Below, piece by piece: positions 1 to 64,000 of a stretch of DNA of 64,000 nucleotides. The notes below the pieces were generated by a model that searched no databases, was not told the DNA's origin, and worked only from the letters and a program-made list of their open reading frames with translations. How positions within the stretch are numbered: the first letter of the stretch is position 1; each line of letters begins with the position of its first letter. This stretch comes from Minisyncoccota bacterium (GTDB taxonomy: Bacteria > Patescibacteriota > Minisyncoccia > 2-02-FULL-40-12 > IGHO2-01-FULL-4-A). Position numbers and translations under genes: made by a program. Where the stretch lies: positions 2,113 to 66,112 of the forward strand of contig DATDXQ010000028.1 in the NCBI GenBank assembly GCA_036517175.1. Direction: 5' to 3'.

Positions 1-295
1 CCTCTAATAGACGCTTATTTTTGCCAAAATGTTGCTTAAGCAATTTCAACCTATCCTCCTGGAACATGACCGCGGTTTCGAATAATTCCTTAGGATTAGT
101 CGCCACCCCAAGCTTGGGTGAAGCAATTTTTCGGTACTTACCCGCATAGTATTTTTTGAGCTCATTGGATGAAACATTTTGACCCAACATACCAAGGTCA
201 CATTTCGCACAATAAAAAACCGGCACCTTCTCGCCACCTCTAAGTTTTTTGCTTAAAATTTCACTTATTTTTTCCTTACAAATTAGGCAAATCAT
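1..295 (-). CDS. Partial CDS (N-terminal about 98 aa) with a zinc-ribbon N-terminus, possibly a methyltransferase family N-terminal domain. It is not in the ORF track because it runs off the window edge.
   Basis: My own translation from the ATG at 293-295: MICLICKEKISEILSKKLRGGEKVPVFYCAKCDLGML... with no stop before position 1. The CxxC...CxxC pattern resembles the N-terminus of the C-methyltransferase at 10785. Confidence 0.4.
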   Translation of the reverse strand, partial: MICLICKEKISEILSKKLRGGEKVPVFYCAKCDLGMLGQNVSSNELKKYYAGKYRKIASPKLGVATNPKELFETAVMFQEDRLKLLKQHFGKNKRLLE

Positions 296-357
296 AAATA
301 AAAAAGAGACATTTAAGTCTCTTCAAGATAACACGCAAAAATACTTGTGGCAATATT

Positions 358-1296
358 TTAAAATTTAGGCCAAAGGGCAGGATCAACCTGCTCCGGATCG
401 CTTATCGCCAGTTCGGAAAGTCTAAGACAAACCTCATCTGGTAATGGACCATACTCAGCAGCAAGTACGGCCTCATAAAGATGCTCTAACTTATTCGTAC
501 CGATCAAAGATGTCGAAATAGAAAAATCCTTAGACAATGCAAAACGAATAGCCAAAGAAGGCAAACTCATACTCAACTCCGTAGCTATTCTATTCGCCTC
601 CAAAGAATTATTTTTTAATAAATTTAACTCCCTTGGTAGATCTACTGCGCAATCGCCCAATACACCCCTCAAAAGAATAGAACGGTTGATCACACCTACG
701 TTTTCCATAAGGGCCATGGGAAGAAAAAGGTCCCCCAATCTCTGATCCAGAATACTGTATGCAATATTAACTACATCAAAAAAATCGCAACTAACTGCCG
801 CCATCGCAGCAAGTTCACCACGAATTGAAATGCCTGAAAACTGTATCTTTCCTTCCTGTTTAAGTTTGCTCAACACCTCTATCAAATCTCCCCTTTTTAT
901 CTGTGCCCGACTACCTCCGTGCAATTGCAAAATGGTAAGAGAATCAACTTGCAAGTTACGTAAATTATCTTCAACCTCAGTTCTTATTCTTCTCTCCAAT
1001 TCTACTCTCGGTGGATCTTCACCTTTTTCAAGAAAGTGGGCGCACTTAGTGGCAATGATTACGCCTGGCAATTTAGCTATGCCCGACTTAGCAATTCTTT
1101 CATCAGCGCGTTGGTGAATATGTGCCGTATCAAAAAGATTAATTCCCAAATCAACAGCCCCCCTGAGCAATTGAATGGCTTGTAGCTCAGTCGGCACTGT
1201 ACGCAGCCCAATTCCGTAGGGCATACCTATTTCTGCGGTTCCTAAACCCAGACGCGAAACCCGCAATCCGGTTCGTCCCATTGTTTTGTATTGCAT
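358..1296 (-). CDS. Aldo/keto reductase family oxidoreductase.
   Basis: N-terminus MGRTGLRVSRLGLGTAEIG. AKR-like (beta/alpha)8 motif pattern. Confidence 0.8.
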   Translation of the reverse strand: MQYKTMGRTGLRVSRLGLGTAEIGMPYGIGLRTVPTELQAIQLLRGAVDLGINLFDTAHIHQRADERIAKSGIAKLPGVIIATKCAHFLEKGEDPPRVELERRIRTEVEDNLRNLQVDSLTILQLHGGSRAQIKRGDLIEVLSKLKQEGKIQFSGISIRGELAAMAAVSCDFFDVVNIAYSILDQRLGDLFLPMALMENVGVINRSILLRGVLGDCAVDLPRELNLLKNNSLEANRIATELSMSLPSLAIRFALSKDFSISTSLIGTNKLEHLYEAVLAAEYGPLPDEVCLRLSELAISDPEQVDPALWPKF

Positions 1297-1349
1297 TTTA
1301 TTTTCTCTATCATTTTAAATGAACTCTGGCAAAATAACATATTTTATTA

Positions 1350-1385
1350 AAAAAGTAAACCCCACTAAAATGCGGGGATAAAAAT
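1350..1385 (-). terminator. Rho-independent terminator after the SDR gene.
   Basis: Hairpin ccccac-taaaat-gcgggg. On the minus strand it is followed by a T-run. Confidence 0.5.
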
Positions 1386-1386
1386 A

Positions 1387-2205
1387 TCACAAAGAGGTCT
1401 GGCCGCCATCAACTATCAAATTCTGGCCAGTCATAAAAGAAGATGCATCGGAACAAAGAAACAACAGAGCACCCTGATAGTCGTTCGGCCTTGCCGGACG
1501 GCGAAGCATATTGCGCTCACCAAGCTTAGCAAGAAATTCCGGTTCAATTGAGCCGAAGTTTACCGCACCAGGAGATAAGGCATTACATCGAATATTAGGC
1601 GCTACCATTGCGAAATAAGCAGCCCAAGTCTTTGCCAGATGCACAACTGCAGCCTTTACTACGGGATAAGCAACTGACTTATATCTTCCAGGTTTGTACT
1701 TTCTATGATCTGGAACAGTTATCGCTGAGGTTGAACCAATATTTACAATGCATCCCATGTTTCTGGGTATCATATGTCTTGAAACCGCCTGCGTGCAATT
1801 CTGAGCTCCTATTAAACCAACCTCCAATTCTAACTTAAATTGCTCCAACGGGAATTCTTCGTAACGAGACCAGTCCGCATCCTCGGACAAATCGGCAACA
1901 CCAGCATTAACCTTTGGATTGAGCGCAGCATTGTTTATCAAGACATCGACACTCCCAAACATACCCACAACAGAATCAACATTTGCTTTTGCAGATCTCG
2001 GCTTGGTTATATCAACATGTAGTTGAAGGACACCTAACGCTTCTAACTTATTTGAATGATCGGCAACATCAAACGACACAACCTTAGCTCCGGCGGCTTT
2101 GAGTATTTCCGCATGTCTAATCCCCAATCTGCCTGCTCCGCCGGTAATAATTGCTACCTTGCCTTCCAAGGAAAATAGATTCCCTATTTTTTGCTGATCC
2201 ATCAT
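1387..2205 (-). CDS. Short-chain dehydrogenase/reductase (SDR).
   Basis: Rossmann motif ITGGAGRLG. ATG at 2203-2205 preceded by GGAGG. ATGA overlap with the stop of the upstream gene. The ORF-track TTG start at 2235 is probably an over-extension. Confidence 0.8.
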   Translation of the reverse strand: MMDQQKIGNLFSLEGKVAIITGGAGRLGIRHAEILKAAGAKVVSFDVADHSNKLEALGVLQLHVDITKPRSAKANVDSVVGMFGSVDVLINNAALNPKVNAGVADLSEDADWSRYEEFPLEQFKLELEVGLIGAQNCTQAVSRHMIPRNMGCIVNIGSTSAITVPDHRKYKPGRYKSVAYPVVKAAVVHLAKTWAAYFAMVAPNIRCNALSPGAVNFGSIEPEFLAKLGERNMLRRPARPNDYQGALLFLCSDASSFMTGQNLIVDGGQTSL

Positions 2206-3023
2206 TCTGTTCCTCCATACACGCTTGTTAACCAATATTTACAAAGTTCAAAATAAGTCTGGTTCAAAACAACGTCGTCCTTATTCTCTGATCGGGCACC
2301 CTGAATTATAAATGGCCTTACATAATCAACCCTTTCTAGAGCCTTGAAGGCGCCAAATATATCCGCACAGCCCATGCCAAGAGGAACAGTCTCCCCTCCA
2401 TTAGGCATCCTGTCTTTTACATGAACTCCAACAATATGAGAACCCAGTAGCGAAATTTCTCCAGGAACATCAACTCCCACACTTGCCATGTTTCCAATGT
2501 CATAATAGACACCGATATGCGGATCGTTAAAAGAAGAAACAAAATCCAACAATTCAGAAGCCGGCATTTCAGATTCAATACCTATTTGGACGCCCGTATT
2601 TTTGCAAATACTTAGGACTCGTTTCAACAAAGTCCGCGCTGATTGTTTATCTTCTAAAGTTTTCAAGGTATTTTCTTTAAAGAAAGATACCAAAACAACT
2701 GAAGCCCCAATCTTGTGAGCTGAATTAATTATCGAACCCAAAACCATAGGATAGCCATCGCTCTTTTCATAAAATCCATGCACTGAAGGAAGATACAATC
2801 TATTACCGCCCGATAACCAGCTCAACTCAGAAATACCGCCATAATACCAGAGCGGGCTCTTTTTGTATTTCTTGGCCTTAACCAATAGTTCCACACAATC
2901 AAAGCCAATCTTTTTTGCGACAGGAAACTCTGCCTGCCAATCTTCTGGAAAAAACTGGATACTACCATCGGGAGAAGGCGTAAGTCGCCCCTGCAATATC
3001 CCAAGCAGAGGGATGTTTGCCAT
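2202..3023 (-). CDS. Sugar phosphate isomerase/epimerase (xylose-isomerase-like TIM barrel).
   Basis: N-terminus MANIPLLGILQGRL with AGGAG upstream of the ATG at 3021-3023. Family assignment is by overall similarity pattern. Confidence 0.55.
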   Translation of the reverse strand: MANIPLLGILQGRLTPSPDGSIQFFPEDWQAEFPVAKKIGFDCVELLVKAKKYKKSPLWYYGGISELSWLSGGNRLYLPSVHGFYEKSDGYPMVLGSIINSAHKIGASVVLVSFFKENTLKTLEDKQSARTLLKRVLSICKNTGVQIGIESEMPASELLDFVSSFNDPHIGVYYDIGNMASVGVDVPGEISLLGSHIVGVHVKDRMPNGGETVPLGMGCADIFGAFKALERVDYVRPFIIQGARSENKDDVVLNQTYFELCKYWLTSVYGGTE

Positions 3024-3092
3024 TAATTTACTCCTTAAAATTATTAAACAGCATCCCACTAAAATATCATTTATTTACAAAAGGTCAACCCA

Positions 3093-4466
3093 TCAGATGA
3101 TTCTACTCGTCTCTTTTACAGATTCCTCAAAAACACGAACACCTTCTTTGAGTGCGGCATCTGGTATGGTGAGTGGTGGCGCAAGCTTGATTGACTCACG
3201 CCCAGTGTGGACCAGTAACAAACCCTTCTGCATAGCAAGTTCACAAACACGGCTAGCAAAATCACCATCTGGCTCTCCGGTCCTTGATTTTTTGAATAAC
3301 ACCGCAGCCACAAGTCCTCGTCCGTTTATATGAGCAATGTGCTGAGGATATTTTTGCTTGATTTCGTTAAGCATGCCGAACAGAATCTCACCTTTTCTCG
3401 AAGACTCGCCGACCAAATTTCTTGATTCTATCTCTTCTAAATTAGCCAGCCCGGCGGCACACGCCAAAGCATTACCAGAATGAGTACTGTGTCCAACGTC
3501 AGCTAATTCCGCCAGATCAATCAGATCCCTTCTTCCAACAACCGCCGATAAGGGCAGGCTACTACTCAACCCCTTCCCAAGACAAATTAAATCCGGTTTT
3601 ATTTTATAGTGTTCGAAGGCAAACAACTTACCAGTTCTGCCAAAACCGCTTTGTATTTCATCGACAGTAATCAAAAGTTTGTTAATTTTTGCGAACTTAA
3701 TTAATTCGTCCAAATAAGGCTTGGGGTAAAATAATGCTCCCCAACCCTGATAGGCCTCAATCATGACCCCACACAAATTTTCTATTTTCAATCCTTTGCT
3801 AACAAGATCCTTTATATCACTCCTAAATTTCTCCGCCCAATCAATTTTTTTATTTTCCCAACTAAACGGGAAAGGTAACCGATGAATATTTGGATCAGAA
3901 AAACCAAAAACATTAATAAACTTGGCATTACCCTTTAGCGTTTGAGCAACACTTGAAACACCGTGCATATTCCCAAGAAAAGAAAGAACACCAATTTTGT
4001 TCTTATTCGTGAGTTGTCCGTTAACTCTCATTATCAAAACAGCACATTCAGCAACTTCTGTTCCAGAAGAAGCCAAGATAACTTTTTGGCAAAAATCTGG
4101 GGTCACATCAATAAGTTTTTTAGCAAATTTATTTTTTATATCAGTAGGATAATCGTAAGCATGCAGAAGATCATCATTAACCTGTCCAATTATTGCCTTT
4201 TTTATCTTCTTATTTGAATGTCCGCTATTCGCAACAAAAATAGTCGAGGTAAAATCAATCCATTTGTTACCGGCTCCGTCAAAAACGTTAAAATCGATTG
4301 CCCGATCCCAAGCCAGTGGTATCTGTCGTGGCGGCAGACCAACACCAAACCTACCGCCCCCTCTTATTATCTTGACTGTTTCTGGCGAAGGAATGGACGT
4401 TTTTATTATTCTGTATTTTGTCTTAACAAGAGTTACTTTTTTTGGTTTTAAGGAAAAATTATACAT
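3093..4466 (-). CDS. Class III PLP-dependent aminotransferase, probably a sugar aminotransferase.
   Basis: 457 aa. Class-III fold motifs: GSEAVE-like SGTEVAECA, and the DEIQSGFGRTG PLP region. Confidence 0.75.
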   Translation of the reverse strand: MYNFSLKPKKVTLVKTKYRIIKTSIPSPETVKIIRGGGRFGVGLPPRQIPLAWDRAIDFNVFDGAGNKWIDFTSTIFVANSGHSNKKIKKAIIGQVNDDLLHAYDYPTDIKNKFAKKLIDVTPDFCQKVILASSGTEVAECAVLIMRVNGQLTNKNKIGVLSFLGNMHGVSSVAQTLKGNAKFINVFGFSDPNIHRLPFPFSWENKKIDWAEKFRSDIKDLVSKGLKIENLCGVMIEAYQGWGALFYPKPYLDELIKFAKINKLLITVDEIQSGFGRTGKLFAFEHYKIKPDLICLGKGLSSSLPLSAVVGRRDLIDLAELADVGHSTHSGNALACAAGLANLEEIESRNLVGESSRKGEILFGMLNEIKQKYPQHIAHINGRGLVAAVLFKKSRTGEPDGDFASRVCELAMQKGLLLVHTGRESIKLAPPLTIPDAALKEGVRVFEESVKETSRII

Positions 4467-4494
4467 ATATAATTATAATGACTATAAATTTATT

Positions 4495-5253
4495 TTAGTT
4501 TTCTTTTTTGAAATTAGCTTTTAAATAATCGTAAACAGAATTATCTTGTTTCTTTGTAAAGATGTATTCCAAATATTCAACATCCTCAGGCGTATCAATT
4601 TCGATCGTAAATGGGGTTTCAAAAGCCAGTGATTTCTGACCATAAAATAGGCCTGGGTTCTGTTTAATAAAATCAGGCCTGACAATATCAACATAGCCGT
4701 TTGGATGAAAAGCGGTAGGAAACGATTGCCTAGGCAAATTATAATACTCAGGCCTGGGATCATCAGGAAAAAAACCGGTCCAGTAGCCACCCTCTCCAAT
4801 TTTAAACATCTTCTGCGGCGGTTCTGCTAGCTTGTGTGCTGAACGAAGAGAGGTCGCCCTTGGGTCTGCTCCCAGCTTCTCAATAGCAGAATCCATCATA
4901 ATTGGATCACGGAGCGGCGTCGCCGGCCGTAGTTGAACTAACAGGTCAGGTAGATCGCCCTCATTTTCCTCAAGCCACTTTATTGCATGAGTAAAAACAT
5001 CCAGGTCAGTAGAATTATCCTGGGCAAACTCTTCGGGTCTGATGAATGGCACTTCTGCACCATATTTTTTCGCAATTTCAGAAATTTCAGGCGAGTTGGT
5101 TGATACTATATTCCTACTAATCCTTTTGCTGAGTTTTGATGCAGCTATTGAGTATGCGATAACGGGATACCCACCCAAAAACTTGATGTTCTTACCGGGA
5201 ACACCCTTTGATCCACCGCGAGCTTGGATTATAGAGTAGATTTTTTGACTCAT
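4495..5253 (-). CDS. CMP-nonulosonic acid synthetase (acylneuraminate cytidylyltransferase family).
   Basis: N-terminus IIQARGGSKGVPGKNI, typical of NeuA/PseF/LegF-type cytidylyltransferases. Confidence 0.8.
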   Translation of the reverse strand: MSQKIYSIIQARGGSKGVPGKNIKFLGGYPVIAYSIAASKLSKRISRNIVSTNSPEISEIAKKYGAEVPFIRPEEFAQDNSTDLDVFTHAIKWLEENEGDLPDLLVQLRPATPLRDPIMMDSAIEKLGADPRATSLRSAHKLAEPPQKMFKIGEGGYWTGFFPDDPRPEYYNLPRQSFPTAFHPNGYVDIVRPDFIKQNPGLFYGQKSLAFETPFTIEIDTPEDVEYLEYIFTKKQDNSVYDYLKANFKKEN

Positions 5254-5324
5254 GTTATTTAAGTAGACGATGATTCAAGGCGCTAAGTTCTTATCTGCTA
5301 AATTACAATAAAAATGGAAAAAAG

Positions 5325-5356
5325 GCAATAAAAAACCGCGCATGCGGTTTGTTAAA
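5325..5356 (-). terminator. Rho-independent terminator.
   Basis: Palindrome aaccgcgcatgcggtt flanked by an A-run and a T-run, downstream of the NeuB-like gene. Confidence 0.5.
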
Positions 5357-5359
5357 AGA

Positions 5360-6340
5360 TCATCCTTTACGTCTTAATTTTCTCATTACTTCAACTTCTT
5401 GGGGGTAAATTTGCACCACGCCATCGCCCTTTGCGATTTCAAATTCACGAATCCAACGACATAATGTTCTCAATTCTTCGGGCTCTATTGAACTAGCCTG
5501 ATCGCTGCCCCACATGGAACGCTCAAGGGTTATGTGTTTTTCTACAATACACGCCCCCATTGCAACAGCGGCAAAAGTCGGAACAATGCCACTATCATGA
5601 CTAGAGAAACCAGTGTCTACGGAAAGTTGATTTCGAAGATTTTCAATACATCTCAAGTTAATCATTTCCAAAATCTCTGATCCAGCATTAAGGGTTTGCG
5701 GATAAACACTCGTACAGTGTAAAACAACTAAACTATTTGTGCCGCCTAAAACACTTATGGCGTGCCTTATCATATTCATGTTACTCATGCCCGTAGAAAG
5801 AATTATAGGCCTTCCCTTACTCCGAATATACCTGAGAAGACCATCGTCAGTCAGACAAGGTGAGGCAATTTTATGACAAGGCGGATTGAACTCTTCCAAA
5901 AAATCAACGCTTTCTTCATCCCAAGGAGAGGCAAACCACAATATTCCTTTCTCGCGACAGTACAGATCTATTTGACTGTACTCTTCACGAGTAAACTCTA
6001 GAGCCCATTTAAGATCACCGTTGGTTGAATTCTCAAAACTTGAACTCTCTAGACGATTAACTGATTCATCGGAAAGCACACCTCTTTTTACGGCATTCAC
6101 AAGAACATCTTTGTTAACTTGTCGAGGTTTTGTCAGACTACCAGGATCATAATTTGCACTTGAAGAATAAACTATGGGTATCGTTCTCTTCTGAAATTTA
6201 ACGGCATCACAGCCGGCCGACACGGCCACGTCTATCAACTTTTTGGCTATTTCAACACTGCCATTATGATTAATGCCTATTTCAGCAACTATAAATACCT
6301 TCTCATTGTGACCCACACGTCTCTTATCGATTACAAACAC
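5360..6340 (-). CDS. NeuB-family nonulosonic acid (sialic/legionaminic/pseudaminic-type) synthase.
   Basis: FIVAEIGINHNGS...AVKFQKR N-terminal TIM-barrel signature of the NeuB/PseI/LegI family. Confidence 0.8.
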   Translation of the reverse strand: MFVIDKRRVGHNEKVFIVAEIGINHNGSVEIAKKLIDVAVSAGCDAVKFQKRTIPIVYSSSANYDPGSLTKPRQVNKDVLVNAVKRGVLSDESVNRLESSSFENSTNGDLKWALEFTREEYSQIDLYCREKGILWFASPWDEESVDFLEEFNPPCHKIASPCLTDDGLLRYIRSKGRPIILSTGMSNMNMIRHAISVLGGTNSLVVLHCTSVYPQTLNAGSEILEMINLRCIENLRNQLSVDTGFSSHDSGIVPTFAAVAMGACIVEKHITLERSMWGSDQASSIEPEELRTLCRWIREFEIAKGDGVVQIYPQEVEVMRKLRRKG

Positions 6341-6418
6341 AGCAAACCCCTCTTTGATATTGCAAAGAACCTTTCGTTACATAATCAGATATTTTAAAAT
6401 TAATCAATATTGACAACA

Positions 6419-7042
6419 TTAACAGATGTCTTCCTCAATCAGTCTACAAAGTTCGTGAATGGCAAAAAGGTGCACCTCCTGGATTAACGAGGTTTTATCA
6501 CTAGGTGCGATAATCATGGCATCAACCCCACCAAGAAGATAATCTGTTCCGGCACCAAAGAATCCTATTCTCTTGACTCCCCCCATTGCCTTCGCGGCGT
6601 TAAAACCCTCTATTATATTTCGCGATTGATTGTGTTTCTGATTAGGATCACTCGTAGTAAAACCGATTACCAAATCACCAGGCCTGGCAAGCGCTTCAAT
6701 CTGTCTAGCGAAAACCATATGAAAACCGAAGTCATTGCTTTGGGCTGTGAGTATTGAGCTGTCTGTAGTCAATGCTATTGCGGCAATAGGCTTACGAACT
6801 TTCTCAAACTTACATACAAGTTCTGCAGCAAAATGTTGTGCCTCTGCCGCTGACCCCCCATTTCCGAAAAGCAAAATTTTACCACCAGAGTCTATGCATT
6901 CCTTTATTAACTGGTAAATCTCCAGAATACTAGTGACGAACTTGTCACTTAAAAGCACCGTGTATAAGTCGCGCCTACTATTTATTTCCATAATTATCTT
7001 GGCCTTAATAGTAACGACTGAATTTTTCATTACGCACCTCAT
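6419..7042 (-). CDS. SIS-domain sugar-phosphate isomerase (GmhA/PtmF-like).
   Basis: LLFGNGGSAAEAQHFAAEL motif. About 200 aa. Confidence 0.7.
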   Translation of the reverse strand: MRCVMKNSVVTIKAKIIMEINSRRDLYTVLLSDKFVTSILEIYQLIKECIDSGGKILLFGNGGSAAEAQHFAAELVCKFEKVRKPIAAIALTTDSSILTAQSNDFGFHMVFARQIEALARPGDLVIGFTTSDPNQKHNQSRNIIEGFNAAKAMGGVKRIGFFGAGTDYLLGGVDAMIIAPSDKTSLIQEVHLFAIHELCRLIEEDIC

Positions 7043-7117
7043 TTTTAATCAACTAAACACAAACTAAAACAAAGATGGCCAAAAGTAAACTTGATTAGAT
7101 TTGAAGTTCCAACATCT

Positions 7118-7840
7118 TTAGTGCTTGATTTTCCAAGGCAGGCAAAGAGATTCCCAGATGAGTTTATTGGAAATTTTGGATTGACCCTGGGTCCTATCCG
7201 AGACAACCACAGGATATTCAGATATTTTGTAGCCCGCACCTATTATTTTGTGCTTCAGCTCGATTCTAATCGCAGTACCAGCAGACCTAATTGAATCAAG
7301 ATCTAAAGACACAAGAACACTCTTCTTGAGAACAAAGAAGGCGGACGCAACATCCTTCATTGGTATGCCCAATGTTAAGCGAAGATACAATGCGGCAAGA
7401 CGACTCAAAAGAGTCCTCTTTAAGCCCCAGCCAGATGCACCCCCGCCCTTTACATATCTTGAACCGACAACTATATCGCATCCAGGCTGCGACAAACTCT
7501 CAACCATTCCAGGAATATACTTGGGATCATGAGACAGATCAGCATCCATCATAATTATCGTATCGTAGCGATTATCTGGAATCAGTCTTTTAAAACCATC
7601 GATATAAGACCTACCGAATCCCCTATCTGTCGTCCTTAACATAAAATCAAGATTAGGAAATTCTTTTTTAAGATTTGCCACCTCTTCGGTCGTCTTATCT
7701 GGGGAGTTGTCGTCAACAACCAACATAGAAGCACCGGGCAACGCATTAAAAAAGTCCCTCACCAAAAAGCCTATGGACTGACGTTCATTATAAGTAGGCA
7801 CTATCGCTATCACCTTAGAATAAGTATCATCCATGTCCAT
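7118..7840 (-). CDS. GT2 polyprenyl-phosphate sugar synthase (dolichol-phosphate mannosyltransferase DPM1/Ppm1-like).
   Basis: IAIVPTYNE...VVDDNSPDKT and a DAD motif region. 240 aa. Confidence 0.75.
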   Translation of the reverse strand: MDMDDTYSKVIAIVPTYNERQSIGFLVRDFFNALPGASMLVVDDNSPDKTTEEVANLKKEFPNLDFMLRTTDRGFGRSYIDGFKRLIPDNRYDTIIMMDADLSHDPKYIPGMVESLSQPGCDIVVGSRYVKGGGASGWGLKRTLLSRLAALYLRLTLGIPMKDVASAFFVLKKSVLVSLDLDSIRSAGTAIRIELKHKIIGAGYKISEYPVVVSDRTQGQSKISNKLIWESLCLPWKIKH

Positions 7841-7845
7841 GGCGC

Positions 7846-8427
7846 TTAAGACAACTGGTCCATCCTCCCGTCCTGGATATCACTTGCAGCGTTACGATGG
7901 GACGGATGTATTTCATCACTAGCAGAAACCTCTTGCAACGTCATCCACTCCGGCTTAAAAATATCATCATCTGACCGAACACGAGCAACCTCTTCCAACG
8001 TCAGTGTTGTCACCACCGTAACACCGTTCATGTGGCAACCCCTATCCTGTGGCGGCTGTTCACGCAATGACCAAAGCCAAGAATCTGACCTTACAAACCG
8101 AAACCTTGCTGGATCAACATTAAGCCCGGTGTTTTTCAGTGTGTGGCGCGCTGCTGTGTCTCCATAGCTTTCACCTGGAATTTGCCTGCCCCCAGGAAAA
8201 GCCCAACCATTTTTATAGGGCTCATTATGTCTTCGCGCCATCAATATCTTCCCGTCTGGAGATATAAGTGCCGCATCAACACAGTTAACGACAATGTTGT
8301 CCAGAATGATTGTATATTCTTCGTCGGTAACCCGCCGCGCGTTTTTGCGAAGCTTACTAACTGTTTCCAGGTTTCCCGCACTGAGCGCTTTCCCATCTAT
8401 AAAGTATCTCTTATTTGTTTGAGTCAT
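7846..8427 (-). CDS. NUDIX hydrolase, GDP-mannose mannosyl hydrolase-like.
   Basis: Nudix box GWAFPGGRQIPGESYGDTAARHTLKNTGL. Directly adjacent to gmd. Confidence 0.65.
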   Translation of the reverse strand: MTQTNKRYFIDGKALSAGNLETVSKLRKNARRVTDEEYTIILDNIVVNCVDAALISPDGKILMARRHNEPYKNGWAFPGGRQIPGESYGDTAARHTLKNTGLNVDPARFRFVRSDSWLWSLREQPPQDRGCHMNGVTVVTTLTLEEVARVRSDDDIFKPEWMTLQEVSASDEIHPSHRNAASDIQDGRMDQLS

Positions 8428-8475
8428 TTTTTTACCTCCTTGTTAAAATAATATAAAGATAATAATGCCCAAAAG

Positions 8476-9498
8476 TCAACGCCGGCTTTCTAACATCAAC
8501 CTTACTAGTTTTCTGAAACTAGCCCTAGGTTGCCAACCCAATTTTCGTTTAATTTTAGAAATGTCGCCTACATAATATCCGCTCTCATTGCGATAAAAAT
8601 TTGGGTTAATTTTTACAATAGTTCGTCCTGACTTATCCACTCCGACCTCATTAACTCCTTGGCCTTGCCATTTAACCACCGTGCCCAAAGATATCGCCGT
8701 AAGTTCCACCAACTCTCTGACCGTGTGCGCCTTACCGGTTGCAATTACAAAATCATCCGCCTTACGAGATTGGAGCATTTTCCACATTGCTTCAACATAA
8801 TCACCAGCATAACCCCAATCCCTAATGGTTTCTAAATTACCTAGCTCCAAACAATCAAGTTTATCGACCTTAATTTTGACCAATGAACTGGTCACCTTAT
8901 AAACAACCAAATCCTTCCGGCGTGGCGACTCATGATTAAACGAAAAACCGGAACAAACATAAAGTCCTTTTTTACGAAAAGGCAAAACATATTTTTGGTG
9001 AAGCTTTAGCTTAGATACGGCATACGGATTCTCCGGTTTAAATGCTGTGCGCTCACTCTGAGGCGGATGAGAACTGTCAAAAATCTGAGCCGATGACGCC
9101 ATAAACATTTTTACATTGGGCAAAATCTTAAAAGCATCTGCAATCATTTTACCAGGGGCTTCACAATTAACTTCCATGGTTTTCTCCGGATTCTTAAATG
9201 AAGTTGCCAAATCTGAAATTGCCGCAAGATTATATATCTCGCCAGGATTAAACTCATTCAGGATTTCACGAACCAAGGAGCGATCTGACAAATCGCCAAC
9301 AATTATTTCTATGTGTGATTTAATTTTAGGATCGCATCCATTAAATACTTTTTCGGCCGCCCTCTTATCTCTAACCAAACCGCAAACTACATAACCCTTG
9401 GAAACCAAAAGCTTTGACAGATAGTATCCGTCCTGTCCAGATATCCCAGTAATAAAGGCTCGCTTAGAAGTTTTGCCTTTCGTTTTGCTCTTTTTCAT
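8476..9498 (-). CDS. gmd: GDP-mannose 4,6-dehydratase.
   Basis: AFITGISGQDGYYL extended-SDR N-terminus and overall Gmd-like length. Start trimmed to the ATG at 9496-9498 (MKKSKTKGKTSKRAFITG...). Confidence 0.8.
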   Translation of the reverse strand: MKKSKTKGKTSKRAFITGISGQDGYYLSKLLVSKGYVVCGLVRDKRAAEKVFNGCDPKIKSHIEIIVGDLSDRSLVREILNEFNPGEIYNLAAISDLATSFKNPEKTMEVNCEAPGKMIADAFKILPNVKMFMASSAQIFDSSHPPQSERTAFKPENPYAVSKLKLHQKYVLPFRKKGLYVCSGFSFNHESPRRKDLVVYKVTSSLVKIKVDKLDCLELGNLETIRDWGYAGDYVEAMWKMLQSRKADDFVIATGKAHTVRELVELTAISLGTVVKWQGQGVNEVGVDKSGRTIVKINPNFYRNESGYYVGDISKIKRKLGWQPRASFRKLVRLMLESRR

Positions 9499-9611
9499 AG
9501 AAATATAACTTAAAACCATTCTGACACCATACCCCCAATAGATCAATTAAAATAACCAGAAAACCAAGCTTGTATTTGTATTTATTAAGAAAAAAGATTT
9601 ATACTAATTTC

Positions 9612-10076
9612 ATGACCAAAAAGAAGAAAATAGAGAAACTATCTAATGAAAGGATGGAAATATTTTACCCAACCTGCAACATCGACACAGTAAAGGACGG
9701 TCGTGGCGGAATTTTTACATGGGTTCCTCCAGATGTTATAAAAGAATTCAACCTACTATATTTTACACCGGGAGCAACAAGGGGCAATCATTTTCACCCT
9801 GAGTTCGTTGAATATTCCTTGATAGTCGAAGGTCAGGGGGTAGCTGTGACTCGGGACAAAAAAAGTAAAGAAGAAAGAATAATACACCTCAGTAAAGGAT
9901 CTTGCGTAAGAACACCTCCGGGTGTTACCCACGCAATCTATGCCATAACAAACCTTACCGTAATGGCCCTGCTTACTAAACCATGGGATGATTGCAAGGT
10001 ACCCATAGTTAGGGAGAGCATATTTGAAGATAAGAAATCAAAAAAATTGTACAAGAAAAGTCTCCTTATAAAATAA
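9612..10076 (+). CDS. Cupin-fold sugar ketoisomerase/epimerase-like protein.
   Basis: Cupin motif GATRGNHFHPEFVEYSLIVEG. The ORF-track start at 9570 is TTG. The ATG at 9612 is preferred but the start remains uncertain. Confidence 0.5.
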   Translation: MTKKKKIEKLSNERMEIFYPTCNIDTVKDGRGGIFTWVPPDVIKEFNLLYFTPGATRGNHFHPEFVEYSLIVEGQGVAVTRDKKSKEERIIHLSKGSCVRTPPGVTHAIYAITNLTVMALLTKPWDDCKVPIVRESIFEDKKSKKLYKKSLLIK

Positions 10077-10077
10077 T

Positions 10078-10782
10078 ATGGACTCAGTGGCGATATTCGG
10101 AGCCAATGGTTTCGTTGGCAAAAAAATATATGAGGGCTTGGTTGCAACAGGCAAATACACCGTAACTCCAGTTACGCGTGATAATTACCAAGAAAATGTT
10201 GGTAAGTTTTATAACATTATCATCAACTCGGCTATGCCCGGCGCAAGATTTTGGGCACAAAACAATCCTGACAAAGATTTTATAGAAACGGTACAAAAAA
10301 CGGCTAACTTGATTTACGGCTGCAAATTCGACAAATTTGTACAGATAAGTACTCTGTCTGCAAGATGCCAACTTGATACAATATACGGAAGACACAAGTT
10401 AGCTGCTGAAAAAATATCAGACTATGGTAGTAACCTAATCTTCAGACTCGGCGCTATGTTTGGCGACGGATTAAAAAAAGGTGTCTTGGTAGACATGCTA
10501 AAAGGCCAGAAGGTTTTTGTCAGCAAAGAAAGCCGTTATAATTTCTGTGATGTTGCCTTCATTGGCAGTTATATAGCCTCTCACTTGGATCTGGAGGGAA
10601 TAATTGAGATTGGCGCTTTCAACACAGTATGTCTGGCTGATATAGCAGAATACCTTAATACAGAGAGTCAGTTCAGTGGTCAAACCGAAATTCAGGAAAT
10701 TCAAAACCCAATCCAAGAAATGCCAGATGCAAAAAAGGTTTATGAATATTTAGATAAAGCAAAAAGTTACATCATTAAATAA
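10078..10782 (+). CDS. NAD(P)-dependent epimerase/reductase (short Rossmann protein).
   Basis: AIFGANGFVGKKIYEGL glycine-rich dinucleotide motif. Confidence 0.55.
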   Translation: MDSVAIFGANGFVGKKIYEGLVATGKYTVTPVTRDNYQENVGKFYNIIINSAMPGARFWAQNNPDKDFIETVQKTANLIYGCKFDKFVQISTLSARCQLDTIYGRHKLAAEKISDYGSNLIFRLGAMFGDGLKKGVLVDMLKGQKVFVSKESRYNFCDVAFIGSYIASHLDLEGIIEIGAFNTVCLADIAEYLNTESQFSGQTEIQEIQNPIQEMPDAKKVYEYLDKAKSYIIK

Positions 10783-10784
10783 AT

Positions 10785-12035
10785 ATGCAAACAGATAACA
10801 AAATCAAAAGCTGCCGATTCTGTGGGAACAAATCTCTAATCCCCTGCGTAGATCTTGGGGCACAATACCTGTCTTCCATTTTCCCTAAAGATTTAAATTA
10901 CAGAGGAACACTCCAAAAAAAGCACTTGGATTTAGTTATGTGCGAGAAAAAAGACAACACATGCGGAGTGCCCCAACTAGGACACTCCTTCGACATGTCC
11001 AGCATGTATGACGAGTATCCCTTCACGAGCTCCACAAACTCTTCCATGCCCAAGATTTTAAAAGATGTTCTTGATGACGCTCTGACACGCGTTGATCTTA
11101 AGGATGGCGACCTTGTCCTTGACATAGGAGGAAACGACGGCACCCTCCTATCCTTCTTAAAAGATAGGAACCTTGACTTGCTATGCATTGATGCAGCCAA
11201 AAATGTTAAACAGGTTTTTAGTTCCGATAGGTTCAAAATAATCACAGATTTTTTTAACGAGAGGGCCTATAAATCAGCTACACCCAAAAAGGCAAAACTG
11301 GTATTCAGCATTGCCATGTTTTATCACCTGTCTGATCCCGTACAGTTCTCTAAAGACATCGCCTCATGCATGAGTGATGATGGTATCTGGGTAATACAGA
11401 TGGCCTATCTCCCGGCCATGTTAAAAACAAACATGTACGACAATATCGTACATGAACATGCAGGATACTATGCCACCGACCACGTGCGTTGGGTAGTGGA
11501 AAAAGCTGGTCTGGAAATTTTTGACGTGTCTCTTAATGACGTTTATGGAGGCAGTTTCAGGTTATTTATAAAAAAGAAGGGAAACACATCGCATCCACAA
11601 ACAGAACGTTACTTCGAAGAGATTGAGAGGGAAAAGGCATCAGGAATTTATGATCAGATAACCTACGCCAATTTTACAAAGAGGATAGAAAAAACGCGTG
11701 ATGATTTAATCACCCTATGTAAAAAGATCAAATCACAAGGGAAAAAGATTTGGGTTTATGGCGCCTCAACTAAGGGCAATACAATTCTTCAATACTGCGG
11801 CATAGGCAATGACCTGATAGAAGCGGCCGCTGATTCAAATTCCTTTAAATTTAATAAATATATAATAGGTTCGGATATTCCCATTAAAAATGAGATGGAA
11901 CTGAGACTTGCCCAACCAGATTATTTACTAGCATTGCCATACAGTTTCCTTGCCGGCTTTATGAAACGAGAAAAAGAACTATTGGCCGCAGGAACCAAAT
12001 TCATAGTCCCCCTACCGGAAGTATCCATACCGTAA
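10785..12035 (+). CDS. SAM-dependent C-methyltransferase of the NDP-hexose C-methyltransferase type, with an N-terminal zinc ribbon.
   Basis: CRFCGNKS...C N-terminal zinc ribbon, then a class-I MTase core (LDIGGNDGTLL). Architecture as in TylCIII-like sugar C-methyltransferases. Confidence 0.65.
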   Translation: MQTDNKIKSCRFCGNKSLIPCVDLGAQYLSSIFPKDLNYRGTLQKKHLDLVMCEKKDNTCGVPQLGHSFDMSSMYDEYPFTSSTNSSMPKILKDVLDDALTRVDLKDGDLVLDIGGNDGTLLSFLKDRNLDLLCIDAAKNVKQVFSSDRFKIITDFFNERAYKSATPKKAKLVFSIAMFYHLSDPVQFSKDIASCMSDDGIWVIQMAYLPAMLKTNMYDNIVHEHAGYYATDHVRWVVEKAGLEIFDVSLNDVYGGSFRLFIKKKGNTSHPQTERYFEEIEREKASGIYDQITYANFTKRIEKTRDDLITLCKKIKSQGKKIWVYGASTKGNTILQYCGIGNDLIEAAADSNSFKFNKYIIGSDIPIKNEMELRLAQPDYLLALPYSFLAGFMKREKELLAAGTKFIVPLPEVSIP

Positions 12036-12107
12036 AATTAATTCGTGCTATTGCAAAAATTATAAAAAGTGTTACTATTTGAATGAATTTAGGAAAGAGT
12101 ACGGGAC

Positions 12108-12635
12108 ATGACTTCACACGTTGTGTATTGTCCGGCATATTGCCTGACCAAAGATGGTTCACGTCTAACCTCAATGAACCAGGACTGTACCGAAGCAGCC
12201 ATCAGAGAAATCTTGGCGGGAAGAGCAGACCATATCATATTTTCTACCGCGTACCCAAAAATCTGGGCAACAGAAGCGAGACTAAAAACGGAAATGGCAA
12301 AAAAGGAAGGAGTCAGTTCTTTTACCATAATCCCTGAAGTGACAAACACATACACCGAAACACAAGAAGCTTTGAAAATTATAAAGAAACTTGGATCGCC
12401 AACCCTTATCGTTGTAGCTGAAAAGTACCACATCAAACGCGTAGTTAAAATCTTCCACCAAGCGTTACCGGAAATTTCTATTATTCCGATACCGGTTCTC
12501 TGCAAGCACTTTGAGCAAGCGCTTGAGCCTTCGCTAATTAAAAGCATGAGGGCTGGATATAAACCCCTGTGGATTCTCTGGAACTATTTTTTTTACCTTT
12601 TAACACCCTTCCTGAGTCAAAATATAATAAGGTAA
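12108..12635 (+). CDS. DUF218/YdcF-like protein.
   Basis: 175 aa. Weak pattern similarity only. AGGAAAGAG upstream of the ATG. Confidence 0.4.
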   Translation: MTSHVVYCPAYCLTKDGSRLTSMNQDCTEAAIREILAGRADHIIFSTAYPKIWATEARLKTEMAKKEGVSSFTIIPEVTNTYTETQEALKIIKKLGSPTLIVVAEKYHIKRVVKIFHQALPEISIIPIPVLCKHFEQALEPSLIKSMRAGYKPLWILWNYFFYLLTPFLSQNIIR

Positions 12636-12694
12636 GTACTTTAAAAAATTAATACCCACCAAGCGGGTATTTTTGTTACAACGATTAAACACAA

Positions 12695-14122
12695 TTACTT
12701 CTTTTCGAACACAAAGTATAAATCTCTGTAAAGCTTGGTTTTAAGTTTATATTTTTTAAGAAACTCACGGCCAGAGTTCATTGATTTACTTGAAATTATT
12801 ACTTCGTCCGGGATACCAGAAGTCAAAAATTCTCTATCACCCAAATATCTATCCCCAGTTATGTGAAAAAACTGATAGTAGTTGTCACTCTGCAAAAAAG
12901 TCACGGCTTCGGCTGCCTCGTAAACAAATATAGACTTGTTTTTATCCAAATTACCAAGGTATTCTCGCAACTCCTTGGATCTAGTACTTTTGTAATCACC
13001 GGCGACCCAGGAACTGAACCCAATTTGATAAAATTGAAAAGCTATTATAACCGCAAAAATAATTGACCAGAAAAATTGCGGGGCCGCGCTTCTTAATAAC
13101 TTATTATTTACAAAATCATAAACCCTTGAAAAAGCGGATGGGGAAAAAATTAATGCCAGCACTTGGCCCGGGAAGAGATATCTATACCACCCAGGGGTTT
13201 TCAAGTAAGCAATCGCAATCAGTATCGCAAACAGAATGGCAACATTTTCCGCAAGTCCAATGGCTTGTTTCTTTCTAATCCTTAATAAATAAGAACAGAG
13301 CCAAAATAACATTGTTAATGCAAAATAACCTGGCGTCGTCTCTTTAAAAAATCTCTCCAAATTATTGGGTATAGCCGCTAAAATATCACCCAAGCCGGCA
13401 CTGTAATTATTTCCATAAAAAGACAAGACGCCAAAAACAGAATCTTTTTCTCCAAAGTAAGTTACAAAAAATAAAAGAACTAGAATCAAGAAAAATAGTC
13501 CAATAAAAAAGATATTATTACCAGTGAAATTAATTTTTTTTCTTCTGAGCCAGATGCAAATAAGGACAGCTGGAATAAGTAGAATAAATATAGGTTTTGT
13601 AACCACAACAAGACCACCAACAAGACCCAACAAAATACTTGGCACAATTTTTTTGTGACTTACTTCTTCAATTCGGTTCAACAACAACAAAAACAAAACC
13701 AAAAAAAACATACCGGGCACTTCACCCAGCACAAGCTTGCCATTACCATAAACAGGTGCAAAACTAGCGAGCAACAAAGTAGAAACAATGGCATGCTTAT
13801 AACCAAATAATCTATATATTAAAAAGAAAACCACCACCAGCAGCAACAATATAAAAACAACCATGGGAATTCTGGCTTGCAACAGTCCAACACCAAAAAA
13901 CTTAAACACCAAACCTATGGGATAGGTAACAGAGTACCCCGTTGTAACATACCCGGCAATCGACTCGTCTAACTCCCCCGGCGAAGATTGGACACCAAAG
14001 ACACCGAAATGCGCAAAGTTCCTGGCAACTTGCATAAAAAGCCCATCATCATACCAAGTACGTGGAGATTCAGTGAGTTTATAGGTGGAAATAAAAATAA
14101 CCACTAAAAGTATCGGAATCAA
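12695..14122 (-). CDS. Polytopic membrane glycosyltransferase, GT-C fold (ArnT / PMT-like).
   Basis: 475 aa with about 11 predicted TM helices. N-terminal loop DDGLFMQVARNF resembles the GT-C first loop with a DD/DE motif. TTG start as in the ORF track. Confidence 0.5.
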   Translation of the reverse strand: MIPILLVVIFISTYKLTESPRTWYDDGLFMQVARNFAHFGVFGVQSSPGELDESIAGYVTTGYSVTYPIGLVFKFFGVGLLQARIPMVVFILLLLVVVFFLIYRLFGYKHAIVSTLLLASFAPVYGNGKLVLGEVPGMFFLVLFLLLLNRIEEVSHKKIVPSILLGLVGGLVVVTKPIFILLIPAVLICIWLRRKKINFTGNNIFFIGLFFLILVLLFFVTYFGEKDSVFGVLSFYGNNYSAGLGDILAAIPNNLERFFKETTPGYFALTMLFWLCSYLLRIRKKQAIGLAENVAILFAILIAIAYLKTPGWYRYLFPGQVLALIFSPSAFSRVYDFVNNKLLRSAAPQFFWSIIFAVIIAFQFYQIGFSSWVAGDYKSTRSKELREYLGNLDKNKSIFVYEAAEAVTFLQSDNYYQFFHITGDRYLGDREFLTSGIPDEVIISSKSMNSGREFLKKYKLKTKLYRDLYFVFEKK

Positions 14123-14185
14123 AACTAGTAGTTTTTTATAGGGAGTAGATATCGTTGCATGTTTTGGTTGTAATGCCTTATAGCA

Positions 14186-14320
14186 CCGTCAAAAGGGTGG
14201 ATTGTCCCGATTCTGCTCTGCAGAATCGAGGATCCTCGATTTTCATGAATGAAAATCGGGACATGGTCATCGAGCAGTATAATTATTATTCACTGTGAGA
14301 TGAATCCACGCTTTTGACGG
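14186..14320. repeat. Nested palindromic element in the intergenic region.
   Basis: Outer 18-bp inverted repeat CCGTCAAAAGGGTGGATT / AATCCACGCTTTTGACGG with 1 mismatch. Inner 9-bp inverted repeat GTCCCGATT / AATCGGGAC. Internal perfect palindromes AATCGAGGATCCTCGATT and TCTGCAGA. Confidence 0.6.
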
Positions 14321-14379
14321 AATGCAGCAACTTCGCTGGAGTTGCAAATGGTGATAGAAGGCATTACACCAAAAACTTT

Positions 14380-15792
14380 TTATATGAATTTTATTTTTTT
14401 CATTGCAAAAGCAACCATTCTCAACAAAAGCCAACCGTGCTTCCAACGACTTATGTTTGTCGTACCATAGGTCCTCTCCCTGTAATGAACCGGCAAATCA
14501 ACTATTTTTAAATTAAGCTTAGCTGCCCCAAAAATCAGATCAAAGTCTCCGAAAGGATCAAAGTCTCCAAAGAATTTGCGGCCATTTTTTATATCTTCAT
14601 AATCAGTTCGCCACAAAACCTTAGTACCACAAAGGGTATCCTTAATCTTCTGCCCCAAAAGCCAACTAAACGCAAAACCAAAAAACTTGTTGCCCAAATA
14701 ATTAAGGAAGCGCATTGACTCTTTTTCCATAGGATAAACCAGCCTTGATCCGTTTATGAATTCTCCACGTCCAGTCACGATCGCATCATAAAATTTGTGC
14801 AATTCATGAGGGGGCACAGTCATATCAGCGTCATAAATCATTAATATATCGTTGCTCGCCATATCAAAACCCTTCCTAACAGCGTCACCCTTTCCCCTTC
14901 CATCCTGGACGGCAAACTTGATATTTTTTGATCCCCTATATTTGGCGACAGAAATTTTTATTTTTTCAAGAGTACCGTCTGATGAACCACCCTCAACAAA
15001 AATAAGTTCTGTTCTACTCCCAAGATCAGGTAATTCTTTGATTATTTTGTCTATCATGCCAGCCTCATTTCTTGCGGCAACAACAATCGAAACCGATGGC
15101 GCGGTCTCAAAATTATTACGCAGAGGAACAGGCCTTGCAACCAAATAGTTTATTAAACCCAACTTGTTGAAAGGCCAGATATTTCCTAAAAAATTGTTCA
15201 GAAGATCGGAAACAAAAGGTATTCTCTTGGGCATTATCATTTTTTTCCCTTTCTTTATTATCTCAAAACCAGATAAATAAAATAGGTTTTCTATATCATT
15301 TTCTGATATCCAATTCTGGAGTTTCGAGGGCATTCTGACTCCAAGCTTGGAGCCAATATTCAAAATCGGCTCCCAAATCTGACTATATTGTGTTACCACT
15401 ATTTTACTGCGTGGATAAACAACCGTGTGCAGTTTATTAAAAAGATCCTGTACATCATCCAAATAACCAACTAGGTCTGACATAACTATAAAATCAAATT
15501 TTTCCGCAATATGTTCAATTGCCACAGAACTAAATTCAAGTGGAGAATTGGGGTATTTTTGAGACGCCAACCTAACCATGACTTCACTAATGTCACTGCC
15601 CAAACCCCTGGATGGTATGAGTTTGGCGATAAGGTCTCCGATGCCACAACCTATCTCCAAAACCCTTTTGCCCGAAGGAATCAAAAATGGCAGAAGTTTG
15701 TCTTCTACATATCCATAATAATAACTATTCTTTTTTTTCCAGTATTCTCGTTTAGGAGCTACCTGATCAAAATATTCTTTAATTTTAGGCAT
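14380..15792 (-). CDS. Bifunctional class-I SAM methyltransferase plus family-2 glycosyltransferase fusion.
   Basis: N-terminal VLEIGCGIGDLIAKL (MTase motif I). C-terminal VSIVVAARNEAGMIDKII...DADMTV (GT2 DxD). Confidence 0.65.
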   Translation of the reverse strand: MPKIKEYFDQVAPKREYWKKKNSYYYGYVEDKLLPFLIPSGKRVLEIGCGIGDLIAKLIPSRGLGSDISEVMVRLASQKYPNSPLEFSSVAIEHIAEKFDFIVMSDLVGYLDDVQDLFNKLHTVVYPRSKIVVTQYSQIWEPILNIGSKLGVRMPSKLQNWISENDIENLFYLSGFEIIKKGKKMIMPKRIPFVSDLLNNFLGNIWPFNKLGLINYLVARPVPLRNNFETAPSVSIVVAARNEAGMIDKIIKELPDLGSRTELIFVEGGSSDGTLEKIKISVAKYRGSKNIKFAVQDGRGKGDAVRKGFDMASNDILMIYDADMTVPPHELHKFYDAIVTGRGEFINGSRLVYPMEKESMRFLNYLGNKFFGFAFSWLLGQKIKDTLCGTKVLWRTDYEDIKNGRKFFGDFDPFGDFDLIFGAAKLNLKIVDLPVHYRERTYGTTNISRWKHGWLLLRMVAFAMKKIKFI

Positions 15793-15807
15793 CTTTATTA
15801 TAATTGG

Positions 15808-17481
15808 TTAATTATTTTTATTCTGACAATCATAAATCTTTGCTGAAATTTTGACAGAATAATCTTCATAAATAACATCGCAAGTTAAAAAGTGTTCGAA
15901 GTAAGGGCTGCTCGGGCTAAGGTGGGGAATATCAATAACTAGGTAGTGGCCATTAAAGTTCTTCAAAATCTCCGTGTATGCTCTTTCAAACTTTGGGGCA
16001 GCATAAAGTCTTCGCTCATACTTACCGATGTTTGTAAGCTCATACGCCCCAATATCGTTGTAAGATATGACCTTATGTATCCTGTCTTCCCTCTCTATGA
16101 AATTAACCGCGTTTTTAAGTAGCGCATTTGGGTTTCCGTTAATTTTACCAAACAAGTACTCCTCAGAAAAAACCACGCTATAAGCCAATCCCACAAGCAA
16201 GATAACGCATGCGACCAACCTCATCAATCCCCTCCTAAACAGCGAGACAATTACCAATAATATAGACACTGCCCACGTTGTGGCAATAAATAACCAAGAG
16301 ACATAAAAGCCAAGAGGACCAGAACCACCCGTAAAAGGAAAAACAAAATTCCACCTTAACTTAATGATACGTCCAATCCACTCTTCCTTTGGATACAGGG
16401 CCGGAGCAAAGTGAGGAATAAACTGTAGCACCGAAATAATGAACGCCACCACTAACCCAAAAAAGACGAGTTCACCCAACCGAGTCAGTGACCTGGAATC
16501 TTTCTCTCCAAAAATACCAGACATGAGCGTACCTGATATTATTGAGAGCGGTACAATTATGTAAGCAAGGTATTTATCCAGCGCGGATCTGGAAAAATCA
16601 AAAACAACTAAATAGAAAACTCCGCCCAATAACAAAAATATCCACAATACCCTGAACCTTTTCCAATCGCTCCTGGACAACCAAAACAGCGGCACCAACA
16701 AAAGAGGAGAAGCGTACATAACTGCTTTGGCAACCTGTATCGCTATCTGGAGGTAAGCTCTGCCAGACAATTTAATAAAATCTTTGACGTGATTAATCGT
16801 CATCGTCAAATCATAGGATTTAAAAAAGAACTTGGCGTTCAACAAAATAACACCCAATAAAACAATAAGGCCGAGAGCGGCACCTAAATACTTGAACATC
16901 AGTTTTCTATTCACCGGCCCGGTTTTTTTATCAATCAAAAAATCTATAATAAAAGCACCAACGGCAATAATATAGTTCAGCTTAGTCAAAAACCCCAGAG
17001 TGATCGCCAGAAGAAAAACCAGCCCCCAAATAATCCTTTTTTTGGTCACTTCGGCATCCTTCCAATTGAAGTATGATATAAGTGAGAGCAGGAAAAAAAA
17101 TGGCAAAACCTGACCATCCATTTCCGTCATCAAAGAACCAAGAACCGAATAAAATGATACTGAGAAAAAGACAGTAGACCAGACAGCCGCCTTTTCACCA
17201 AACCTCTTCCTCATGAAGTAAAAAATCAGGACCAGATTTGCTACGCCGAAAACCATTGGCATGGCACGAAAGTTATCCCTTCCGAATATTGATGCATCCA
17301 GAGCAAAAATCGCTCGTGTGAGAGGCGGATGCGGTGTTCCCGATGACCAAGAACTATAACCTACCACCGCCTTTCTTTCATCTTGATGGTAAGGTAAATG
17401 CAACCCTGGCAGCCTTAAGGCCAAAAACAAAAGAAAAAGACATAAAAGTATGATTTTTTGTTTCTTGAAAAAATTAAACAT
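15808..17481 (-). CDS. Polytopic membrane glycosyltransferase, GT-C fold (PMT_2 / ArnT-like; polyprenyl-phosphate sugar dependent).
   Basis: 557 aa with many TM helices. The N-terminal loop HQDERKA resembles the GT-C DE motif. Periplasmic C-terminal domain. Confidence 0.55.
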   Translation of the reverse strand: MFNFFKKQKIILLCLFLLFLALRLPGLHLPYHQDERKAVVGYSSWSSGTPHPPLTRAIFALDASIFGRDNFRAMPMVFGVANLVLIFYFMRKRFGEKAAVWSTVFFSVSFYSVLGSLMTEMDGQVLPFFFLLSLISYFNWKDAEVTKKRIIWGLVFLLAITLGFLTKLNYIIAVGAFIIDFLIDKKTGPVNRKLMFKYLGAALGLIVLLGVILLNAKFFFKSYDLTMTINHVKDFIKLSGRAYLQIAIQVAKAVMYASPLLLVPLFWLSRSDWKRFRVLWIFLLLGGVFYLVVFDFSRSALDKYLAYIIVPLSIISGTLMSGIFGEKDSRSLTRLGELVFFGLVVAFIISVLQFIPHFAPALYPKEEWIGRIIKLRWNFVFPFTGGSGPLGFYVSWLFIATTWAVSILLVIVSLFRRGLMRLVACVILLVGLAYSVVFSEEYLFGKINGNPNALLKNAVNFIEREDRIHKVISYNDIGAYELTNIGKYERRLYAAPKFERAYTEILKNFNGHYLVIDIPHLSPSSPYFEHFLTCDVIYEDYSVKISAKIYDCQNKNN

Positions 17482-17508
17482 GCAATAAGTGGTCCCGGAT
17501 TTTATGTT

Positions 17509-17916
17509 TCATCTTCTTCTTTTAAAAAATAAAAATGCTAAAAACGAACCCAGGATATCAATGACCAAATCTTTCAGAGTATCAAAAAGATTCCCCCCGC
17601 GAAATATACTGAAGTATGACGGCAGGATGCGAGTTGATGAATATTCGAAAACTTCCCATGCCACTCCTATAAGCAAAGAGGCTCCCAGCACAATTATTAT
17701 ATCGTTGGTCACCGAACGCTCTGCCGCAATCGCCCTGCGCAAAAAACTTACAAAAAACATTGCCACGAAAAAACCGCCAAAAAAATGGAGTGGGACATCA
17801 ATCCATGTCACATGCTTAAATATACCAGTGTAAACAATCAGCCATGTAAATAAAAATAAAAACACTAGAAAAATTAGTGCTTTTATTTCATTTTTTTTAG
17901 AATTAGTTATCGGCAT
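17509..17916 (-). CDS. Small integral membrane protein (possibly VanZ-like).
   Basis: 135 aa with 4 TM helices. Family unassigned. Confidence 0.35.
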   Translation of the reverse strand: MPITNSKKNEIKALIFLVFLFLFTWLIVYTGIFKHVTWIDVPLHFFGGFFVAMFFVSFLRRAIAAERSVTNDIIIVLGASLLIGVAWEVFEYSSTRILPSYFSIFRGGNLFDTLKDLVIDILGSFLAFLFFKRRR

Positions 17917-17919
17917 TTA

Positions 17920-19056
17920 TTAGAAATTTTTAATTATCTCTAAGTGTGCCCTAGTGACACGTTCCCAATTCTGACTTAGGTCAAATTTTCTTACAATATT
18001 TAAGGCATCACCATAAAAATCAACACTGAACATTTGTTCCATTTTTTCAATAAATTCTTTTTCATTTTGCGGATCAAAAAGAAACTCTTCTGGCAATTTT
18101 ACAGAAAGACCATTCTCACGACTTAGCAACACTGGCCTTCCAAGAGACAAACACTCTAATATAAAATTTGGATTGAATTCTGTAAGTGCTGGCCCCACAC
18201 CGAACCACGAAGATTGGATATATTCAAAAAGTTTCTCCTGACCAAGCTTGGGAATCACATCCACAGAGCTTGATAAGGAAAGTTCTTTTATCTTTTTTTC
18301 CAATTTATATTTGTCTGGACCCTCACCTATCATAACCAACCTACCACGCCTAGTTTTTTGTCTAACCTTATCAAAAACTCTAATCAATAGTTCTAGATTC
18401 TTATAGGCCACAAAGCGACCAGCAAACAAAACTGTGGGCTCTCCAGACCTCTCCACTCCAGAAGGTTCTCGATGGAAAACAGGATTCAAAATAATCCTAA
18501 CTCTCTTAGGGTCGATATTGTAATATTTCTCATAAATGTCGGACAGGAAACGTGAATAAAAAACAATCAGATCAAACTTGGGTAAGACATACTTAGTAAA
18601 TCGGAATAGCCACGGCCGATCTTTCACATAGAGACCTTGCTTATAGTAATTAACAAAGGAAACAAATCTGTCTCCCCTTTCAACCACTCTCTCCCAAATA
18701 GGATCGCCGGGTAAACGCATAATTATTTTTTTATGCAGCATCTTGCCAACAATAAAAACTGGAAACCCAGCAGTCGCAATATTAAAGGCGTAAAGCAAGC
18801 TTGCCTCATGAGATTCTTTTAAAACGACCACTAAGTATTTCAGTCGCCTGAGTAGGACCGGCAGCTTATTTGAAATTCTAATAACCTTGAATTGGAAATC
18901 ATTCGGACCATCATAATCTCCGTAAGCTATGACCACAGGCCTATAGCCAGACGTTTCAAGTGTCTCAGCTATCTTTCTCACATGTATTGCGGGACCCCCA
19001 ACATCAGGAAAAAATATTCCTGTAGCAAGAATAATTTTATTGGATTTTTTTGACAT
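17920..19056 (-). CDS. Glycosyltransferase family 4 (GT-B).
   Basis: GT4 N-terminal ILATGIFFPDVGG. C-terminal E-x7-E region. Confidence 0.75.
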   Translation of the reverse strand: MSKKSNKIILATGIFFPDVGGPAIHVRKIAETLETSGYRPVVIAYGDYDGPNDFQFKVIRISNKLPVLLRRLKYLVVVLKESHEASLLYAFNIATAGFPVFIVGKMLHKKIIMRLPGDPIWERVVERGDRFVSFVNYYKQGLYVKDRPWLFRFTKYVLPKFDLIVFYSRFLSDIYEKYYNIDPKRVRIILNPVFHREPSGVERSGEPTVLFAGRFVAYKNLELLIRVFDKVRQKTRRGRLVMIGEGPDKYKLEKKIKELSLSSSVDVIPKLGQEKLFEYIQSSWFGVGPALTEFNPNFILECLSLGRPVLLSRENGLSVKLPEEFLFDPQNEKEFIEKMEQMFSVDFYGDALNIVRKFDLSQNWERVTRAHLEIIKNF

Positions 19057-19079
19057 TTTGATTTATTATTGATATTACC

Positions 19080-19982
19080 ATGAAAAATAATAAAAATGTA
19101 GCCCTGATTGGAGTTGGCAGGTGGGGCAAAAACCTACTAAGAGAGTTCTCCAAAATAGCCAGTGTAGATTATTGTTATTACCAAGGCAATCAAAAAACCT
19201 CAGATTGGCTGGCGTCCAATTATCCAAATATAAAAAGGGTTGACTCATATGATGATATTTTAAAAAATCCGGTCATAGATGCCGTGGTAATTGCCACTCC
19301 CATCAGGACCCATTTTGAATTGGCCAAATTGGCACTGGGAGCCGGGAAAAATGTATTCGTAGAAAAACCAATTTCTGAAACACCAGAGCAGGCGCAAGAA
19401 CTTATAGATCTAGCGGACAAAAAAAAACTAATGCTTTTTGTAGGCTACACCTTCATATATCACCCTATTTTTCAAAAAATAAAAGATATAATTTCTGAGG
19501 AGGGTGCAGAATATATTAAAATGCAATGGGAAAAATTTGGACACTTCGGAGAAAACATAGAACTCAATCTCCTGTGTCATGAATTTTCTATAATTTATAG
19601 CCTTCTTGGCAGACCCTTAAAAATCACTGAGCTTAAACGCAGAAAAATTATAAGCGAGGCGGACATCATAAGCATACAAGCCAAATATCCCAAAACAACA
19701 GTCGACATAGACATAAATAGAGCTTCGCTGATTAAACGTAAAACGCTTTATCTTGTCACTGAGAAAAACACTTATCTCTGGGAAACAAGCACCTTATTTA
19801 AATTAGACCAGGGCTCAAAGGAGTTTGTTAAAATATTTGAATCTGCAGACACACCCCTTGAACTTGAGTGTATGGAATTCATCAAATGCCTTTCAGAATC
19901 AAAAAAGCCCAAGACAGATGGTGAGTTTGGTCTTGAAATAAACAATCTTCTCACCAAGATGGTCAAACTTAAAACATTTTAG
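19080..19982 (+). CDS. Gfo/Idh/MocA-family NAD(P)-dependent oxidoreductase.
   Basis: VALIGVGRWGKNLL Rossmann N-terminus and an EKP motif (VFVEKP). Confidence 0.7.
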   Translation: MKNNKNVALIGVGRWGKNLLREFSKIASVDYCYYQGNQKTSDWLASNYPNIKRVDSYDDILKNPVIDAVVIATPIRTHFELAKLALGAGKNVFVEKPISETPEQAQELIDLADKKKLMLFVGYTFIYHPIFQKIKDIISEEGAEYIKMQWEKFGHFGENIELNLLCHEFSIIYSLLGRPLKITELKRRKIISEADIISIQAKYPKTTVDIDINRASLIKRKTLYLVTEKNTYLWETSTLFKLDQGSKEFVKIFESADTPLELECMEFIKCLSESKKPKTDGEFGLEINNLLTKMVKLKTF

Positions 19983-21025
19983 ATCTGTTTGATTTTTAAC
20001 ACAACTTCTTCTGCCGCCTCCACGCAATTGCCTATTTTCCCCGAAAAAATAGTAATTGTTTTTGGATCAACCATAGTTACAACGGTTGGTCTGGCATCAG
20101 TTTTTTCAAGTTTCGGTAAAACTGTACGGAAGGTAAACATTGAGCCAACATGCTTAGCCTTAGCGAGCCCTGGTATGAATTCCGAGCCGGATTCAATGAT
20201 TTTTCTAAAATTAGTAACGGGTGGGTTTTTTATTATTCCCCTATTCAAAATTTTATTAAACTTTGGTGGTATGTACGGCTTCTTGCCAACATTCATACTG
20301 TGTATGGCATGAACAACATTTCCTAGAACAAAATTACCTGTCCTTCCCATAGGATCAATACACATAAAAGGACCGTCCATAACAACTAGGCACTGCTTAT
20401 CGAACTCCCGAGGAAGCTTCACAACAGCTTTTTCACAAAGCTCAAATTGATAGTTTTTGCGCTTGGATACGGGCAGTAGTTCGTTGAGGTTAGCATATGT
20501 TGCAATTACTTTTAGATCGTATTTTTTTAATTCAGCAACTGTCGCCAGTTTTTTTAATTCAACGTTAACACCGGAAGATTTTAATTTACTCCAGCACAAC
20601 TTTCTTAATTTGTCAGGATCTATCCTGCTTTCCTCGCCCTTAATTGACCTGCCTATCTTGTCGTAATTAACCAATGCCGGCCTTGCCTCAATAAAACTCA
20701 AGCCTACGTCACTGCAAACCTTAACATAATCGTCGTGATGTATTAGACTGCCTTCTTTAGCAATACAATAGTGGTGATCATCGCCAGTAATAACCGCTTG
20801 TCTGTATTCTTTTATAAAACCCGCCTCTGCCCTCATGCAATCTTGGATGGTTTCTCCACTGCGCGGATAATGATAGCCTTTGTGTAAACGAAATTGATTA
20901 GAGCCCGATGCGGCCATCAAAATATCGCCTTCCTTCTCAAAAAGGTCAACATTGTGGCCTACCCCAGCAAGCTTGATTGCAGTGGTTACCCCAAATATTC
21001 CCCCTCCGACAACGGCAATATACAT
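19979..21025 (-). CDS. FAD-dependent oxidoreductase (DAO/GlpD-like).
   Basis: MYIAVVGGGIFGVTTA dinucleotide motif. ATG at 21023-21025. The ORF-track start is TTG. Confidence 0.6.
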   Translation of the reverse strand: MYIAVVGGGIFGVTTAIKLAGVGHNVDLFEKEGDILMAASGSNQFRLHKGYHYPRSGETIQDCMRAEAGFIKEYRQAVITGDDHHYCIAKEGSLIHHDDYVKVCSDVGLSFIEARPALVNYDKIGRSIKGEESRIDPDKLRKLCWSKLKSSGVNVELKKLATVAELKKYDLKVIATYANLNELLPVSKRKNYQFELCEKAVVKLPREFDKQCLVVMDGPFMCIDPMGRTGNFVLGNVVHAIHSMNVGKKPYIPPKFNKILNRGIIKNPPVTNFRKIIESGSEFIPGLAKAKHVGSMFTFRTVLPKLEKTDARPTVVTMVDPKTITIFSGKIGNCVEAAEEVVLKIKQI

Positions 21026-21060
21026 GGCCGGACCATACCACAGCAAACCAATCTTGTTAA

Positions 21061-22251
21061 CTAGACAAAACCTTCCAAAAATTTCGTTATTTTTTCTGCG
21101 ACTACCGCGTGACTGAAGTTTGTGGCTACATATTCTCTCCCGAATTTGCCCATTTCTTTGGCCATATTTTCATCAGAGATTATTCTAAATAAAGCTTTTG
21201 ATAATTCCTCCGGGTTACTTGCCTGAACCAAAAGACCACTTTTTTCATGAACCACAACCTCATCTATTGAACCCGTACGTGTGGCAACAACTGGCACACC
21301 ACAAGCGCTGGCTTCGGCCATAGCATAACCAAACTGCTCTTCCCAACCTCCTTGTGGTACGCTTGGATAAACAAATACGTCGACGACATTAAGCAACGCT
21401 GGTAGCTGATCATTGGGCAACCAGTCCAGAATAGTAATTTTGTCATTAAGTTCTAGATTCTTAATTTTAGATTCTAGATTCTGTTTTTCCGGCCCAGTAC
21501 CAACAAGAACCAATCTCGTATTAGAAATTGCGTTTTTATCAATAAGAAGCTTAAACGCATCAACAAGAATCTCAAGTCCCTTCCTTGTATCTAATGCTCC
21601 GTAAAACAACACGACCCTTTCTTCCATTTTAATTCCCAATTTATCACGCCAATCGCTTTCAATCCCTGGATGAAATCTTTCAACATCAACACCAGACAAT
21701 GGACAAACTAGTGTCTTAGACACCAAATCATGATTTGTGAACATTTTCATAATTTCCTGAGATTTTTGATTGCCACAGATAATTCCATCAGCCAAATTTA
21801 AGTTCATTCTTATTAATTTTGAGTAGATCTTAAGCTTAAAACCCGCTAGATATTTTTTAGGTTCCACATTTTGCCAAGTAAAAAATATAAATTTCATACC
21901 GCAAAAATTTGCCATCAAACCATTGAATAACGTGGTTAAAAGATAAGGTTCAGAGCACGAATACAAAACCTTACTTCCATATTTAAGCTTCAGATAAGGC
22001 AATAAAAAAAATATGCCTGGTAAAAAACCCTTAAACAAGCCCGTGATCCCACGTCCGCCAAAAGAAGCCGCAGCCAAACCATAAATTTTAAAACCCGCCT
22101 TTGATTCTAATTTAATTCTGACCTTACCCTTCTTTGCCAACCACAATCTAGGCAAAAGAAAAACCAGGTCATCTCTGTTTTCCATCTTCTCAAAAACCTT
22201 GAAATAATAAGGATAGGCGTAAGGGTGTCCAGTGATGACAATTTTATTCAT
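21061..22251 (-). CDS. Glycosyltransferase family 4.
   Basis: C-terminal GVPVVATRTGSIDEVV...EKSGLLV GT4 signature. Confidence 0.75.
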   Translation of the reverse strand: MNKIVITGHPYAYPYYFKVFEKMENRDDLVFLLPRLWLAKKGKVRIKLESKAGFKIYGLAAASFGGRGITGLFKGFLPGIFFLLPYLKLKYGSKVLYSCSEPYLLTTLFNGLMANFCGMKFIFFTWQNVEPKKYLAGFKLKIYSKLIRMNLNLADGIICGNQKSQEIMKMFTNHDLVSKTLVCPLSGVDVERFHPGIESDWRDKLGIKMEERVVLFYGALDTRKGLEILVDAFKLLIDKNAISNTRLVLVGTGPEKQNLESKIKNLELNDKITILDWLPNDQLPALLNVVDVFVYPSVPQGGWEEQFGYAMAEASACGVPVVATRTGSIDEVVVHEKSGLLVQASNPEELSKALFRIISDENMAKEMGKFGREYVATNFSHAVVAEKITKFLEGFV

Positions 22252-23323
22252 TTAGGAGAGTTGAGCTTATTTTTTTTATTAACCCTTCCAGATTGTGATT
22301 TTGAACAACTATATTTCTCAGATAATCCGACGCCGCAGCTCTCTCATCACCAGCAAGGTTCATAATATATTTTATACCGTCCGCCAATTTTCGATAGTCG
22401 CGCTTCGGGTACATAAGTTTTTCTCTGTATTCACCAAGTATATTTTCATATGCCTCATTACAAGTCAGCACAGGTAGACCACAAGACATCGCCTCAAGAA
22501 CCGCCTTGTCCAGACTACCCGTATGACTCATATTTACAAACAGATCACCTGAGAGGAGAAAATCAGGAAGGTCCTTATTGGCAATTGGGCCAATGAATTT
22601 AATTACATCCCCCAAACCCTTACTTGAAATTGTATTCTTTAATTTTTCAAGATAATCAAAATCTAGTGGGTTTATGGCGCTTCCAGCAACTTCAACACGC
22701 AGTCCAACGCCTTCGTCAATTAAAGCACTGATGGCTCCGATCATTGTATCGTAATCTTTTGAGAGGGCTATTCTGCCAACTGAAACAATCTTAAAGACAC
22801 CTTTTCCATCTCTTGTGTATCCATTTTTTGGTTTGAACTTTTCTACATCTATACCTTGTCCCACAATTCTAAGTTTCCTACTTGGCAAACGATAACCTTC
22901 TGGGGTTGATGCAAATGCGATATTGGTTAATCGGTCTGCAATCTTAAGTATAGTAGGCACATAGCCATGTGCATACCAAAGAGACATCTTTTTGCCAAGC
23001 AACTTCCACGCTGGCCAACCGAGGGGTATATATTGCGGATTCATGTGAGAAAAAACTGCATTGTAATCATGCCTATACGTCCAAATATATTTGTAGAATC
23101 TAAATAGATACTTTAATTTAACACCCGGCCCAAATCCACTATTTTTTTCTTTTCCAAGAGAGACAACTCTAACATTGCTAGGTAAGTCATAGTCACCAAG
23201 CTTCAAACATATTACCGTAACCTTGTCCCATCTTTTAGAAAACTCTCTTACCCACTCATGAAAAAATCCAAGAATGTCATTGTTATAGTCAATCTTTTGA
23301 GTTATTATTAGAATTCCTCGCAT
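22244..23323 (-). CDS. Glycosyltransferase family 4.
   Basis: MSCGLPVLTCNEAYENIL GT-B C-terminal domain motif. 8-nt overlap with the downstream gene. Confidence 0.7.
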   Translation of the reverse strand: MRGILIITQKIDYNNDILGFFHEWVREFSKRWDKVTVICLKLGDYDLPSNVRVVSLGKEKNSGFGPGVKLKYLFRFYKYIWTYRHDYNAVFSHMNPQYIPLGWPAWKLLGKKMSLWYAHGYVPTILKIADRLTNIAFASTPEGYRLPSRKLRIVGQGIDVEKFKPKNGYTRDGKGVFKIVSVGRIALSKDYDTMIGAISALIDEGVGLRVEVAGSAINPLDFDYLEKLKNTISSKGLGDVIKFIGPIANKDLPDFLLSGDLFVNMSHTGSLDKAVLEAMSCGLPVLTCNEAYENILGEYREKLMYPKRDYRKLADGIKYIMNLAGDERAAASDYLRNIVVQNHNLEGLIKKISSTLLNE

Positions 23324-23365
23324 TTTATGATACTACAATAAAAGCCCCCCTGATTCAATTCACAA

Positions 23366-23396
23366 ATTAAAAGACGTCCATGAGGTCGTCTTTTAA
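23366..23396 (-). terminator. Rho-independent terminator.
   Basis: aagacgtcc-atga-ggtcgtctt hairpin plus a T-run. Confidence 0.5.
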
Positions 23397-23410
23397 AAAT
23401 CTAGATAGGA

Positions 23411-25072
23411 TTATATTTCCGTCACATAATCTCCAGATACCCAACCAGTCGTGCCATTCGATAATTTAACCTTATACCAACCATTGCTTATTTCCCAAAA
23501 ATCAATCTGCTGATCTGGAGATAGTTGTCCCAATATACTGCTGGATGTTGTGGCAGCTTGTCTAACCCTCAAGAAACTTATATTACTGAGAACCTTAAGA
23601 GTTCCCCCCACCCTCATTTTGGCAAATTCTTCTCCTGATATAATTTTTACATCCGCCCAATTATAACCGGCAGCGTTAAATTCGGCCAATGTTCTTATCC
23701 ACCTCAACGTGCCATCTGAACCAACAACATATACCTTAGGATCATTAACTTTCCTGTAAAGCTGCGGCGAAGACATCTCTCCTGGCGCAAAGCTCATACT
23801 AGTGAATTCATTTACCGATATTATCTTAACGTCCGACCATTTATAATTAGAGGCATTAAATTCCTCAAGAGTCTTTACCCAATGAAGTCCGTCATCTTTT
23901 TGAACATAGACCTTTGGATCGCCATCTTTTCTGTACAATTTCATTATTCCTGTCGTGGCTTCTGATGTCGGTGTCGGCTCAGGAGTTGTTTGCGTGAAAA
24001 CCTCAGGGGTTGCTGTAGGTGTTGGCGTGGGGGATGCGGCGTCCGCAATACTTCCGCCTCCACCGCTTGGAGCAGTCTTTGGAGGAGTAATGTCTGTAGA
24101 AACCTGGGCGTCTGAGTCGGATGTTCGATCAGTGTAGGTTACACTTGTAGTGTCGTATCCGGTCAAAACAAACTTAGCTGAGGTTCCCGTATTTGCAAGC
24201 GGCACAGAACAATACCAATTACCGTCTGAATTATTCGTACACGTTGTTCCAAAGCTGTCTCCGGCCGTTACAGTTCCTGTTGTAAATTTGTTGTTAGTAA
24301 AATCTCCACCAGATTCATAAACTCTAACTTTATGTCCAAAAGACAAACCACTTTCATCAACATCACTATCATCTCCAGTTCCGAAATCAATAGATTGAGA
24401 AGCAGTGCCGGATACTGTAAGAGTTCCGCTTGAAGTTGCCTTAACATAACCATCAGCCTCAGCGGTAACAGTGCCTCCACTAGTTGAACCGGCAATATAC
24501 TTCTTACCACCTCTATAAGACTCTGACGCAGTTGTTCCATTGTAAGATGCCGAAGCGCTAGAACCATCAAGAGTAATGGCTGTACCAAGCTCATCATCTA
24601 CACCGTTTATTACAATATTGAAATCCAAACTTGCATAAGTTGTAAATGGACTGGATGTGGAAGCGCCTGGAAAAGAAGCGTTAGTCCACTCTCTTACAAC
24701 CCAACCGTCAATAGATGCAGAAGCTCTTAATGTTTCACTTTCTCCTATGGTACAGCTAGCAGCTGTCATTTCCGCAGATGCTGAAGCCACCTTTATTATA
24801 CCATCACGCGCGTTGGTGCTTTCTGAAGCTGTGTTATCGTTAACTTGACCAAAACTGGAAGCGCCATCGCAGTACCACCTTATAGTCAATGTTCCGCCTT
24901 CGGACAAAAGATCGTTCAGTTCAGTGTCTATTCTAAACCAGACAAACTCTCCATCATCAGCGGCATGCGCTTTGTCTGAAAACAACAAAAAAGTCGCAAG
25001 TGTCGCGACAAAAACTGCAAATACAATAAAAACTCGACCTAGAGTTAAACTAGCATAAGATGAATTATTCAT
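23411..25072 (-). CDS. Secreted Thr/Ser/Gly-rich surface protein with two tandem roughly 45-aa repeats and a C-terminal bacterial SH3 domain.
   Basis: Signal peptide ...SDKAHA|ADDG. Low-complexity T/S/G body. Duplicated LYRKxxDPKVYVxxxDGxxxWIxTLxEFNAxxYxWxDVKIIS. C-terminal NGWYKVKLSNGTTGWVSGDYV (SH3b). Confidence 0.6.
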   Translation of the reverse strand: MNNSSYASLTLGRVFIVFAVFVATLATFLLFSDKAHAADDGEFVWFRIDTELNDLLSEGGTLTIRWYCDGASSFGQVNDNTASESTNARDGIIKVASASAEMTAASCTIGESETLRASASIDGWVVREWTNASFPGASTSSPFTTYASLDFNIVINGVDDELGTAITLDGSSASASYNGTTASESYRGGKKYIAGSTSGGTVTAEADGYVKATSSGTLTVSGTASQSIDFGTGDDSDVDESGLSFGHKVRVYESGGDFTNNKFTTGTVTAGDSFGTTCTNNSDGNWYCSVPLANTGTSAKFVLTGYDTTSVTYTDRTSDSDAQVSTDITPPKTAPSGGGGSIADAASPTPTPTATPEVFTQTTPEPTPTSEATTGIMKLYRKDGDPKVYVQKDDGLHWVKTLEEFNASNYKWSDVKIISVNEFTSMSFAPGEMSSPQLYRKVNDPKVYVVGSDGTLRWIRTLAEFNAAGYNWADVKIISGEEFAKMRVGGTLKVLSNISFLRVRQAATTSSSILGQLSPDQQIDFWEISNGWYKVKLSNGTTGWVSGDYVTEI

Positions 25073-25132
25073 ATGCTAGCATTATACAACATAATATATA
25101 TATATATTAAAATATTGTGGATAACTCAACAT

Positions 25133-26275
25133 TTAAGACGCTGCTGACCCCCCTTCGGTTGCAATAAGTTTTTGTAATTCTTGAAAAAGTTTTTTTATTG
25201 CTGATTTTTTTTCAAAATTTTTGGAAATTTTAATGCCCTCAACCCCATATTTAGTCAAAACGTCAGGATGTGACAATAAATCCGATATTTTAAAGGACAG
25301 GTCACGCCAATCCCAATCAGCTATACTACCGCTTTCTCCATCAATAATCACATCTGGCACTATACCGACCATTGTTGCCACAACTGGTACACCGCAGGCC
25401 ATAGATTCTAACACAACCCTCGGACCACCTTCACTGTATGATGTCATCACCAAAATCTTAGATTTATTTATAAATTCAGCGACTTCTAGAGAATCCTTAG
25501 CCCAACCATACAGTACGACATTATCACCCAATTTTAAATTTTTAATTTTTGATTTTAGATTATGCCACTCTGGTCCTGTTCCGACAATTAGTAATTTGAT
25601 ATTTTGTATATTTATTTTTAGATTTTTAACAGCATCCAACAGGAGGTCAAGACCCTTGTTTTTATCCAAGCGACCAATAAAAATCAGATCATACTCCTTG
25701 ATTAAAGCCATCGGCCTAAACACATCGAGATCTATATAGAAAGAAGGGATATGTACTATTTTCTTAAGAGGAACACCTGATTTTAGTAAAAATTCCTGGG
25801 TTTGCCTTTGATTAACGACCCTCACCGCCAATGCCCTTGAAGAGTCGTATCTTATAAACAATCTCGTGGCAAACTTGTAAATTAGATCTTTAAAATTAGC
25901 ACTCTTTGGATACCCCGGAACATGGTGAGTCTCTAGAACATATGGGATCTTTATCTTGCCCCAAAGCAAGCGGGCCCCAATGCCATTGTAAAAGGGGGGG
26001 TACTCATGAACCATAATAATGTTAAATTTTTGTTCTAGAAATGTCTGTAAGCCCTTCTTGAATATCCATACAGGCTGTAACCACAAGGCCCAAGGAGATG
26101 GGTGGAGAAAAACATTGCCAAATAAAACTTCATTTTGTCTCTCGCCATTTACTGCTCTAGGAGATATTATGTCTATACGCTCCCAATACTTGTGAAATTC
26201 TTCCAGGGTATTATAAAATGCACCCTTCTTATCAAGAGATGTGGCACCATAACCGCTTATCATTAGTAGTTTCAT
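25133..26275 (-). CDS. Glycosyltransferase family 4. It contains a G7 tract.
   Basis: MACGVPVVATMVGIVPDVI..GESG GT4 motif. Homopolymer G7 at 25994-26000. Confidence 0.75.
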   Translation of the reverse strand: MKLLMISGYGATSLDKKGAFYNTLEEFHKYWERIDIISPRAVNGERQNEVLFGNVFLHPSPWALWLQPVWIFKKGLQTFLEQKFNIIMVHEYPPFYNGIGARLLWGKIKIPYVLETHHVPGYPKSANFKDLIYKFATRLFIRYDSSRALAVRVVNQRQTQEFLLKSGVPLKKIVHIPSFYIDLDVFRPMALIKEYDLIFIGRLDKNKGLDLLLDAVKNLKINIQNIKLLIVGTGPEWHNLKSKIKNLKLGDNVVLYGWAKDSLEVAEFINKSKILVMTSYSEGGPRVVLESMACGVPVVATMVGIVPDVIIDGESGSIADWDWRDLSFKISDLLSHPDVLTKYGVEGIKISKNFEKKSAIKKLFQELQKLIATEGGSAAS

Positions 26276-27354
26276 ATTATTTTTGCAATATCCTTGGCTG
26301 CTTCTCTTAACCTAGCCGACGTTTCAAGACCAGCTTCAACAAATTGGTCCCTTAATACAGCATTACGCCAAAGAGCCTTAACCGCCTCTAGTATATTGAA
26401 TTCGTCATTATATCTTACAATAAAACCGTTCTCGCCCTGCCTGATTAACTCCGGATTAGCACCCACAGCAGTAGCCACTACTGGCACCCCAGCTGACATT
26501 GCGCGCAAAACAGTGCTGGAGGAAGGCTCATGACCACTGTTTAAAATAAGCAGGTCAGCAGCCAAGAAAAAACGACTCAATTCTTCTTCCTCTTTTATTT
26601 CGCCGACAAAAATCACCTTACCATTTAGACCAATGTTCTTTATCATAGATTCTAGAACCTTTTGCTCTGGGCCACTACCCATAATGACTAACCTAAAAAA
26701 CTGGTTAATTTCTAGAAGCTGCGGCATAATTTTTACAAGCATTCTAAATCCCATCCAAGGCACAAGCGGGCCCTTAGAAACAATCAAGGCACCCGGAATA
26801 CCTATTTTTTTTCTACATTCCTCTTTAGTCATGCCCGCAATATAAAAATCTGTTGGATAAATTAGTATTTTTATCTTAGTTGGATCTATACCCCACCCCA
26901 AAACTATTCTTGACATAAAAGAAGACGGAACCAATACAGAACCCGAAATTTCGCAGGATTTAATTTGTTTTTTGTTAATTGAAGAAGTGGTACCCTCTTT
27001 TTTTGATTTCTGGAAATCTCCAACAAGAAGATAATTGTCACCTCTTCTTATTGCCTCTCTCCAAGCGTAATCATCTTCAACCCAAACAACAAATCTTTTA
27101 TTGGCTCTTTGCGCCGCCTTAGCAGCTAACGATCCTGTACCAACAGGACTCAAGGCCATAACAACATCTGCTTGGCGAGCCAATTTTAATATTTTTAAAA
27201 AAACCACCATATTTCTTAGGGGCTGGGGTAACCAATGGTCAAAAGACGCAACAACAACACTGCAACTGACCGACAAGTCTAAGGCCAAACGATTTGGATC
27301 TATTGTACCAACACCAGATCTGCGCCATTCAGGAATTATTAATAATTTTTTCAT
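26272..27354 (-). CDS. Glycosyltransferase family 4.
   Basis: MSAGVPVVATAVGANPELI GT4 motif. Start trimmed to the ATG at 27352-27354. Confidence 0.7.
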   Translation of the reverse strand: MKKLLIIPEWRRSGVGTIDPNRLALDLSVSCSVVVASFDHWLPQPLRNMVVFLKILKLARQADVVMALSPVGTGSLAAKAAQRANKRFVVWVEDDYAWREAIRRGDNYLLVGDFQKSKKEGTTSSINKKQIKSCEISGSVLVPSSFMSRIVLGWGIDPTKIKILIYPTDFYIAGMTKEECRKKIGIPGALIVSKGPLVPWMGFRMLVKIMPQLLEINQFFRLVIMGSGPEQKVLESMIKNIGLNGKVIFVGEIKEEEELSRFFLAADLLILNSGHEPSSSTVLRAMSAGVPVVATAVGANPELIRQGENGFIVRYNDEFNILEAVKALWRNAVLRDQFVEAGLETSARLREAAKDIAKII

Positions 27355-27367
27355 AATAAAGCCGGAG

Positions 27368-28552
27368 TTAGCTGCGCAAAATGTCACCGCAACTTTTAGC
27401 TATAATATCCCAGTCGTAATTTTCTAAAACTAAATTGCTGGCATTTTTGATAATAATCTCTTTCAACTTAGGTTCCTGGCTCAATTTAAAAATCTGCCCA
27501 GCCAAATCTTCGGCATCATTGATCTTACAAAACAAACCAGTTTTTTCATTTTCCAAAAAATCTGGTATTCCACCAACGTTGGTACCAATAACGGGGACAC
27601 CAGCTGCCATTGCCTCTAGAAAGGCATTGCCCAAACCCTCTGATCGTGATGGCCTGACAAAAACTTCAGCGATCTTAAGATACTTAGGTAACTCGTCGTG
27701 TCCGACTGATCCAACAAATACAACCTTATCGCCTAGTCCCAAATTTTCAGCTCTAGATTCCAGACTGGGCCTTTCCTGACCGCTTCCCACGATGAGAAGT
27801 TTCATGTTTGTTATTTTATATTTTGTATTTAGGATACCCAGCGCCTCAATTAAAACATCTATAGCGTTCTTGGGCACTAGACGAGAAACACTTATAATTA
27901 TCTTTTCTCCTGGCTCTATACCCAGAGTCTCTGCTAGACCAGAGAGTTCTCCATAACTATAGTCCCTTTTGAAATTAGCGATATCTACACCGTTTGGCAC
28001 TCTTATAACCTTAGCTCTTTTATTTAAATCCTTGGCATAATTCTTTAGATAATTGCTTATGGCTATAACCACATCTGCTTTCTTTATGATAAGCCCTCTG
28101 AAAAAATTGAGTAAGAAACCTTGTTTATTAAAATCCTGGCCCTCCTGTAAATTAAGAATATAGCGAACTCTAGGATTAAAAAACTTAAATAACCAAGCAG
28201 CGCCCCCCCCCTGGGAGGCCTGCAAAGCATAAATCTTTTTATAAGGTCCCAATTTTTTTGACAGCTCCCTTCCCTTAAAATAGGCCATTATTGGATATAG
28301 AGCCTTAGGAATAAAGATCCTGGACAAGTTCAATCTAGATCCCACGCGGTATACAGTAGTGTTATTAATTTTTTCCTCAGTTGGAAGAAGTTTTTTGGGA
28401 TTTGAGGGATCTGGCAACCGAGAAGCGATCAAGTCAAAAGTTATATCTGGAAGTCGAGTCGCAATTTCATGGAATGCCAGTTCGGCTCCACCAATGTTGG
28501 GCAAATAGTTGGTTGCAAAAACCAATATTCTTTGGGTTGTATTTTTATACAT
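27368..28552 (-). CDS. Glycosyltransferase family 4. It contains a G9 tract (C9 on the plus strand).
   Basis: MAAGVPVIGTNVGGIPDFL..EKTG GT4 motif. Start trimmed to the ATG at 28550-28552. Homopolymer at 28203-28211. Confidence 0.7.
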   Translation of the reverse strand: MYKNTTQRILVFATNYLPNIGGAELAFHEIATRLPDITFDLIASRLPDPSNPKKLLPTEEKINNTTVYRVGSRLNLSRIFIPKALYPIMAYFKGRELSKKLGPYKKIYALQASQGGGAAWLFKFFNPRVRYILNLQEGQDFNKQGFLLNFFRGLIIKKADVVIAISNYLKNYAKDLNKRAKVIRVPNGVDIANFKRDYSYGELSGLAETLGIEPGEKIIISVSRLVPKNAIDVLIEALGILNTKYKITNMKLLIVGSGQERPSLESRAENLGLGDKVVFVGSVGHDELPKYLKIAEVFVRPSRSEGLGNAFLEAMAAGVPVIGTNVGGIPDFLENEKTGLFCKINDAEDLAGQIFKLSQEPKLKEIIIKNASNLVLENYDWDIIAKSCGDILRS

Positions 28553-28575
28553 TTTACTATATAATAGTGTCACAA

Positions 28576-29796
28576 ATGAACACTGGAATCAACCAGATAA
28601 TCTTACCTAATAACAAGAACCCGATAAGGGTTTTGTTTATTATTACCCAATCAGAACTTGGAGGTGCTCAAAGATTTATTTCACAGTTGTTGCCCAATCT
28701 CAGCAAGAATAACTTTGAACTAACCGTGGCCACAGGACGTGATGGCAAAGAGGAGCTACAATCTCTATTGCCCGCCAATACAAAGTACATCAATACCAAG
28801 AACCTGCGTCGCAATCCAAACCTACTTTCAGACATATTGTCCCTGTTTGAAATAAAAAAAATAATCAAACAGCTCAGCCCCGATGTTTTGTTTTTAAACA
28901 GTTCCAAGGCAGGATTCATCGGCTCCCTATCAGCTCGCCTATTGAAACCAAAGCAAAGGCAACCCAAAGTAATTTACCGAATCGGCGGCTGGACATTCAA
29001 TGACCCCTGGCCTTTGTGGAAAAAAATCCTATATCGATGGTTGGAAAAAATAAGCGCCAAATGGAAGGATTACATAATAGTAAACAACAAGCATGATTAT
29101 GATCAAGCCATCAAATTTGGGATAAAACCGCGAAAAAAAGTCGAGCTTATATATAATGGCATCGACCCTTATAAACTTGATTTTCTGGAAAAGGATGAGG
29201 CTAAGATAAGATTGTATGAAAAGCTGCCACCATCAGAAAAACACGGCAGTTTTTTGCACAAAGGCCTGCTCATAGGCACAATTGCTAATTTTTATCCCGC
29301 AAAAGGCTTAGAGTATCTAATTGATGCATTCTCCAGCATTCAATCACCCACTGCTAATTTAATAATTATCGGGGATGGTCAAGGAAGGCAGGATCTTGAA
29401 TCTAGAATTAAAAACCTAGGGTTAGAAAATAAGGTTTTTCTAGCCGGGCATATATTGAATGGGCACAAATACCTCAAGGCATTTGATATTTTTGTTTTGC
29501 CTTCAGTCAAAGAAGGATTCCCCTGGTCATTGCTTGAGGCGATGTCAGCCAAACTTGCAGTTGTAGCCACCAGCGTAGGAGCTATTCCAGAAATAATTGA
29601 AGATGGAAAAAATGGTTTTCTTGCACAACCAGCAAACGCACAAAGCCTAGCCAAGGCAATTAAGGAATTATATAGCAATGAGGATATGAGGCGCGAATTC
29701 GGCATCCAGGCTCATCAAACTATTATCCACAAATTTTCTCTCAACAAGATGGTCGAACAGACCAAAGAGATACTTCAGAAAGGCTTTTTGTGTTAA
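28576..29796 (+). CDS. Glycosyltransferase family 4.
   Basis: RVLFIITQSELGGAQRF N-terminus and MSAKLAVVATSVGAIPEII..GKNG. The ATG at 28576 is preferred over the ORF-track start at 28381. Confidence 0.75.
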   Translation: MNTGINQIILPNNKNPIRVLFIITQSELGGAQRFISQLLPNLSKNNFELTVATGRDGKEELQSLLPANTKYINTKNLRRNPNLLSDILSLFEIKKIIKQLSPDVLFLNSSKAGFIGSLSARLLKPKQRQPKVIYRIGGWTFNDPWPLWKKILYRWLEKISAKWKDYIIVNNKHDYDQAIKFGIKPRKKVELIYNGIDPYKLDFLEKDEAKIRLYEKLPPSEKHGSFLHKGLLIGTIANFYPAKGLEYLIDAFSSIQSPTANLIIIGDGQGRQDLESRIKNLGLENKVFLAGHILNGHKYLKAFDIFVLPSVKEGFPWSLLEAMSAKLAVVATSVGAIPEIIEDGKNGFLAQPANAQSLAKAIKELYSNEDMRREFGIQAHQTIIHKFSLNKMVEQTKEILQKGFLC

Positions 29797-29822
29797 TTAA
29801 AAACGACCCCCATGGGTCGCCT
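29797..29822. terminator. Bidirectional terminator between convergent genes.
   Basis: cgaccc-ccat-gggtcg hairpin with flanking A and T runs. Confidence 0.45.
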
Positions 29823-30570
29823 ACGAACAAATTTGTCCAACTTCCTCAATGTATAGTTTTGTAGCTTGAGTATCCAACAAATCATTGTTGTCCCTGATTC
29901 CGCTTTCTGCATCTGTACTAAGATCAAATTCCTTAATAAGCTTAGCCACTGGACCTAAAGTTTTATGGCTTAATGCACCTGCGATACCCAAACCAACAGA
30001 AGAAATTTTCTCCCTGATCGCCAAGATATAATCTCTAGCAACTTGAGAAACAATAGGTACACCCAATCCACCGCTTGGATCAAGAAGAACATAATCTATA
30101 ACATCCTCATACTCAGCTAGACGAGAGGCCAATTGCTCGGGAGAATTGTTGATTTCATCAAATGCCCGCTTGCCAACTTGCAAAACAATCTTGTTTGGCC
30201 ACTCATTCTTGTGTTTTAAAACTTCCTTATACGGCGGCCAGGCAATGTTTAATTGGAATCCATCTAAAAATGGTCCGCCCAGTTCCGACATGTCGTTGAG
30301 TTGCGCCGCCAGGGTTTCAGGTTCATCGGTGTTATAGTGGATTAGATTTAAAAACCTGTCATCATCCAAAAATATATGGCTGATATGACTAATCCTTGGG
30401 TATCTATTCGGCCGTTTGTTCGGCTGATTTCTTAACTTCTTTAGACTCGAAAGTACTCCAACCATAAGCAATCTTTTTGAATTGCTTGGAATGCAATCTA
30501 AAGCTATGACAACATCAGTGCTTCTCATAAAACCAGTTACACCAATATACGGCTTAGGACGATCTCCCAC
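29821..30570 (-). CDS. TIM-barrel protein with a phosphoribosylanthranilate-isomerase (TrpF)-like motif pattern.
   Basis: YIGVTGF..., LLDPSGGLGVPI and VGLGIAGAL segments resemble PRAI strands. GTG start preceded by AAGGAG. Confidence 0.4.
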   Translation of the reverse strand: MGDRPKPYIGVTGFMRSTDVVIALDCIPSNSKRLLMVGVLSSLKKLRNQPNKRPNRYPRISHISHIFLDDDRFLNLIHYNTDEPETLAAQLNDMSELGGPFLDGFQLNIAWPPYKEVLKHKNEWPNKIVLQVGKRAFDEINNSPEQLASRLAEYEDVIDYVLLDPSGGLGVPIVSQVARDYILAIREKISSVGLGIAGALSHKTLGPVAKLIKEFDLSTDAESGIRDNNDLLDTQATKLYIEEVGQICS

Positions 30571-30640
30571 AAAATTTCTCCTTTTTAAAACAGCCTATTT
30601 AACTTAATACAACATCCATCATATGTAAAGTTAAAATAAA

Positions 30641-32008
30641 TCACTTAGTTGGGACAACTCTATAAATTAGGCCCGCAGAGTCGTCAGAGATATATAAGGC
30701 ACCGTCAGGACCGAATTTGAGATCAACGGGTCTGCCGATTATAGCACCTTGCCCTGGACCAGCTTGTCCTGAGTCCGTCGAACGGGCCGAAGGGTCAAAA
30801 AATCCGGTTAAAAAATCCTCACCATCCTGATTTTTTGGCTGTTGCAGATTGCCATTTTTATCAAGATTAAACCTGACAATCTTATAACCTACGGGCTCAC
30901 TCCTGTTCCATGAACCATGATAGGCAACTAGCAGATCACCAGCCCACCCACCAGGCCATTTATTTGAATCAATAAACGCCAGGCCCAGCGGCGCAGAATG
31001 TGCCGGTATTTCTATCAGGGGTGCTTCTGTCTGACTGCAATCGGCTGATATATCGACTCGGTCTACCTTGGTCGGATTGAATGTCTTGTCTCTAATCTTG
31101 TCGCCATAGCAAAAAGGCCAGCCATAACGACGAGCTCCGAACTTGTGCTCTTCGGTCGCAACCTTTACGATATTTATTTCATCAGGGGGCAGTTCATCAC
31201 CAAGATTATCGCGCCCCATATCAGTCGCCCAAATCTCATCTGTTTCGGGATGGAATGCAAAAAATACAGAATTCCTTAATCCACCAGCAAATTCTGCCGT
31301 ATACTTACCTTCCGGATCTGACTCTAAAATGCTTGCCCTCTTCCATGTTTCAGTTTCCACGCAAACATCACACGATGAGCCAACACTTATATAAAGCTTC
31401 ATCGGAACCTGCGTATCCACCTCACTTTTGCCACCTATAATCTGTTCTTCACGAAAATTGCGCCCGAAAGCGATAGTCCTAGTAAAATGCATACCGTCAG
31501 CCGGTAGGTTAGCTATGTTCTTGCCAATCGTATTCATTAAGGTTCCCTTCGACACGTCATACTCAAAGCGTGAGACTTGATAAGTTTCAGCCACGTAAAG
31601 ATAAACTTTTTTAGTCTTGGGATCAGTGTAAAAAGCCAATCCATGCGGAGACTTGCGGTTTTCCAGTATCACTGTTTTCTTTTCAGCCAAGCCGTCGTTA
31701 TCAGCGTCTGTAAGGGATACGACCCGCCCAGCCTTAGTTTCACTTACAAACATTCTGCCCTTAGAATCAAAGGCGATGACCCTGGGATTGATAAGATTAT
31801 CAGCAAAAACCGAGATGGAGAATCCAGGAGGAAGAGTCAGAAAATCAAGCTTACCATCCGCACTTGGAGACGGCGTAGATGTAGTCTTCGGAACATTATA
31901 TCCGGCTATTTTTTTAAGAACCAGGGAGTCAGTCACGAAAAAATATGTTCCCACAATCAAAACCGCCAAAAACAAAACAGCATAAATCTTGTTAATCTTG
32001 ATCTTCAT
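30641..32008 (-). CDS. Membrane-anchored soluble-quinoprotein-type sugar (glucose/sorbosone) dehydrogenase beta-propeller.
   Basis: N-terminal TM helix. GFSISVFADNLINPRVIAFDSKGRMFVSE propeller blade signature of the SGDH family. Confidence 0.6.
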   Translation of the reverse strand: MKIKINKIYAVLFLAVLIVGTYFFVTDSLVLKKIAGYNVPKTTSTPSPSADGKLDFLTLPPGFSISVFADNLINPRVIAFDSKGRMFVSETKAGRVVSLTDADNDGLAEKKTVILENRKSPHGLAFYTDPKTKKVYLYVAETYQVSRFEYDVSKGTLMNTIGKNIANLPADGMHFTRTIAFGRNFREEQIIGGKSEVDTQVPMKLYISVGSSCDVCVETETWKRASILESDPEGKYTAEFAGGLRNSVFFAFHPETDEIWATDMGRDNLGDELPPDEINIVKVATEEHKFGARRYGWPFCYGDKIRDKTFNPTKVDRVDISADCSQTEAPLIEIPAHSAPLGLAFIDSNKWPGGWAGDLLVAYHGSWNRSEPVGYKIVRFNLDKNGNLQQPKNQDGEDFLTGFFDPSARSTDSGQAGPGQGAIIGRPVDLKFGPDGALYISDDSAGLIYRVVPTK

Positions 32009-32009
32009 A

Positions 32010-32564
32010 TTAATATTTTAACTCCACAGGAATCTGGCCGGTACAGGAAGATTCTTTGATTTCTAGATTCCTATTTATAAAGACTCCGTAGGTAACCTTA
32101 GCGGTCAAAATATAGTTTTTGGATTTAGGACTATCCGGTAAACTCACCGTTAAGTCTTCCATGCCATCGGGCAACGGAAGATTAGCAAAAATATTCGGAC
32201 CTACTGACAAATTATCATCGGGAGATATAGTCCAAAAAATAAGTCTGGCTATGCTGTCAATATTTTTATAAATAATATTGGCATCCTTATTCTCGTATAA
32301 CTTGGGCGAAATGAACACAATACTGCCTGTCAATTGGCATTCTGCTGGTGGATATTTGTTCATGGCATCTGGTGTTTGAGTAACTTGAGAGGTCGGGAGC
32401 GGAGTCACTGTCACAGAAGTAGTCGCGCTAGGTTCTGCGGTAACGGTGGGGGTAGGGACCTCGCCAGGCTCTTGGACTCTCAGTTTTGAAAAATATAAAA
32501 ACAAAACTAAAGCAGCGCCAACCGCCAAAACCACTAGCAATATTATAGTTTTTTTAGTAATCAT
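32010..32564 (-). CDS. Membrane-anchored hypothetical protein with a Pro/Thr linker.
   Basis: Single N-terminal TM helix, then TPTVTAEPSATTSVTVTPLPTSQVTQTP linker. Confidence 0.4.
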   Translation of the reverse strand: MITKKTIILLVVLAVGAALVLFLYFSKLRVQEPGEVPTPTVTAEPSATTSVTVTPLPTSQVTQTPDAMNKYPPAECQLTGSIVFISPKLYENKDANIIYKNIDSIARLIFWTISPDDNLSVGPNIFANLPLPDGMEDLTVSLPDSPKSKNYILTAKVTYGVFINRNLEIKESSCTGQIPVELKY

Positions 32565-32581
32565 ATTAATCAAATTATTGA

Positions 32582-34351
32582 CTATTTTAGTCTCTTAATC
32601 AAGTCTTCAATCAACCGTCCGGCTTCTGGATCATTCCCCACCACCTCAAGGCCCAGATTAAGATTTTCAATGGCAGATTTGTGATTATTTATAGCCAAAT
32701 ATAACAATGCGGCATTATAATAGACTCTCGGATCATTAGATCTCAGCCTTTTTAGAATCTCGGCGTATTCTATTGCTTTGGTTAAATCGCCTTGATTGGC
32801 ATAAATAACCACCAAATTTTGATAGGAATAGTGGAAATTTGGATCAATCTCTATCGCCCTTTCAAATTCTTTGATGGCACCAAACATATCCCCCTCAGAT
32901 TGGAGTATGCCTCCAATGTTGAAATGGGGCTGGGGGAAAACATCCTCCACCGCGGCTGATTTCATATAATACTTGCGTGCAAGTTCTTTATCTCCCTGAT
33001 TGAAATACAAATTTCCCAAATTATTATTTACTCGAGCACTCTGTGGTTCATATTTCAAAATATCTTTAAAAAATTCAATCGGTTTGCCCCAAAGAATATT
33101 GCGCCTTATGGCTTGATAACCGAAAAATGAAAAATAAATAACCAACAAAGCAGAAAGTACGAAATAGAGAGTAGGAAGTTTTTTAGATTTTAATAAATCA
33201 AACATTTTTAGCAAATAAAATGAGATAACAAACCAGAATCCTACCATGGGCAGGTAGAGCCAATGTTCATACATGACGGCGTTGATCGGCACAATGCCGG
33301 AAACCGGACTAAGACCGACAAAAAACCAGCCTACCCCCAATAGCCAAATCTTATACGTCCTGTCCCCTGCCCTATACAATCGCCAAACTTGCCACATGAT
33401 GCCCACGGTTATCATAACCCCAAACCAAACCGGCCATTGAAACAAAGAAGTATGCACTGTCACACTTCTTTCCATATGCAGACCGACTGGCACGAACAAC
33501 AGCCGTATGTAATCAACAAGAACATGCATGAAAGTCATTATCCGATACCACAGATTTTCTGAATACAGATTCGGCGCGGTGTAAAAGTTGAGGGTATTCT
33601 GGAAATTAAGGACTGTGAGTCGCAGGATGCCGTAAATTATGACTACCCCGAAATACAACCACGCCTCTTTTAGGGCTTTTTTAATTGAGATTAAAAATTT
33701 ATCAGTAGAAATAAACGCAATGTAAAAAACCACCAAAAGAAACGGAAATATAATACCAGTTTCCCTGCTTAATATACCGATAGCCGCTGAGGCCAAAGAT
33801 ATAAATTTGTATATCAAAGACTTAGACGGATTATCTTTTGATTTAATAAATAGAAACAGGGCCAAAAACATAAAAAACACGACCAGTGAATCACCCCGGC
33901 CGGCAATATATGTTACGGCTTCGGTTTGAAGAGGATGAATAGTAAAAATAAAAGCCGTCAGAAAAGCCACAAGATTAGACCTTTTTGAAGATCCGAGGTC
34001 GAATCTTTTAAGCAGAAAAAAAACTAAGACTGCGTTAGCTATATGTATTAAATTGCTTGTGAGGTGCCAAAATATGGGCTGTATTCCTGATGCTACATAA
34101 TTGATGGCGAAAGTTAAAAATAGAAACGGCCGGTAGTAATTGCTATCCAAGCCCACTCCAGCGAGAGTATTATGACTGAACCAAAACTTAAGGTTATTCC
34201 AGGTTATATCATGTACAAAGACATTGTTTATTATCCAATCATCGTCATCCCAAAAAAGAGGATTGTCCAAATTAAAGGCGTAAATAAAAAATCCAGCGGC
34301 AGCGAGAACTAGAATTGGCCAAAAACGGCGGAATAAATGAGAAATAAACAT
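32582..34351 (-). CDS. Polytopic membrane protein with a C-terminal TPR-repeat domain (GT-C / TMTC-like putative protein glycosyltransferase).
   Basis: About 12 TM helices over 400 aa, then 4-5 TPR-like repeats (NLGNLYFNQGD..., YQNLVVIYANQGD...). Confidence 0.5.
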   Translation of the reverse strand: MFISHLFRRFWPILVLAAAGFFIYAFNLDNPLFWDDDDWIINNVFVHDITWNNLKFWFSHNTLAGVGLDSNYYRPFLFLTFAINYVASGIQPIFWHLTSNLIHIANAVLVFFLLKRFDLGSSKRSNLVAFLTAFIFTIHPLQTEAVTYIAGRGDSLVVFFMFLALFLFIKSKDNPSKSLIYKFISLASAAIGILSRETGIIFPFLLVVFYIAFISTDKFLISIKKALKEAWLYFGVVIIYGILRLTVLNFQNTLNFYTAPNLYSENLWYRIMTFMHVLVDYIRLLFVPVGLHMERSVTVHTSLFQWPVWFGVMITVGIMWQVWRLYRAGDRTYKIWLLGVGWFFVGLSPVSGIVPINAVMYEHWLYLPMVGFWFVISFYLLKMFDLLKSKKLPTLYFVLSALLVIYFSFFGYQAIRRNILWGKPIEFFKDILKYEPQSARVNNNLGNLYFNQGDKELARKYYMKSAAVEDVFPQPHFNIGGILQSEGDMFGAIKEFERAIEIDPNFHYSYQNLVVIYANQGDLTKAIEYAEILKRLRSNDPRVYYNAALLYLAINNHKSAIENLNLGLEVVGNDPEAGRLIEDLIKRLK

Positions 34352-34491
34352 AACTAAAATGTATCAAAAAAAGGCCTGCCAAGCAAACCAAAACCCCACC
34401 ATTTGGTGGGGTTTTGTAATTTCTTGGCCAAGACCCGATGCAAGATCGGGAGTGCCAAATACTTGACTAAAGCCAGCTCAGCTGGTTAAAC

Positions 34492-37400
34492 CTAGAAACC
34501 ACTCGTGACAAAGGAGGTTCCGTTAAGCGGCAATGTCTTCAAGACATTTGCTACGTTTGCGGTTCCGATGTCAGTTACATCAGAGTTAGCTACCCAGTTA
34601 ACCTGACTAGCCTCATCACGCAATACCAATTGGAAGTAGTCGCCGTTTGTAGCGAATCCTGCAAATGTAGTAGTCGCGTAAATTGTCTTAGATGAACCAC
34701 CGGAGATCTCTAGATCCTGACCAGTGCCTGACGTACCGAAGCTCAACGAAGCCACCATATCAGTACCGGACTGTGCAGTCTCGAGAATATCTGTTCCATA
34801 GGTTACGTTGTCATCAGCACCTAAGAATGTCAATGTCATATTGGCATTCGTCTGACCAGAAGCCACTGTGTCGAATAGTATGGATCCGGAAGAATTGATA
34901 ACGCCTCCGTCGAATAATAGCTTCGAGTCGGCAAGACCAACGGCCTCAATAGTAAACCTAAGTACTTCTTTATTACCACCGATGGCATTACCACCACTTG
35001 AAGCGCTCAAGTTGGTAAACTTAGGAAATACTCTATAGGCATACATATTGTTGCCTGCCCTGTTTACAATATCCGCGTCTGTTCCGCTCGTTACCGTTCC
35101 GGATTCACCGACTGACCTAAACTCGTTAGCTCCGCCACCAGAGAAGTCGATGGAGAAGTTCACGGCATTAGTCGCACCCTCTGCCTTGGTCTTCATATCG
35201 GCCTTAACTGTCACGTCCAATGAACTGTCAGCAGGTACATATGGTCGGTTATCTCCCGTCCATGCAAATGATACCGAAGCCTTAGTGTCAAATACACCTT
35301 CGCTCGTTATCGTGGCTCCCGCTTTGTTCTTGTAGGTCAAATAGACCTTCTCAACATTGGCAATCACATCAGCGATTGTATCGCCAGTTTGCAAAGTTAC
35401 CTCTTCCAGATACTGACCCTCGTCAGTTGCTGTAAATCTGAATTTGGAAAACTCGGCACCGTTCTGGCCCCAATATACTCCAGCCTTGGCAGTAGTTGCC
35501 GGAGCGGCAGCCACCGTAAGATTACCAGAATTCTTAACAGTCAAGACAACTGTCGGCGTGACACCCCCGTTAGGACTGTTGTTGCCATTATTAACGGTGT
35601 TGTTGGAATCATCTATGGCCGTAACATCAGTTGCGCCATCGATATCGAAAGAATATCCGTCTCCCTCTGAACCTGATGCTGTGTTATTTGAGAGATTGGC
35701 CTTAACCAATAAGGTCCTTGTCTCACCAGCAGCAAGCATCCAGTTCAAATTACTGAACTTAATAGTACCAGTGTTGATTACGCTTAAATTATTGCTATTT
35801 GGGGTGTTGGAAATCAAAGCGCCAGTTCCACCGTCATAGATTGCTACGCTGCTAACAGCATTGGCAATAGATACCCCAGCATTGCTAGTATCAACACCTT
35901 CATTCTGAGTTCCTGTAAGAGCTCCGTCCGTACCGTCTTCAACATAACCAGTTAAGGTAATATCAGTAACTTTTAATCCAGAACCTTGAGCTGCGGCAAA
36001 TGTTATGCCTACGAATTCAGCTCCGTTAGTTCCCTTGATATAGGTCCTGTCTGTCGGTGAAGCTGCTAGACCTAAGGTCAAAGATGAACCCTTTAAGGTA
36101 ATGTTAGAACCGGATATATCTGAGTTAGGAACAACATCAGTAGTAGCAACCGCTGTGTTGGTTCCTGAGTACTTCATTACAGTTACGTCAGCTCCTGGAT
36201 AAGAATCAAGAACCATTCTGACTACGCTGTTAGCGTCTAGGTCAGCGGTACCGGTATCATCAACGGCATCACCATCAAAGTCAGCTGTAACCTTGAAGTT
36301 GTATGTTTGGCCGGCAGACAAATCAATCACATCTGTAAATGTATTCTTAGCTCCGTCAACATTGTCCGGACATGAAACATCATCGGCTTCATTAAATGCA
36401 GATCCGTCAACCGGACCCATCACAACCTGGCCAGAGTCCTCATTAATAACTTTAACGTCAAGGACATCAGCACTCAAACCGTTGGTTGTATCTTCTACTG
36501 CTGCATAAGTTCCATTTCCATCATCGTCGGAACAGAATACCAATTCCGTCTTACGAACCTCAATGTTGCTTACGGCAGTCATTGAGAATCGGAGAAGGGT
36601 AACATCTGTAGAATTGGTGGCAATATTAGTGGCGTTCGGACCATTATAAGCGATTGTCAAAACTCCACCTTGTAGGGTTAGGTCAGTGACATCGCTAGCC
36701 GCATCTATATCCGTATCGGTAACAGCCATACCTTGGCCGTACTGATCTCCAACAGCATAGGTGTCGGCATCATTTTCAAAGTAAAAGTCAATTGTCTCAG
36801 ACTTCTTGCCAGCTAGGTCAGCCCACACCTTGAATATGGCATTTCCTCCCTTGATAATGGTAAATCCTGAACCAAGATCAAACACGGCATAACCGTCAGA
36901 AGTCATACTACCAGACCATGTGCTGGTACCGCTTGTTAACTTAAGATTGGTCATATCGCTAGGCTTGATTGTTCCACCATTGATTAAAGTCAGTCTCTTC
37001 ACGCTGGCAGCTTCTGTGTTGGCAGTAATTTTGAATTCAGAAACCTGCGCAGCTTTTTGACCAACAGTCGGGTTAGACAATGAACCTGACCTGACAAGTG
37101 TTACTCCACCAGATGAAGCTCCGGAACTGGAAACATTATTTCCATTCAAAGGTAAACCGGATACGGTGCCCGAAGCGGACACACTCAATAATTGCATGAA
37201 GTTAACATTGCCAGCTGTATTAGCGGCAGCCATGTCAGCGATAACTGAAAGGTCCTTCCATCCACTTACCGGAACATTCAGCAAGAATGTGACCTCACCA
37301 TTTGAAGATGAGAACGTCTTACCAGAAACTAATCTCTTTGCGCCATCATATATGTAGACGTTGGCAAAGTCATCAGTTTGACCGGCACCCAGTCTCTTAA

Positions 37401-38109
37401 CTGTCATACCAGTGATTGTTCCGCTACCGGAAAATCTAACTTTCAAGAACTCAACACCTGTTGCATTCAGTGTGATCGTCTTAGCTAATGGACTATCAGG
37501 AGCTAAAACAACAGACAATGGACCGGTTGCAACCGGAGTTGAACCTGGAGTCCTGGAATAGTTAGGGACCTGGTTTACTGAAGTGTAATTAGATCCTTTG
37601 GCATACCAATTGAACTCATTGTTGTTGATACAGAAAACTTTCTTGAAGAAATTGGCGTCATCAGCAACAGCCTGTGAGCCTGTTGTGTTAACCCAGTGGA
37701 GCATACCGACATCTTCACCGGTAGTCTCAACACCATAAACTTTCTCATCATTGGCTTCACAATTTCTGAACAAACCGGAAGTGCCGAAAGCATCTCTGGT
37801 TGCAGGTGAGACATTCTTAACAGCCGCGAAGCCGCCAAGGTGTCCATAGAAGCCGAATATTGCAGGGTTCAAGAACAATCTCTTGTAACCGTGCTCATTA
37901 ACAATATATACATCTGGATCGTCAGAACCGGCGGCGCTTACAACGTCACCCTCTTTCAATCCATAATCGCTAGGAGCTACAGCTGAGGCATTATTCACAC
38001 CAAAGAAGTAGACAAAACCTGCGACTAGCAACATCGCTGTTGCTATAGCAACAATCGTGGAAACATTTTTAAGTTCCCCGATGCCACCATAAGTCGTAGC
38101 TTTACTCAT
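34492..38109 (-). CDS. Large (1205 aa) secreted/anchored surface protein, candidate S-layer protein.
   Basis: N-terminal signal anchor. Composition dominated by T, S, G, N, D, A and V. No catalytic motifs. Positioned after the glycosylation locus. Confidence 0.55.
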   Translation of the reverse strand: MSKATTYGGIGELKNVSTIVAIATAMLLVAGFVYFFGVNNASAVAPSDYGLKEGDVVSAAGSDDPDVYIVNEHGYKRLFLNPAIFGFYGHLGGFAAVKNVSPATRDAFGTSGLFRNCEANDEKVYGVETTGEDVGMLHWVNTTGSQAVADDANFFKKVFCINNNEFNWYAKGSNYTSVNQVPNYSRTPGSTPVATGPLSVVLAPDSPLAKTITLNATGVEFLKVRFSGSGTITGMTVKRLGAGQTDDFANVYIYDGAKRLVSGKTFSSSNGEVTFLLNVPVSGWKDLSVIADMAAANTAGNVNFMQLLSVSASGTVSGLPLNGNNVSSSGASSGGVTLVRSGSLSNPTVGQKAAQVSEFKITANTEAASVKRLTLINGGTIKPSDMTNLKLTSGTSTWSGSMTSDGYAVFDLGSGFTIIKGGNAIFKVWADLAGKKSETIDFYFENDADTYAVGDQYGQGMAVTDTDIDAASDVTDLTLQGGVLTIAYNGPNATNIATNSTDVTLLRFSMTAVSNIEVRKTELVFCSDDDGNGTYAAVEDTTNGLSADVLDVKVINEDSGQVVMGPVDGSAFNEADDVSCPDNVDGAKNTFTDVIDLSAGQTYNFKVTADFDGDAVDDTGTADLDANSVVRMVLDSYPGADVTVMKYSGTNTAVATTDVVPNSDISGSNITLKGSSLTLGLAASPTDRTYIKGTNGAEFVGITFAAAQGSGLKVTDITLTGYVEDGTDGALTGTQNEGVDTSNAGVSIANAVSSVAIYDGGTGALISNTPNSNNLSVINTGTIKFSNLNWMLAAGETRTLLVKANLSNNTASGSEGDGYSFDIDGATDVTAIDDSNNTVNNGNNSPNGGVTPTVVLTVKNSGNLTVAAAPATTAKAGVYWGQNGAEFSKFRFTATDEGQYLEEVTLQTGDTIADVIANVEKVYLTYKNKAGATITSEGVFDTKASVSFAWTGDNRPYVPADSSLDVTVKADMKTKAEGATNAVNFSIDFSGGGANEFRSVGESGTVTSGTDADIVNRAGNNMYAYRVFPKFTNLSASSGGNAIGGNKEVLRFTIEAVGLADSKLLFDGGVINSSGSILFDTVASGQTNANMTLTFLGADDNVTYGTDILETAQSGTDMVASLSFGTSGTGQDLEISGGSSKTIYATTTFAGFATNGDYFQLVLRDEASQVNWVANSDVTDIGTANVANVLKTLPLNGTSFVTSGF

Positions 38110-39140
38110 GTTTTAATTTATTTTGATTCACCAACGCCCTGTCTAAAGACCGGGAATTGATGAGTTATTAATTTTAGAAGCAGAAACAAATACGATAACC
38201 GAATCTTAATTTCCTAATGCAATTTGAATATTGCAACTCGAGAGATGCATTCGACCACAAGTCTCAAGTTACATTGCAAATACTCGACCCACATAAAATT
38301 CGCTTATCACAACATAACAATAATTAACAATAATATTTTCTAATATTCTTGCGGCAATTTAAATCTTCTTGAAGCAACATGTTTATTAATTTTCAAAGTC
38401 CATTCCTATTGCCTTCCAATGACAGAAGCCTAAACCCTTAAAAATAATGGCAAGCATCTAACATCAGAATACAATCAATCAATATGATAACACTCCTTCT
38501 CAAAAACAACAAAGCAACCAAAATGGCTATTTCCAAAAGGTTGCATAGTGATTCAAGAATATCATATTTTCCTGTTATTTTTATATAAAATTGACTCTCT
38601 AGTGACATCTAACAGGGTTGCACTAATCTTATCAAAAGTGGCCCTAAAGGTCAACTTATAACTAAAAATAATAGCCAACCAGCAGCTACCAATAATTTTT
38701 AAATTTAACTTATCTAAATGGTAATGCGCTAGTTCATTTACAATTATAAACGATACTTATTAAGTCACAAGCTTTTCTGTGGATAAATTAGCAATATTTT
38801 TATAATTTTAAACAACATTGCAGCAATAAAATAGGGTGTGTTAATGTACTAAAATAAAATATACATGCTGATATATACAAGAATAGCGATCAATATTGTT
38901 TAACAAAAATAGTATATGTAGTTATTCGGAATAAACTATAAAAATAGCCTGGAGATAAATACGTTACTTAAATTGAGCTAATTTAAGCACTAAAGCTATT
39001 TAATAGATAGTTAGATAGCTTTAGTAATTTAACTTAATTATCAATTTAATCATGCCACGATGGTGTCACGATGATGTCGTAAACATTGTCATCATGCTGA
39101 CACCATTATCACCGTGACAAAAATTAAGCAACATCATTAC
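38110..39140 (-). promoter_or_regulatory. 1 kb AT-rich ORF-free leader/promoter region of the S-layer-like gene. It includes an imperfect 17-bp inverted repeat at 39059-39107.
   Basis: No ORF of 60 aa or more on either strand. Inverted repeat ATGGTGTCACGATGATG ... CATCATGCTGACACCAT. Confidence 0.45.
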
Positions 39141-39141
39141 T

Positions 39142-39172
39142 TTTAAAAAAAGATCGCTTAAATTAGCGACCT
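39142..39172 (-). terminator. Rho-independent terminator of the PD40 gene.
   Basis: gatcgct-taaatt-agcgacc hairpin. Minus-strand T7 run. Confidence 0.45.
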
Positions 39173-39181
39173 TGATACAGC

Positions 39182-41041
39182 TCAGTTATTACTTAGGACA
39201 AATATTTCCTGATTTGAGTCTTCATTCCTATTACTAGGATTTGATATTGATTGGAATACTATCTTATCGCCCCATCCATTCATTGATGGTAGCAATGTTC
39301 TAAGATTAACACTTACTTGTTGAATGACCTGTGTCTTAAAATTTATAATAAAAATATTTTCTAATGAGTGGTACATAAATAACGAACCGTCAAAAGATAG
39401 ATCTATCGCCTGCGAACCTATAAAATTATTCGTCTTAAAAACATTTAGATATTCACCGTCTCCATTGTAAATAAATACCGAACCAGAATCAGAACCTGAG
39501 GTAGTTACTACAGTTGACCCGTCATCACTAATTGCTTGTGAATATATTTCATAATTATTAGGTTTTATTTCCCTAAAATTTGTTCCGTCTTTGTTTATTA
39601 TTGCTAAACGCCTGGAAATAGAATCTGATGTTTTGGGAATACTCAACGCCCTTGAAAAAAGAAAGGTTATTTTATTTCCATCTCCACTTATTCCTGGAAC
39701 AAATGATCCGTCACCAGAATTATTACAACAAAACTCAATAAGCATCTTCTGGTTGGCTCCGTCTGGATTAACAGTATAGATTCTTTTACTACCATAATAT
39801 TCTGGGAAAGAAGTATAAACTATCGTAGAGCCGTCGCTAGACATAGCCACACCAGCAACTATTCCGAAGGTTGGTATTTGCCTTAAGTTGGTGCCATCTG
39901 TGTTGGAAATAAAAATTCCAGGCAAGTCAGAAAAGGATCTCTTGGCTATGAAAGCCACTTTCTTACCATAAGCATCTAGCTCTGGTGGTTGACCAACAAA
40001 ATCAAATATGAGTTCCTCACCTATCCGGGTCAGTCCAGTTCCGTTAGATTTAATTACAAACAAAGCCCTCGCCATGGACTGATTGAGGCCTTGCAAGTTA
40101 GCATCTGAAACAAAGGCGACCCTACTACCATCCCTACTTATTGTAGGTGAAAAATTTTGAGAAGGCAGCTTGGTATCTGTTAATTGTAATATTTGGGGCT
40201 GTGGGTAACCAGTAATTTCAGCTATTATCTGGTCAAGAATTTTTGGTCCGCTTACAGGACCGGCTAGATATGAGTTAACAAACGAGTGGCACTCGACTGG
40301 CTTACCACAATCAAAATATGGAACATTGCTAACATTGGCAGGCATCGCCCTGATGTTTACGGGAAAAGAATTTATAACACCGTCCTCAATAATTGTAGTA
40401 TGGGTATATGGAGAATTTGAGCCCGAAACATAACTCGAAGGTGACCCAACAGAAACGATGGAAAAGGTATTATCGTTTTCAGCACTTGGGGTTCCATATA
40501 TATAACTGTAAGCTGCATTGGCATAGAAATTTCCCTGAGAATGAGCGACCACTATGCTTTTATTGCCGGCTCTTTTTTCTTTAACATAATGTAGTACGTG
40601 CTCTCTTAGATCGTTATCTACAATGTAAGAAAATTCATCATTTAATTTCGCCTGTTCAGATGCAAAATCCTGTAGAGCATCTGGGATTATCTGCAAGCTG
40701 GACAGCCATCGCCATAAAATTGACATGTCTTCACCAACAAGTTGGGCCATGGCTTCAAGTAAATCTAGTTTTACCTTTTCTTTTGAATTATATGCCAGGG
40801 CGAATTTTAGACATTCAAATTTTACAGGACTATGAATCTCCTCCAACCGAGACCTCAGCCTTGTCTCTAAACCATTGGGGCTTATTTCTCCCAATTCCTG
40901 TTCGCGAGCGTCCTCTCTGCTTACAAACATACCATTACCAAAGAAAATTGTTGTTACCTTGTCAGGACACTGGCAAAACAATGCTCCGCTGAAAATAAAA
41001 GAGGCCAAGAAAATGCCTCTGATTCTTGATGTCTTCGTCAT
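39182..41041 (-). CDS. Secreted protein with an N-terminal lipase/esterase-like domain and C-terminal PD40 (TolB-like) beta-propeller repeats.
   Basis: Signal peptide. VVAHSQGNFYAN (GxSxG-like). Repeated DGS(R/T)(V/I)xF(V/T)S PD40 motifs. Confidence 0.5.
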   Translation of the reverse strand: MTKTSRIRGIFLASFIFSGALFCQCPDKVTTIFFGNGMFVSREDAREQELGEISPNGLETRLRSRLEEIHSPVKFECLKFALAYNSKEKVKLDLLEAMAQLVGEDMSILWRWLSSLQIIPDALQDFASEQAKLNDEFSYIVDNDLREHVLHYVKEKRAGNKSIVVAHSQGNFYANAAYSYIYGTPSAENDNTFSIVSVGSPSSYVSGSNSPYTHTTIIEDGVINSFPVNIRAMPANVSNVPYFDCGKPVECHSFVNSYLAGPVSGPKILDQIIAEITGYPQPQILQLTDTKLPSQNFSPTISRDGSRVAFVSDANLQGLNQSMARALFVIKSNGTGLTRIGEELIFDFVGQPPELDAYGKKVAFIAKRSFSDLPGIFISNTDGTNLRQIPTFGIVAGVAMSSDGSTIVYTSFPEYYGSKRIYTVNPDGANQKMLIEFCCNNSGDGSFVPGISGDGNKITFLFSRALSIPKTSDSISRRLAIINKDGTNFREIKPNNYEIYSQAISDDGSTVVTTSGSDSGSVFIYNGDGEYLNVFKTNNFIGSQAIDLSFDGSLFMYHSLENIFIINFKTQVIQQVSVNLRTLLPSMNGWGDKIVFQSISNPSNRNEDSNQEIFVLSNN

Positions 41042-41050
41042 GCAGACCTC

Positions 41051-41914
41051 TTAGTTCCCGACCAAATCTGGATCGAAAGCACACTGTTCTTTCTTTTTTA
41101 AAAACGGCACACCCTCAAAAACAACACCACTTAATTTTGAATCTGCCCTAATATAAGCAAGGCTTCTTTCCAAAGTGTTAAGTATCACTGATCTTACTTC
41201 GGGAATTATTTTGTAAGCATCTTGAGGCCTAATATAAAAAAGGCAATCTGAAGCCATGTCTTGATTAATGGCATTAGCAACAACTGTATTCTTATCTGTA
41301 GTCTGCACAATAAAATCCTGAGTTACTTTTGCATACCTATATAAGGCAGCTCTTGTTTTTGCAGAATCCTCAAAAAGAAAAGCTATATAACGCTGGACAT
41401 CATCCCGAACTCCATCTTCATCAGAATCTATACCCCCCAAAGTTTGTTTACCTAAAACGCCTGGATCTGGAGGTAAGCCTATACGGATCCTCAATCGTAG
41501 TCTTTGTTCAACAAAAACAGGACCATCCAACAAATAAACCTCACCGGAAAGAACACCCATCCGTGAACTCTCTGGAACATGAAATGTAATAACAAGAGAG
41601 TCCACAGAACTAACATAGACTCTGTCTAAATAACTTTTGTTTAGTGAAATAACTCCCATCAGAGATCCCGTAACATATACATTTGCACGACCTAGATTTG
41701 ATCTCCCAAATACCTGCACACTCTTAACAACGGTATCGCCAGGAAACAATGTTACATCAAGTACTGGCTTAGACCAGTAAATTTGATCATCCCCATGACT
41801 CCGTGAATATGAATTGAGAACACTTTGTTCCTTGGCATCATTTTGAGCATTGGACTGAAGTCCAAAAAATAGTCCAATAACAAAAAAGGCAATCAAAACT
41901 CTAGATACGATCAT
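41051..41914 (-). CDS. Secreted hypothetical protein.
   Basis: Signal peptide MIVSRVLIAFFVIGLFFGLQSNAQN. No recognisable domain. Confidence 0.4.
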   Translation of the reverse strand: MIVSRVLIAFFVIGLFFGLQSNAQNDAKEQSVLNSYSRSHGDDQIYWSKPVLDVTLFPGDTVVKSVQVFGRSNLGRANVYVTGSLMGVISLNKSYLDRVYVSSVDSLVITFHVPESSRMGVLSGEVYLLDGPVFVEQRLRLRIRIGLPPDPGVLGKQTLGGIDSDEDGVRDDVQRYIAFLFEDSAKTRAALYRYAKVTQDFIVQTTDKNTVVANAINQDMASDCLFYIRPQDAYKIIPEVRSVILNTLERSLAYIRADSKLSGVVFEGVPFLKKKEQCAFDPDLVGN

Positions 41915-41988
41915 TACAACTCCTTTTTGTTTTCAAAAAACATAAAAAAACACTATCAGCTAGTGACATTACGCGTCAAGTAAAAAAA

Positions 41989-42612
41989 TTAATTGCCATG
42001 AGGTTCAGGCCTATTTGCTAAGGAATAAAATACAATTTTGCCGTTAGCTGTTCTTTTGAGAAAACCGGCCTCTATCAGTTCGTGCAACTTGCGTTTAAGA
42101 GTTCGCTTAGATATTTCGGGAATCTTTTGAAAAATTTCTACATTTCTTACTTGTTCATGACCATTCATAAGCTGCATGATTCGATTATGACCCTGACCAA
42201 TTGAGATTTGAACAGAAGCAGCCACGGGTTGCTGAACGATTTTAACCACTTCTTTCTCTACCTTTTGCTGTTTCTGATTTTTTACAGACAGAAGAAATAA
42301 TTTTATTGAAAGCAGATCTCGCTCAAGCAAAAGGGGACAGGTCCGGTCTAAGTTTAAATTCAAATAATTACAAACTTTTACTAAAGTAATTATATTTTGA
42401 ACACGAGAAAATAATCTTGCATTATATTGTGCGACATGATTATTCTGGGCAGGAGCCGTATTCCTCAAGAAAAATAAATAATCCGAAAATAAATTTTCAA
42501 ATTCTTTATCTAAAATTTCTGAAAAAAATTTATCAGAAAGTCCGGCACTTAATTTGGCCAGCAATCTGAAACACCTAGAAAAGATTGTAATCACCTCTCG
42601 CCTGTCAATCAC
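41989..42612 (-). CDS. Hypothetical protein with a C-terminal winged-HTH-like segment.
   Basis: C-terminus ISKRTLKRKLHELIEAGFLKRTANGKIVFYSL. GTG start. Low confidence. Confidence 0.3.
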   Translation of the reverse strand: MIDRREVITIFSRCFRLLAKLSAGLSDKFFSEILDKEFENLFSDYLFFLRNTAPAQNNHVAQYNARLFSRVQNIITLVKVCNYLNLNLDRTCPLLLERDLLSIKLFLLSVKNQKQQKVEKEVVKIVQQPVAASVQISIGQGHNRIMQLMNGHEQVRNVEIFQKIPEISKRTLKRKLHELIEAGFLKRTANGKIVFYSLANRPEPHGN

Positions 42613-42641
42613 ATCTTCACTCTTACTACAATCATTTGTGC

Positions 42642-43661
42642 TTAGTCAACACCGAACAGCTGTCTTGCCCTTTCCCAAAACTCAGGATGGTTCTGATTTT
42701 CTTTCATCCAATACCACCACTCGGCACCCCAAAGATATTGAGAAGAGAAACCAGATTCTTCAGCAAAATTGATAATTTCATTGAATTTATCAATGCCCAT
42801 TCTGTCCAGTATAGTATCGATGTCAGCAGTTACTATTGGCTGAAGTAACCATGGCTCACTTGAAAGCTCAATTAAAATCTTGGTTTTTTTACCATAAAAT
42901 ATATCGACTAAACTTTGTTTTATTCTGAAAAATCCTGGAAATATGGGATATCTTATCGGACCAGTTTTCCACCAAACATAAAGATAGAGACTAGAGCCAA
43001 AAACATCACCCCGCTTGTAAGCCGGAAACCAGGAATCAAATTCTCCGGCCGCTGTAATTAATATGGGCCTTTCTGGATCAAGAGTTCTAATCAATTCAAT
43101 CTCTTTTTCCAAAAGCTCCTCATCTAAATCTCCACACATTGACCGACTAAAAAAAGCCAAGTAGGGCTCGTTCTCAACTTGCCAATACAATATGTTGTTA
43201 TAATCCTTGTATCTATTTACTACAGTTTCAATATATTTCAACAATTGTTCCCCCTTAAACTGTCGTTTCTTATCTTCCTCCGCGATCCCAGAAATTTTTT
43301 CTGCCAACCAGTCTGGTTCATGACATTCTGGCCAACCGGGAAGTCGACGGCCAACCGCAAGAATTACTGAAGCGCCCCGCTTACGCGCCTCATTCATTTG
43401 GAAATCGAGCTCTGAAAAATTAAAGCTGTTATCTTCTGGCTCTGTGTTTGGCCAGTGAGCACTAAATCTGAACTTGCGCACCTCAAGATCATCCAACAAT
43501 GCCACATAAACCTCGCGCCAATCCACTTCCAACTCGTCAGAGTGAAATTTACTAAAAGATACACCGTATTCTATTTTGTCAGGAATTTTACGAAGAGAAA
43601 GAACAAATAAAATTAAGACAACTATTACACAAACCAGAATAAAAATCTTTATTTTCTTCAT
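42642..43661 (-). CDS. Membrane-anchored glycoside hydrolase, clan GH-A TIM barrel (GH5-like).
   Basis: N-terminal TM helix. WQVENEP (acid/base) and ELSSEPW (nucleophile) spaced about 100 aa apart. Confidence 0.5.
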   Translation of the reverse strand: MKKIKIFILVCVIVVLILFVLSLRKIPDKIEYGVSFSKFHSDELEVDWREVYVALLDDLEVRKFRFSAHWPNTEPEDNSFNFSELDFQMNEARKRGASVILAVGRRLPGWPECHEPDWLAEKISGIAEEDKKRQFKGEQLLKYIETVVNRYKDYNNILYWQVENEPYLAFFSRSMCGDLDEELLEKEIELIRTLDPERPILITAAGEFDSWFPAYKRGDVFGSSLYLYVWWKTGPIRYPIFPGFFRIKQSLVDIFYGKKTKILIELSSEPWLLQPIVTADIDTILDRMGIDKFNEIINFAEESGFSSQYLWGAEWWYWMKENQNHPEFWERARQLFGVD

Positions 43662-44539
43662 ATAAACAAGAGAAAAAAACCTATAACAATAAGGGCAGTT
43701 GAGACAAATTTATGAAGAAAAATATTTTTTTCCGTAACTTTTTCAGAAAAATAGCGTGGTAATTTTTTTGTAAAAATAAAAGCAAAAATTAAAACAAAAA
43801 TAAATTGCATGCCTGCCATGGCATTAACCAACGATACCTCTCCCAGTTTGATAGCAACCAAAATAAGCCAGAAAGCCGTCCCTGCTAGAGCCTTGTTGGC
43901 AACCACAAGAAATTTGGTATTAAAACTAGATTCTTTAATCGTTACTAGAAACGCCTTGAAATTAGATGGCCAGGCCAATAGAGCAAGCGCGCCAACAACA
44001 TTAGCCATTCTTGACCAGAAAAAGCCAGTCAAAAAATCTGTTCCCAAAAACATTTTTTTAACATAAACAGAAGACAATCCAAACAAAACTCCAGCAATAA
44101 CAACATACAGGACCGAACGGCTACTGAACCTAAAGTGCGACATAATCAGAGTTCCAACAACAAGAAAAACAAAACTCACAAAAAATCTAGAAGGAAGAGC
44201 ATCTCCCAAAATTACAAGGCTGAATCCAAAGGTAGCAACTGCCGAAACGGCACCCATTACCGGTGCGACATCCGAGGCATCTGATATCTTTAATGACTTA
44301 TACAAAAAGAATATTGAAAAAATATAAGTAAAGGCTATTACAAAAGAAAGTCCAACAATATTAACAGTAGGGTAAGTCACTAAGGGGAAAACCACGATAA
44401 CAACGCCAGACAAAAGACCAACAAAAATAGTATAGACCGTGGGGTTAGAAATCGCACGAGAGGAAACCAAAAACTTATCAAGAAGTATAACTGCACCACT
44501 TAAAATTTGAGCAATAAAAGCAAGATATATCCAGATCAT
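43658..44539 (-). CDS. EamA/DMT-family transporter.
   Basis: 293 aa, 10 TM helices, duplicated EamA-like halves. Confidence 0.65.
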   Translation of the reverse strand: MIWIYLAFIAQILSGAVILLDKFLVSSRAISNPTVYTIFVGLLSGVVIVVFPLVTYPTVNIVGLSFVIAFTYIFSIFFLYKSLKISDASDVAPVMGAVSAVATFGFSLVILGDALPSRFFVSFVFLVVGTLIMSHFRFSSRSVLYVVIAGVLFGLSSVYVKKMFLGTDFLTGFFWSRMANVVGALALLAWPSNFKAFLVTIKESSFNTKFLVVANKALAGTAFWLILVAIKLGEVSLVNAMAGMQFIFVLIFAFIFTKKLPRYFSEKVTEKNIFLHKFVSTALIVIGFFLLFI

Positions 44540-44551
44540 ATTTATTGATAA

Positions 44552-45718
44552 TTAATCACTAGGAATTAGGGAATTGGAAATGCAAATATTTTTGTACACA
44601 TGGGCCGACTGACGCACAGTACGCCTCATGTTGTTGTAGTCTACCTCAATTAAACCAAATCTATACTTAAAACCTTCAGCCAATTCAAGATTATCTAACA
44701 GAGACCAGTAAAAATAACCACGAATATCTACCCCTTCCTGAATCGCGCACCAAACCCAGTACAAGTGATCCTCTATAAATTTAGCCCTCCTCGTATCTGA
44801 AGAATCAGCAATCCCATTTTCTGTAATATAAATCGGCCTCTTGTAACGTTTAATCTGGTTTAGAACTTTATGGATACCTTGTGGGTATATATCCCAATCC
44901 ATGTCAGATTTTTGAAAATTAATTTTTGAACCATATTGAATAGGTCTGTAATAATTAACACCTATAAAATCCTGAGCTATTTTACTCAAAAACCTGCGGT
45001 TCCTGTACCAATTTAAAATCATTGACAAAACAATATTAAACGGGTTCTTATTATAAATATATAAAACTTGGTCTGCAGCTATACCAATATTTATGTTAGG
45101 TTTTACTTTCTTAATTTTTTTATATGCAACATTGTGCGACTCGATTAAGTTATCCACAACTCTCAGAACCTTAATAAAGCTTCTTTTAAATGGTGGCCAT
45201 ATACCGTGGGCATAGCTTTGGCCAACATAAACCATGGGTTCGTTAATAGTGATTAAAAAATTAGTTAAATCCCCCAACCTATCGGCCACATACTCGCAAT
45301 AACGACTAAAATAAAAAGGGGCTTTCTTATTTTCAAAACCCCCAATATTTGAAAACCATAGTGGCAACGCAAAATGCCAAATGGTTACAAAGGGCTCTAG
45401 GCCTCGATTTTTTAAGGCCAATAATACTTGCCGATAATGCTCGACTTCAGCATTATTGAATTTCCCCTCCTCTGGCTCTATTCTTGACCACTCAATTGAT
45501 AGCCTATGAGTATTCTGGCCTAATGATTTAGCAAAATCAAAATCCTCCTCGTAGAGGTTATAACTGTCGCAGGCTTTTCCAGCCGCCGGTATTTTGCCTT
45601 TTCTTGCAGCCTCAGCCCAATCATTGTTTTCTATTCCTCCCTCAACCTGGTAACTGGAGGTTGCACTCCCCCACAAAAACCCTTGAGGAAATATTTTTTT
45701 ATCAACCTCTTGGATCAC
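44552..45718 (-). CDS. Glycoside hydrolase family 1 (beta-glucosidase/galactosidase).
   Basis: FLWGSATSSYQVEGG N-terminal signature. ITENG nucleophile motif. TINEP acid/base. Confidence 0.8.
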   Translation of the reverse strand: MIQEVDKKIFPQGFLWGSATSSYQVEGGIENNDWAEAARKGKIPAAGKACDSYNLYEEDFDFAKSLGQNTHRLSIEWSRIEPEEGKFNNAEVEHYRQVLLALKNRGLEPFVTIWHFALPLWFSNIGGFENKKAPFYFSRYCEYVADRLGDLTNFLITINEPMVYVGQSYAHGIWPPFKRSFIKVLRVVDNLIESHNVAYKKIKKVKPNINIGIAADQVLYIYNKNPFNIVLSMILNWYRNRRFLSKIAQDFIGVNYYRPIQYGSKINFQKSDMDWDIYPQGIHKVLNQIKRYKRPIYITENGIADSSDTRRAKFIEDHLYWVWCAIQEGVDIRGYFYWSLLDNLELAEGFKYRFGLIEVDYNNMRRTVRQSAHVYKNICISNSLIPSD

Positions 45719-45820
45719 ATATAAATTATAATTTAATCAATTCAAACAGACCATACTTCTATTTATTTTATAAAAGTGCTACTTTGCTGTATATAAAGTA
45801 GAACTTTAAAAAGAGGTCCC

Positions 45821-46699
45821 TTGAAAATCCATAGGATAATTTTACTGGCAGGCATTTTAAACATATCTATCATTTCTTCTTTTGGCCAAATATCAAGCAG
45901 CACAGAAAAGGCCGGGCAAGAGATGAAAGTCTCAGGCGATATTTTTTTGGATATGAATATTTTAAGCAAGAAACCCGTATTTATAAGGGGGCAATTACCT
46001 TATCAGAGCTGGTCAGCAGGACTAAACCTTCAACTAGAAAAAGGTGAACGAATAAAGATTAACTTGCTCACCGCAATAGGAGGTGGCACACCTTTTGATA
46101 ATCCTGAGTTGTACGGGTATATTCTGACGACCCAATTCAATCTCAATAAAAAACTAGGAGTTGTTTGGGGAGCTGAAGCAAGCTACAACATAAACCAAAT
46201 CCCAGTTCTTGATTATGCTGGCAGAATCCCACACACCGGTCTGAGTAACATGTACGCAGGACCTAAATTTATGCACACTTGGAACAAAAAAGGCTACATA
46301 AAAACAGAAACCTATGCTTACAAAACAATCAGAGGGAATACACCAGTTAACAACAATGGCTTTACTGCTCCGTATATTGGATGGCGTGTTGGCAACACCC
46401 TAATCTTGGGACGTACCCAAAACAAGAGGTCATTTGTTATGTATACCGACACTTACCTTGAAGGAAATAACGATAAATTTATCGGCCACTTTGAAGCTGT
46501 TGGTATTTCTTTAAAAATAGACTTCCTTGTCAGTAGACACTTCTCAATTCAGCAAGGCGCTTCAATAAGAAGAAACATCAGGGGTAGTCCTTATTCTGGT
46601 ACACAGTCTAAATCCTTTAATCCCTCGATAGGTATTTCTGCCGCACCGATAAACAATGACGTATTCATGGTTTGGATAGGCCCACGTTTTGTATTTTAA
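45821..46699 (+). CDS. Secreted beta-rich protein, possibly an outer-membrane beta-barrel.
   Basis: Signal peptide. C-terminal ...WIGPRFVF with terminal Phe. TTG start with AAGAGG upstream. Confidence 0.35.
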   Translation: MKIHRIILLAGILNISIISSFGQISSSTEKAGQEMKVSGDIFLDMNILSKKPVFIRGQLPYQSWSAGLNLQLEKGERIKINLLTAIGGGTPFDNPELYGYILTTQFNLNKKLGVVWGAEASYNINQIPVLDYAGRIPHTGLSNMYAGPKFMHTWNKKGYIKTETYAYKTIRGNTPVNNNGFTAPYIGWRVGNTLILGRTQNKRSFVMYTDTYLEGNNDKFIGHFEAVGISLKIDFLVSRHFSIQQGASIRRNIRGSPYSGTQSKSFNPSIGISAAPINNDVFMVWIGPRFVF

Positions 46700-46728
46700 A
46701 ACCCCGCTATGCGGGGTTTATTTTTTAA
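46697..46728. terminator. Bidirectional rho-independent terminator.
   Basis: aaccccgc-tat-gcggggtt hairpin plus a T-run. Confidence 0.6.
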
Positions 46729-46736
46729 ATACAATT

Positions 46737-47159
46737 TTATTTTCCAGAAGAACCAAAACCTTGAGTACCTCTATCAGATTCGTTCAGCGTATCAACCTCC
46801 AGAAAATCAGCAACTTCAACTTTTTGAATCAACATTTGAGCAACTCTATCGCCCGCACTTACCACGTGTTCAGCAGTAGACAAATTGGTAAGTCCCACCA
46901 TCACTTCACCTCGATAATTGGAGTCGATAACACCACCCATTGTTTTTAAACTACTTTTGATGGCCAGCCCGCTCCTGTCCCATATGAGACCAACATATCC
47001 TGGCGGTATAGCCACAGCCAAACCAGTGCTGATTGCAGTTGTACTTCCTGGTTTTATAACACAGGAACTTACTGCATAAAGATCAAATCCAGCATCACCA
47101 AAACGCATCATTTTAGGAACCATTGCGTTAGGAACAAGTTTTTTAATAGGAATTACCAT
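46737..47159 (-). CDS. dut: dUTP diphosphatase.
   Basis: GFDLYA, IWDRSGLAIK and C-terminal RGTQGFGSSG dUTPase motifs. GGAG SD. Confidence 0.85.
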   Translation of the reverse strand: MVIPIKKLVPNAMVPKMMRFGDAGFDLYAVSSCVIKPGSTTAISTGLAVAIPPGYVGLIWDRSGLAIKSSLKTMGGVIDSNYRGEVMVGLTNLSTAEHVVSAGDRVAQMLIQKVEVADFLEVDTLNESDRGTQGFGSSGK

Positions 47160-47302
47160 TTACTTTTCTCCTCTAATCTTCAGTAAGCCGAATTAACAAT
47201 ATTATCTAGCAGCAATCACAAATTTTCAAGATTGACATATTAACTAAAAAACTTCAAAGTTAATCTCATTACAATAGGTCGCCCGTGGGGGGATCTTTAA
47301 AA

Positions 47303-48421
47303 ATGAGGTATGAATTTATCAAAGCAGATATTGCAATAATAGGAGCCGGGGCTGTCGGCTGTGCTCTGGCTCGCAGAGCAAGCATGTCGTATCCAAATAA
47401 AAAAATAGTAGTTATAGAAAAAAGACACGCACCAGGTCAGGAAACAAGCCGACTAAACAGTAATGTCATACACTCTGGCCTGCATCAAAAACCAGATTCT
47501 CTAAAAGCACTTTTAGCTCGCCGCGGCAACAAACTTATCGTTGATTATGCCTTAGCCAGGAGGATAAACACACGCCAAACAGGAATGATCATAGCAATTC
47601 CGAGCCATGATTTACTATCTAATCCCATAAGCAAGCTGGCATCCCTTACTCACTTAATCAGACAGGGACATAAACAAAACATTAAATTTGAATTCCTTTC
47701 AAAATCTGGAATTAAAAGATATGAGCCCCAAATATCAGCCTTGGCCGGAATCTTTATCCCAAATGTATGGATTATTGATATCTACCAATTCATGAGATCT
47801 CTTTACCTTGACGCCAACTCAAATGGTGTTAACTTCCTTTTTCACAAGGAAGTTACTGGGATAGAAAAAACTTCTAATGGTTATCAAATCTCGGCTAATA
47901 AACTAAGAGTAAGCTCAGAAATAGTGATTAACGCGGCCGGCCTTTATGCTGACAAAATAGCGGCAATGGCGGGGTTCGAATATCAAACGGAATTCTGGCG
48001 TGGAGAATATTACGAAGTTTCACTGGAAAAAAGTAATTTAATACATCGCTTAGTCTATCCTGTTACATCAACCCAATCACCGTCCAAGGGTATACATTTC
48101 AGCCCACGCATAAACGGTCGACTATTTATAGGACCAAATGCAAAGCTAGTACCGACTAGAGATTACTACAACATGGACAAAACAGGAGCCGACTACTTCC
48201 TAGAAACAGCCTCTAGATTCTGTTCCAGAATAAGATCATCCGATCTACGCTGGGGATATTCTGGCATAAGACCAAAACTTAAAAATTGGCAAAAGGATTC
48301 AGATTTTGTCATCAACAAAGATAATGACAGACCAGTTTTTATAAATCTTGTAGGAATAGATTCCCCCGGCCTAACAGCCAGCATGGCAATAGCAGAAAAA
48401 GTTATGACTATGATTAGTTAA
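47303..48421 (+). CDS. FAD-dependent oxidoreductase (L-2-hydroxyglutarate oxidase LhgO-like).
   Basis: DIAIIGAGAVGCALA plus ETSRLNSNVIHSGLH motif. ATG at 47303. Confidence 0.65.
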   Translation: MRYEFIKADIAIIGAGAVGCALARRASMSYPNKKIVVIEKRHAPGQETSRLNSNVIHSGLHQKPDSLKALLARRGNKLIVDYALARRINTRQTGMIIAIPSHDLLSNPISKLASLTHLIRQGHKQNIKFEFLSKSGIKRYEPQISALAGIFIPNVWIIDIYQFMRSLYLDANSNGVNFLFHKEVTGIEKTSNGYQISANKLRVSSEIVINAAGLYADKIAAMAGFEYQTEFWRGEYYEVSLEKSNLIHRLVYPVTSTQSPSKGIHFSPRINGRLFIGPNAKLVPTRDYYNMDKTGADYFLETASRFCSRIRSSDLRWGYSGIRPKLKNWQKDSDFVINKDNDRPVFINLVGIDSPGLTASMAIAEKVMTMIS

Positions 48422-48450
48422 AAACCGAGCAAAGCTCGGTTTTGTTTTTA
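48421..48450 (+). terminator. Rho-independent terminator.
   Basis: ccgagc-aaa-gctcgg hairpin then TTTTGTTTTT. Confidence 0.6.
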
Positions 48451-48451
48451 A

Positions 48452-49615
48452 TTATCTCATTAATACTTCATCAAAATCTTTAATTAATTCATTCATGTTG
48501 CCGAGACTCACCGACAATCTAACTAATTGCGGTGGGATATTAACAACAGCAAGCTCTTCTAATGATAGCTTGCTATGCGTGGTAGACGCTGGATGAATTA
48601 TAAGATTTTCATTTTCGTCACCTAGGTGAGGCGCCATTCTGGCGCTACGAACTGATTCAACCAAATTACGTGCTGCATCAAAACTGGGCATCTCAAACGA
48701 TAACATTCCTCCCCCACCAGTCATTTGTCTTCGAGCCAGATTGTATTTTGGATTGCTTGATAAGAATGGGTAATTAACCCTACAAACTCTGGCATGATTT
48801 TCTAGAAAAACTGCAACTTTGAGTGCATTTTCAGAAAACAAAGCCATATCTCTCTCCAGTGTTGTACGATTAAGAAGTGTTAAATAAGCTGAGAGAGGAT
48901 GCATTATGGCTCCAGTAGAAACATGATAATCATTTAGAACTTTTTCTGTTTTATCCAAAAATCTAGGCGAACCAATCAATGCTCCACCCAACCCAGTAGA
49001 CTGCCTATTCAAGGCCTTAGTAACCGAGTAAAGAACCGCATCAGCACCAAGTTCAAGTGGTTTCTGCAAAACAGGCGTTAATGTATTATCGACCACCAGA
49101 AATGAGTCATACTTGTGAGTTATTTCAGCAACAGCACTAATGTCAAAAATATCAACCGTCGGATTTGCAGGAGTCTCCATAAACACAAAAGCGGCTCCAG
49201 GCCTTATCGCTTGCTCCCAAGCATCAAGATCAAAAGGATTGTCAACAAAAACAATCTCACAAGCATGATCTTTCTGCCAAAGCTGCAACTGGTGAAAACT
49301 GCCACCATATATATAAGAGGAGGTCACAACCCGTCTCCCTCTTCCAAGAGATAGAGAGGTCAAACCCCAAAACAAAAGAGCAAGAGCAGACAAACCACTA
49401 CTTGTAGCCCAAACAGAACCCTCCCTAACTCTTTCTACTCCAGCAAGCCAATGCTCAAACGCAGTGACAGTCGGGTTGCCCATTCTACCGTAAGCATACC
49501 CGCAGGCAGGATCTTCAAAAATTTGTGCGCCTCGCTCTACGCTCTCGAAGCTAAAAGAAACCCCGAGGTGAAGCGGCGGAACAATTCCATTAAAATGATC
49601 TTTATCTTTCGACAC
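48452..49615 (-). CDS. PLP-dependent Cys/Met-metabolism enzyme (cystathionine gamma-synthase / O-acylhomoserine sulfhydrylase / Met gamma-lyase family).
   Basis: YSVTKALNRQSTGLGGAL (PLP-lysine region) and overall family pattern. GTG start with AAGGA upstream. Confidence 0.7.
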   Translation of the reverse strand: MSKDKDHFNGIVPPLHLGVSFSFESVERGAQIFEDPACGYAYGRMGNPTVTAFEHWLAGVERVREGSVWATSSGLSALALLFWGLTSLSLGRGRRVVTSSYIYGGSFHQLQLWQKDHACEIVFVDNPFDLDAWEQAIRPGAAFVFMETPANPTVDIFDISAVAEITHKYDSFLVVDNTLTPVLQKPLELGADAVLYSVTKALNRQSTGLGGALIGSPRFLDKTEKVLNDYHVSTGAIMHPLSAYLTLLNRTTLERDMALFSENALKVAVFLENHARVCRVNYPFLSSNPKYNLARRQMTGGGGMLSFEMPSFDAARNLVESVRSARMAPHLGDENENLIIHPASTTHSKLSLEELAVVNIPPQLVRLSVSLGNMNELIKDFDEVLMR

Positions 49616-49696
49616 ATGAATCCTTTTTTAAAGTCCTACGATTTAAAAATCATATAACAAAAATAAAAAAACCGCTAATAAAAATAGCGGTAAAAT

Positions 49697-50671
49697 TTAA
49701 GCTAAATAGGAATGGGTCGACTGTACAGCCATTGCTCCCTCACCCACTGAAGATGCGACTCTTTTAACAGAACTGAATCTAGCATCGCCTGCCGCGAAAA
49801 CACCTGCTTGAGATGTCTCCATATGTACCGGCACAGAACCATCTAATCTATTATTAACAAACTGCCCAGTAAGAATATAACCATTCTTGTCTTTTTCAAC
49901 ACAACCATCAAGCCACAAAGTCTTTGGTCTTGCACCAATTAGTATAAATAACCTATCGGCTGGAACAATGCTTTCATCGTTATTAGTCTTCAATCTTATT
50001 TCTTCCAGATGCTCAACCCCTCTGCATTCCACAAGAGATGTATTTTCATGCACATGAACATTACCATAATCCACGATTCTTTTTATAAGATACTCGCTCA
50101 TTTTGTCCTTGATGGAATCACCCCTAACTAACAGATGTATTTCACAACCTGTACATCTTGCCAAATGCACAACAGCCTGCCCGGCAGAATTAGCGCCACC
50201 CACAACATATAATTTCTTGTCATTATACACAGAACTAAGTGAGGGGGAACCATATGAAATCCCATTGCCAAGGAATCTAGCAAGACCCGAAACAGTAAGG
50301 GTCTGGTATTGAACTCCGAGTGCCAATATAACTGCCCGAGACACAATCACATCTCCCTCGTCGCTAATAATGGTCTTCCTGTCTCCATCACAAACTAGTC
50401 TATTGGCCCTGAATGGAGCCAAAAAATTAGTGTTAAATTTTGCGGCCTGCGCCACTGCCCGGCGAACTAAATCTTGACCAGTCAAACCATCTGGAAATCC
50501 AAGAAAATTTTCAATAAGTGTCGAGGTGCCTGCCTGACCTCCAAACTGAGTTTGTGCATCTATAAGGACGGTAGACAATCCCTCAGAAGAAGCGTTAACA
50601 GCAGCAGAAAGGCCCGCTGGTCCTCCACCGACTATGCATAAATCATATTCATTATTAGTCACCTTGATCAC
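49697..50671 (-). CDS. Thioredoxin-reductase-like FAD/NAD(P) flavoprotein lacking the CxxC redox disulfide.
   Basis: YDLCIVGGGPAGL FAD motif. VVGGANSAGQAV NADPH motif. No CATC-type motif between them. Confidence 0.65.
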   Translation of the reverse strand: MIKVTNNEYDLCIVGGGPAGLSAAVNASSEGLSTVLIDAQTQFGGQAGTSTLIENFLGFPDGLTGQDLVRRAVAQAAKFNTNFLAPFRANRLVCDGDRKTIISDEGDVIVSRAVILALGVQYQTLTVSGLARFLGNGISYGSPSLSSVYNDKKLYVVGGANSAGQAVVHLARCTGCEIHLLVRGDSIKDKMSEYLIKRIVDYGNVHVHENTSLVECRGVEHLEEIRLKTNNDESIVPADRLFILIGARPKTLWLDGCVEKDKNGYILTGQFVNNRLDGSVPVHMETSQAGVFAAGDARFSSVKRVASSVGEGAMAVQSTHSYLA

Positions 50672-50755
50672 CTCTGTTTAAATTTTTAAAAATCTATCCT
50701 AATATAGTATAATGAAAAGTAATACATGTCAACAAGAAAACAAAAATAAAAACGG

Positions 50756-51157
50756 CTAATATTGCCGTTGTGCACCTGCTGGGTAAACCAGACAGGAATA
50801 TTGTCCAGCCTTAAAATAAATGCATTCTTCGTCAACAATTCTAGCTACTTCAGCGATCCTCTCGAGAAGAGCAGGGATTCTATTCTTGCCCTCAAAAGAA
50901 ACTTCATAAACCCTGTGACGATCTCTATAAACTACTCTCTGTTTATTTATCCAAAGGCCAAAATTAGCAACCACGGAGGAGGTAAATGCTCCAAACTCTC
51001 TGGACAAAAAATTCTGCAAATACTCCTCAACTGTCTCTCCTCCAATTATTATATTTAACTTGTTTTCCGGGATATAAAATACTGCTGGCCTACCAAGATC
51101 AACAAGTCTGTACTTAGATCTATCATTAAATTCCCGCCACCTACTTTTATTTTTCAA
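50756..51157 (-). CDS. Hypothetical protein (first gene of a three-gene operon).
   Basis: 133 aa. No recognisable motif. TTG start. Confidence 0.35.
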   Translation of the reverse strand: MKNKSRWREFNDRSKYRLVDLGRPAVFYIPENKLNIIIGGETVEEYLQNFLSREFGAFTSSVVANFGLWINKQRVVYRDRHRVYEVSFEGKNRIPALLERIAEVARIVDEECIYFKAGQYSCLVYPAGAQRQY

Positions 51158-51164
51158 GGCTCAC

Positions 51165-51410
51165 CTATCCAGAAACGGAATTTACATGAAAGTGGTCACC
51201 CTGTGAGACAACATTAAATCTCTGGCCACAGCGACAAATAAAAGCAGGTGAAGCTGATGTTCTCCGATCACCCACAAGAATAGAATGATGGAATCCAACC
51301 TCACCAGTGTTTTCATTTTTTAGACCATTCCTACCACAACCACAGGTAATATCTATGGCAACCATATTTTTGCTTATAGGCTCTATCCTAATACCCATGA
51401 TACCCTTCAT
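51165..51410 (-). CDS. Small zinc-ribbon protein.
   Basis: 81 aa. CGCG...CRCG Cys pairs. ATGA overlap with the upstream gene. Confidence 0.45.
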   Translation of the reverse strand: MKGIMGIRIEPISKNMVAIDITCGCGRNGLKNENTGEVGFHHSILVGDRRTSASPAFICRCGQRFNVVSQGDHFHVNSVSG

Positions 51411-51712
51411 CCCTGTCCTCTCAGGTTTTCTACTCTATCCTTTTCATTTACATCCACCGCCATTCTTGTTCCGCCCCCGGCAAGACCCATATCACTTCCC
51501 AAAATCTCAAGGATTATATCCTCAGCCAATCCTTGCCTTCGACAACTAGCGATCGCGCCCGCAATCATAAGTTCCTGGAATTTTAGAGCCATCGCGTCAA
51601 CAACCGGATCACCGCTCTGAGTATCTTGACGTTGTGCTCTTAAGGCGGCCAAATGTAGGATTAATGCACCCTTGGCCATGCCTGCCACAAATTCATTATC
51701 TCGTCCACTCAT
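51407..51712 (-). CDS. Hypothetical protein.
   Basis: ATG at 51710-51712 with a GGAG SD (MSGRDNEF...). The ORF-track TTG start at 51790 is probably an over-extension. Confidence 0.4.
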   Translation of the reverse strand: MSGRDNEFVAGMAKGALILHLAALRAQRQDTQSGDPVVDAMALKFQELMIAGAIASCRRQGLAEDIILEILGSDMGLAGGGTRMAVDVNEKDRVENLRGQG

Positions 51713-51854
51713 GTCATCTTCTCCAATTTTAAATAGCACTTTGATTATACTGCCCAATATAGTTTTTGTCAAATTAAGATAGCACTTCAAATATTAGTTT
51801 AGTGCATATCTTTGCAAATCAAAACCGCCAATAATGGCGGGTGGCAAGATACTC

Positions 51855-52318
51855 CTATAAATTTTTTTCTAGAAATAACCTAGCTTTCCTAAATGCTTCA
51901 CCTCGATGAGATATTTTATTCTCATCCTCTGTCGTCATTTCAGCCAAAACTAAATTGGTACCTTCAGGAACAAATAGCCCACTGTAGGGCATCCCTGGTT
52001 GAAACTTTGCTCTAGGAGCTTCCAGTAATTGTCCATAGACTTTACCTGAAAAGAAATACTCATCGCCACTTGGTGCAACAACCACAAAGACCTTTCAGCA
52101 ACGCCTTCATTGGATTCACTTTCCTTGAATAGCATGCGATACCTATTTGCCCGATCGTGTAATAAGATCCCTTCAAATTGAGTAAGGGCAAATCTTCCAA
52201 GTTTCTTCAGAATCACACAAACTTCTGGATTATTCCCGTTTACTTCAAGTTCTTTTTCAATTTCGCCAATAAATACTTGAATTGTGACTTCAACTGTAAT
52301 TTTAGACAACATATCCAT
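51855..52318 (-). pseudogene. Candidate frameshifted gene: two overlapping ORFs in different frames.
   Basis: The 122-aa ORF (52318 to 51950) and the 76-aa ORF (52085 to 51855) overlap by 135 nt. Together they would read as one roughly 150-aa protein. Confidence 0.35.
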
Positions 52319-52449
52319 TGTCTAACTACTATTTTAAAGAATAAACCAACAATACCATAGAAATATTGTATTGTAAAGTACATTGCTGAGCTGGGACTTA
52401 GTTGGAAATCGATATTATTGAATATCCAAGAGATTTACGCTTTCGCAAA

Positions 52450-52485
52450 TTAAAAAGCCGAGCATAACTCGGTCCTACATTTTAT
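52450..52485 (-). terminator. Rho-independent terminator.
   Basis: gccgagc-ataa-ctcggtc hairpin. Minus-strand T-run with a conserved TTTTTAATTTGCGAA tail. Confidence 0.5.
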
Positions 52486-52487
52486 GA

Positions 52488-52700
52488 TTAGGTTTTACTT
52501 TTAAAATGGTCGAACTTATACCAAAGATCATCAAAATACGCCTTACAAGATGTGCAATCAGCAAAATGCAGAAGATCTTCATATGTTAGTCCGCTAACAC
52601 ACATCTTATGAAATTGCCCCACAGTGAAGTGGGTTCCTAGAGGAATTTCTAATCCAGTTGGTTTTGGTTTCTTAAATCTCTTTAATAACCATACTAGCAT
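52488..52700 (-). CDS. Small Cys/His-containing hypothetical protein.
   Basis: 70 aa. AGGAG SD. TTGACA-N17-TATTGT promoter at 52732-52760. Confidence 0.45.
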   Translation of the reverse strand: MLVWLLKRFKKPKPTGLEIPLGTHFTVGQFHKMCVSGLTYEDLLHFADCTSCKAYFDDLWYKFDHFKSKT

Positions 52701-52731
52701 TTTAGTCTCCTGTTATTAAGGAATAGGAAAA

Positions 52732-52760
52732 ACAATACTTCTTCTTGTTAGCATTGTCAA
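52732..52760 (-). promoter_or_regulatory. Sigma70-like promoter TTGACA-N17-TATTGT.
   Basis: Exact -35 hexamer and 17-nt spacer. Lies 30 nt upstream of the AGGAG SD of the 52700 gene. Confidence 0.5.
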
Positions 52761-52793
52761 TCTATTGGGGAAGGTTACTTAAGGGAGTAAGAA

Positions 52794-53870
52794 TTACTTT
52801 TTATTGTTCTGCAAAGGGTGGGATTTATTCTTCTCTACCCTTTCTATCATAAATTTTACAGCCTCGTTCGTATTGATAAATTGTAGCTTTATATCTGGAA
52901 GGTTGTTGTGAAATACCCTAAATATTTCATCCGCAAAAGCTTGTCCAATCATAGGAACCTTATCAAAATCAAATACGACAGATTTAAATTTATCTAAACC
53001 AGACAATACTCTACGTGCTTGGGAGCGAGAAACAAATACACCACCTATTGTATACAGCTTTATCTTAACTTCAGTTTTATCAAATCCTTGATAACCGTCC
53101 TCATTTTCTCCAGTATATTTTCTAAATATATCGTTTAGGTGCCTATCTGAATCTATCGAAATAGAAAAACTAACTTTAGTACCCTTTCTTATAGCTTTTG
53201 GTTTTTGTAAGAAAACATCATTAATTCTGTTGTTTACTATAACTAGTCTGTATCCAAAACTATCTAAATTAAACAGGTCGCCAGCCCTTGAAGTAAAGAA
53301 AATACCCTCACCAGAATGAGATTTAGGTTGTGTGGTTGTTTTTCCTTTCAATAAATCCTGAATGGCCTCGAGCTCCGATTTAAGAGTTCTTTTGACCATT
53401 ATGTTTTTATATACTCCAATTCCAGAATCTATTACATCAAAGAAAAGCTTCTTATTTTCAATTCTGACCTCGACCGTAATATTCTTTGATTTTGAATGCT
53501 CAATAGCATTGTTGAGCATCTCAGAAAAAGCATAAGTAAAAATACTCCTAACATTTTCCTTGAGGGTCAAGATAAGGGGAAACTTATTCTCTAGTTCATT
53601 CAAAACCTTGTGCTCTTCCAGCCCCTTATTCTTTAACGTTTTTTTTATTTTGTTAGGAAAAAGTTCTAAGTGGTTCGCAGCGTATTTAGGATTTAGATAT
53701 GAAGCCTTACTAGTTGAGCCGGTCTTTACTATTTTTCTCTCATTGACCAACTGTTTTAATAAAAAGCTTATATATTGCCTAGAAACGCCAAATATAGAGA
53801 CTAGATCCCTAGTTTTTAATTGTTTTTTTTGCTCTAAAATATTTAGTATTGTTTCTTTAGACAACTTCAT
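52794..53870 (-). CDS. Single-polypeptide wHTH + GHKL (HATPase_c) ATPase + STAS-like (DUF4325) protein.
   Basis: N-terminal HTH (LKTRDLVSIFGVSRQYISFLL). N-box NNAIEHS and G-box DSGIGV. C-terminal VVFDFDKVPMIGQAFADEIFRV, typical of DUF4325. Tandem TTGACA boxes with TATACT 7 nt from the ATG suggest a leaderless start. Confidence 0.6.
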   Translation of the reverse strand: MKLSKETILNILEQKKQLKTRDLVSIFGVSRQYISFLLKQLVNERKIVKTGSTSKASYLNPKYAANHLELFPNKIKKTLKNKGLEEHKVLNELENKFPLILTLKENVRSIFTYAFSEMLNNAIEHSKSKNITVEVRIENKKLFFDVIDSGIGVYKNIMVKRTLKSELEAIQDLLKGKTTTQPKSHSGEGIFFTSRAGDLFNLDSFGYRLVIVNNRINDVFLQKPKAIRKGTKVSFSISIDSDRHLNDIFRKYTGENEDGYQGFDKTEVKIKLYTIGGVFVSRSQARRVLSGLDKFKSVVFDFDKVPMIGQAFADEIFRVFHNNLPDIKLQFINTNEAVKFMIERVEKNKSHPLQNNKK

Positions 53871-54133
53871 TGACTTAAGTATATCAGTTGTAAAGCGGTT
53901 GTCAAGTAGTCTGGGGACGGTTGTCAACTTGGTTGTAAAGTTAGTGGCCGAGCTAGGTCTTCGTTGCTTCGCTCCTCCGAAGCTTTAGCAAAGGAGGGGG
54001 CATTTATTGATACCGAATATCCGGGAGATTTACTATTTTGCTACAAATTAAAAAGCGCCCTTCGATAAACTCAGAGCACTTCTTAATCTCAGTTTACACT
54101 GAGCTTGTCGAAGTGTTGCGGGGACAATCAATC

Positions 54134-54219
54134 GTTGGAACTACTTCTAAGCGATTAGTTGAGAAAGTTTTTAGGTATTACTTAAAAATAAAACCTATCG
54201 ATTAAGATAGGTGTTGGAA
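54134..54219 (-). repeat. Conserved 3'-end element copy A (GATTAGTTGA box plus terminator hairpin), flanked by GTTGGAA.
   Basis: Homologous to 54741-54840 and 58916-59030. Hairpin cctatc/gatagg. Confidence 0.55.
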
Positions 54220-54222
54220 ATA

Positions 54223-54633
54223 TCATCTACGGCCAGACCAGTTTTTACCACAGTCATCGCACCAATAGGCAGTAAAATCATATTCAGATTTTGATTTTAG
54301 GTTTGGGTGTTGGCATCTTTTTTGCAGTTCTATCAATTCATTTTCTACTACAGTAAGTTGGGCTTGAACTCCCTTTTTTCGAGACTCAATTTTTTTTCGG
54401 AGCTCAATTACATTATTCTGGGTAGCCTGAACAGATTCCTTAAATTCTTGACATCGGCAAGCGTTACAGCTTGTCCCAACTTTAATATTTTCTGACAATC
54501 CAATGTGATTATGATAATTGCGTGGGTGGCCACATTCACAGATTAATTCTGGATTGTAACGGCCAAAGACAGAGTGTGATACTTCGCTCACGCTCAACTC
54601 TTTGTTGTAAATTATCTGCCTAGAGAATATCAC
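54223..54633 (-). CDS. Zn-finger / coiled-coil small protein.
   Basis: 136 aa with no internal Met. CECGH...CNACRC and C-terminal CQHP...CDDCG. Central coiled coil. Non-ATG start; the exact start is uncertain. Confidence 0.45.
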   Translation of the reverse strand: MIFSRQIIYNKELSVSEVSHSVFGRYNPELICECGHPRNYHNHIGLSENIKVGTSCNACRCQEFKESVQATQNNVIELRKKIESRKKGVQAQLTVVENELIELQKRCQHPNLKSKSEYDFTAYWCDDCGKNWSGRR

Positions 54634-54740
54634 CCAAAAACCTTTTAATCAATATCCCTGCTGTCCCTCGATTTCCTCGGGATAAATCATTCCTTCGATA
54701 GTTCGGCAGGCACTTCGGCCGTGAGCCCAGCACCGAATGG

Positions 54741-54840
54741 CTCACTACTTGATCAGGGCAAGACTGCAAGCGATTAGTTGAAAGGGTGTTTAAATATTAC
54801 TTAGAAAATAAAAAAGAGGGATAAATCCCTCATCTTGGAA
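54741..54840 (-). repeat. Conserved 3'-end element copy B.
   Basis: GATTAGTTGA box at 54772-54781 plus hairpin gaggga/tccctc overlapping the RidA stop codon. Confidence 0.55.
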
Positions 54841-55276
54841 TAGCAGCAATTCCTCTGATTTCTACCATCGTATCTTCCAAGGGGTACTCCCACGGCACTT
54901 CTGATACCCAAACCTGACACCTGGCAGGCATGTTTCCTTTTTCTCTTGTAATACCGTATTGAGCAAAAAATTCACAGTAGGCAGAATTATAATCTTCACG
55001 GGATTTCTTTCGGTCTTTACAATCTTTCAAAAATACATCCATTGCTACAAACGAGCTGGCATCACCGCCTGCCTCCTCAACGATAGCAAGCATATTTTTC
55101 AATACTTGAGCGGTCTGTGGCCCATAACCACCTTCAACAACTGGCTCGCCATCACGGCTTTTATCATTTCCTGTTTGCCCAGCAAGAAAAAGAATTTTGT
55201 GGTTCATCGGGTCTACTAATACACCCTGACTGTATGCACCTGGAGTGGGAGTCTTATCAGTAAAAATATTCTGCAT
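54830..55276 (-). CDS. RidA/YjgF/Endoribonuclease L-PSP family protein.
   Basis: GAYSQGV..., GPQTAQVLKNM, VDVFL and the C-terminal PARCQVWVSEV...VEIRGIAA pattern. AAGGAG SD at the ATG at 55276. Confidence 0.65.
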   Translation of the reverse strand: MQNIFTDKTPTPGAYSQGVLVDPMNHKILFLAGQTGNDKSRDGEPVVEGGYGPQTAQVLKNMLAIVEEAGGDASSFVAMDVFLKDCKDRKKSREDYNSAYCEFFAQYGITREKGNMPARCQVWVSEVPWEYPLEDTMVEIRGIAAIPR

Positions 55277-55324
55277 TGTCTTTCTCCTTGTCAAAAATCA
55301 AAGTGATATTATCCTATCATATAT

Positions 55325-55591
55325 TTACAATAAGTCTAGCCCGGCTGATTTATCAGAACAAAAAAGCCGAGGGTTAGTCGGCATTTTGGGTAGTGCCCAA
55401 TTTGTAGGTGGATGGCGCAAGGGCTTCTTTATTCCACAATCCCAACAGTGACCACAATCGCTTATTAAATAATCGTGGTCGCAGGCCCACTTACCTACAT
55501 CGTCAGCACTAATTCTTTTTTTGAGGCCACTCAAACGAATTCTTAACACAAGATATTTAGCATTAGGGGCACGTTCGTATTCTGCTTTCAT
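55325..55591 (-). CDS. Small Cys-rich protein.
   Basis: CDHDYLISDCGHCWDCG cluster. The ATG at 55589-55591 lies 1 nt after the stop of the upstream gene. A hairpin/terminator is embedded in its last 15 codons. Confidence 0.4.
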   Translation of the reverse strand: MKAEYERAPNAKYLVLRIRLSGLKKRISADDVGKWACDHDYLISDCGHCWDCGIKKPLRHPPTNWALPKMPTNPRLFCSDKSAGLDLL

Positions 55592-55592
55592 T

Positions 55593-55811
55593 TTATTTCC
55601 AACCCAATACTTTCCAACCGTGTTCAGCATATAGGCCAAGGCCGTCTTTTCCTTCACAGCATTCAAGGAATGCATTTTCTGTATCAGACCAATAGAAATC
55701 GCCTGTAGAAACTTTTACACCAGGTCCTTCAAAGCGAAGCTTTACTGGTCTCGCCGTTCTCTTGGATGGTTCTGTGGTTTTCCAATTTCTATTTCTTGCT
55801 TTGGTAGCCAT
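55593..55811 (-). CDS. Small basic hypothetical protein (P1).
   Basis: 72 aa. GGAGGAAGAGA SD. Promoter/operator module upstream. Confidence 0.5.
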   Translation of the reverse strand: MATKARNRNWKTTEPSKRTARPVKLRFEGPGVKVSTGDFYWSDTENAFLECCEGKDGLGLYAEHGWKVLGWK

Positions 55812-55846
55812 TCTCTTCCTCCGATAATTTCAATGAACCTGGAAAC

Positions 55847-55875
55847 AAAATACACCTTATTGGTGTATTTTGCAA
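55847..55875 (-). promoter_or_regulatory. Promoter TTGCAA-N17-TATTTT with an embedded operator palindrome AAAATACACC-N5-GGTGTATTTT.
   Basis: Perfect 10-bp inverted repeat spanning the spacer. A near-identical copy sits at 57824-57852. Confidence 0.55.
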
Positions 55876-56072
55876 AATGCCAACCAGGTCTGGGACCCGG
55901 GAAAATTGTACTCGCCGCCTACTGGTGCTGGGCATACCACGACTTCTGTCTCTGGCATTTCGGAGCTCTCGCTCCTCAACTGTCACTCGCCAAAAGGTAT
56001 GTACCACACCTGCTGGCTTTGGTGTTTGGGCAAATCAAAAAGCGGCTAATGCCGCTTTAAACAACTGTTCAA

Positions 56073-56357
56073 TTAGTAAATAGCGAGGGTTTGTCCATTT
56101 ATTACTATCGCCACATCCCTATCCAACGAAGTACATTCAGAATCTACAACAAAATCATCGTTTTTCGTCCGTATCAAAAGAACCAGATGTGCTGGAAATC
56201 CCTCCTTCACTACAAGATCAAAACTAATATCCCCGCTAGAAACATCGCGTAGTTTTTTTCTTGTTTCAAAAACCGCTTCTGAATTTTCTATTGTACGCCC
56301 AGTCTCCTCCAGTGCTATAATCCGATCTTCTTGAGCAGATAACTGCCTTATTTTCAT
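56073..56357 (-). CDS. Hypothetical protein.
   Basis: 95 aa. ATG at 56355-56357 with an AGGAG SD. TTGACA-N17-TATTAT promoter at 56386-56414. The ORF-track start at 56435 is an over-extension. Confidence 0.45.
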   Translation of the reverse strand: MKIRQLSAQEDRIIALEETGRTIENSEAVFETRKKLRDVSSGDISFDLVVKEGFPAHLVLLIRTKNDDFVVDSECTSLDRDVAIVINGQTLAIY

Positions 56358-56623
56358 AACGACTCCTATTTTAAAAGACAATACAATAATACAACCTACA
56401 TGTGGTATTGTCAATCTACACTTTGGCCTGCACATCCACTCTATTGAGCTCTGTATTTCTTCGTTCTCACTCAGTCACTGGCCTCAGTACAAAATTACCT
56501 TCATTCGCTTGTTGCAGAGCTTCGACAGAATTGCCTGCCTGCCGTAGCTTTAGCAAAGTAGGGTGAGGAGTTGGTAAAAATAAAACCGAGGAGAGCTCGG
56601 TATTGGTAAAACGTAATTATTTA

Positions 56624-57358
56624 TTAGTATTCTGCGACTGTTAAATTCATGGATAAATCTAAAAAGGAATCTACGCAGAGAAATGGCCCACCGGGGGTTT
56701 CAAATGTTCTTTTATTTTGTAAGACTGGTTCGACACACACATAATCTTTAGGTGCATCGGTCCACAAGACAAGTTGGGATTTGACTGGCGCAAACGCTCC
56801 TCCAAGCTCCATCATTATATTTTTGCTTGGCATAGCGATAAGAATGGCCTCACTACTTATTCCTACTGATCTCGATTCACAAGAAAAACCATTGTAGGCA
56901 GCTCCACCATTCAAAACTCTTACAGTGCTCTCGTCTTTACATCCAAAATACGGATGAAATGCTGGAAGCACTGGGGCTGGTATAACTTCTTTGTCATCCA
57001 TCCGATCTATACGTAATGTCATCTTCAATCCATTAGTATATGCGTAGACTCCAATCTCGTATCCTAAAGACCATGGATAGCTTTCATTCCCAGGATGATG
57101 AAAAATTAGTTTGGCATTATTAGATTCGAGTTTTACATCTCGGGCCTCCAAATCTCGTAGATAACCATGCTTCTTCTTGCTTCTTGGGGATTGACCAAAC
57201 CATGGAGCACATATATGACAGCCACCACGTGCCTTATCTCCAATTTGGCGCCAAGGATACAATATCTCTAGCTTATCTACTACGGCAGAGGTAATAGTCC
57301 CGCCAGTAGAAGAGAGGTGAATTTCCGTTTGGCCATTTCTAATAACAATATCTTCCAT
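56624..57358 (-). CDS. D-hexose-6-phosphate mutarotase / aldose 1-epimerase family (YeaD-like).
   Basis: GGCHICAPWFG and HGYLR motifs. ATG at 57356-57358 with a GGAGG SD. TTGACA-N17-TATTTT promoter at 57400-57428. Confidence 0.6.
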   Translation of the reverse strand: MEDIVIRNGQTEIHLSSTGGTITSAVVDKLEILYPWRQIGDKARGGCHICAPWFGQSPRSKKKHGYLRDLEARDVKLESNNAKLIFHHPGNESYPWSLGYEIGVYAYTNGLKMTLRIDRMDDKEVIPAPVLPAFHPYFGCKDESTVRVLNGGAAYNGFSCESRSVGISSEAILIAMPSKNIMMELGGAFAPVKSQLVLWTDAPKDYVCVEPVLQNKRTFETPGGPFLCVDSFLDLSMNLTVAEY

Positions 57359-57565
57359 CGTGTCCTCCAGACCTAGCAAATTGTTAAATAGATAATAAAA
57401 AAATAGCACTTCATTGCTATTTTGTCAATATATTCTTGCCCTTCGTGATTACACTCAGGGCTGCGTCGGCCTTCGCCTCCTTGTTGCAGAAGTGTTGCGT
57501 GATTGGCAACAAATACTGCTTGATTTGAAAGAAGTCTACACTTTTGCAAATTAAAAAGTGCGATA

Positions 57566-57793
57566 TTATCGCACTTCAAATCTTCGGCCAAACCAATAAC
57601 AGCCGGGTTCTTCTTGAAGTTCCATTCGGCCACCCTCGTTATGCCATTGGGCAGGATTGTCTGCAAAAAGAGTTCTGCACTTATCGGAAGGTATAAATTC
57701 TTTTACAGTATATTTTCTTCCTTTTGTCAGCGCTGGTCCAATACCTTCCATTTTTTCATCAACACATTCGACCGTCTGGCCTTCTTGAAACAT
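57566..57793 (-). CDS. Small hypothetical protein (P2).
   Basis: 75 aa. AAGGAG SD. The operator-containing promoter at 57824-57852 is paralogous to the P1 promoter. Confidence 0.5.
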   Translation of the reverse strand: MFQEGQTVECVDEKMEGIGPALTKGRKYTVKEFIPSDKCRTLFADNPAQWHNEGGRMELQEEPGCYWFGRRFEVR

Positions 57794-57823
57794 ACACTTC
57801 TCCTTGTTAATTTAGCTGAAAAC

Positions 57824-57852
57824 AAAATACACCAATAAGGTGTATTTTGCAA
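57824..57852 (-). promoter_or_regulatory. Promoter TTGCAA-N17-TATTTT with operator palindrome AAAATACACC-N5-GGTGTATTTT (copy 2).
   Basis: Same palindrome arms as 55847-55871. The loop is AATAA rather than TTATT. Confidence 0.55.
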
Positions 57853-57949
57853 CTTATGCCAATCTTGTCTCATTTGTTGCGGAACTCTTACGCAGTTGAC
57901 ACCTTTTGATACCGAATATACAAAAGATTTGCAATTTTGCTCTGGTATA

Positions 57950-58146
57950 AAAAGTGAACCCCCGGGTCGTGGCCACGACATCGGGGGTTAATGTGCACGG
58001 ATTGTTTACCGTGCTGCCTGTTTTCGACCTTGCGGTCGGGCGACCTCCAATAGGGTTTGGGGAGCCTAGGCTCCTTATCCGCCTGTGGCGGACCTACCTT
58101 CGAACCCTCCTCTCGAGAAGCTACCTCAAGAGAAACTCAATGTTGT
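57950..58146 (-). ncRNA. Standalone roughly 200-nt GC-rich structured RNA with its own promoter and terminator. Class not identified.
   Basis: TTGACT-N17-TATACT promoter at 58153-58181. GC-rich terminator hairpin at 57957-57989 plus T5. No ORF. Much more GC-rich than the surrounding sequence. Confidence 0.55.
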
Positions 58147-58346
58147 GAATTAAGTATAGCATATCCTAAGTATAAAGTCAATAGCAACCAAAAACAGCCC
58201 TTGAAAGCTGTTTTTGCAAAGTGCCAAATGGGTCTGGGACCTGGAAATTTGTTGCAGAATTAGGACTTCGTTGGTATTTAATATTACCGGGTATCAAAGA
58301 AATTTATCAGTTTAATCTTGTAAATTAAAAGTCCGCAAAGCGGACA

Positions 58347-58529
58347 TTAGATAGATTTGGGAATTTTACCTTTACCATTGCAGGTCGGGCAGGTTGTAGT
58401 TCTGGTTTCTGGCATTGGAAAACCAAATAATCCTATATATGCAGCGTTCATGATTGTTTCTGTCTTTGAGCCAGACCCGCTGCAATTCCAGCAGATCTGC
58501 TCTTTATTTTGATCTTTGTTGGTTGCCAC
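58347..58529 (-). CDS. Small zinc-ribbon protein.
   Basis: 61 aa. CWNC...CPTC. ATG with a GGGGGTGA SD. TTGACA-N17-TATTGT promoter at 58568-58596. Confidence 0.5.
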   Translation of the reverse strand: MATNKDQNKEQICWNCSGSGSKTETIMNAAYIGLFGFPMPETRTTTCPTCNGKGKIPKSI

Positions 58530-58698
58530 CATACTATCACCCCCTATCTGTGTTAAGGAACAATAAAACAATACGCCATTTCTGGCGTATTGTCAATATT
58601 TGCACTTCGGCCTGTTGGCCTCAGTACAAAATTACCTTCGTAATTTATTTTTGTACCCTTCGGCTGTTGCCTACGGGCACTGCGTCGCCTTCGCTCCT

Positions 58699-58718
58699 TG
58701 TTGCGGGGGCAGGATTTG
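58699..58718 (-). repeat. 20-nt direct repeat of the tRNA-fMet 3' end (att-like).
   Basis: TGTTGCGGGGGCAGGATTTG is identical to 60584-60603 inside or adjacent to the tRNA gene. Confidence 0.6.
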
Positions 58719-58915
58719 GTTTCGCCTCTCGTTGGCTTCCGCCTCCTCGGGCTAACCACCACCTCGCGTGACTTTATGCCAATTGCATAAAGTCACATGC
58801 TCCGGCGTTCAAATACTGACGAAAGTGACACGGGTCACTTCCTCTCCCCGCAAACATATACGATAAATATAAACGGCTCACATGGTGAGCCGTTTATATT
58901 TTGGGGCAATCAAAT

Positions 58916-59030
58916 GTTGGAACCCTTCGACTACGCTCAGGACAGGCTTGTAAAAGATTAGTTGAGAATATATTTAGATATTATTTGGAGAATAAAAACG
59001 GCATTTAGCCGTATATATTTGTTGGTGAAG
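58916..59030 (-). repeat. Conserved 3'-end element copy C.
   Basis: GATTAGTTGA box at 58956-58965. Hairpin cggc/gccg at the stop codon of the 59005 gene. GTTGGAA / GTTGGTGAA flanks. Confidence 0.5.
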
Positions 59031-59472
59031 TCTCAAGCAGTAGGTCGCAATCTCTGCATACTAATCCGAATCCGCAACCTTGCCCGATTTCTTCAACCCT
59101 CTTTTCGTTTGAATGAGAACAACTTTTCTGTTTCCTTGTGAGTCCAGTCTTACCTTTGGCCTTTTTTCCTTCGACTACTTTGATAGAAAAACTGTGCTTA
59201 TACCGTTTCCCGCTACGATGAGCAGATTCTGTGAAAATTATCTTTGTACCCAGCGGGATTTTATCTAAAAAATTACTCGACTTTTCTATCTTCTCTGGTA
59301 TCAGGCAACTTTTGCCTTTCCTTGTTTCGACCTTACCGTGAGTAGACCATTTCTCATTAACAACGCCATTAACTACGAATTGTGTTGGAGTACGATTCGG
59401 TTCTGTTTTCTCCAGAACTCCTGTAGCAGTATATGTATACCATCCATCTATAGCATCTTTTCGTTTAGCCAT
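59005..59472 (-). CDS. Hypothetical protein with a C-terminal zinc ribbon.
   Basis: 155 aa. C-terminal CSHS...GCGFGLVCRDC. AAAGGAGAA SD. 1-nt TAATG overlap with the upstream gene. Confidence 0.45.
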   Translation of the reverse strand: MAKRKDAIDGWYTYTATGVLEKTEPNRTPTQFVVNGVVNEKWSTHGKVETRKGKSCLIPEKIEKSSNFLDKIPLGTKIIFTESAHRSGKRYKHSFSIKVVEGKKAKGKTGLTRKQKSCSHSNEKRVEEIGQGCGFGLVCRDCDLLLETSPTNIYG

Positions 59473-59774
59473 TACTTAAGTTCTCCTTTCGGCACATCTT
59501 CCGTCAACACAACAGTTGTCACTAATCCTAAGCCACTATTGAATTTCCAGTTTTGACCATCCCAATCCATACCATGGTCGAAAGTATCAGTAAATAATCT
59601 TCCTTTCTTAACTCCGATAGCATCACTGCCATCTTCGTAAGATACCAGGCCATAGCCAGTGTTTTTGTAGGCGAACTTATCGCCTGGCTTTAGATTCTTT
59701 AGCCGTTTTAGACGGTCTTCAGGAGTTAATGCGATTGAAACCGCTTTATTCTGCTTAGTCTTTTTTGCCATCAT
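59472..59774 (-). CDS. Hypothetical protein.
   Basis: 100 aa. Translationally coupled to the 59005 gene. Confidence 0.45.
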   Translation of the reverse strand: MMAKKTKQNKAVSIALTPEDRLKRLKNLKPGDKFAYKNTGYGLVSYEDGSDAIGVKKGRLFTDTFDHGMDWDGQNWKFNSGLGLVTTVVLTEDVPKGELK

Positions 59775-59943
59775 TCACCTCTAAGTTGAATAAGGACTGG
59801 AAAGATATTAGCAAACAAGGGGTTCCAAATCAATGTCCCCGATGTCATTCACGACATTCGCTAAGCATGCTCCGCATACAACTTGTTGTTGTGCGGGGTT
59901 CGCCAAGTTTTACAATGTCCCAGAAATGTACTAATCTTTTGAA

Positions 59944-60402
59944 ATGGATTTTGAATATTTTAACTCAAGGAAAGAAAAAGTCCGAGAAACTTACAATAAA
60001 CAAAAGGCTATTTTCTGTCCCTTTCTTCAGGCTCAGGTTGTTTTAAACTCAGATGGATTTCATCACTTACAATTCTCCGATAGAAGAGAGCGAGGCAAAG
60101 AAGAGCAACTATTAAAATTTAATCTATTACCTCTGGCGCTCGATATTATTAAAAAATCAGGAACGCTTCAGGAATACAGAAAGGAACCGGTTAGAATCGG
60201 GCGCACATCAAAAGACGGTTTTTCTACAACTAAAATCGCTGAATATTTTGGATTCGTAGCCATAGTCGGAGAAAAGAAAATTAAGATAAGGGTTATTGTG
60301 AGACGAATCGGCGATGGGAATTTTAGCTTTTGGAGTGTAATGCCAGACAGTAAGCTGAAAGGCGGTCAAAGATTATATGATTACGGAATCGAAGATAATT
60401 AA
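59944..60402 (+). CDS. Hypothetical protein.
   Basis: 152 aa. TTTACA-N17-TAATCT promoter-like sequence close to the ATG. Terminator hairpin at 60404-60440. Confidence 0.4.
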   Translation: MDFEYFNSRKEKVRETYNKQKAIFCPFLQAQVVLNSDGFHHLQFSDRRERGKEEQLLKFNLLPLALDIIKKSGTLQEYRKEPVRIGRTSKDGFSTTKIAEYFGFVAIVGEKKIKIRVIVRRIGDGNFSFWSVMPDSKLKGGQRLYDYGIEDN

Positions 60403-60585
60403 AACTAAAAAACGCCCCATGAGGCGTTTTTTAGTGTGCCTGTCTTCAGCTTTGGAAATCCTTAGCTGAACGGGGCTTGCGCCCACAAGCACGATGTAAA
60501 TGTAGCATACTTTAGTTAAAAAAAGCAAGTCCTGTTGATAATTCTATGAAAAACAGGAGATTTCTCTCCTGTTTCTCCTGCTCTG

Positions 60586-60658
60586 TTGCGGGGGCAGGAT
60601 TTGAACCTGCGATCTTTGGGTTATGAGCCCAACGAGATGACCACTTCTCCACCCCGCG
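60586..60658 (-). tRNA. Initiator tRNA-fMet (anticodon CAT).
   Basis: Cloverleaf folded by hand. C1:A72 mismatch. D-stem GAGA/TCTC with A11:U24. Three G-C pairs at the base of the anticodon stem (GGG/CCC). T-loop GGTTCAAATCC. Terminator hairpin at 60548-60580. Confidence 0.8.
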
Positions 60659-60715
60659 ATAATGTTTTATAAATTAAAAACTAATTGAAATCATAACAAA
60701 TTAAGACCAAAAAGC

Positions 60716-60746
60716 AAACTGACCAGGCTTAAAACCTGGTCAGTTT
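60716..60746 (-). terminator. Rho-independent terminator of nrdJ.
   Basis: Perfect 12-bp stem aaactgaccagg / cctggtcagttt, followed on the minus strand by a T-run. Confidence 0.6.
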
Positions 60747-60769
60747 AGAATAAATATATAAGACAAGAG

Positions 60770-63640
60770 TTAATTACAGACCCCGGTAGTTGCAAAACAA
60801 TTCGGGCAAGTATAACAGGATCCTGCCTTGAACATCATAGTACCGCATTCACAAACAGGAGCATCCGTGTGAGCATCCTCACCAGGGCTAGAATCCCATG
60901 CAGACGCGGCACTCGCGACAACATCTTCTCGGCCACCACGCACCAACTCAACTAGAGGAGAACTTTCTTTTTCTTCCAAAACAGGAATCATAGAAGTATT
61001 TTCAACGTGAGCGACACCAAAAATATCCTCCCGATCTTCCCTAGAAAGGAATCTGGTACCGAGATATCTGAAAATGTAATCCATAAATGATTTAGCAAAA
61101 GGTATTTCAGAATTACTTGTAATACCTGATGGCTCAAAACGCAGATCTTTAAACTTCCTAACCAACGTCTTCAAAGGGATACCAGACTGTAAACACATCG
61201 AGGTAAGCGTTGCAATAACATCAAACAAGCCAGATATCGTACTCCCCTCCTTCGCTATGGTTATAAAAGTCTCACCGGGCTTCTTGCTCTCTGGATAAAG
61301 ACCGACTGTCAGGTACCCCTCATGATTGCCTATAGAAAACTTGTGAGTTATCGAAGGTCTCTCATCAGGAAGTTTAATCCTAGTATGTCCGTTGACTTTC
61401 TCCACCAGACCGCTCTTGGCAAGTTTGGCAACCTCTTCTTTGTTTTTATCTTCAGAAGAAGTATTCAAAGGCTGAACACTCTTGCAACCATCTCGATAAA
61501 CGGCGACCGCCTTTAGACCGTACTTCCACGACTGCACAAAGGCATCACGAATATCTTCTTTAGTAGCCTCGTTGGGTAAGTTAACGGTTTTTGAAATAGC
61601 ACCAGAAATAAATGGCTGAGCAGCACCCATCATTTTAATATGTCCCATATAACTTATGCTTCTTTTGCCATTAAAAGCCTTGAATGAACAATCAAAAACG
61701 TCCAGGTCTGTATCCTTCAAGTGAGGCGCCCCCTCTATAGTTTCCTTGTCCAACAGATATGAATTAATGTCAGATATCTGCTCCTCAGAATAACCTAGCT
61801 TTCTTAGCGCTGGAGGAACCTGATTATTTACCAACTTAAGAGTTCCACCTCCAACAAGTTTCTTGTATTTAACTAAAGCCAGCTCAGGTTCAATCCCAGT
61901 AGTATCACAATCCATTAGAAATGCTATGGTGCCTGTCGGAGCCAAAACAGTAGCCTGGGAATTTCGGAAACCATTTCTCAAGCCAAGATCCACCGCTTCT
62001 CTCCAAACACCAACAGATTCTTTAAACAAATCCCGATGAGCCGAAAGCATTTTGTCGCTAGAATCACTAAAATGACCAATTAATCTACTGGCAACCAGGC
62101 CATGCTTCCTCATAACAGAAATCATAGGTTCCTTATTGATCTCATAGCCAGCAAATGGCCCGACAACTCCTGCCAACCTTGCGGACATTTTATACGCCTG
62201 ACCACACATAAGTGAAGTAATTGATCCCGCTATCGCCCTACCGTTATCAGAATCGTATGGCAAACCCATATTCATAAGTAAGCTTCCGAGGTTAGCATAA
62301 CCAAGACCAAGTTCTCTAAAATTAATCGCATTTTCAGTTATTTTAGGGGTTGGGTAAGATGAGTTACCAACAATTATCTCTTGGGCTGTTATTACAACGT
62401 CAACTGCCTTTTTAAAACCATCCACGTCAAAAGATCCATCCGCCATCAAAAACTTGAGTAGATTAAGTGATGCCAGATTGCAGGCGCTGTTGTCCAAATG
62501 CATATATTCTGAGCAGGGATTGGATGCGTTTATCCGACCACTATTGGGACATGTATGCCAATCATTTATAGTAGTATCAAACTGCATGCCGGGATCAGCA
62601 GAACTCCATGCGGCATCCGCTATCCAATCCATAACTTCTCTGGCTTTTAACTTTTCGAGTGACTGGCCACTGACGACAGCCCGTAGATCCCAATCTCCAT
62701 CAGCTTCTACACCCTTCATAAAATCATCAGTTACTCTTACAGAATTATTCGCATTTTGATAAGGCAACAATGTATAGGAATTAAAAAGCTCTCCCTCGAT
62801 AGAAGCCTTCATTCCGCTGGCACTGAGAACCTTGGCCATATCTTCTATTATCTTTTTACAATAAATAAAGTCTTTTATATCCGGATGATCTACATTTAAA
62901 ACAACCATCTTGGCCGCACGGCGAGTCGTGCCGCCAGAACGTATGCTATTGGCAACTCCGTCTGCTCCTTTCATGAATGAAACTGGACCAGAAGACCTAC
63001 CACCGCGAGAAAGAGGTTCGCGTGAGGAACGCAAATTGGACAAATTAATACCAGAACCGGAACCAAACTTAAAAATCCAACCCTCGTCACGATACCATTC
63101 CAATATTGATTGCATGTTATCCTCAACAGCCAAGATAAAACAAGCACTACATTGTGGCCTCTCATATACTCCGACATTAAACCAGACCGGACTGTTGAAA
63201 GCAAAAAACTGATTTATGAGTAAGAACCTAAGATCTTGCTTGAAGTTTTCGCAATCAGCCGCAGACGCAAAGTATCCGTCTTTCATACCCCAACCAGCTA
63301 TCGTAAGTGCGACCCGATCAATCATCTGACGAGCGCTCTGCTCTCTACCTGGAGTTCCTAGTTGTCCACGGAAATACTTTGAAGCAACAATATCAGTAGC
63401 GGTCTGACTCCAGAAATCAGGGACCTCAACCCCAGTCTGTTCAAATACAACCTCACCATTGCCCTTAGTAATCCTGGCAGTTCTTTTTTCCCAATTTATT
63501 GCATCATAGGGATCACCCACGCCAAAAAATCTAGTCCACCTCAAACCTGCAGTTTCGTGAAACTTACCATTGCCAACAACTGCGTCACTATCTATTAATT
63601 GCTCTAGTTCTTCACTTCGAATTGGGTATAGATTTGTCAT
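60770..63640 (-). CDS. nrdJ: Class II (adenosylcobalamin-dependent) ribonucleotide reductase.
   Basis: 956 aa. Ten-stranded barrel motifs (NPCSE, active-site Cys region). C-terminal Zn-ribbon CECG...CPNC typical of NrdJ. Confidence 0.8.
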   Translation of the reverse strand: MTNLYPIRSEELEQLIDSDAVVGNGKFHETAGLRWTRFFGVGDPYDAINWEKRTARITKGNGEVVFEQTGVEVPDFWSQTATDIVASKYFRGQLGTPGREQSARQMIDRVALTIAGWGMKDGYFASAADCENFKQDLRFLLINQFFAFNSPVWFNVGVYERPQCSACFILAVEDNMQSILEWYRDEGWIFKFGSGSGINLSNLRSSREPLSRGGRSSGPVSFMKGADGVANSIRSGGTTRRAAKMVVLNVDHPDIKDFIYCKKIIEDMAKVLSASGMKASIEGELFNSYTLLPYQNANNSVRVTDDFMKGVEADGDWDLRAVVSGQSLEKLKAREVMDWIADAAWSSADPGMQFDTTINDWHTCPNSGRINASNPCSEYMHLDNSACNLASLNLLKFLMADGSFDVDGFKKAVDVVITAQEIIVGNSSYPTPKITENAINFRELGLGYANLGSLLMNMGLPYDSDNGRAIAGSITSLMCGQAYKMSARLAGVVGPFAGYEINKEPMISVMRKHGLVASRLIGHFSDSSDKMLSAHRDLFKESVGVWREAVDLGLRNGFRNSQATVLAPTGTIAFLMDCDTTGIEPELALVKYKKLVGGGTLKLVNNQVPPALRKLGYSEEQISDINSYLLDKETIEGAPHLKDTDLDVFDCSFKAFNGKRSISYMGHIKMMGAAQPFISGAISKTVNLPNEATKEDIRDAFVQSWKYGLKAVAVYRDGCKSVQPLNTSSEDKNKEEVAKLAKSGLVEKVNGHTRIKLPDERPSITHKFSIGNHEGYLTVGLYPESKKPGETFITIAKEGSTISGLFDVIATLTSMCLQSGIPLKTLVRKFKDLRFEPSGITSNSEIPFAKSFMDYIFRYLGTRFLSREDREDIFGVAHVENTSMIPVLEEKESSPLVELVRGGREDVVASAASAWDSSPGEDAHTDAPVCECGTMMFKAGSCYTCPNCFATTGVCN

Positions 63641-63789
63641 AAACTATGCATGATTTAGTTAAAACAAACTCGCCATAAAAGCGAGTTAGCTCACACGACC
63701 ACACGGATTGTGTGAAGCACTGATCATGCTTTAATTCTAGACACAAGATGGAAGAGTGCAAGTAGACAAAGTTGTGGATAACTCTGTCA

Positions 63790-63827
63790 AAAAACAAAAC
63801 CCCGCTGTTAGCGGGGTTTTGTTTTGA
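63790..63827. terminator. Bidirectional terminator.
   Basis: aaccccgc-tgtta-gcggggtt hairpin with flanking A/T runs. Confidence 0.55.
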
Positions 63828-63844
63828 ATAATTACTATTTTAAT

Positions 63845-64000
63845 TTACTTCATTTTCCTTCTTATAAAAGCAGGTATATCAAATTCTGTATCATCTAGAG
63901 TGCCGTCTATTATTTCCTTAGGCTCAGAAGATCTATATTCTTCTTTGTGCTTCAACTCCCCGTTACCTATGCTTGGTGTATCATCAAACATAGTTGATAC
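63845..64000 (-). CDS. ftsZ: Partial CDS: the C-terminal tail of FtsZ (about 51 codons).
   Basis: My translation ends ...TEFDIPAFIRRKMK*, the conserved FtsZ C-terminal peptide (DIPAFLR). Not in the ORF track because it runs off the window edge. Confidence 0.45.
   Translation of the reverse strand, partial: VSTMFDDTPSIGNGELKHKEEYRSSEPKEIIDGTLDDTEFDIPAFIRRKMK

What the first reader, a model, noticed from the sequence alone, without database searches (positions are those of the whole stretch)
358..29796. A roughly 30 kb contiguous glycan-biosynthesis locus that combines four distinct sugar pathways with ten glycosyltransferases
One mostly co-oriented block encodes four things. The first is a nonulosonic-acid-like route: a class III aminotransferase, a NeuB-family synthase, a CMP-transferase and an SIS isomerase reminiscent of the PtmF/legionaminic pathway. 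The second is Gmd plus a NUDIX GDP-mannose hydrolase. The third is a cupin, reductase and zinc-ribbon C-methyltransferase trio typical of C-methyl deoxysugars. The fourth is a DPM1-like polyprenyl-P-sugar synthase with two PMT/ArnT-like GT-C transferases. There are also eight GT4 genes. The locus runs directly into the envelope-protein block with the S-layer-like gene. This makes it a candidate S-layer or protein O-glycosylation machine with an unusual sugar repertoire. The class III aminotransferase (rather than a DegT-type) next to NeuB is atypical.
Basis: partly seen in the sequence, partly recalled or inferred. Interest (0 to 1): 0.5.

Follow-up and report, generated by a model that had tools for sequence, protein, structure and literature searches.

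The report
Surface-glycan gene island in CPR bacterium
A 30-kb block of sugar-making and sugar-transferring genes in an uncultivated, ultra-small Paceibacterota (CPR) bacterium is real and probably decorates its surface proteins, and one part of it is a widespread but apparently unstudied pathway for a sialic-acid-like sugar.

Summary
Five independent assemblies reproduce the middle 18 kb at 99.5-99.99% identity.

Corrections:
- There are 7 GT4 genes (not 8), 2 polyprenyl-P-sugar-synthase-like GT2 and 2 PMT_2 GT-C, so 11 glycosyltransferases. A 12th, a TPR-bearing GT-C, lies just outside the range.
- The locus runs off the left window edge.
- The host is a Candidatus Paceibacterota MAG.

The NeuB route is not legionaminic- or pseudaminic-like. 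No NDP-HexNAc dehydratase, DegT aminotransferase, acetyltransferase or NeuC/PseG is present. The NeuB has no SAF domain and is only 31-34% identical to canonical NeuB paralogues in related genomes. It sits in a conserved cassette: GmhA-like SIS, NeuB, CTP_transf_3, class-III aminotransferase, then AP_endonuc_2, SDR, AKR and a methyltransferase. In relatives the cassette also carries a KdsC-type phosphatase. The logic is therefore Kdo/Kdn-like (sugar phosphate + PEP), with tailoring whose chemistry is unknown.

The cytidylyltransferase-aminotransferase pair is obligate (59 of 61 loci). I found no paper linking CPR bacteria to NeuB or nonulosonic acids.

The neighbouring 1205-aa protein is a Parcubacteria-wide multi-Ig surface protein. 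It is always paired with the TPR GT-C, but the glycan island beside it is variable.

Verdict: an ordinary kind of locus that contains a new variant of ulosonic-acid pathway.

The parts
2..298 (-). N-terminal part of the cassette's SAM methyltransferase; the gene runs off the left window edge
   Evidence: tblastn: 70% identity to the methyltransferase that follows the AKR in L084, and 49% to the L002 one. The reading frame is seen.
358..1296 (-). Aldo/keto reductase, tailoring step of the ulosonic-acid cassette
   Evidence: Pfam PF00248, 98 bits. Homologues of 46-55% identity sit in cassettes L002, L016, L021, L085 and L087.
1387..2235 (-). Short-chain dehydrogenase, cassette tailoring step
   Evidence: Pfam adh_short_C2, 132 bits. 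Linked to NeuB in 23 of 83 genome loci and to the aminotransferase in 15 of 26 loci with enough downstream flank.
2202..3059 (-). Xylose-isomerase-like TIM barrel (AP_endonuc_2): sugar or sugar-phosphate isomerase, epimerase or dehydratase of the cassette
   Evidence: Pfam, 65 bits. Weak similarity to L-ribulose-5-P 3-epimerase UlaE (NCBIfam 69 bits; PDB 3cqh 4e-12). Found fused to NeuB-SAF in other genomes.
3093..4466 (-). Class-III (omega-type) PLP aminotransferase, fixed partner of the cytidylyltransferase
   Evidence: Pfam, 249 bits. Best PDB matches are GABA, ornithine and putrescine transaminases. CTP_transf_3 lies directly upstream in 59 of 61 loci.
4495..5253 (-). CMP-ulosonate synthetase-like cytidylyltransferase
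   Evidence: Pfam CTP_transf_3, 68 bits. PseF 127 bits, below its cut-off of 206. PDB NeuA 9ftb 2e-29.
5360..6340 (-). NeuB-family PEP-condensing ulosonate synthase; no SAF domain; about 40-aa insertion at residues 53-118
   Evidence: Pfam, 234 bits in two stretches. PDB 8h2c and 6ncs. 59-73% identical to CPR cassette NeuBs, but 31-34% to canonical NeuB+SAF paralogues.
6419..7042 (-). GmhA-like SIS sugar-phosphate isomerase
   Evidence: PDB 1tk9 1e-40. NCBIfam GmhA 154 bits, below its cut-off of 276. GmhA motifs are kept, with a 6-aa insertion in the phosphate loop.
7118..7840 (-). Soluble GT2, polyprenyl-phosphate sugar synthase-like
   Evidence: Pfam GT2, 86 bits. Best NCBIfam hits are AglJ, PpgS, PgfS and ArnC, all below their cut-offs. 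No TM segment.
7846..8427 (-). NUDIX-fold protein with a degenerate Nudix box, possibly related to GDP-mannose mannosyl hydrolase
   Evidence: Pfam NUDIX, 50 bits. The only full-length PDB match is 1rya, E=0.0017. The box reads RHTLKNTGL.
8476..9546 (-). GDP-mannose 4,6-dehydratase-like enzyme (probable true start near 9498)
   Evidence: Pfam GDP_Man_Dehyd, 311 bits. TIGR01472 286 bits, below its cut-off of 415. The gene is called as 340 aa in L165.
9570..10076 (+). Cupin, Cap5F-C-terminal-like, probable keto-sugar epimerase (probable start 9612)
   Evidence: Pfam Polysacc_synt_C and Cupin_2. PDB Cap5F, E about 0.002.
10078..10782 (+). Divergent short Rossmann protein, candidate 4-ketoreductase
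   Evidence: Only a 47-residue Epimerase-family match. No significant PDB match. The role is inferred from position alone.
10785..12035 (+). NDP-hexose 3-C-methyltransferase (TylCIII/TcaB9 type)
   Evidence: Pfam Methyltransf_13, _23 and _14. Full-length PDB matches 4rv9 (7e-53) and TcaB9/KijD1 (1e-39).
12108..12635 (+). DUF218 protein
   Evidence: Pfam, 39 bits. A DUF218 gene also sits in the L173 nonulosonate cluster.
12695..14122 (-). GT-C glycosyltransferase 1 (PMT_2)
   Evidence: Pfam PMT_2, 35.5 bits. At least 7 TM segments.
14380..15792 (-). Methyltransferase fused to a polyprenyl-phosphate sugar synthase-like GT2
   Evidence: Pfam Methyltransf_23 and GT2. AglJ 96 bits and dolichyl-P hexose transferase 56 bits, both below their cut-offs.
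15808..17481 (-). GT-C glycosyltransferase 2 (PMT_2)
   Evidence: Pfam PMT_2, 53.5 bits. About 12 TM segments. Weak ArnT hit.
17509..17916 (-). 135-aa protein with four TM segments; possible small lipid-sugar flippase (unproven)
   Evidence: 4 TM segments. Only a sub-threshold DUF2238 hit.
17920..19056 (-). GT4 glycosyltransferase 1
   Evidence: Pfam Glycos_transf_1 and Glyco_transf_4. No equivalog.
19080..19982 (+). GFO/IDH/MocA oxidoreductase, sugar-nucleotide 3-dehydrogenase-like
   Evidence: Pfam, 85 bits. UDP-GlcNAc 3-dehydrogenase 101 bits, below its cut-off of 450.
19979..21046 (-). FAD/NAD-binding oxidoreductase of unknown role
   Evidence: Only the N-terminal DAO/NAD_binding_8 region matches. 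No PDB match.
21061..22251 (-). GT4 glycosyltransferase 2
   Evidence: Pfam, 144 bits. Generic GT4 hits only.
22244..23323 (-). GT4 glycosyltransferase 3
   Evidence: Pfam, 68 bits.
23411..25072 (-). Secreted 553-aa protein with a Ser/Thr/Gly-rich region, a Pro/Thr linker, two repeats and a C-terminal SH3_3 domain; candidate glycosylation substrate
   Evidence: Pfam SH3_3. N-terminal hydrophobic segment. Sequence read.
25133..26275 (-). GT4 glycosyltransferase 4
   Evidence: Pfam, 130 bits.
26272..27387 (-). GT4 glycosyltransferase 5
   Evidence: Pfam, 106 bits.
27368..28573 (-). GT4 glycosyltransferase 6
   Evidence: Pfam, 152 bits.
28381..29796 (+). GT4 glycosyltransferase 7 (probable start ATG 28576)
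   Evidence: Pfam, 138 bits, with the domain starting at residue 94. Start codons listed.
32010..32573 (-). 187-aa secreted or anchored protein with a Pro/Thr-rich linker; a small protein follows the big surface protein in relatives too
   Evidence: Small genes of 177-206 aa at the equivalent place in L170-L172.
32582..34351 (-). Third GT-C: 10-TM GT-C-fold domain with an FWDDDDW loop plus a C-terminal TPR domain (TMTC-like architecture)
34492..38109 (-). 1205-aa surface protein made of Ig-like beta-sandwich domains; Parcubacteria-wide family; candidate S-layer protein or adhesin and glycosylation target
   Evidence: No Pfam hit. 417 homologues at 48-81% identity, all labelled hypothetical. 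AF2 and Foldseek. Hairpin terminator at 34389-34416.

Best explanation
The region is a strain-variable surface-glycan island in a Candidatus Paceibacterota (CPR/Patescibacteria) genome. It is built from four modules that together supply and transfer unusual sugars to the cell surface.

Module 1 (from beyond the left edge to 7042) makes a CMP-activated 3-deoxy-2-ulosonic acid by Kdo/Kdn-type logic.
- A GmhA-like isomerase turns a ketose phosphate into an aldose phosphate.
- A SAF-less NeuB paralogue condenses it with PEP.
- A KdsC-type phosphatase removes the phosphate. This enzyme is present in relatives but is not in this window.
- The acid is tailored by an SDR, an AKR, an AP_endonuc_2 enzyme and a methyltransferase.
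- It is aminated by an omega-type class-III aminotransferase.
- It is CMP-activated by the cytidylyltransferase.

Module 2 (7846-12035) converts GDP-mannose into a GDP-6-deoxy-3-C-methyl-hexose. The enzymes are a Gmd-like dehydratase, a TylCIII/TcaB9-type 3-C-methyltransferase, a Cap5F-like cupin and a Rossmann reductase.

Module 3 comprises two polyprenyl-phosphate sugar synthase-like GT2 and two PMT_2 GT-C enzymes, plus a conserved TPR GT-C next door. It moves single sugars from lipid-phosphate carriers onto acceptors outside the membrane.

Module 4 is seven cytoplasmic GT4 enzymes that build oligosaccharide.

The most likely acceptors are secreted Ser/Thr/Pro-rich proteins encoded in and beside the island, including the 1205-aa multi-Ig surface protein.

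Shown here: family memberships, gene order, conservation of the cassette, the GT-C fold and the Ig-domain architecture.

Inferred: every substrate, the order of tailoring steps, and the acceptor.
For: The cassette is conserved in the same order in L084 (73% identical NeuB): SIS, NeuB, CTP3, AT3, KdsC-like HAD, AP_endonuc_2, SDR, AKR, MT. It also appears in Taylorbacteria L002 and in L173, an unclassified bacterial MAG.

Across 83 genome loci, NeuB co-occurs with CTP3 in 35, SIS in 23, SDR in 23 and AP_endonuc_2 in 17.

A 163-aa HAD protein follows NeuB in 34 loci. It scores above the KdsC subfamily cut-off (117-126 bits vs 107) and resembles Kdn-9-P phosphatase. This points to a phosphorylated NeuB product.

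AT3 loci: CTP3 is upstream in 59 of 61, and NeuB is present in 21 of 36 loci with enough flank. NeuB-SAF-AP_endonuc_2 fusion proteins link those two steps.

The SIS keeps the GmhA catalytic motifs. The cassette NeuB is only 31-34% identical to canonical NeuB+SAF paralogues in the same kinds of genome.

The C-methyltransferase aligns over its full length with sugar 3-C-methyltransferases. A Gmd plus TylCIII-type route was proposed for Coxiella virenose (PMC3539893).

The gene order GT-C, MT-GT2, GT-C has gaps of 275 and 15 bp. The TPR GT-C fold is shown.

The surface protein and the TPR GT-C are syntenic in Nomurabacteria and Yanofskybacteria. Secreted proteins with Pro/Thr linkers are read.
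Against: - No substrate or product has been measured.
- The window has no KdsC-type phosphatase and no VOC protein. It has no recognisable ulosonic-acid transferase.
- It has no initiating phosphoglycosyltransferase, flippase, ABC exporter or polymerase. How the seven GT4 products reach the surface is therefore open.
- Nine of 23 fully flanked AT3 loci have CTP3, AT3, VOC and HAD without any NeuB nearby. The aminotransferase may therefore act on something other than the NeuB product.
- The island is absent from the equivalent position in a 71%-identical relative. A strong terminator separates the surface-protein gene from what follows. The link to that protein is therefore positional only.
- The Rossmann 'reductase' and the NUDIX assignments are weak.
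Confidence: 0.6

Rival explanations
1. The island makes a non-protein glycoconjugate, such as a lipoglycan or wall-associated polysaccharide. In this reading the GT4 enzymes glycosylate a membrane lipid in the cytoplasm, and the GT2/GT-C pairs extend or decorate it outside. This is how actinobacterial lipomannan is made, and how ArnC/ArnT or CsbB/YfhO-type decoration of lipid A and teichoic acids works (comparison from general knowledge).
For: There is no oligosaccharyltransferase, PGT or flippase for a lipid-linked oligosaccharide. GT4 best hits include glycolipid and teichuronic-acid enzymes (MGlcDAG synthase, IagA/BgsA, TuaC), all below their cut-offs. PMT_2 GT-C enzymes also include lipid and polymer glycosyltransferases, with a weak ArnT hit. 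The L002 cassette is followed by a Polysacc_synt flippase-like gene. The CPR envelope is poorly understood (PMC5220378).
Against: A secreted protein with a Ser/Thr/Pro-rich linker is embedded among the GT4 genes. The conserved neighbour GT-C carries a TPR domain and resembles protein O-mannosyltransferases in fold. No lipid- or teichoic-acid-synthesis gene is present in the window.
Confidence: 0.25
2. The 30 kb is not one machine. It is a mosaic of independent, separately transferable modules parked in a hypervariable region: the ulosonate cassette, the GDP-sugar set, the GT-C set and the GT4 array. They may serve different glycoconjugates, and the neighbourhood with the surface protein is coincidental.
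For: The ulosonate cassette occurs on its own in many phyla with quite different neighbours. The island is missing after the GSDH gene in L172. The locus has four strand switches and hairpin terminators inside it, at 1360-1377, 5333-5350 and 12651-12671. The surface protein, TPR GT-C and GSDH genes form a conserved core block of their own.
Against: Gene spacing is very tight, with most gaps under 100 bp and several overlaps. The GT2 that follows the SIS gene sits between modules 1 and 2 on one strand. Mosaic origin does not exclude joint function, so this rival overlaps with the best explanation rather than replacing it.
Confidence: 0.35
3. The NeuB cassette is a legionaminic or pseudaminic acid (or Neu5Ac) pathway, with the class-III aminotransferase replacing the DegT-type enzyme.
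For: NeuB and CTP_transf_3 are true family members. The nearest NCBIfam models are NeuB, PseI and PseF. An SDR is present, as PtmA is in Leg clusters.
Against: All equivalog scores are far below their cut-offs. No Polysacc_synt_2/LegB-type dehydratase, DegT, N-acetyltransferase or Epimerase_2/PseG is found anywhere in the 64 kb. The SAF domain is missing. L002 and L173 carry a canonical NeuB+SAF system as well as this cassette, so the two are not equivalent. KdsC-type phosphatases accompany the clade. PtmF is listed as an oxidoreductase, not an SIS protein.
Confidence: 0.05

Closest known systems
Kdo and Kdn sugar-phosphate pathways (KdsD-KdsA-KdsC-KdsB; Bacteroides thetaiotaomicron Kdn-9-P synthase, Kdn-9-P phosphatase and CMP-Kdn synthetase; pathways recalled from general knowledge)
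   Same: The same four-step logic applies: an SIS isomerase makes an aldose phosphate, PEP is condensed to an ulosonate phosphate, a C0-type HAD phosphatase removes the phosphate, and a CTP_transf_3 enzyme activates the acid. In the Kdn route the synthase is of the NeuB type. The HAD proteins next to this NeuB clade pass the KdsC subfamily cut-off and resemble Kdn-9-P phosphatase.
   Different: The isomerase is GmhA-like, not KdsD-like. The phosphatase is missing from this window. Five extra tailoring enzymes, including an obligate class-III aminotransferase, have no counterpart in the Kdo or Kdn routes. The product is unknown.
Legionaminic and pseudaminic acid pathways (C. jejuni leg/ptm and pse genes; Plesiomonas cluster, PMC4481668)
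   Same: A NeuB-family synthase and a CMP-transferase lie next to each other, an SDR is in the cluster, and the likely destination is a surface protein.
   Different: None of the NDP-HexNAc dehydratase, DegT aminotransferase, acetyltransferase or hydrolysing epimerase steps is present. There is no SAF domain. The equivalog cut-offs are not met. The cassette coexists with canonical systems in L002 and L173.
Kdo8N biosynthesis in Shewanella (KdnB oxidase plus KdnA aminotransferase acting on Kdo; from memory, could not be checked in the paper library)
   Same: It sets a precedent for aminating a finished ulosonic acid at its terminal carbon before CMP activation. That is the chemistry an omega-type aminotransferase would suit.
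   Different: As I recall, KdnA is a DegT/aspartate-aminotransferase-fold sugar aminotransferase and KdnB an iron alcohol dehydrogenase. Here the enzymes are a class-III aminotransferase and an SDR/AKR. KdnA does not appear among the PDB matches with E<=1e-30.
Proposed GDP-virenose route of Coxiella burnetii (Gmd CBU_0689, TylCIII-like CBU_0691, epimerase/reductase; PMC3539893), and the TylCIII/TcaB9/KijD1 3-C-methyltransferases
   Same: A Gmd-type dehydratase sits beside a full-length TylCIII/TcaB9-type C-methyltransferase and epimerase/reductase candidates. This predicts a 6-deoxy-3-C-methyl-hexose.
   Different: The Coxiella route is itself only predicted. Here the epimerase/reductase is a split Cap5F-like cupin plus a very divergent Rossmann protein. 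The nucleotide carrier has not been verified.
Polyprenyl-phosphate-mannose-dependent protein O-mannosylation (actinobacterial Ppm1/Pmt, fungal PMT, metazoan TMTC; from general knowledge)
   Same: A GT2 lipid-phosphate sugar synthase works with PMT-family GT-C enzymes. One GT-C carries a TPR domain, as TMTCs do. Secreted Ser/Thr/Pro-rich proteins are nearby.
   Different: No equivalog-level match exists. The sugars are unknown. One GT2 is fused to a methyltransferase. The acceptor has not been shown.
S-layer and general O-glycosylation gene clusters (Geobacillus/Paenibacillus slg, Tannerella forsythia; from general knowledge)
   Same: Nucleotide-sugar genes, many GTs and, in Tannerella, a nonulosonic acid are clustered near the surface-protein genes.
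   Different: Those systems use an initiating phosphoglycosyltransferase, a flippase or ABC exporter and an O-oligosaccharyltransferase. None of these is found here. The BFO_1060-type transferase seen beside the cassette in L002 has no homologue in the window.

Membership tests
NeuB family (PF03102) ulosonate synthases | Pfam NeuB domain above the gathering score | tested here: met
   234.4 bits against a cut-off of 22.1, in two stretches split by an insertion. PDB PseI 8h2c 1e-35.
N-acetylneuraminate / pseudaminate synthase equivalogs | Score at or above the NCBIfam equivalog cut-off (TIGR03569 399.65; TIGR03586 340.25) | tested here: not met
   237.4 and 200.9 bits.
N-acetylneuraminate / pseudaminate synthase equivalogs | C-terminal SAF (antifreeze-like) domain | tested here: not met
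   No PF08666 hit. The protein ends at model position 277 of 329. Canonical paralogues in L002 and L173 do have a SAF domain.
Legionaminic / pseudaminic acid pathway | NDP-HexNAc 4,6-dehydratase (PseB/LegB), DegT-type aminotransferase (PseC/LegC), N-acetyltransferase (PseH/LegH) and a hydrolysing epimerase or nucleotidase (LegG/PseG/NeuC) | tested here: not met
   No Polysacc_synt_2, DegT_DnrJ_EryC1, acetyltransferase or Epimerase_2 hit among the window proteins scanned.
Legionaminic / pseudaminic acid pathway | CMP-transferase equivalog (PseF TIGR03584, cut-off 205.7) | tested here: not met
   127.3 bits. The Pfam family CTP_transf_3 is met.
Kdo/Kdn-type sugar-phosphate ulosonate pathway | SIS-family sugar-phosphate isomerase next to the synthase | tested here: met
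   SIS_2, 58 bits. GmhA-like, PDB 1tk9 1e-40. Catalytic motifs kept. It is GmhA-type, not KdsD-type.
Kdo/Kdn-type sugar-phosphate ulosonate pathway | KdsC / Kdn-9-P-type C0 HAD phosphatase | tested here: not met
   No homologue anywhere in the window. One is present beside the synthase or aminotransferase in L084, in 34 genome loci and in 33 metagenome loci, and it passes the TIGR01670 cut-off.
Kdo/Kdn-type sugar-phosphate ulosonate pathway | The synthase uses a phosphorylated aldose | not testable with these tools
   Only inferred from the linked isomerase and phosphatase genes.
GDP-6-deoxy-3-C-methyl-hexose pathway | GDP-mannose 4,6-dehydratase | tested here: inconclusive
   Pfam GDP_Man_Dehyd, 311 bits, but TIGR01472 scores 286 bits, below its cut-off of 415.
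GDP-6-deoxy-3-C-methyl-hexose pathway | TylCIII/TcaB9-type NDP-hexose 3-C-methyltransferase with an N-terminal zinc domain | tested here: met
   PF08421, PF13489 and PF08484 all hit. Full-length alignment to 4rv9 (7e-53) and TcaB9.
GDP-6-deoxy-3-C-methyl-hexose pathway | Epimerase and 4-ketoreductase | tested here: inconclusive
   The cupin matches the Cap5F C-terminal domain only at E about 0.002. The Rossmann protein has no significant match.
Polyprenyl-P-sugar / GT-C extracytoplasmic glycosylation | GT2 polyprenyl-phosphate glycosyltransferase | tested here: inconclusive
   Two GT2 proteins have AglJ, PpgS, ArnC or dolichyl-P hexose transferase as their best NCBIfam hits, all far below the cut-offs.
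Polyprenyl-P-sugar / GT-C extracytoplasmic glycosylation | Multi-span GT-C transferase | tested here: met
Polyprenyl-P-sugar / GT-C extracytoplasmic glycosylation | Flippase for the lipid-linked sugar (GtrA or ArnE/F type) | tested here: inconclusive
   The 135-aa 4-TM protein at 17509-17916 has no GtrA hit.
S-layer protein | Secreted, abundant, lattice-forming protein with a wall-anchoring module (for example SLH) | tested here: inconclusive
   It has an N-terminal hydrophobic segment and an all-beta Ig-domain chain, but no SLH or other Pfam domain. Lattice formation and abundance cannot be tested here.
Wzx/Wzy- or ABC-dependent polysaccharide cluster | Initiating phosphoglycosyltransferase, flippase or ABC exporter, and polymerase or ligase | tested here: not met
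   None is found in the proteins scanned across the window.

The most novel reading that the evidence does not exclude
The cassette (GmhA-like SIS, SAF-less NeuB, CTP_transf_3, class-III aminotransferase, with AP_endonuc_2, SDR and AKR or VOC tailoring) encodes a CMP-activated amino-ulosonic acid that has not been described. It is built from a sugar phosphate and aminated after condensation, rather than from an NDP-hexosamine. It is widespread in CPR bacteria and in many uncultivated freshwater and marine lineages.

In the boldest form, the GmhA-like isomerase supplies a heptose 7-phosphate and the product is a ten-carbon ulosonic acid. CMP-activated C10 ulosonic acids of unknown origin have just been reported from Magnetospirillum (bioRxiv 10.64898/2026.04.20.719630). 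I put the ten-carbon version alone at about 0.1.
Probability: 0.4. Interest if true: 0.7.

Novelty: new variant of a known kind. Interest (0 to 1): 0.5.

Why it matters
CPR/Patescibacteria are a large share of bacterial diversity. They have tiny genomes and live attached to other cells, and their envelope is largely unknown. A 2017 genome paper stated that the structure and formation of the CPR envelope remain unclear (PMC5220378).

- **Scale of investment.** One Paceibacterota genome devotes about 30 kb and 11-12 glycosyltransferases to unusual surface sugars. This island lies next to a lineage-wide multi-Ig surface protein that is paired with a TMTC-like GT-C. Together these give concrete, testable candidates for the molecules that mediate host attachment.
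- **The ulosonate cassette.** The cytidylyltransferase-aminotransferase cassette is conserved across dozens of metagenomic loci and I found no paper describing it. If its product is a new sialic-acid-like sugar, the known chemical space of ulosonic acids would widen. It would also provide a marker for annotating many genomes that now read 'N-acetylneuraminate synthase'.

Tried and rejected
- **Canonical Leg/Pse/Neu5Ac reading.** Rejected. The upstream enzymes are absent, the equivalog cut-offs are missed and there is no SAF domain.
- **PtmF analogy for the SIS gene.** Rejected. PtmF is listed as a 326-aa oxidoreductase.
- **KdsC-like phosphatase and VOC protein of related cassettes.** tblastn of the whole window found nothing.
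- **Ulosonate-transferase candidates seen in relatives.** The L173 Capsule_synth-like and L002 BFO_1060-like proteins gave no hit in the window and are not similar to each other.
- **Sigma-70 promoter scan.** It was at chance level (52 found against 50 expected, and 53 against 54). Only a few hairpins were useful.
- **Conserved leader upstream of the surface-protein gene.** There is no sequence conservation among four lineages and no notable ORFs or repeats.
- **Literature searches.** CPR or Patescibacteria combined with nonulosonic, pseudaminic, NeuB or sialic terms, and Kdo8N/KdnA, all returned nothing.
- **Look-up of the 100%-identical JGI NeuB (P0001).** Not on record.
- **Rfam.** Only one tRNA-Met, at 60585-60658.
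- **Composition profile.** It gave no clear island signal.

Full report
**What is there.** Reading the minus strand from high to low coordinates, the locus contains the following.
- Six GT4 genes (27368, 26272, 25133, 22244, 21061, 17920) and one divergent GT4 on the plus strand (28381-29796, probable start 28576).
- A secreted 553-aa SH3_3 protein in their midst (23411-25072).
- A convergent FAD-oxidoreductase and GFO/IDH/MocA pair (19080-21046).
- A 135-aa protein with four TM segments.
- PMT_2 GT-C (15808-17481), a methyltransferase-GT2 fusion (14380-15792) and a second PMT_2 GT-C (12695-14122).
- A plus-strand operon of cupin, short Rossmann protein, C-methyltransferase and DUF218 (9570-12635).
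- The minus-strand run Gmd-like (8476), NUDIX (7846), GT2 (7118), SIS (6419), NeuB (5360), CTP_transf_3 (4495), Aminotran_3 (3093), AP_endonuc_2 (2202), SDR (1387) and AKR (358).

A partial ORF at 2-298 is the N-terminus of a methyltransferase. That methyltransferase follows the AKR in the closest related cassette (70% identity), so the locus runs off the window. Most intergenic gaps are under 100 bp and several genes overlap.

The count is 7 GT4 + 2 GT2 + 2 GT-C = 11 glycosyltransferases.

**Is it an artefact, and whose genome is it?** Five contigs from separate ENA, Logan and JGI assemblies carry the same genes in the same order. They align to window 7392-25792 at 99.5-99.99% identity, so there is no assembly join in the core. 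Exact protein look-ups place the window on an 80,992-bp contig of a MAG named Candidatus Paceibacterota bacterium (NCBI proteins HEY4507124, -126, -153, -181). This is a member of the CPR/Patescibacteria. For scale, a curated Parcubacterium genome was reported to hold 20 glycosyltransferases in total, and its authors called the CPR envelope unclear (PMC5220378). Here 11-12 sit in one stretch.

**The ulosonic-acid module is not Leg/Pse-like.** NeuB and CTP_transf_3 are clear Pfam members. Every NCBIfam equivalog is missed by a wide margin: NeuB 237 vs 400, PseI 201 vs 340, PseF 127 vs 206. The NeuB has no SAF domain and carries an insertion of about 40 residues.

Nothing in the 64 kb resembles a PseB/LegB dehydratase, a DegT aminotransferase, an N-acetyltransferase or a NeuC/LegG/PseG enzyme.

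In the Plesiomonas Leg cluster, PtmF is a 326-aa oxidoreductase (PMC4481668). The window SIS protein is GmhA-like: PDB 1tk9 at 1e-40 and GmhA models at 144-154 bits, below their cut-offs. It has a 6-residue insertion in the phosphate-binding loop.

**The cassette is conserved and widespread.** The 120 best-scoring NeuB homologues listed are 55-100% identical, and those that carry a source name are CPR or unclassified bacterial MAGs.

The closest locus with context is L084 (73% identity). It reads SIS, NeuB, CTP3, AT3, HAD, [APH kinase], AP_endonuc_2, SDR, AKR, MT. This is the window's order plus a phosphatase. Taylorbacteria L002 and MAG L173 carry NeuB, CTP3, AT3, AKR, MT, AP_endonuc_2 and SDR.

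Both of those loci also carry a separate canonical NeuB+SAF system. The window NeuB is only 31-34% identical to those canonical paralogues, against 59-73% to cassette NeuBs. The cassette is therefore a distinct paralogous system, not a degenerate copy.

A scan of GTDB species genomes found 596 relatives in many phyla, including Saccharibacteria, Peregrinibacteria, Gastranaerophilales, Acidobacteriota, Chloroflexota, Polyangia and a Streptomyces. Among the 83 loci held, tblastn finds CTP3 in 35, SIS in 23, SDR in 23, AP_endonuc_2 in 17, AKR in 5 and AT3 in 3.

De novo clustering of neighbouring ORFs shows a 163-aa HAD protein immediately after NeuB in 34 loci. These HADs pass the KdsC subfamily cut-off (117-126 bits vs 107) and resemble Kdn-9-P phosphatase.

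**The aminotransferase.** A metagenome scan with the window's class-III aminotransferase returned 80 loci at 42-63% identity. The findings were as follows.
- A CTP_transf_3 gene lies directly upstream in 59 of the 61 loci that have more than 800 bp of upstream sequence.
- A 145-aa VOC/glyoxalase gene follows in 66 of 72 loci.
- A NeuB is present in 21 of 36 loci with enough flank. It is either SAF-less or a NeuB-SAF-AP_endonuc_2 fusion of 630 aa.
- AP_endonuc_2, SDR and KdsC-like HAD are each present in 15 of 26 loci.
- Several loci add a CBS-GHMP kinase whose best model is the heptose-7-P kinase HddA (234 bits, below its cut-off of 600).
- Nine of 23 fully flanked loci have CTP3, AT3, VOC, HAD and YjgF with no NeuB nearby.

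The class-III enzyme next to NeuB is therefore unusual against characterised pathways. Within an uncharacterised, widely distributed module, however, it is the rule. Its nearest solved relatives are GABA, ornithine and putrescine transaminases. By general knowledge these enzymes act on terminal aldehydes and primary amines.

**Mechanistic reading of module 1 (inferred).** The gene set parallels the Kdo pathway one-to-one: KdsD/KdsA/KdsC/KdsB against SIS/NeuB/KdsC-like HAD/CTP_transf_3. It also parallels the Kdn route, in which a NeuB-type enzyme condenses a sugar 6-phosphate.

I therefore propose this sequence: ketose-P to aldose-P (SIS); condensation with PEP (NeuB); dephosphorylation (phosphatase, not in this window); oxidation, isomerisation and reduction (SDR, AP_endonuc_2, AKR); transamination (AT3); methylation (MT); CMP activation (CTP3).

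The order of the tailoring steps and the carbon number are unknown. If the GmhA-like enzyme really makes a heptose 7-phosphate, the product would be a C10 acid. CMP-activated C10 ulosonic acids of unknown origin were recently reported in Magnetospirillum. I rate that specific idea at about 0.1.

Weak points: the window has no phosphatase and no VOC protein. It has no recognisable ulosonate transferase. In L002 and L173 the cassette is followed by weak BFO_1060-family GT hits.

**Module 2.** The C-methyltransferase aligns end to end with the solved sugar 3-C-methyltransferases 4rv9, TcaB9 and KijD1. It carries the zinc-binding and C-terminal domains. It sits in a divergent arrangement with a Gmd-like dehydratase, with about 113 bp between the probable starts.

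The cupin resembles the Cap5F C-terminal domain only weakly. The 234-aa Rossmann protein has no significant relative. The predicted product is a 6-deoxy-3-C-methyl-hexose, probably GDP-linked, analogous to the in silico route proposed for Coxiella virenose (PMC3539893).

The NUDIX protein has a degenerate Nudix box (RHTLKNTGL in place of REUXEEXGU). Its only full-length PDB match is GDP-mannose mannosyl hydrolase at E=0.0017.

**Modules 3 and 4, and the acceptor.** The best NCBIfam hits of both GT2 proteins are polyprenyl-phosphate glycosyltransferases (AglJ, PpgS, ArnC, dolichyl-P hexose transferase), all below their cut-offs. One of them lies between the two PMT_2 GT-C genes. All seven GT4 proteins are generic.

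The window holds no initiating phosphoglycosyltransferase, Wzx or ABC exporter, polymerase or O-oligosaccharyltransferase. The acceptor of the GT4 enzymes is therefore open.

Candidate protein acceptors are encoded on the spot.
- The 553-aa protein has a signal anchor, Ser/Thr/Gly-rich regions and a PTPTPTATPE...TPEPTPTSE linker.
- A 187-aa protein has a similar linker.

**The neighbouring 'envelope block'.** The 589-aa TPR protein at 32582-34351 has 10 TM helices and an FWDDDDW motif after TM1.
- Its homologues are 49-89% identical (mostly 55-76%) across Yanofskybacteria and other Patescibacteria. Some carry PMT or PMT_2 hits, and one JGI record names it protein O-mannosyl-transferase.
- It is therefore a third GT-C with a TMTC-like architecture.

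The 1205-aa protein has no Pfam domain.
- It has 417 full-length homologues of 48-81% identity in Yanofsky-, Nomura- and Taylorbacteria and Paceibacterota, all labelled hypothetical.
- Its model (pLDDT 78) is a chain of about ten Ig-like beta-sandwiches.
- Foldseek finds only generic multi-Ig proteins. These include PrgB, titin and the Haloferax S-layer protein 7ptp, all with low TM-scores.
- 'S-layer-like' is therefore compatible but unproven.

**Synteny.** The order GH1, EamA, GH..., surface protein, TPR GT-C, small protein, GSDH is conserved in L170-L172. In L172 (71% identical surface protein), the gene after GSDH is a 922-aa beta-helix protein, not the GT4 array.

A strong hairpin (12-bp stem, 34389-34416) follows the surface-protein gene. 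The surface protein and its GT-C therefore form a conserved core. The 30-kb island is a variable neighbour, as surface-glycan loci often are.

**Verdict.** The general interpretation as a surface, and probably protein, glycosylation machine is plausible and somewhat strengthened. The Leg/Ptm analogy is rejected in favour of a Kdo/Kdn-type route with unknown tailoring.

Large glycan loci are ordinary. What is worth follow-up is the conserved, apparently undescribed cytidylyltransferase/class-III-aminotransferase/NeuB cassette, together with the Parcubacteria-wide pairing of the surface protein and the TPR GT-C. No paper linking CPR bacteria to NeuB or nonulosonic acids was found in the library. 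The library lacks most subscription journals, so this absence is not proof of novelty.

Noticed in passing
window 34492-38109 and 32582-34351; L170, L171, L172: The 1205-aa protein without a Pfam domain belongs to a Parcubacteria-wide family of about 1200-aa multi-Ig surface proteins. In L170 and L172 it is followed by a GT-C+TPR gene and a small protein of about 200 aa. In L171 and L172 it is preceded by a GH1-EamA-GH block. The L171 contig ends before a TPR gene could be seen.
   Followed up: yes
window 38110-39181: A 1.07-kb AT-rich (GC 0.33) non-coding stretch lies upstream of the surface-protein gene. Gaps of 0.5-1.5 kb sit at the same place in three other lineages. No sequence conservation, ORFs or notable repeats were found.
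   Followed up: partly
L002 3475-5508; L095 2283-4175 and nine further metagenome loci: Single proteins of 630-677 aa fuse NeuB, SAF and an AP_endonuc_2 TIM barrel. This ties the xylose-isomerase-like enzyme functionally to the synthase.
   Followed up: partly
L173 1-20960; L002 1-21011: A canonical NeuB+SAF nonulosonate gene set lies directly beside the SAF-less cassette, so these CPR genomes appear to make two different ulosonic acids. In L173 this set includes two DegT genes, a GATase/His_biosynth pair and a formyltransferase. The gene after each cassette hits the BFO_1060 glycosyltransferase family weakly.
   Followed up: partly
L109-L146 group, e.g. L142 8537-12784: About a third of the aminotransferase loci have only Crp, CTP_transf_3, Aminotran_3, VOC, KdsC-like HAD and YjgF, with no NeuB nearby. 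This suggests the cytidylyltransferase-aminotransferase pair can draw on an ulosonate made elsewhere.
   Followed up: partly
L094, L095, L100, L102, L107, L109, L123, L158: A CBS-domain GHMP kinase travels with the cassette. Its best model is the heptose-7-phosphate kinase HddA (234 bits, cut-off 600). This adds a second heptose-type enzyme to the GmhA-like isomerase.
   Followed up: no
window 7846-8427: The NUDIX protein has lost the three glutamates of the Nudix box (it reads RHTLKNTGL), so it may not be a conventional pyrophosphohydrolase.
   Followed up: partly
window 52794-53927: A 377-aa protein combines a histidine-kinase-like ATPase domain with a STAS-like DUF4325 domain. It sits among short unannotated ORFs.
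   Followed up: no
window 60770-63640 and 60585-60658: A class II (B12-dependent) ribonucleotide reductase with a TSCPD domain lies next to the only tRNA (Met-CAT) in the window.
   Followed up: no

What the first reader, a model, noticed from the sequence alone, without database searches (positions are those of the whole stretch)
14186..14320. Roughly 135-bp nested palindromic element between the MTase-GT2 fusion gene and a GT-C gene
There is an 18-bp outer inverted repeat with one mismatch. It encloses a 9-bp inner inverted repeat and at least two perfect internal palindromes (AATCGAGGATCCTCGATT and TCTGCAGA). This is far more structure than a simple terminator needs. The element sits in the 5' region of the GT-C gene. 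It could be a cis-regulatory RNA (attenuator or riboswitch-like), a MITE with 18-bp TIRs, or a protein-binding site.
Basis: seen in the sequence. Interest (0 to 1): 0.5.

Follow-up and report, generated by a model that had tools for sequence, protein, structure and literature searches.

The report
Nested palindromic repeat elements in CPR bacterium
The palindrome between the two glycosyltransferase genes is not a regulator of those genes: it is one copy of a previously undescribed, multi-copy, hairpin-forming repeat of ultra-small groundwater bacteria (Patescibacteria), and a second, smaller mobile palindrome is inserted inside it.

Summary
The 18-bp inverted repeat (14186-14203 / 14303-14320) is the invariant central stem of a larger element of about 212 nt (14161-14376). 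That element fills the spacer between the MTase-GT2 stop codon and the GT-C start.

About 40 homologous copies of about 160 nt occur in nine Patescibacteria MAGs. They lie between unrelated genes, in both orientations. Stems P1, P2 and P4 covary strongly and the loops are conserved.

The inner palindromes (14204-14262, core AATCGAGGATCCTCGATT) belong to a separate 50-91-nt cruciform module. It is nested at the same position in three genomes and occurs alone elsewhere. At least 120 groundwater metagenome contigs carry it, often in frame inside housekeeping genes (GroEL, PolA, GatA/B), which is the behaviour of Rickettsia palindromic elements (RPEs).

The closest relatives of the window lack the element. 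In one of them MTase-GT2 and GT-C overlap by 4 nt. The riboswitch/attenuator reading is therefore rejected.

The MITE reading is only partly right. The 18-bp repeats are internal, no target-site duplication (TSD) is visible, and no transposase was found.

Orthologous copies are far better conserved than saturated synonymous sites, so a host function remains possible. Rfam and the searchable literature hold neither family.

The parts
14161..14376 (+). Whole copy of the large 'rod' repeat. It is 216 nt by its inverted repeats. The family profile matches 14166-14377. The strand given is the one that tolerates wobble pairs.
   Evidence: the repeat finder I1/I2/I6; nhmmer with the family profile, E = 4.8e-44; fold z = -11.8; RNAalifold consensus on 16 other copies gives the same architecture.
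14161..14185 (+). P1, 5' arm of the outer stem. It pairs with 14350-14376. The inner part GCCTTATAGCA is conserved in the family. The outer part differs in every copy but stays complementary.
   Evidence: 24 of 29 P1 pairs show changes on both sides.
14186..14203 (+). P3, 5' arm. It is nearly invariant across the family and has a conserved central mismatch.
   Evidence: Divergent copies covary (CCGTTGAAAG / CTTTCAACGG).
14204..14262 (.). Nested small cruciform module, GTCCCGAT-hairpinA-ATCGAGGATCCTCGAT-hairpinC-ATCGGGAC. Hairpin A is 14208-14228, the core palindrome 14224-14241 and hairpin C 14237-14258. It is a net 57-nt insertion between G and C of the family's GCAYGGT bulge.
   Evidence: Absent from 22 of 25 aligned copies; present at the same spot in the window, L039 and L114. 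Solo copy in L104 5352-5409 and a copy in frame in gatA of L040. At least 120 metagenome loci. DNA fold z = -6.9.
14263..14266 (+). Remainder of the conserved bulge between P3 and P4 (family consensus GCAYGGT).
   Evidence: Alignments A2 and A6.
14267..14303 (+). P4 apical hairpin. The arms are 14267-14278 and 14292-14303, with a tandem G.A/A.G mismatch. The loop is 14279-14291. The conserved TATAAT lies at 14278-14283.
   Evidence: two stem versions (TTGC.. and CATC..) plus L086 and L073 covary.
14303..14320 (+). P3, 3' arm, AATCCACGCTTTTGACGG.
14327..14345 (+). P2 side hairpin. The stem is 14327-14332 / 14340-14345. The invariant loop TCGCTGG is 14333-14339.
   Evidence: 5 of 6 pairs change on both sides (GCAACC, GAATTC, GTCAGC and GTCCGC versions) while the loop stays invariant.
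14350..14376 (+). P1, 3' arm, GGTGATAGAAGGCATTACACCAAAAAC. It ends 3 nt before the MTase-GT2 stop codon.
14380..15792 (-). Upstream gene: methyltransferase-GT2 fusion (470 aa). This is context, not part of the element.
   Evidence: Pfam Methyltransf_23 and Glycos_transf_2.
12695..14122 (-). Downstream gene: GT-C / GT39-like PMT_2 glycosyltransferase. The start is GTG at 14104 as called in other assemblies, or TTG at 14122. This is context.
   Evidence: Pfam PMT_2; gene calls; NCBI name 'glycosyltransferase family 39 protein', Candidatus Paceibacterota.

Best explanation
The feature is a copy of a non-coding, interspersed palindromic repeat family of Paceibacteria/Yanofskybacteria-type Patescibacteria (CPR). 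A typical copy is about 160 nt. It folds back into a rod made of three stacked stems:
- a long outer stem (P1);
- an invariant 18-bp stem with one mismatch (P3);
- an apical hairpin with tandem G.A mismatches (P4).
A 19-nt side hairpin (P2) carries an invariant loop.

The window copy also carries a member of a second, smaller palindromic family in the P3/P4 bulge. This 59-nt four-way cruciform module inserts anywhere, including in frame into genes.

Shown: both families behave as non-autonomous mobile or copy-propagated DNA. The composite was inserted into what was ancestrally a zero-length junction between two overlapping, probably translationally coupled, glycosyltransferase genes.

Inferred: propagation goes through a folded single strand, recognised at the invariant stem and loops by a trans-acting enzyme that has not been identified. 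The wobble pattern suggests this is the window + strand.

Inferred: in the window the element is read as its complement within the minus-strand operon mRNA, if the two genes are still co-transcribed. There it forms a hairpin of about -90 kcal/mol that uncouples the two cistrons and may alter mRNA processing or stability, as REP, ERIC and Correia elements do. It is not a dedicated regulator of GT-C.
For: Family and copy number:
- A scan of genome contigs with the 18-mer found paired arms about 60 nt apart in Patescibacteria MAGs only.
- Profile search gives about 40 copies in 9 MAGs. JACPNJ01 has at least 13; MGJI01 and JACOZZ01 have 6 each.

Structure:
- 90% of cells pair.
- 34 of 61 pairs change on both sides.
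- The covariation score is 0.351 against 0.108 shuffled and at most 0.093 when the partners are slid.
- RNAalifold independently finds the same fold.

Context:
- All copies lie outside the large ORFs, though about ten of my crude ORF calls run into an element.
- Many lie a few nt from ORF ends, in any orientation.
- No neighbouring protein recurs.

Mobility:
- Two L067 copies are absent from the syntenic window sites.
- The window site is empty in L241 (genes overlap by 4 nt), L242 and L243.
- The rod-plus-module composite occurs at three different loci in three genomes with shared module arms.
- Near-identical copies (up to 98%) sit at non-orthologous loci in different genomes.

Nested module:
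- It occurs alone and inside genes.
- It occurs in at least 120 metagenome loci with hypervariable hairpin arms.
- 41 of 122 copies lie inside ORFs, and every copy in an ORF of at least 200 aa has a length of 2 mod 3.
- It is translated in all three phases.
- Hosts include Cpn60, DNA_pol_A, GatB, amidase/GatA and a P-type ATPase.
Against: - MITE hallmarks are missing. The termini are the least conserved part, no target-site duplication is seen at filled/empty sites or in the flanks, and no transposase or autonomous parent was found.
- Copies do not cluster by genome: the best match is in another genome for 33 of 39 copies, so there is no sign of a recent burst.
- Orthologous copies downstream of gatA in three genomes keep 71-86% identity, and 100% in P3, while four-fold degenerate sites are saturated at 31-39%. 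Decaying selfish DNA would not show this unless gene conversion or selection acts.
- The strand signal is modest: 46 against 17 cells and 23 against 13 pairs.
- Orientation does not track GC skew, 21 against 17.
Confidence: 0.68

Rival explanations
1. The rod element is a host-maintained structured nucleic acid. It could be a new class of small structured RNA transcribed from the window + strand orientation. It could instead be a single-stranded-DNA or cruciform signal, for example for chromosome organisation, replication or recombination, kept at several loci per genome.
For: - Stems covary while loops, bulge and junctions stay conserved, the classical signature of a folded functional molecule.
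- P2 is a local hairpin on one arm only, and it still covaries.
- The conserved mismatches are all purine-purine on the + strand.
- Wobble-compatible pairs favour one strand.
- Orthologous copies are conserved far above saturated synonymous sites.
- There are no within-genome bursts.
Against: - There is no conserved promoter or terminator, and the flanks are unrelated between copies.
- Copies are squeezed a few nt from ORF ends in random orientation.
- G.U pairs are rare (about 2% of cells) for an RNA with this much covariation.
- 57-80-nt palindromes are tolerated inside it.
- Copies are present or absent between close relatives.
Confidence: 0.2
2. It is a cis-regulatory RNA (attenuator, riboswitch-like leader or processing site) that evolved to control the GT-C gene.
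For: It lies in the 5' region of GT-C and is extremely stable as RNA on the coding strand (z = -8.9).
Against: - It is absent from the three nearest syntenic relatives, and in L241 the two genes overlap.
- The same element lies beside gatA, tRNA genes and many unrelated genes, as often antisense as sense.
- The stem is followed by no U-tract, and the scan finds no terminator-like site.
- Rfam gives no match.
Confidence: 0.03
3. It is a site for a structure-specific recombinase, a folded-strand recombination site analogous to an integron attC, and it marks mobile gene cassettes.
For: - The structure is strand-biased and folded, with conserved mismatches or extrahelical positions, as in attC.
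- Inverted pairs flank single genes in L067 (1218-1383 and 3244-3473) and L092 (6538-6699 and 7330-7495).
Against: - The gene flanked in L067 is conserved in synteny in the window without either copy, so it is not a cassette.
- Orientations are inconsistent.
- No integrase recurs nearby.
- The conserved part is the centre, not the ends.
Confidence: 0.05

Closest known systems
ERIC / IRU (enterobacterial repetitive intergenic consensus, ~127 bp)
   Same: - It is an imperfect palindrome of similar size.
- It is intergenic, close to gene ends, and found in either orientation.
- Copy number is low to moderate.
- Copies are present or absent between related genomes.
- From my own knowledge (Hulton 1991; Wilson & Sharp 2006), not checked in a paper here: ERIC has a highly conserved central inverted repeat, larger variants made by internal insertions, conservation above neutral expectation, and an unknown mobilisation mechanism.
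- ERIC is listed as a ~127-bp MITE, and its downstream copies affect mRNA decay (PMC3184786).
   Different: - There is no sequence similarity, and the host phylum is different.
- This family has a covarying side hairpin with an invariant loop.
- ERIC-type copies are reported with TIRs, direct repeats and flanking TA (PMC3184786). These were not seen here.
Correia/NEMIS and other bacterial MITEs
   Same: It is small, non-coding, multi-copy and palindromic, is co-transcribed with neighbouring genes, and is non-autonomous (PMC3184786, PMC10969869).
   Different: MITEs are defined by conserved terminal inverted repeats, target-site duplications and a related transposase. Here the termini are the most variable part, and neither a duplication nor a transposase was found.
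REP / REPIN with RAYT transposases
   Same: These are hairpin-forming extragenic repeats thought to move as folded single strands. They form inverted doublets that make long hairpins (PMC3116915).
   Different: - REPs are 20-40 nt with a GTAG head, and the conserved units lie at the ends of a REPIN.
- No RAYT gene could be looked for in whole genomes with these tools.
Rickettsia palindromic elements (RPEs), for the nested 59-nt module
   Same: These are palindromic selfish DNA inserted in frame into unrelated housekeeping genes and translated as extra peptide loops, as well as into intergenic DNA (PMC10969869; here).
   Different: - The module is much shorter (50-91 nt against ~105-150 nt).
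- It has a four-way architecture: an invariant outer stem and central 16-bp palindrome, plus two hypervariable hairpin arms.
- Any of three reading phases is used.
- The host phylum is different.

Membership tests
MITE | Small (<~500 bp), non-coding, multiple copies per genome | tested here: met
   Copies are about 160 nt, with about 40 copies in 9 MAGs and up to at least 13 per MAG. No ORF is conserved within the element (inspection of the copies).
MITE | Conserved terminal inverted repeats at the element ends | tested here: not met
   The whole element is an inverted repeat, but the outermost 10-15 bp differ in every copy. The conserved 18-bp repeat is internal.
MITE | Target-site duplication flanking the insertion | tested here: inconclusive
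   No direct repeat is seen at the ends of about 25 copies or at the filled/empty pairs L067 versus window. The compared genomes are about 30% diverged, so 1-2-nt duplications cannot be excluded. For the small module, no duplication was found in 105 copies.
MITE | Related autonomous IS or transposase with the same ends | tested here: inconclusive
   No recurrent protein was found within about 3-4 kb of 35 loci. Whole genomes could not be scanned.
REP/REPIN-RAYT | 20-40-nt palindromic units with a conserved 5' tetranucleotide, paired as inverted doublets, with a cognate RAYT gene in the genome | tested here: not met
   The unit architecture differs: the core is conserved and the ends are variable. 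The presence of a RAYT gene is not testable with these tools.
Riboswitch / attenuator of GT-C | Conserved position and orientation upstream of homologous genes | tested here: not met
   The element is absent upstream of the three closest GT-C homologues. Elsewhere it lies beside unrelated genes in both orientations.
Any Rfam 15 RNA family | Covariance-model match at or near the gathering score | tested here: not met
   Only tRNAs reach gathering scores. The best hits on the element have E >= 1 and fall far below their cut-offs.
Intrinsic terminator | GC-rich hairpin followed by a U-tract on the transcribed strand | tested here: not met
   No terminator-like site was found in 13900-14700 or around L087. 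On the minus strand the stem is followed by CAUGCAACG.
RPE-like in-frame palindromic element (nested module only) | Palindromic repeat inserted in frame in unrelated protein-coding genes with the reading frame preserved | tested here: met
   41 of 122 copies lie inside ORFs. All copies in ORFs of at least 200 aa have lengths of 2 mod 3. All three phases are used. Hosts include Cpn60, PolA, GatA and GatB. There is no sequence homology to the Rickettsia families, so this is analogy, not membership.
Integron attC | Conserved R/L boxes at the ends, uniform orientation in cassette arrays, adjacent intI | tested here: not met
   The ends are variable, the copies are dispersed in both orientations, and no integrase recurs nearby.

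The most novel reading that the evidence does not exclude
The ~160-nt rod element may be more than decaying selfish DNA. It may be a host-maintained structured nucleic acid of Paceibacteria: a new class of structured RNA, or a single-strand or cruciform DNA signal. It would be kept at several loci per genome under purifying selection and recognised through its invariant mismatched 18-bp stem and its loops TCGCUGG and GUAUAAU. The nested four-way module would be a new kind of mobile palindrome, one that colonises essential genes of streamlined CPR genomes and may be handled as a branch-migratable Holliday-junction-like structure.
Probability: 0.2. Interest if true: 0.75.

Novelty: new variant of a known kind. 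Interest (0 to 1): 0.55.

Why it matters
Patescibacteria (CPR) genomes are regarded as extremely streamlined, and I found no description of interspersed structured repeats in them. This locus leads to two such families.

The first is a ~160-nt rod-shaped repeat. Its core is conserved across genera far beyond neutral expectation, and its stems covary like those of a functional RNA.

The second is a 50-91-nt cruciform module that is abundant in groundwater metagenomes. It sits in frame inside essential genes such as GroEL, DNA polymerase I and GatA/B.

The practical consequences are these:
- Both families can mislead annotation. They can be taken for spurious regulatory RNAs, they split operons, and they add unexplained protein insertions.
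- They offer markers for strain typing of uncultivated CPR bacteria.
- They pose a clear mechanistic question: which enzyme recognises these folded structures in genomes that encode few transposases.

If the rod element proves to be host-functional, it would be a new structured nucleic-acid class in a major uncultivated radiation.

Tried and rejected
- **Other copies in the window:** none.
- **Viral contigs, plasmids, phages:** only chance single-arm 18-mer hits, or nothing.
- **Rfam:** nothing for the window copy or for typical copies.
- **Retron-like ncRNA:** the order outer stem, small hairpin, long hairpin on the minus strand resembles msr-msd. I rejected this because there are many copies, no reverse transcriptase nearby, and the wobble pattern favours the other strand.
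- **Internal promoter:** TATAAT is conserved in the P4 loop, with variants TAAAAT and TACAAT. There is no acceptable -35 element, and the scan finds no promoter. A transcript starting there would also lack the 5' arms whose covariation has to be explained.
- **Shine-Dalgarno-like GATAGGAGGCAT in the 3' arm of P1:** the distance to downstream starts is about 30 nt, and half the copies face away from genes.
- **Small ORF through the element:** interrupted by stop codons in many copies.
- **Composite transposon of inverted pairs:** the gene enclosed in L067 is syntenic in the window without the repeats.
- **Orientation against replication strand, using local GC skew:** no correlation, 21 against 17, and this is a weak proxy.
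- **DNA-uptake-sequence idea** (CCGTC... resembles the Neisseria DUS, from memory): copy number is far too low.
- **Strong strand claim from wobble pairs:** the first count was 27-39 against 3-11. It weakened to 46 against 17 cells and 23 against 13 pairs with 39 copies, so I treat it as suggestive only.
- **Literature:** searches for CPR or Patescibacteria together with MITE, REP, palindromic or RPE found nothing relevant.

Full report
**1. The observation**

The genes are MTase-GT2 (14380-15792) and the PMT_2/GT-C gene (12695-14104 or 14122; Pfam). The features are:
- the 18-nt inverted repeat at 14186-14203 / 14303-14320, with one mismatch;
- a 10-nt inner repeat;
- two 9-10-bp hairpins;
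- the perfect 18-nt palindrome AATCGAGGATCCTCGATT.

The structure extends further than reported. A 27-nt outer repeat lies at 14161-14187 / 14350-14376, and a side hairpin lies at 14327-14345.

It is far beyond chance. The 18-mer is expected 0.08 times. Fold z-scores are -8.9, -9.7 and -11.8. Five independent assemblies carry the identical sequence.

**2. It is a member of a repeat family**

The window holds no second copy. A scan of one genome per species with CCGTCAAAAGNGTGGATT returned 91 loci. Single hits are scattered over unrelated taxa. Paired, inverted hits about 60 nt apart occur only in Patescibacteria MAGs. These MAGs are labelled:
- Candidatus Yanofskybacteria (JACPNJ01, MGJI01, JACOZZ01, CAIUCV01);
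- 'Patescibacteria group' (JBBUDS01);
- Buchananbacteria (JAUSEE01);
- Minisyncoccia (JBEKBN01);
- a MAG labelled Saccharibacteria (CAYHQI01).

A profile search raised the count to about 40 copies, with up to at least 13 per MAG.

The window comes from a relative of these organisms. Its coding DNA is 67-73% identical and syntenic with Yanofskybacteria contigs. NCBI names its GT-C protein HEY4507135.1 from 'Candidatus Paceibacterota bacterium'.

**3. Anatomy** (alignments A2 and A6)

A typical copy is about 160 nt. Written on the window + strand, it contains:
- **P1**, a long outer stem. Its inner part is conserved (GCCTYATAGCA ... TGATAGRAGGC) with two invariant purine-purine mismatches. Its outer 10-15 bp differ in every copy yet remain complementary.
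- **P3**, the 18-bp stem. It is essentially invariant, with a conserved central mismatch.
- **A 7-nt bulge**, GCAYGGT.
- **P4**, with a tandem G.A/A.G mismatch and an apical loop GTATAAT....
- **P2**, a side hairpin between the 3' arm of P3 and the 3' arm of P1. Its loop TCGCTGG is invariant and its stem covaries (GCAACC, GAATTC, GTCAGC, GTCCGC).

On the structure I specified:
- 90% of cells pair, against 76% shuffled and at most 44% when the partners are slid;
- 34 of 61 pairs change on both sides;
- the covariation score is 0.351 against 0.108.

RNAalifold on 16 other copies finds the same fold, with 30 of 56 pairs compensated. In more divergent copies P3 also covaries.

**4. The inner palindromes are a second element**

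Twenty-two of the 25 aligned copies read ...GGATTGCAYGGT.... The window, L039 and L114 carry 57 extra nucleotides between the G and the C. The resulting 59-nt unit is GTCCCGAT-hairpinA-ATCGAGGATCCTCGAT-hairpinC-ATCGGGAC.

This unit also occurs in other contexts:
- alone in an intergenic region (L104 5352-5409);
- in frame inside gatA of L040, where orthologues lack it.

The two arms are hypervariable in sequence and length (9-30 nt), and most read as self-complementary hairpins; a naive outside-in count gives 1073 Watson-Crick, 69 G.T and 367 unpaired positions. The flanks show no conservation, no stem extension and no duplication.

Forty-one of the 122 copies lie inside ORFs. Every copy in an ORF of at least 200 aa has a length of 2 mod 3. 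This is consistent with a net insert that is a multiple of three, as in the window: the unit is 59 nt and the net gain is 57. The copies are translated in all three phases. Host genes include Cpn60/GroEL, DNA polymerase I, GatB, GatA, a P-type ATPase, a DEAD-box helicase and a subtilase. This is the behaviour described for Rickettsia palindromic elements (PMC10969869).

The three rod-plus-module composites share nearly identical module arms but sit at different loci with different P1 ends. The composite was therefore copied as a unit.

**5. Not a regulator of GT-C**

Copies lie outside the large ORFs, many only a few nt from ORF ends, although about ten of my crude ORF calls run into an element. 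Relative to the neighbouring genes, 8 are sense, 9 antisense, 5 lie between convergent genes and 1 lies between divergent genes.

The three closest GT-C homologues (62-65% identity) keep the same gene order but lack the element:
- In L241, MTase-GT2 and GT-C overlap by 4 nt.
- L242 has a 93-nt AT-rich spacer.
- L243 has a different palindrome in a 148-nt spacer.

Conversely, the two copies that flank a gene in L067 are missing from the syntenic window sites.

No promoter-like or terminator-like site is detected. Rfam has no match for the window copy or for typical copies.

**6. How it probably works**

Shown:
- It is a multi-copy repeat.
- It folds back on itself.
- It is present or absent between relatives.
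- The composite was propagated as a unit.
- No protein partner lies adjacent.

Suggestive only: the folded strand is the window + strand. A.C cells outnumber G.T cells on the minus strand, 46 to 17, or 23 to 13 counted by pairs. Extra U.G pairs appear in the + strand consensus. All conserved mismatches are purine-purine on the + strand.

Wobble pairs are nevertheless rare, about 2% of cells. Orientation tracks neither the neighbouring genes nor GC skew.

My inference is that this is a non-autonomous element copied through a folded single strand and recognised at P3 and the loops by an unidentified trans-acting enzyme. The complementarity of the variable stems may be kept partly by selection and partly by template-switch correction of quasi-palindromes. 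That mechanism is established knowledge and was not tested here.

In the window, the insertion separated two formerly overlapping cistrons. It places the complement of the element, a hairpin of about -90 kcal/mol, in the operon transcript. A plausible side effect is altered processing or stability of the mRNA, as reported for ERIC, REP and Correia elements (PMC3184786).

**7. What does not fit simple selfish DNA**

Downstream of gatA the element is orthologous in three genomes (flank homology). The four-fold degenerate sites of these genomes are saturated at 31-39% identity. The element nevertheless keeps 71-86% identity, and 100% in P3, with compensated changes in P1 and P4.

Copies do not cluster by genome: the best match lies in another genome for 33 of 39 copies. 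Either purifying selection, concerted evolution or horizontal spread is acting. I therefore keep a host-function reading at about 0.2.

**8. Comparison and novelty**

By architecture and behaviour the rod element is closest to ERIC/IRU, and the nested module is closest to RPEs. Neither is homologous to those families, and the defining MITE features fail or are inconclusive (see the membership table).

The following searches gave nothing:
- literature searches combining CPR, Patescibacteria or Parcubacteria with MITE, REP, palindromic or RPE;
- viral contigs, plasmids and phages, where neither family is present.

I rate the finding as a new variant of a known kind, namely bacterial interspersed palindromic repeats. 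Interest is moderate and would be higher if the conserved core proves to be functional.

Noticed in passing
L121-L240 (metagenome loci); e.g. L138 1241-1305, L205 1303-1358, L124 12492-12559, L152 2175-2230: The small cruciform module (GTCCCRAT...ATCGAGGATCCTCGAT...ATYGGGAC) is abundant in groundwater metagenomes. In about a third of cases it sits in frame inside housekeeping genes (GroEL, PolA, GatB, P-type ATPase, DEAD helicase). It encodes peptides such as GPD..IEDPR..NRD, VPI..NRGSSI..IGT or SR..SRILD..SGQ, depending on the phase.
   Followed up: partly
L243 880-1035: A relative of the window has a different palindromic insertion (CTAGAACTTATGTGTTTGAG ... CCAACGTATAAGTTCTAG) at the same MTase-GT2/GT-C junction. 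This suggests the junction is a recurrent landing site for palindromic elements.
   Followed up: no
L104 ~4330-4370 versus L040 2229-2283 versus L086 (gatA): At the gatA loop where L040 carries the module, L104 carries five tandem copies of CCAACTA (peptide LPTTNYQLPTT) and L086 carries nothing. The loop is hypervariable.
   Followed up: no
L067 3297-3373, L119 (5' part of its copy), L057 ~3760-3800: Other copies of the rod element carry different internal insertions. One is a ~75-nt double-hairpin insert between P2 and P3 (L067, L119). Another is a duplication or insertion in the P2 loop (L057). Nesting of palindromes is common in this family.
   Followed up: partly
L072, L081, L082, L101 (7339-7497), L038, L096 flanks: A subfamily of the rod element has a different and longer outer stem (CCCCATCAAAAATTAT-CCGCTCGCCATTA ... 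TAATGGCCTCGC-..-ATAATTTTTGATGGGG). This brings the hairpin to about 230 nt.
   Followed up: partly
L115 1059-1222 and 1247-1318: One rod-element copy ends 25 nt upstream of a tRNA gene.
   Followed up: no
window 55846-55872 and 57823-57849; also 52412-58996: A perfect 27-nt sequence, itself palindromic (CAAAATACACCTTATTGGTGTATTTTG), occurs twice about 2 kb apart. Several 24-49-nt repeats (including a perfect 24-mer at 56479 and 58616) are scattered among short minus-strand ORFs. This looks like a cluster of paralogous small genes with shared terminator-like hairpins.
   Followed up: no
window 60586-60658 (-): A tRNA gene, the only Rfam match at gathering score in the window.
   Followed up: no

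What the first reader, a model, noticed from the sequence alone, without database searches (positions are those of the whole stretch)
32582..38109. TPR-tailed GT-C-like polytopic membrane protein immediately upstream of the 1205-aa S-layer-like gene: candidate O-oligosaccharyltransferase and substrate pair
A multi-TM domain followed by TPR repeats is the TMTC/PMT-like architecture used for protein O-glycosylation. Here it is adjacent to, and co-oriented with, the giant T/S/G/N-rich surface protein and the 30 kb glycan locus. Known bacterial S-layer O-OTases are Wzy_C-type (WsaB/WsfB). A TPR-GT-C enzyme in this role would be a distinct system.
Basis: inference. Interest (0 to 1): 0.5.

Follow-up and report, generated by a model that had tools for sequence, protein, structure and literature searches.

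The report
TMTC-like glycosyltransferase beside giant surface protein
A membrane sugar-transferase with a protein-binding tail sits just downstream of a giant cell-surface protein gene in an ultra-small (Patescibacteria) bacterium; the pairing recurs across related genomes, so it is a plausible enzyme-and-target pair of an already known type, but it is untested.

Summary
Both ORFs exist as described. They lie on the minus strand, so the 589-aa gene is downstream of the 1205-aa gene, not upstream, and two terminator-like hairpins separate them.

The 1205-aa protein is acidic, Thr/Ser/Gly-rich and secreted, with an N-terminal α/β module and about eight β-sandwich domains. S-layer identity is unproven.

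In 30 of 31 related Patescibacteria loci with enough upstream sequence, its homologue lies upstream of the GT-C gene on the same strand.

The likeliest function is transfer of single sugars from a polyprenyl-phosphate donor to envelope proteins, not en-bloc oligosaccharide transfer. Relatives also carry a canonical Wzy_C+TPR candidate nearby.

Precedents exist: TfpW/PilA, TMTC/cadherins and the streptococcal Pgf system. This is a new member of a known kind, of moderate interest.

The parts
33083..34351 (-). Membrane GT-C catalytic domain of the 589-aa protein (aa 1-423). It has 11 TM helices with the N-terminus inside, and long outside loops EL1 (aa 30-92) and EL4 (aa 247-307).
34244..34249 (-). 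Codons for D35-D36, the invariant acidic pair of the WDDDDW motif in the first outside loop. This is the presumed catalytic or metal-binding site and corresponds to the TMTC M1 'DD' motif.
   Evidence: Invariant in 40 and in 13 homologues. One Asp is invariant and the other at least 90% conserved in 78 distant relatives. Motif definition from PMC7801869.
32585..33082 (-). C-terminal TPR domain (aa 424-589, ten helices, about five repeats), predicted to face outside the cell. It is the presumed acceptor-protein binding module.
34373..34416 (-). Two terminator-like hairpins between the 1205-aa gene and the GT-C gene.
   Evidence: Sequence read directly; pattern scan.
34492..38109 (-). 1205-aa secreted surface protein and candidate acceptor. 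It comprises a signal peptide/anchor (aa 1-43, ...NNASA|VAP), an N-terminal α/β module (aa ~44-200; 37510..37980) and about eight β-sandwich domains (aa ~200-1205).
   Evidence: ORF. No Pfam or NCBIfam hit. 418 homologues, mostly 1190-1310 aa, with 48-87% identity among the 120 listed. pI 4.27, S+T 20%, 4 Cys. AF2 pLDDT 82. Foldseek: PrgB Ig-like domains, α2-macroglobulin, H. volcanii S-layer 7ptp. The N-module is shared at 73-79% identity with SH3_3 proteins.
38110..39181 (-). 1.07-kb AT-rich non-coding region (GC about 0.33) upstream of the 1205-aa gene, presumably promoter and leader.
   Evidence: Composition; sequence. Relatives also have upstream gaps of 0.5-1.4 kb. No sequence conservation was found.
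32010..32573 (-). 187-aa protein with an N-terminal membrane anchor, a Thr/Pro/Ser-rich linker and a conserved ~110-aa C-domain. It is a conserved member of the module and an alternative acceptor.
   Evidence: Sequence. Homologue present in 37 of 43 related loci. S/T/P-rich linkers (36-40%) are conserved in relatives. No family hit.
30641..32008 (-). 455-aa membrane-anchored GSDH/TrAA12-like β-propeller with a short S/T/P linker. It is a frequent member of the module.
   Evidence: Pfam GSDH 4.5e-11, TrAA12 3.2e-11, DUF7133 2e-13. Found in 23 of 43 related loci.
7118..7840 (-). 240-aa GT2 resembling polyprenyl-phosphate sugar synthases. It could make a donor, but the link is tentative because it is not the orthologue of the GT2 that accompanies the family elsewhere.
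   Evidence: Pfam Glycos_transf_2. Best NCBIfam resemblances are AglJ, PpgS, PgfS and ArnC, all below cut-off. Only 23-27% identical to the co-localised GT2 of relatives.

Best explanation
The 589-aa gene encodes a TMTC-like, GT-C-fold glycosyltransferase of a Candidatus Yanofskybacteria-type Patescibacterium.

[quoted passage not shown] About five TPRs also project outward.

Inferred mechanism: a cytoplasmic GT2 loads a single sugar onto polyprenyl phosphate, the lipid-linked sugar is flipped, and the GT-C domain transfers that one sugar to Ser/Thr hydroxyls of envelope proteins as they emerge from the Sec translocon. The TPR domain holds the acceptor protein.

The prime candidate acceptor is the 1205-aa acidic, Thr/Ser-rich, multi-β-sandwich surface protein encoded directly upstream. 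Its gene is linked to the enzyme gene throughout the clade. The membrane-anchored 187-aa protein and the GSDH-like propeller, which have S/T/P-rich linkers, are further candidates.

Shown here: fold, motifs, topology, homology and gene linkage. Inferred: donor type, protein acceptor, acceptor identity and sugar.

For: **Motifs invariant in homologues.**
- W34-D35-D36
- SNYYRP70-75
- HPLQTEAVTYIAGRGD139-154
- R196-E197-T198
- HMER292-295
- YEHWLY361-366

These correspond to TMTC motifs M1 (DD), M2 (SHKSYRP), M4 (KET) and M7 (ERxxY) as listed in PMC7801869. They align column by column with adjacent paralogues of relatives (hhalign 99.9%, E 2.4e-34). Those paralogues pass Pfam's TMTC_DUF1736 cut-off at 28.9-35.9 bits against a threshold of 27.

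**Topology.** An N-in, TPR-out arrangement fits the positive-inside rule.

**Linkage.**
- 30 of 31 Patescibacteria species-representative loci with at least 4 kb upstream have the 1205-aa homologue upstream on the same strand, with gaps of 119-5431 nt.
- The 187-aa homologue is present in 37 of 43 loci.
- The immediate outer neighbours in the window (the 249-, 619- and 287-aa genes) are found in 0 of 43 loci.
- Reverse look-ups from the big protein agree.

**Donor.** A GT2 whose best resemblances are polyprenyl-phosphate sugar synthases (AglJ, PgfS, ArnC, PpgS) abuts the GT-C gene in 7 Omnitrophota/Planctomycetes loci. A 40-46% identical copy lies within 10 kb in 16 Patescibacteria loci.

**Acceptor.** The 1205-aa protein has a signal peptide, pI 4.27, 20% Ser+Thr and an all-β multi-domain model.

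**Precedents.**
- TfpW (GT-C plus TPR) is encoded downstream of its substrate gene pilA.
- TMTCs O-mannosylate cadherin β-sandwich domains (abstracts).
- The streptococcal Pgf/PgtC2 GT-C enzymes glycosylate adhesins and S/T-rich regions.
Against: - There is no direct evidence that any of these proteins is glycosylated.
- The window protein itself fails Pfam's TMTC_DUF1736 cut-off (11.5 bits, E 0.31). It has no PMT or PMT_2 hit, and a profile of its membrane domain finds no solved structure by sequence.
- The Arg that binds the donor phosphate in TMTC and STT3-type enzymes is His in this whole subfamily, so donor chemistry may differ.
- Two terminator-like hairpins separate the two genes, so co-transcription is not assured.
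- The orthologue of the family-associated GT2 is not in this 64-kb window.
- The wider region (GH1-GH42 ... big gene ... GT-C ... GT4 genes) is also syntenic in at least two relatives. Part of the linkage may therefore be inherited gene order within one clade.
- The enzyme family is huge: 88,756 clusters at 50% identity with E<=1e-3. It also occurs in phyla without the big protein, so it is not intrinsically tied to that acceptor.
Confidence: 0.5

Rival explanations
1. General envelope-protein O-glycosyltransferase. The enzyme decorates Ser/Thr/Pro-rich linkers of many membrane-anchored or secreted proteins, as PgfM1/PgtC2 do in streptococci and PMT does in actinobacteria. The 1205-aa protein would be at most one of many substrates, and the adjacency would reflect a shared 'envelope' gene neighbourhood rather than a dedicated pair.
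For: The two other conserved neighbours have a TM anchor followed by S/T/P-rich linkers, with 36-40% S+T+P in the linker of the 187-aa family. The family occurs in Omnitrophota, Planctomycetota and Levyibacteriota without any homologue of the big protein, and is very large. Streptococcal GT-C enzymes act on many S/T-rich disordered regions.
Against: Linkage with the big-protein gene is far tighter (30 of 31 loci, always the same strand) than with other genes. The big protein is folded β-sandwich rather than a disordered linker. TPR-bearing relatives with known targets, TMTC and TfpW, are acceptor-specific.
Confidence: 0.25
2. Glycan- or lipid-modifying GT-C. The enzyme adds a side-chain sugar from a polyprenyl-phosphate donor to a cell-wall glycopolymer, for example the polymer that the N-terminal module of the surface protein binds. 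It would act as the GT-C arm of a 'three-component' system, like ArnT, GtrII or YfhO.
For: Many bacterial GT-C enzymes act on glycans or lipids, and three-component systems (GT2 plus flippase plus GT-C) are common (PMC11127046 abstract). A polyprenyl-phosphate-synthase-like GT2 accompanies the family. The gene borders a 30-kb glycan locus.
Against: All 78 distant relatives examined keep a TPR tail. The TPR-bearing transferases I know to be characterised (TMTC, TfpW, PglL/WsfB, OGT) act on proteins; this rests and on my own knowledge. The closest recognisable sequence family is TMTC, a protein O-mannosyltransferase. No GtrA-like flippase gene is seen next to it.
Confidence: 0.15
3. One reading: an O-oligosaccharyltransferase that moves a pre-assembled glycan en bloc from a polyprenyl-diphosphate carrier, built by the 30-kb locus, onto the S-layer-like protein. 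It would replace the Wzy_C-type enzymes.
Confidence: 0.08

Closest known systems
Animal TMTC1-4 protein O-mannosyltransferases (GT-C/PMT clan; Pfam TMTC_DUF1736 plus TPR)
   Same: Both have 11 TM helices and C-terminal TPRs on the non-cytoplasmic side. Both have DD in EL1, an xxYRP motif in EL1, HPxxTEAV..GRxD in EL2, K/R-E-T in EL3, and a hydrophobic non-membrane helix in EL4 where the DUF1736 model matches weakly (aa 259-293). The known acceptors are folded β-sandwich (cadherin) domains, which resemble the multi-β-sandwich neighbour here.
   Different: The window protein is below Pfam's DUF1736 cut-off (11.5 against 27 bits). The Arg of ERxxY is an invariant His. It has about 5 TPRs; from my own knowledge, TMTCs have 8 or more. 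It sits in a bacterial plasma membrane rather than the ER, and its donor and sugar are unknown.
Pseudomonas aeruginosa TfpW (group IV pilin D-arabinofuranosyl transferase)
   Same: A GT-C enzyme with 11 predicted TM helices, a DDx motif in a periplasmic loop and a periplasmic C-terminal TPR domain. It is encoded immediately downstream of, and co-oriented with, the gene of its protein substrate (pilA).
   Different: Sequence relatedness to TfpW was not tested because no sequence was available. The substrate here would be a 1205-aa Ig-repeat protein, not a pilin. There is no D-Araf precursor cluster here, and the organism is a monoderm Patescibacterium.
Streptococcal Pgf (PgfS/PgfM1) and GtrB/PgtC2 protein O-glycosylation
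   Same: A GT-A polyprenyl-phosphate sugar synthase works with a GT-C transferase that acts outside the membrane of a monoderm bacterium. The substrates are surface adhesins encoded in the same cluster, and Ser/Thr-rich regions of membrane-anchored proteins.
   Different: PgfM1 and PgtC2 are YfhO-type GT-C enzymes without TPR tails. The window enzyme is TMTC-like.
Wzy_C-type O-oligosaccharyltransferases (PglL, PilO, WsaB, WsfB)
   Same: They are proposed or shown to glycosylate S-layer proteins or pilins. WsfB and PglL also carry a C-terminal TPR motif.
   Different: These have a different catalytic domain (Wzy_C, not the GT-C fold) and transfer glycan en bloc from a diphosphate carrier. The window protein has no Wzy_C hit, whereas relatives encode a separate Wzy_C+TPR protein near the module.

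Membership tests
GT-C glycosyltransferase superfamily | Polytopic membrane domain with the GT-C fold | tested here: met
GT-C glycosyltransferase superfamily | Conserved acidic DxD/DD/DE motif in the first extracytoplasmic loop | tested here: met
   W34-D35-D36-D37-D38. D35 and D36 are invariant in 40 homologues. In 78 distant relatives one Asp is invariant and the other at least 90% conserved. The loop is placed outside by the model and the positive-inside rule.
GT-C glycosyltransferase superfamily | Uses a polyprenyl-phosphate-linked sugar donor | not testable with these tools
   Only indirect evidence: an AglJ/PgfS/ArnC-like GT2 abuts or neighbours the gene in relatives.
TMTC family (Pfam PF08409 TMTC_DUF1736 plus TPR) | Match to the TMTC_DUF1736 model at or above the gathering score (27 bits) | tested here: not met
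   11.5 bits, E 0.31, at aa 259-293. The model is not among the 25 most frequent families in 78 subfamily members.
TMTC family (Pfam PF08409 TMTC_DUF1736 plus TPR) | Homology of the membrane domain to proteins that do pass the DUF1736 model | tested here: met
   hhalign 99.9%, E 2.4e-34, 319 columns, against adjacent paralogues of relatives. Those paralogues score 28.9-35.9 bits on PF08409. BLASTP E 1e-26 to 1e-31.
TMTC family (Pfam PF08409 TMTC_DUF1736 plus TPR) | 11 TM helices with C-terminal TPRs on the non-cytoplasmic side | tested here: met
   AF2 helices; K+R distribution; TPR Pfam hits at aa 425-585.
TMTC family (Pfam PF08409 TMTC_DUF1736 plus TPR) | Motifs M1 DD, M2 SHKSYRP, M4 KET(Q)xxT and M7 ERxxY (PMC7801869) | tested here: inconclusive
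   M1 is present. M2 is present as SNYYRP, keeping YRP. M4 is present as R-E-T, and as K-E in distant relatives. M7 is present as E-H-W-L-Y, with the phosphate-binding Arg replaced by an invariant His (motif list).
TMTC family (Pfam PF08409 TMTC_DUF1736 plus TPR) | Transfers mannose from Dol-P-Man to Ser/Thr of specific folded domains | not testable with these tools
   No biochemical data.
PMT family (GT39; PF02366/PF13231 plus MIR domain) | PMT or PMT_2 Pfam match and a luminal MIR domain | tested here: not met
   No PMT or PMT_2 hit for the window protein, even at E<=10. Only a few homologues carry precomputed PMT or PMT_2 hits. There is no MIR domain; the extra domain is TPR.
TfpW-like pilin glycosyltransferases | GT-C plus periplasmic TPR, encoded directly downstream of the substrate gene | tested here: met
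   The architecture and gene order are analogous. The substrate relationship itself is not shown.
TfpW-like pilin glycosyltransferases | Sequence homology to TfpW | not tested
Wzy_C-type O-oligosaccharyltransferases (PglL/PilO/WsaB/WsfB) | Wzy_C (PF04932) domain | tested here: not met
   No Wzy_C hit. In relatives a separate 744-749-aa protein carries Wzy_C (E 7.9e-17) plus TPR.
STT3/PglB/AglB oligosaccharyltransferases | STT3 family match with the extramembrane C-terminal WWDxG domain | tested here: not met
   No STT3 hit. The C-terminal domain is TPR. The similarity is at fold level only.
Bacterial S-layer protein (for the 1205-aa neighbour) | Known wall-anchoring module (SLH, CWB2 and similar) or an S-layer family match | tested here: not met
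   No Pfam or NCBIfam hit. An uncharacterised N-terminal α/β module is shared with SH3_3 proteins.
Bacterial S-layer protein (for the 1205-aa neighbour) | Secreted, acidic, Cys-poor, Thr/Ser/Gly/Ala-rich, multi-domain β architecture | tested here: met
   Signal peptide, pI 4.27, 4 Cys, composition. About eight β-sandwich domains. Foldseek hits include the H. volcanii S-layer 7ptp at E 5e-11, among generic Ig-array proteins.
Bacterial S-layer protein (for the 1205-aa neighbour) | Forms a 2-D lattice and is among the most abundant cell proteins | not testable with these tools
   The one Yanofskybacteria metatranscriptome consulted lists other, shorter genes among its top signal-peptide genes.

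The most novel reading that the evidence does not exclude
Paceibacteria-type Patescibacteria carry a conserved envelope cassette. In it a giant Ig-repeat surface (possibly S-layer) protein is glycosylated on folded β-sandwich domains by dedicated TMTC-type GT-C enzymes, with one to three tandem paralogues in relatives. This would be a bacterial counterpart, and possibly an evolutionary relative, of animal cadherin O-mannosylation. It would use a subfamily in which the donor-phosphate Arg is replaced by His and whose membrane domain no Pfam model covers.
Probability: 0.25. Interest if true: 0.6.

Novelty: new member of a known kind. Interest (0 to 1): 0.4.

Why it matters
Almost nothing is known experimentally about the cell envelope of Patescibacteria, or about how these ultra-small episymbionts build the surface with which they touch their hosts.

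If the pairing is real, it names both a major surface protein family and the enzyme that modifies it. That gives a concrete target for glycoproteomics and cryo-ET.

It would also assign a first function to a very large, uncharacterised bacterial branch of the TMTC-like GT-C enzymes. This branch has tens of thousands of clusters, and its animal relatives cause disease when mutated.

The concept itself is already established: a TPR-tailed GT-C next to its protein substrate (TfpW), and GT-C O-glycosylation of adhesins in monoderm bacteria (Pgf).

Tried and rejected
- **Profile HMM of the membrane domain against PDB sequences.** It returned only a spurious designed-repeat hit.
- **Pfam and NCBIfam on the 1205-aa, 187-aa and 249-aa proteins.** No hits.
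- **Expression evidence for the big gene.** I looked in the Ca. Yanofskyibacterium metatranscriptome paper (PMC10936435). The highlighted highly expressed signal-peptide genes are 1320 and 2079 nt, so they are not homologues of this 3.6-kb gene. This was a dead end.
- **Literature searches.** Searches for Patescibacteria S-layer glycosylation and for TPR-glycosyltransferase reports found nothing relevant.
- **Alignment of 300 nt upstream of the big gene from eight loci.** No conserved leader or promoter beyond an A-rich stretch before the start codon.
- **Rfam and tRNA scans of the window.** One tRNA-Met only, unrelated to the finding.
- **Search for the orthologue of the family-associated GT2 and for a Wzy_C+TPR gene in the window.** Neither is present.
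- **Search with the N-terminal module of the big protein.** It returned mostly contig-end fragments, which says little beyond showing that the module is shared.
- **Rejected idea: the helix at aa 267-286 is a 12th TM helix, which would put the TPRs in the cytoplasm.** It coincides with the DUF1736 loop helix, which in TMTCs is not membrane-embedded. An 11-TM topology also fits the charge distribution.


Full report
**What is at the coordinates.**

Two long ORFs lie on the minus strand: 34492..38109 (1205 aa) and 32582..34351 (589 aa). In the direction of transcription the 1205-aa gene comes first and the 589-aa gene follows after 140 nt.

The spacer contains a 12-bp GC-rich hairpin (34416..34389). 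A second hairpin with a T7 tail follows directly (34389..34373). The large gene therefore looks like a unit with its own terminator, and the downstream gene may depend on read-through or on its own promoter.

Upstream of the large gene is a 1.07-kb AT-rich non-coding stretch with GC about 0.33. Relatives also have upstream gaps of 0.5-1.4 kb, but the sequence is not conserved.

The best homologues of both proteins come from Candidatus Yanofskybacteria and other Parcubacteria/Paceibacteria MAGs.

**The 589-aa protein is a GT-C enzyme with an outward-facing TPR tail.**

- Pfam finds only TPR families, at aa 425-585 with E down to 1.7e-20.
- The first 436 residues match nothing above threshold. 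The only trace is TMTC_DUF1736 at aa 259-293 (E 0.31, 11.5 bits against a cut-off of 27).
- An AlphaFold2 model built on 40 homologues is confident (pLDDT 84.4, pTM 0.79). It shows 11 long hydrophobic helices, two long loops (aa 30-92 and 247-307) and ten TPR helices at aa 424-588.
- Foldseek against the PDB was dominated by the TPR part.
- A profile of the membrane domain finds no solved relative by sequence. The assignment to GT-C therefore rests on fold and motifs.
- The lysine and arginine distribution fits N-terminus inside, 11 TM helices, and the long loops and TPRs outside.

**Motifs and relation to TMTC.**

The following are invariant across 40 homologues, and mostly across 78 much more distant relatives at 28-39% identity:

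- W34-D35-D36 in the first outside loop
- S70-N-Y-Y-R-P75
- H139-P-L-Q-T-E-A-V-T-Y-I-A-G-R-G-D154
- R196-E197-T198
- H292-M-E-R295
- Y361-E-H-W-L-Y366

Eisenhaber et al. (PMC7801869) list as the conserved TMTC motifs DD in EL1, SHKSYRP in EL1, KET(Q)xxT in EL3, DW in EL4 and ERxxY in EL5. They also state that TMTCs have 11 TM helices and that DUF1736 is a luminal loop with a hydrophobic helix that is not membrane-embedded. The window protein reproduces this plan.

In three relatives whose loci I fetched, the next gene downstream is a paralogue (24-26% identical, BLAST E 1e-26 to 1e-31). These paralogues pass Pfam's TMTC_DUF1736 cut-off at 35.9, 28.9 and 33.7 bits.

A profile-profile comparison of the two membrane domains gives 99.9% probability and E 2.4e-34 over 319 columns. 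It aligns:

| Window protein | DUF1736 paralogue |
|---|---|
| SNYYRP | GLYRP |
| HPLQTEAVTYIAGRGD | HPIHTEAVTSIVGRAE |
| SRET | SKES |
| YEHWLYLP | GERLMYFP |

The window protein is thus a diverged member of the TMTC-like branch of GT-C. One systematic difference stands out: the Arg that binds the donor phosphate in TMTC and STT3-type enzymes is an invariant His in this subfamily.

The subfamily is not rare. A profile of the membrane domain finds 88,756 cluster representatives at E<=1e-3 and 4,851 at E<=1e-30. All 78 sampled relatives have TPR tails, while Pfam's DUF1736 and PMT_2 models are not among the 25 most frequent families in them.

**The 1205-aa protein.**

- It has no family hit.
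- It has 418 homologues with E<=1e-3. The 120 listed are 48-87% identical and almost all 1190-1310 aa long.
- It starts with a signal peptide or anchor ending in NNASA|VAP.
- Its pI is 4.27, it is 20% Ser+Thr and rich in Gly, Ala, Asn and Asp, and it has four Cys.
- The AF2 model (pLDDT 82, pTM 0.48) shows a small α/β module at about aa 44-200, followed by about eight β-sandwich domains.
- Foldseek hits are generic arrays of Ig-like or macroglobulin domains: PrgB, α2-macroglobulin and complement, integrins, a large adhesin. The Haloferax volcanii S-layer protein 7ptp also appears, at E 5e-11.
- The N-terminal module recurs at 73-79% identity in shorter SH3_3-containing proteins, as expected of a shared wall-attachment module.

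All of this fits an abundant surface protein. None of it proves an S-layer.

**Co-localisation.**

A scan of one genome per species returned 56 loci encoding relatives of the membrane domain. Forty-three are Patescibacteria with at least 42% identity.

- Of the 31 with at least 4 kb of upstream sequence, 30 have a homologue of the 1205-aa protein upstream on the same strand, with gaps of 119-5431 nt.
- A homologue of the 187-aa protein is present in 37 of 43 loci, either between the two genes or after the enzyme gene.
- The GSDH-like propeller is present in 23 of 43.
- The window's immediate outer neighbours (the 249-, 619- and 287-aa genes) are present in none.
- Starting from three big-protein homologues, two loci show TPR-GT-C genes downstream and the third contig ends too early.
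- The 13 loci from Omnitrophota, Planctomycetota, Levyibacteriota and a 'Gammaproteobacteria' bin (33-36% identity) have no homologue of the big protein.

One caveat applies. A wider gene order (GH1, a ~290-aa gene, GH42, a ~205-aa gene ... big gene) is also kept in two relatives. Part of the linkage may therefore be inherited synteny within one clade.

**Donor side.**

In 7 Omnitrophota/Planctomycetes loci a GT2 of about 230-243 aa abuts the GT-C gene, convergent with it. A 40-46% identical GT2 lies within 10 kb in 16 Patescibacteria loci.

Its best NCBIfam resemblances are AglJ, PgfS, ArnC, PpgS and a dolichyl-phosphate hexose transferase. All are polyprenyl-phosphate sugar synthases, and all hits are below the equivalog cut-offs.

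The window has only 23-27% identical paralogues of this GT2, at 7118..7840 and in the C-terminal half of 14380..15792. The latter sits between two PMT_2 GT-C genes.

This pattern, together with the TMTC-type motifs, favours single-sugar transfer from a monophosphate-linked donor.

The architecture, the catalytic-loop motif and the conserved pairing all hold up. 'O-oligosaccharyltransferase' and 'a distinct system' do not.

- Fifteen related loci contain a 744-749-aa Wzy_C+TPR protein. This is the architecture described for WsfB and PglL (PMC2943079), and it is the more natural en-bloc transferase.
- No such gene lies in this window, but the window is only 64 kb.
- TfpW of P. aeruginosa is a GT-C with 11 TM helices and a periplasmic TPR domain, encoded directly downstream of pilA, whose product it glycosylates.
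- Streptococcal PgfS/PgfM1 and GtrB/PgtC2 are GT-A plus GT-C pairs. They O-glycosylate adhesins encoded in the same cluster, and Ser/Thr-rich regions of membrane-anchored proteins.
- TMTCs modify cadherin β-sandwich domains (abstracts).

The kind of system is therefore known. What would be new is the lineage, the acceptor family and the enzyme subfamily.

**Alternatives kept open.**

- The 187-aa protein and the GSDH-like propeller each have a membrane anchor followed by a Ser/Thr/Pro-rich linker. This is the classic acceptor type for PMT- and Pgf-type enzymes, so the enzyme may be a general envelope-protein glycosyltransferase.
- A glycan or lipid acceptor cannot be excluded. The universal TPR tail argues for a protein partner.

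**Verdict.**

The finding is a real and well-conserved gene pair. The enzyme assignment (TMTC-like GT-C) is well supported. The enzyme-substrate relationship is plausible but undemonstrated. The system is a new member of a known kind and of moderate interest.

Noticed in passing
window 12695..17481 (-): Two PMT_2-type GT-C genes (475 aa and 557 aa) flank a methyltransferase-GT2 fusion (470 aa). The GT2 half resembles the dolichyl/polyprenyl-phosphate hexose synthases AglJ and DPhHxTase. This looks like a second, separate lipid-linked-sugar plus GT-C arrangement in the glycan locus.
   Followed up: partly
window 3093..6340 (-): A NeuB-family synthase, a CTP_transf_3 cytidylyltransferase and a class-III aminotransferase lie together. 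This suggests a nonulosonic-acid (sialic, legionaminic or pseudaminic acid-like) pathway in a Patescibacterium.
   Followed up: no
window 37510..37980 (-), aa ~44-200 of the 1205-aa protein; L004 15025..16254; L006 15279..16484: The N-terminal α/β module of the big protein recurs at 73-79% identity in ~400-aa SH3_3-containing proteins and in many short proteins. It has no Pfam model. It may be a lineage-specific wall-attachment module. Many database hits are contig-end fragments, so assemblies often break in this region.
   Followed up: partly
L004 8038..13533; L005 10001..13508; L006 8443..13857; L065 14330..17892: Relatives carry two or three tandem polytopic TPR membrane proteins after the big gene: the orthologue of the window enzyme, a DUF1736-positive paralogue, and often a third protein of about 470-650 aa with no Pfam hit in its membrane part. 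The window and its closest relatives (L001, L007-L010, L012) have only one at this position.
   Followed up: partly
L004 18608..20842; L005 14907..17153; L006 19586..21835 (15 loci in all): A 744-749-aa Wzy_C+TPR protein (WsfB/PglL-like architecture) follows the GSDH-like gene in many relatives. It is absent from this 64-kb window.
   Followed up: partly
window 33262..33264 (-), codon of H363: The Arg of the TMTC/STT3 'ERxxY' donor-phosphate motif is an invariant His (YEHWLY) across this whole subfamily, including relatives at 28-39% identity. The adjacent DUF1736 paralogues keep the Arg (GERLMY).
   Followed up: partly
window 39182..41041 (-): The 619-aa protein has an N-terminal region containing a GxSxG-like 'AHSQGN' motif (possibly a lipase or esterase) and a C-terminal PD40 β-propeller. 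In the close relative L001, a 927-aa β-helix plus LCAT/PGAP1-lipase protein sits after the GSDH gene. These could be secreted lipases relevant to an episymbiotic lifestyle.
   Followed up: no
window 41989..45718 (-); L064 3793..8596; L065 4389..8265: A GH1 gene, a ~290-aa membrane protein, a GH42/GH5-like gene and a ~205-aa gene form a block that stays upstream of the big surface-protein gene in distant relatives.
   Followed up: no
window 28381..29796 (+) against 27368..28573 (-): The listed 471-aa GT4 ORF starts with TTG and overlaps the end of the convergent GT4 gene by about 190 nt. The Pfam match begins at aa 94, so the true start is probably further downstream.
   Followed up: no
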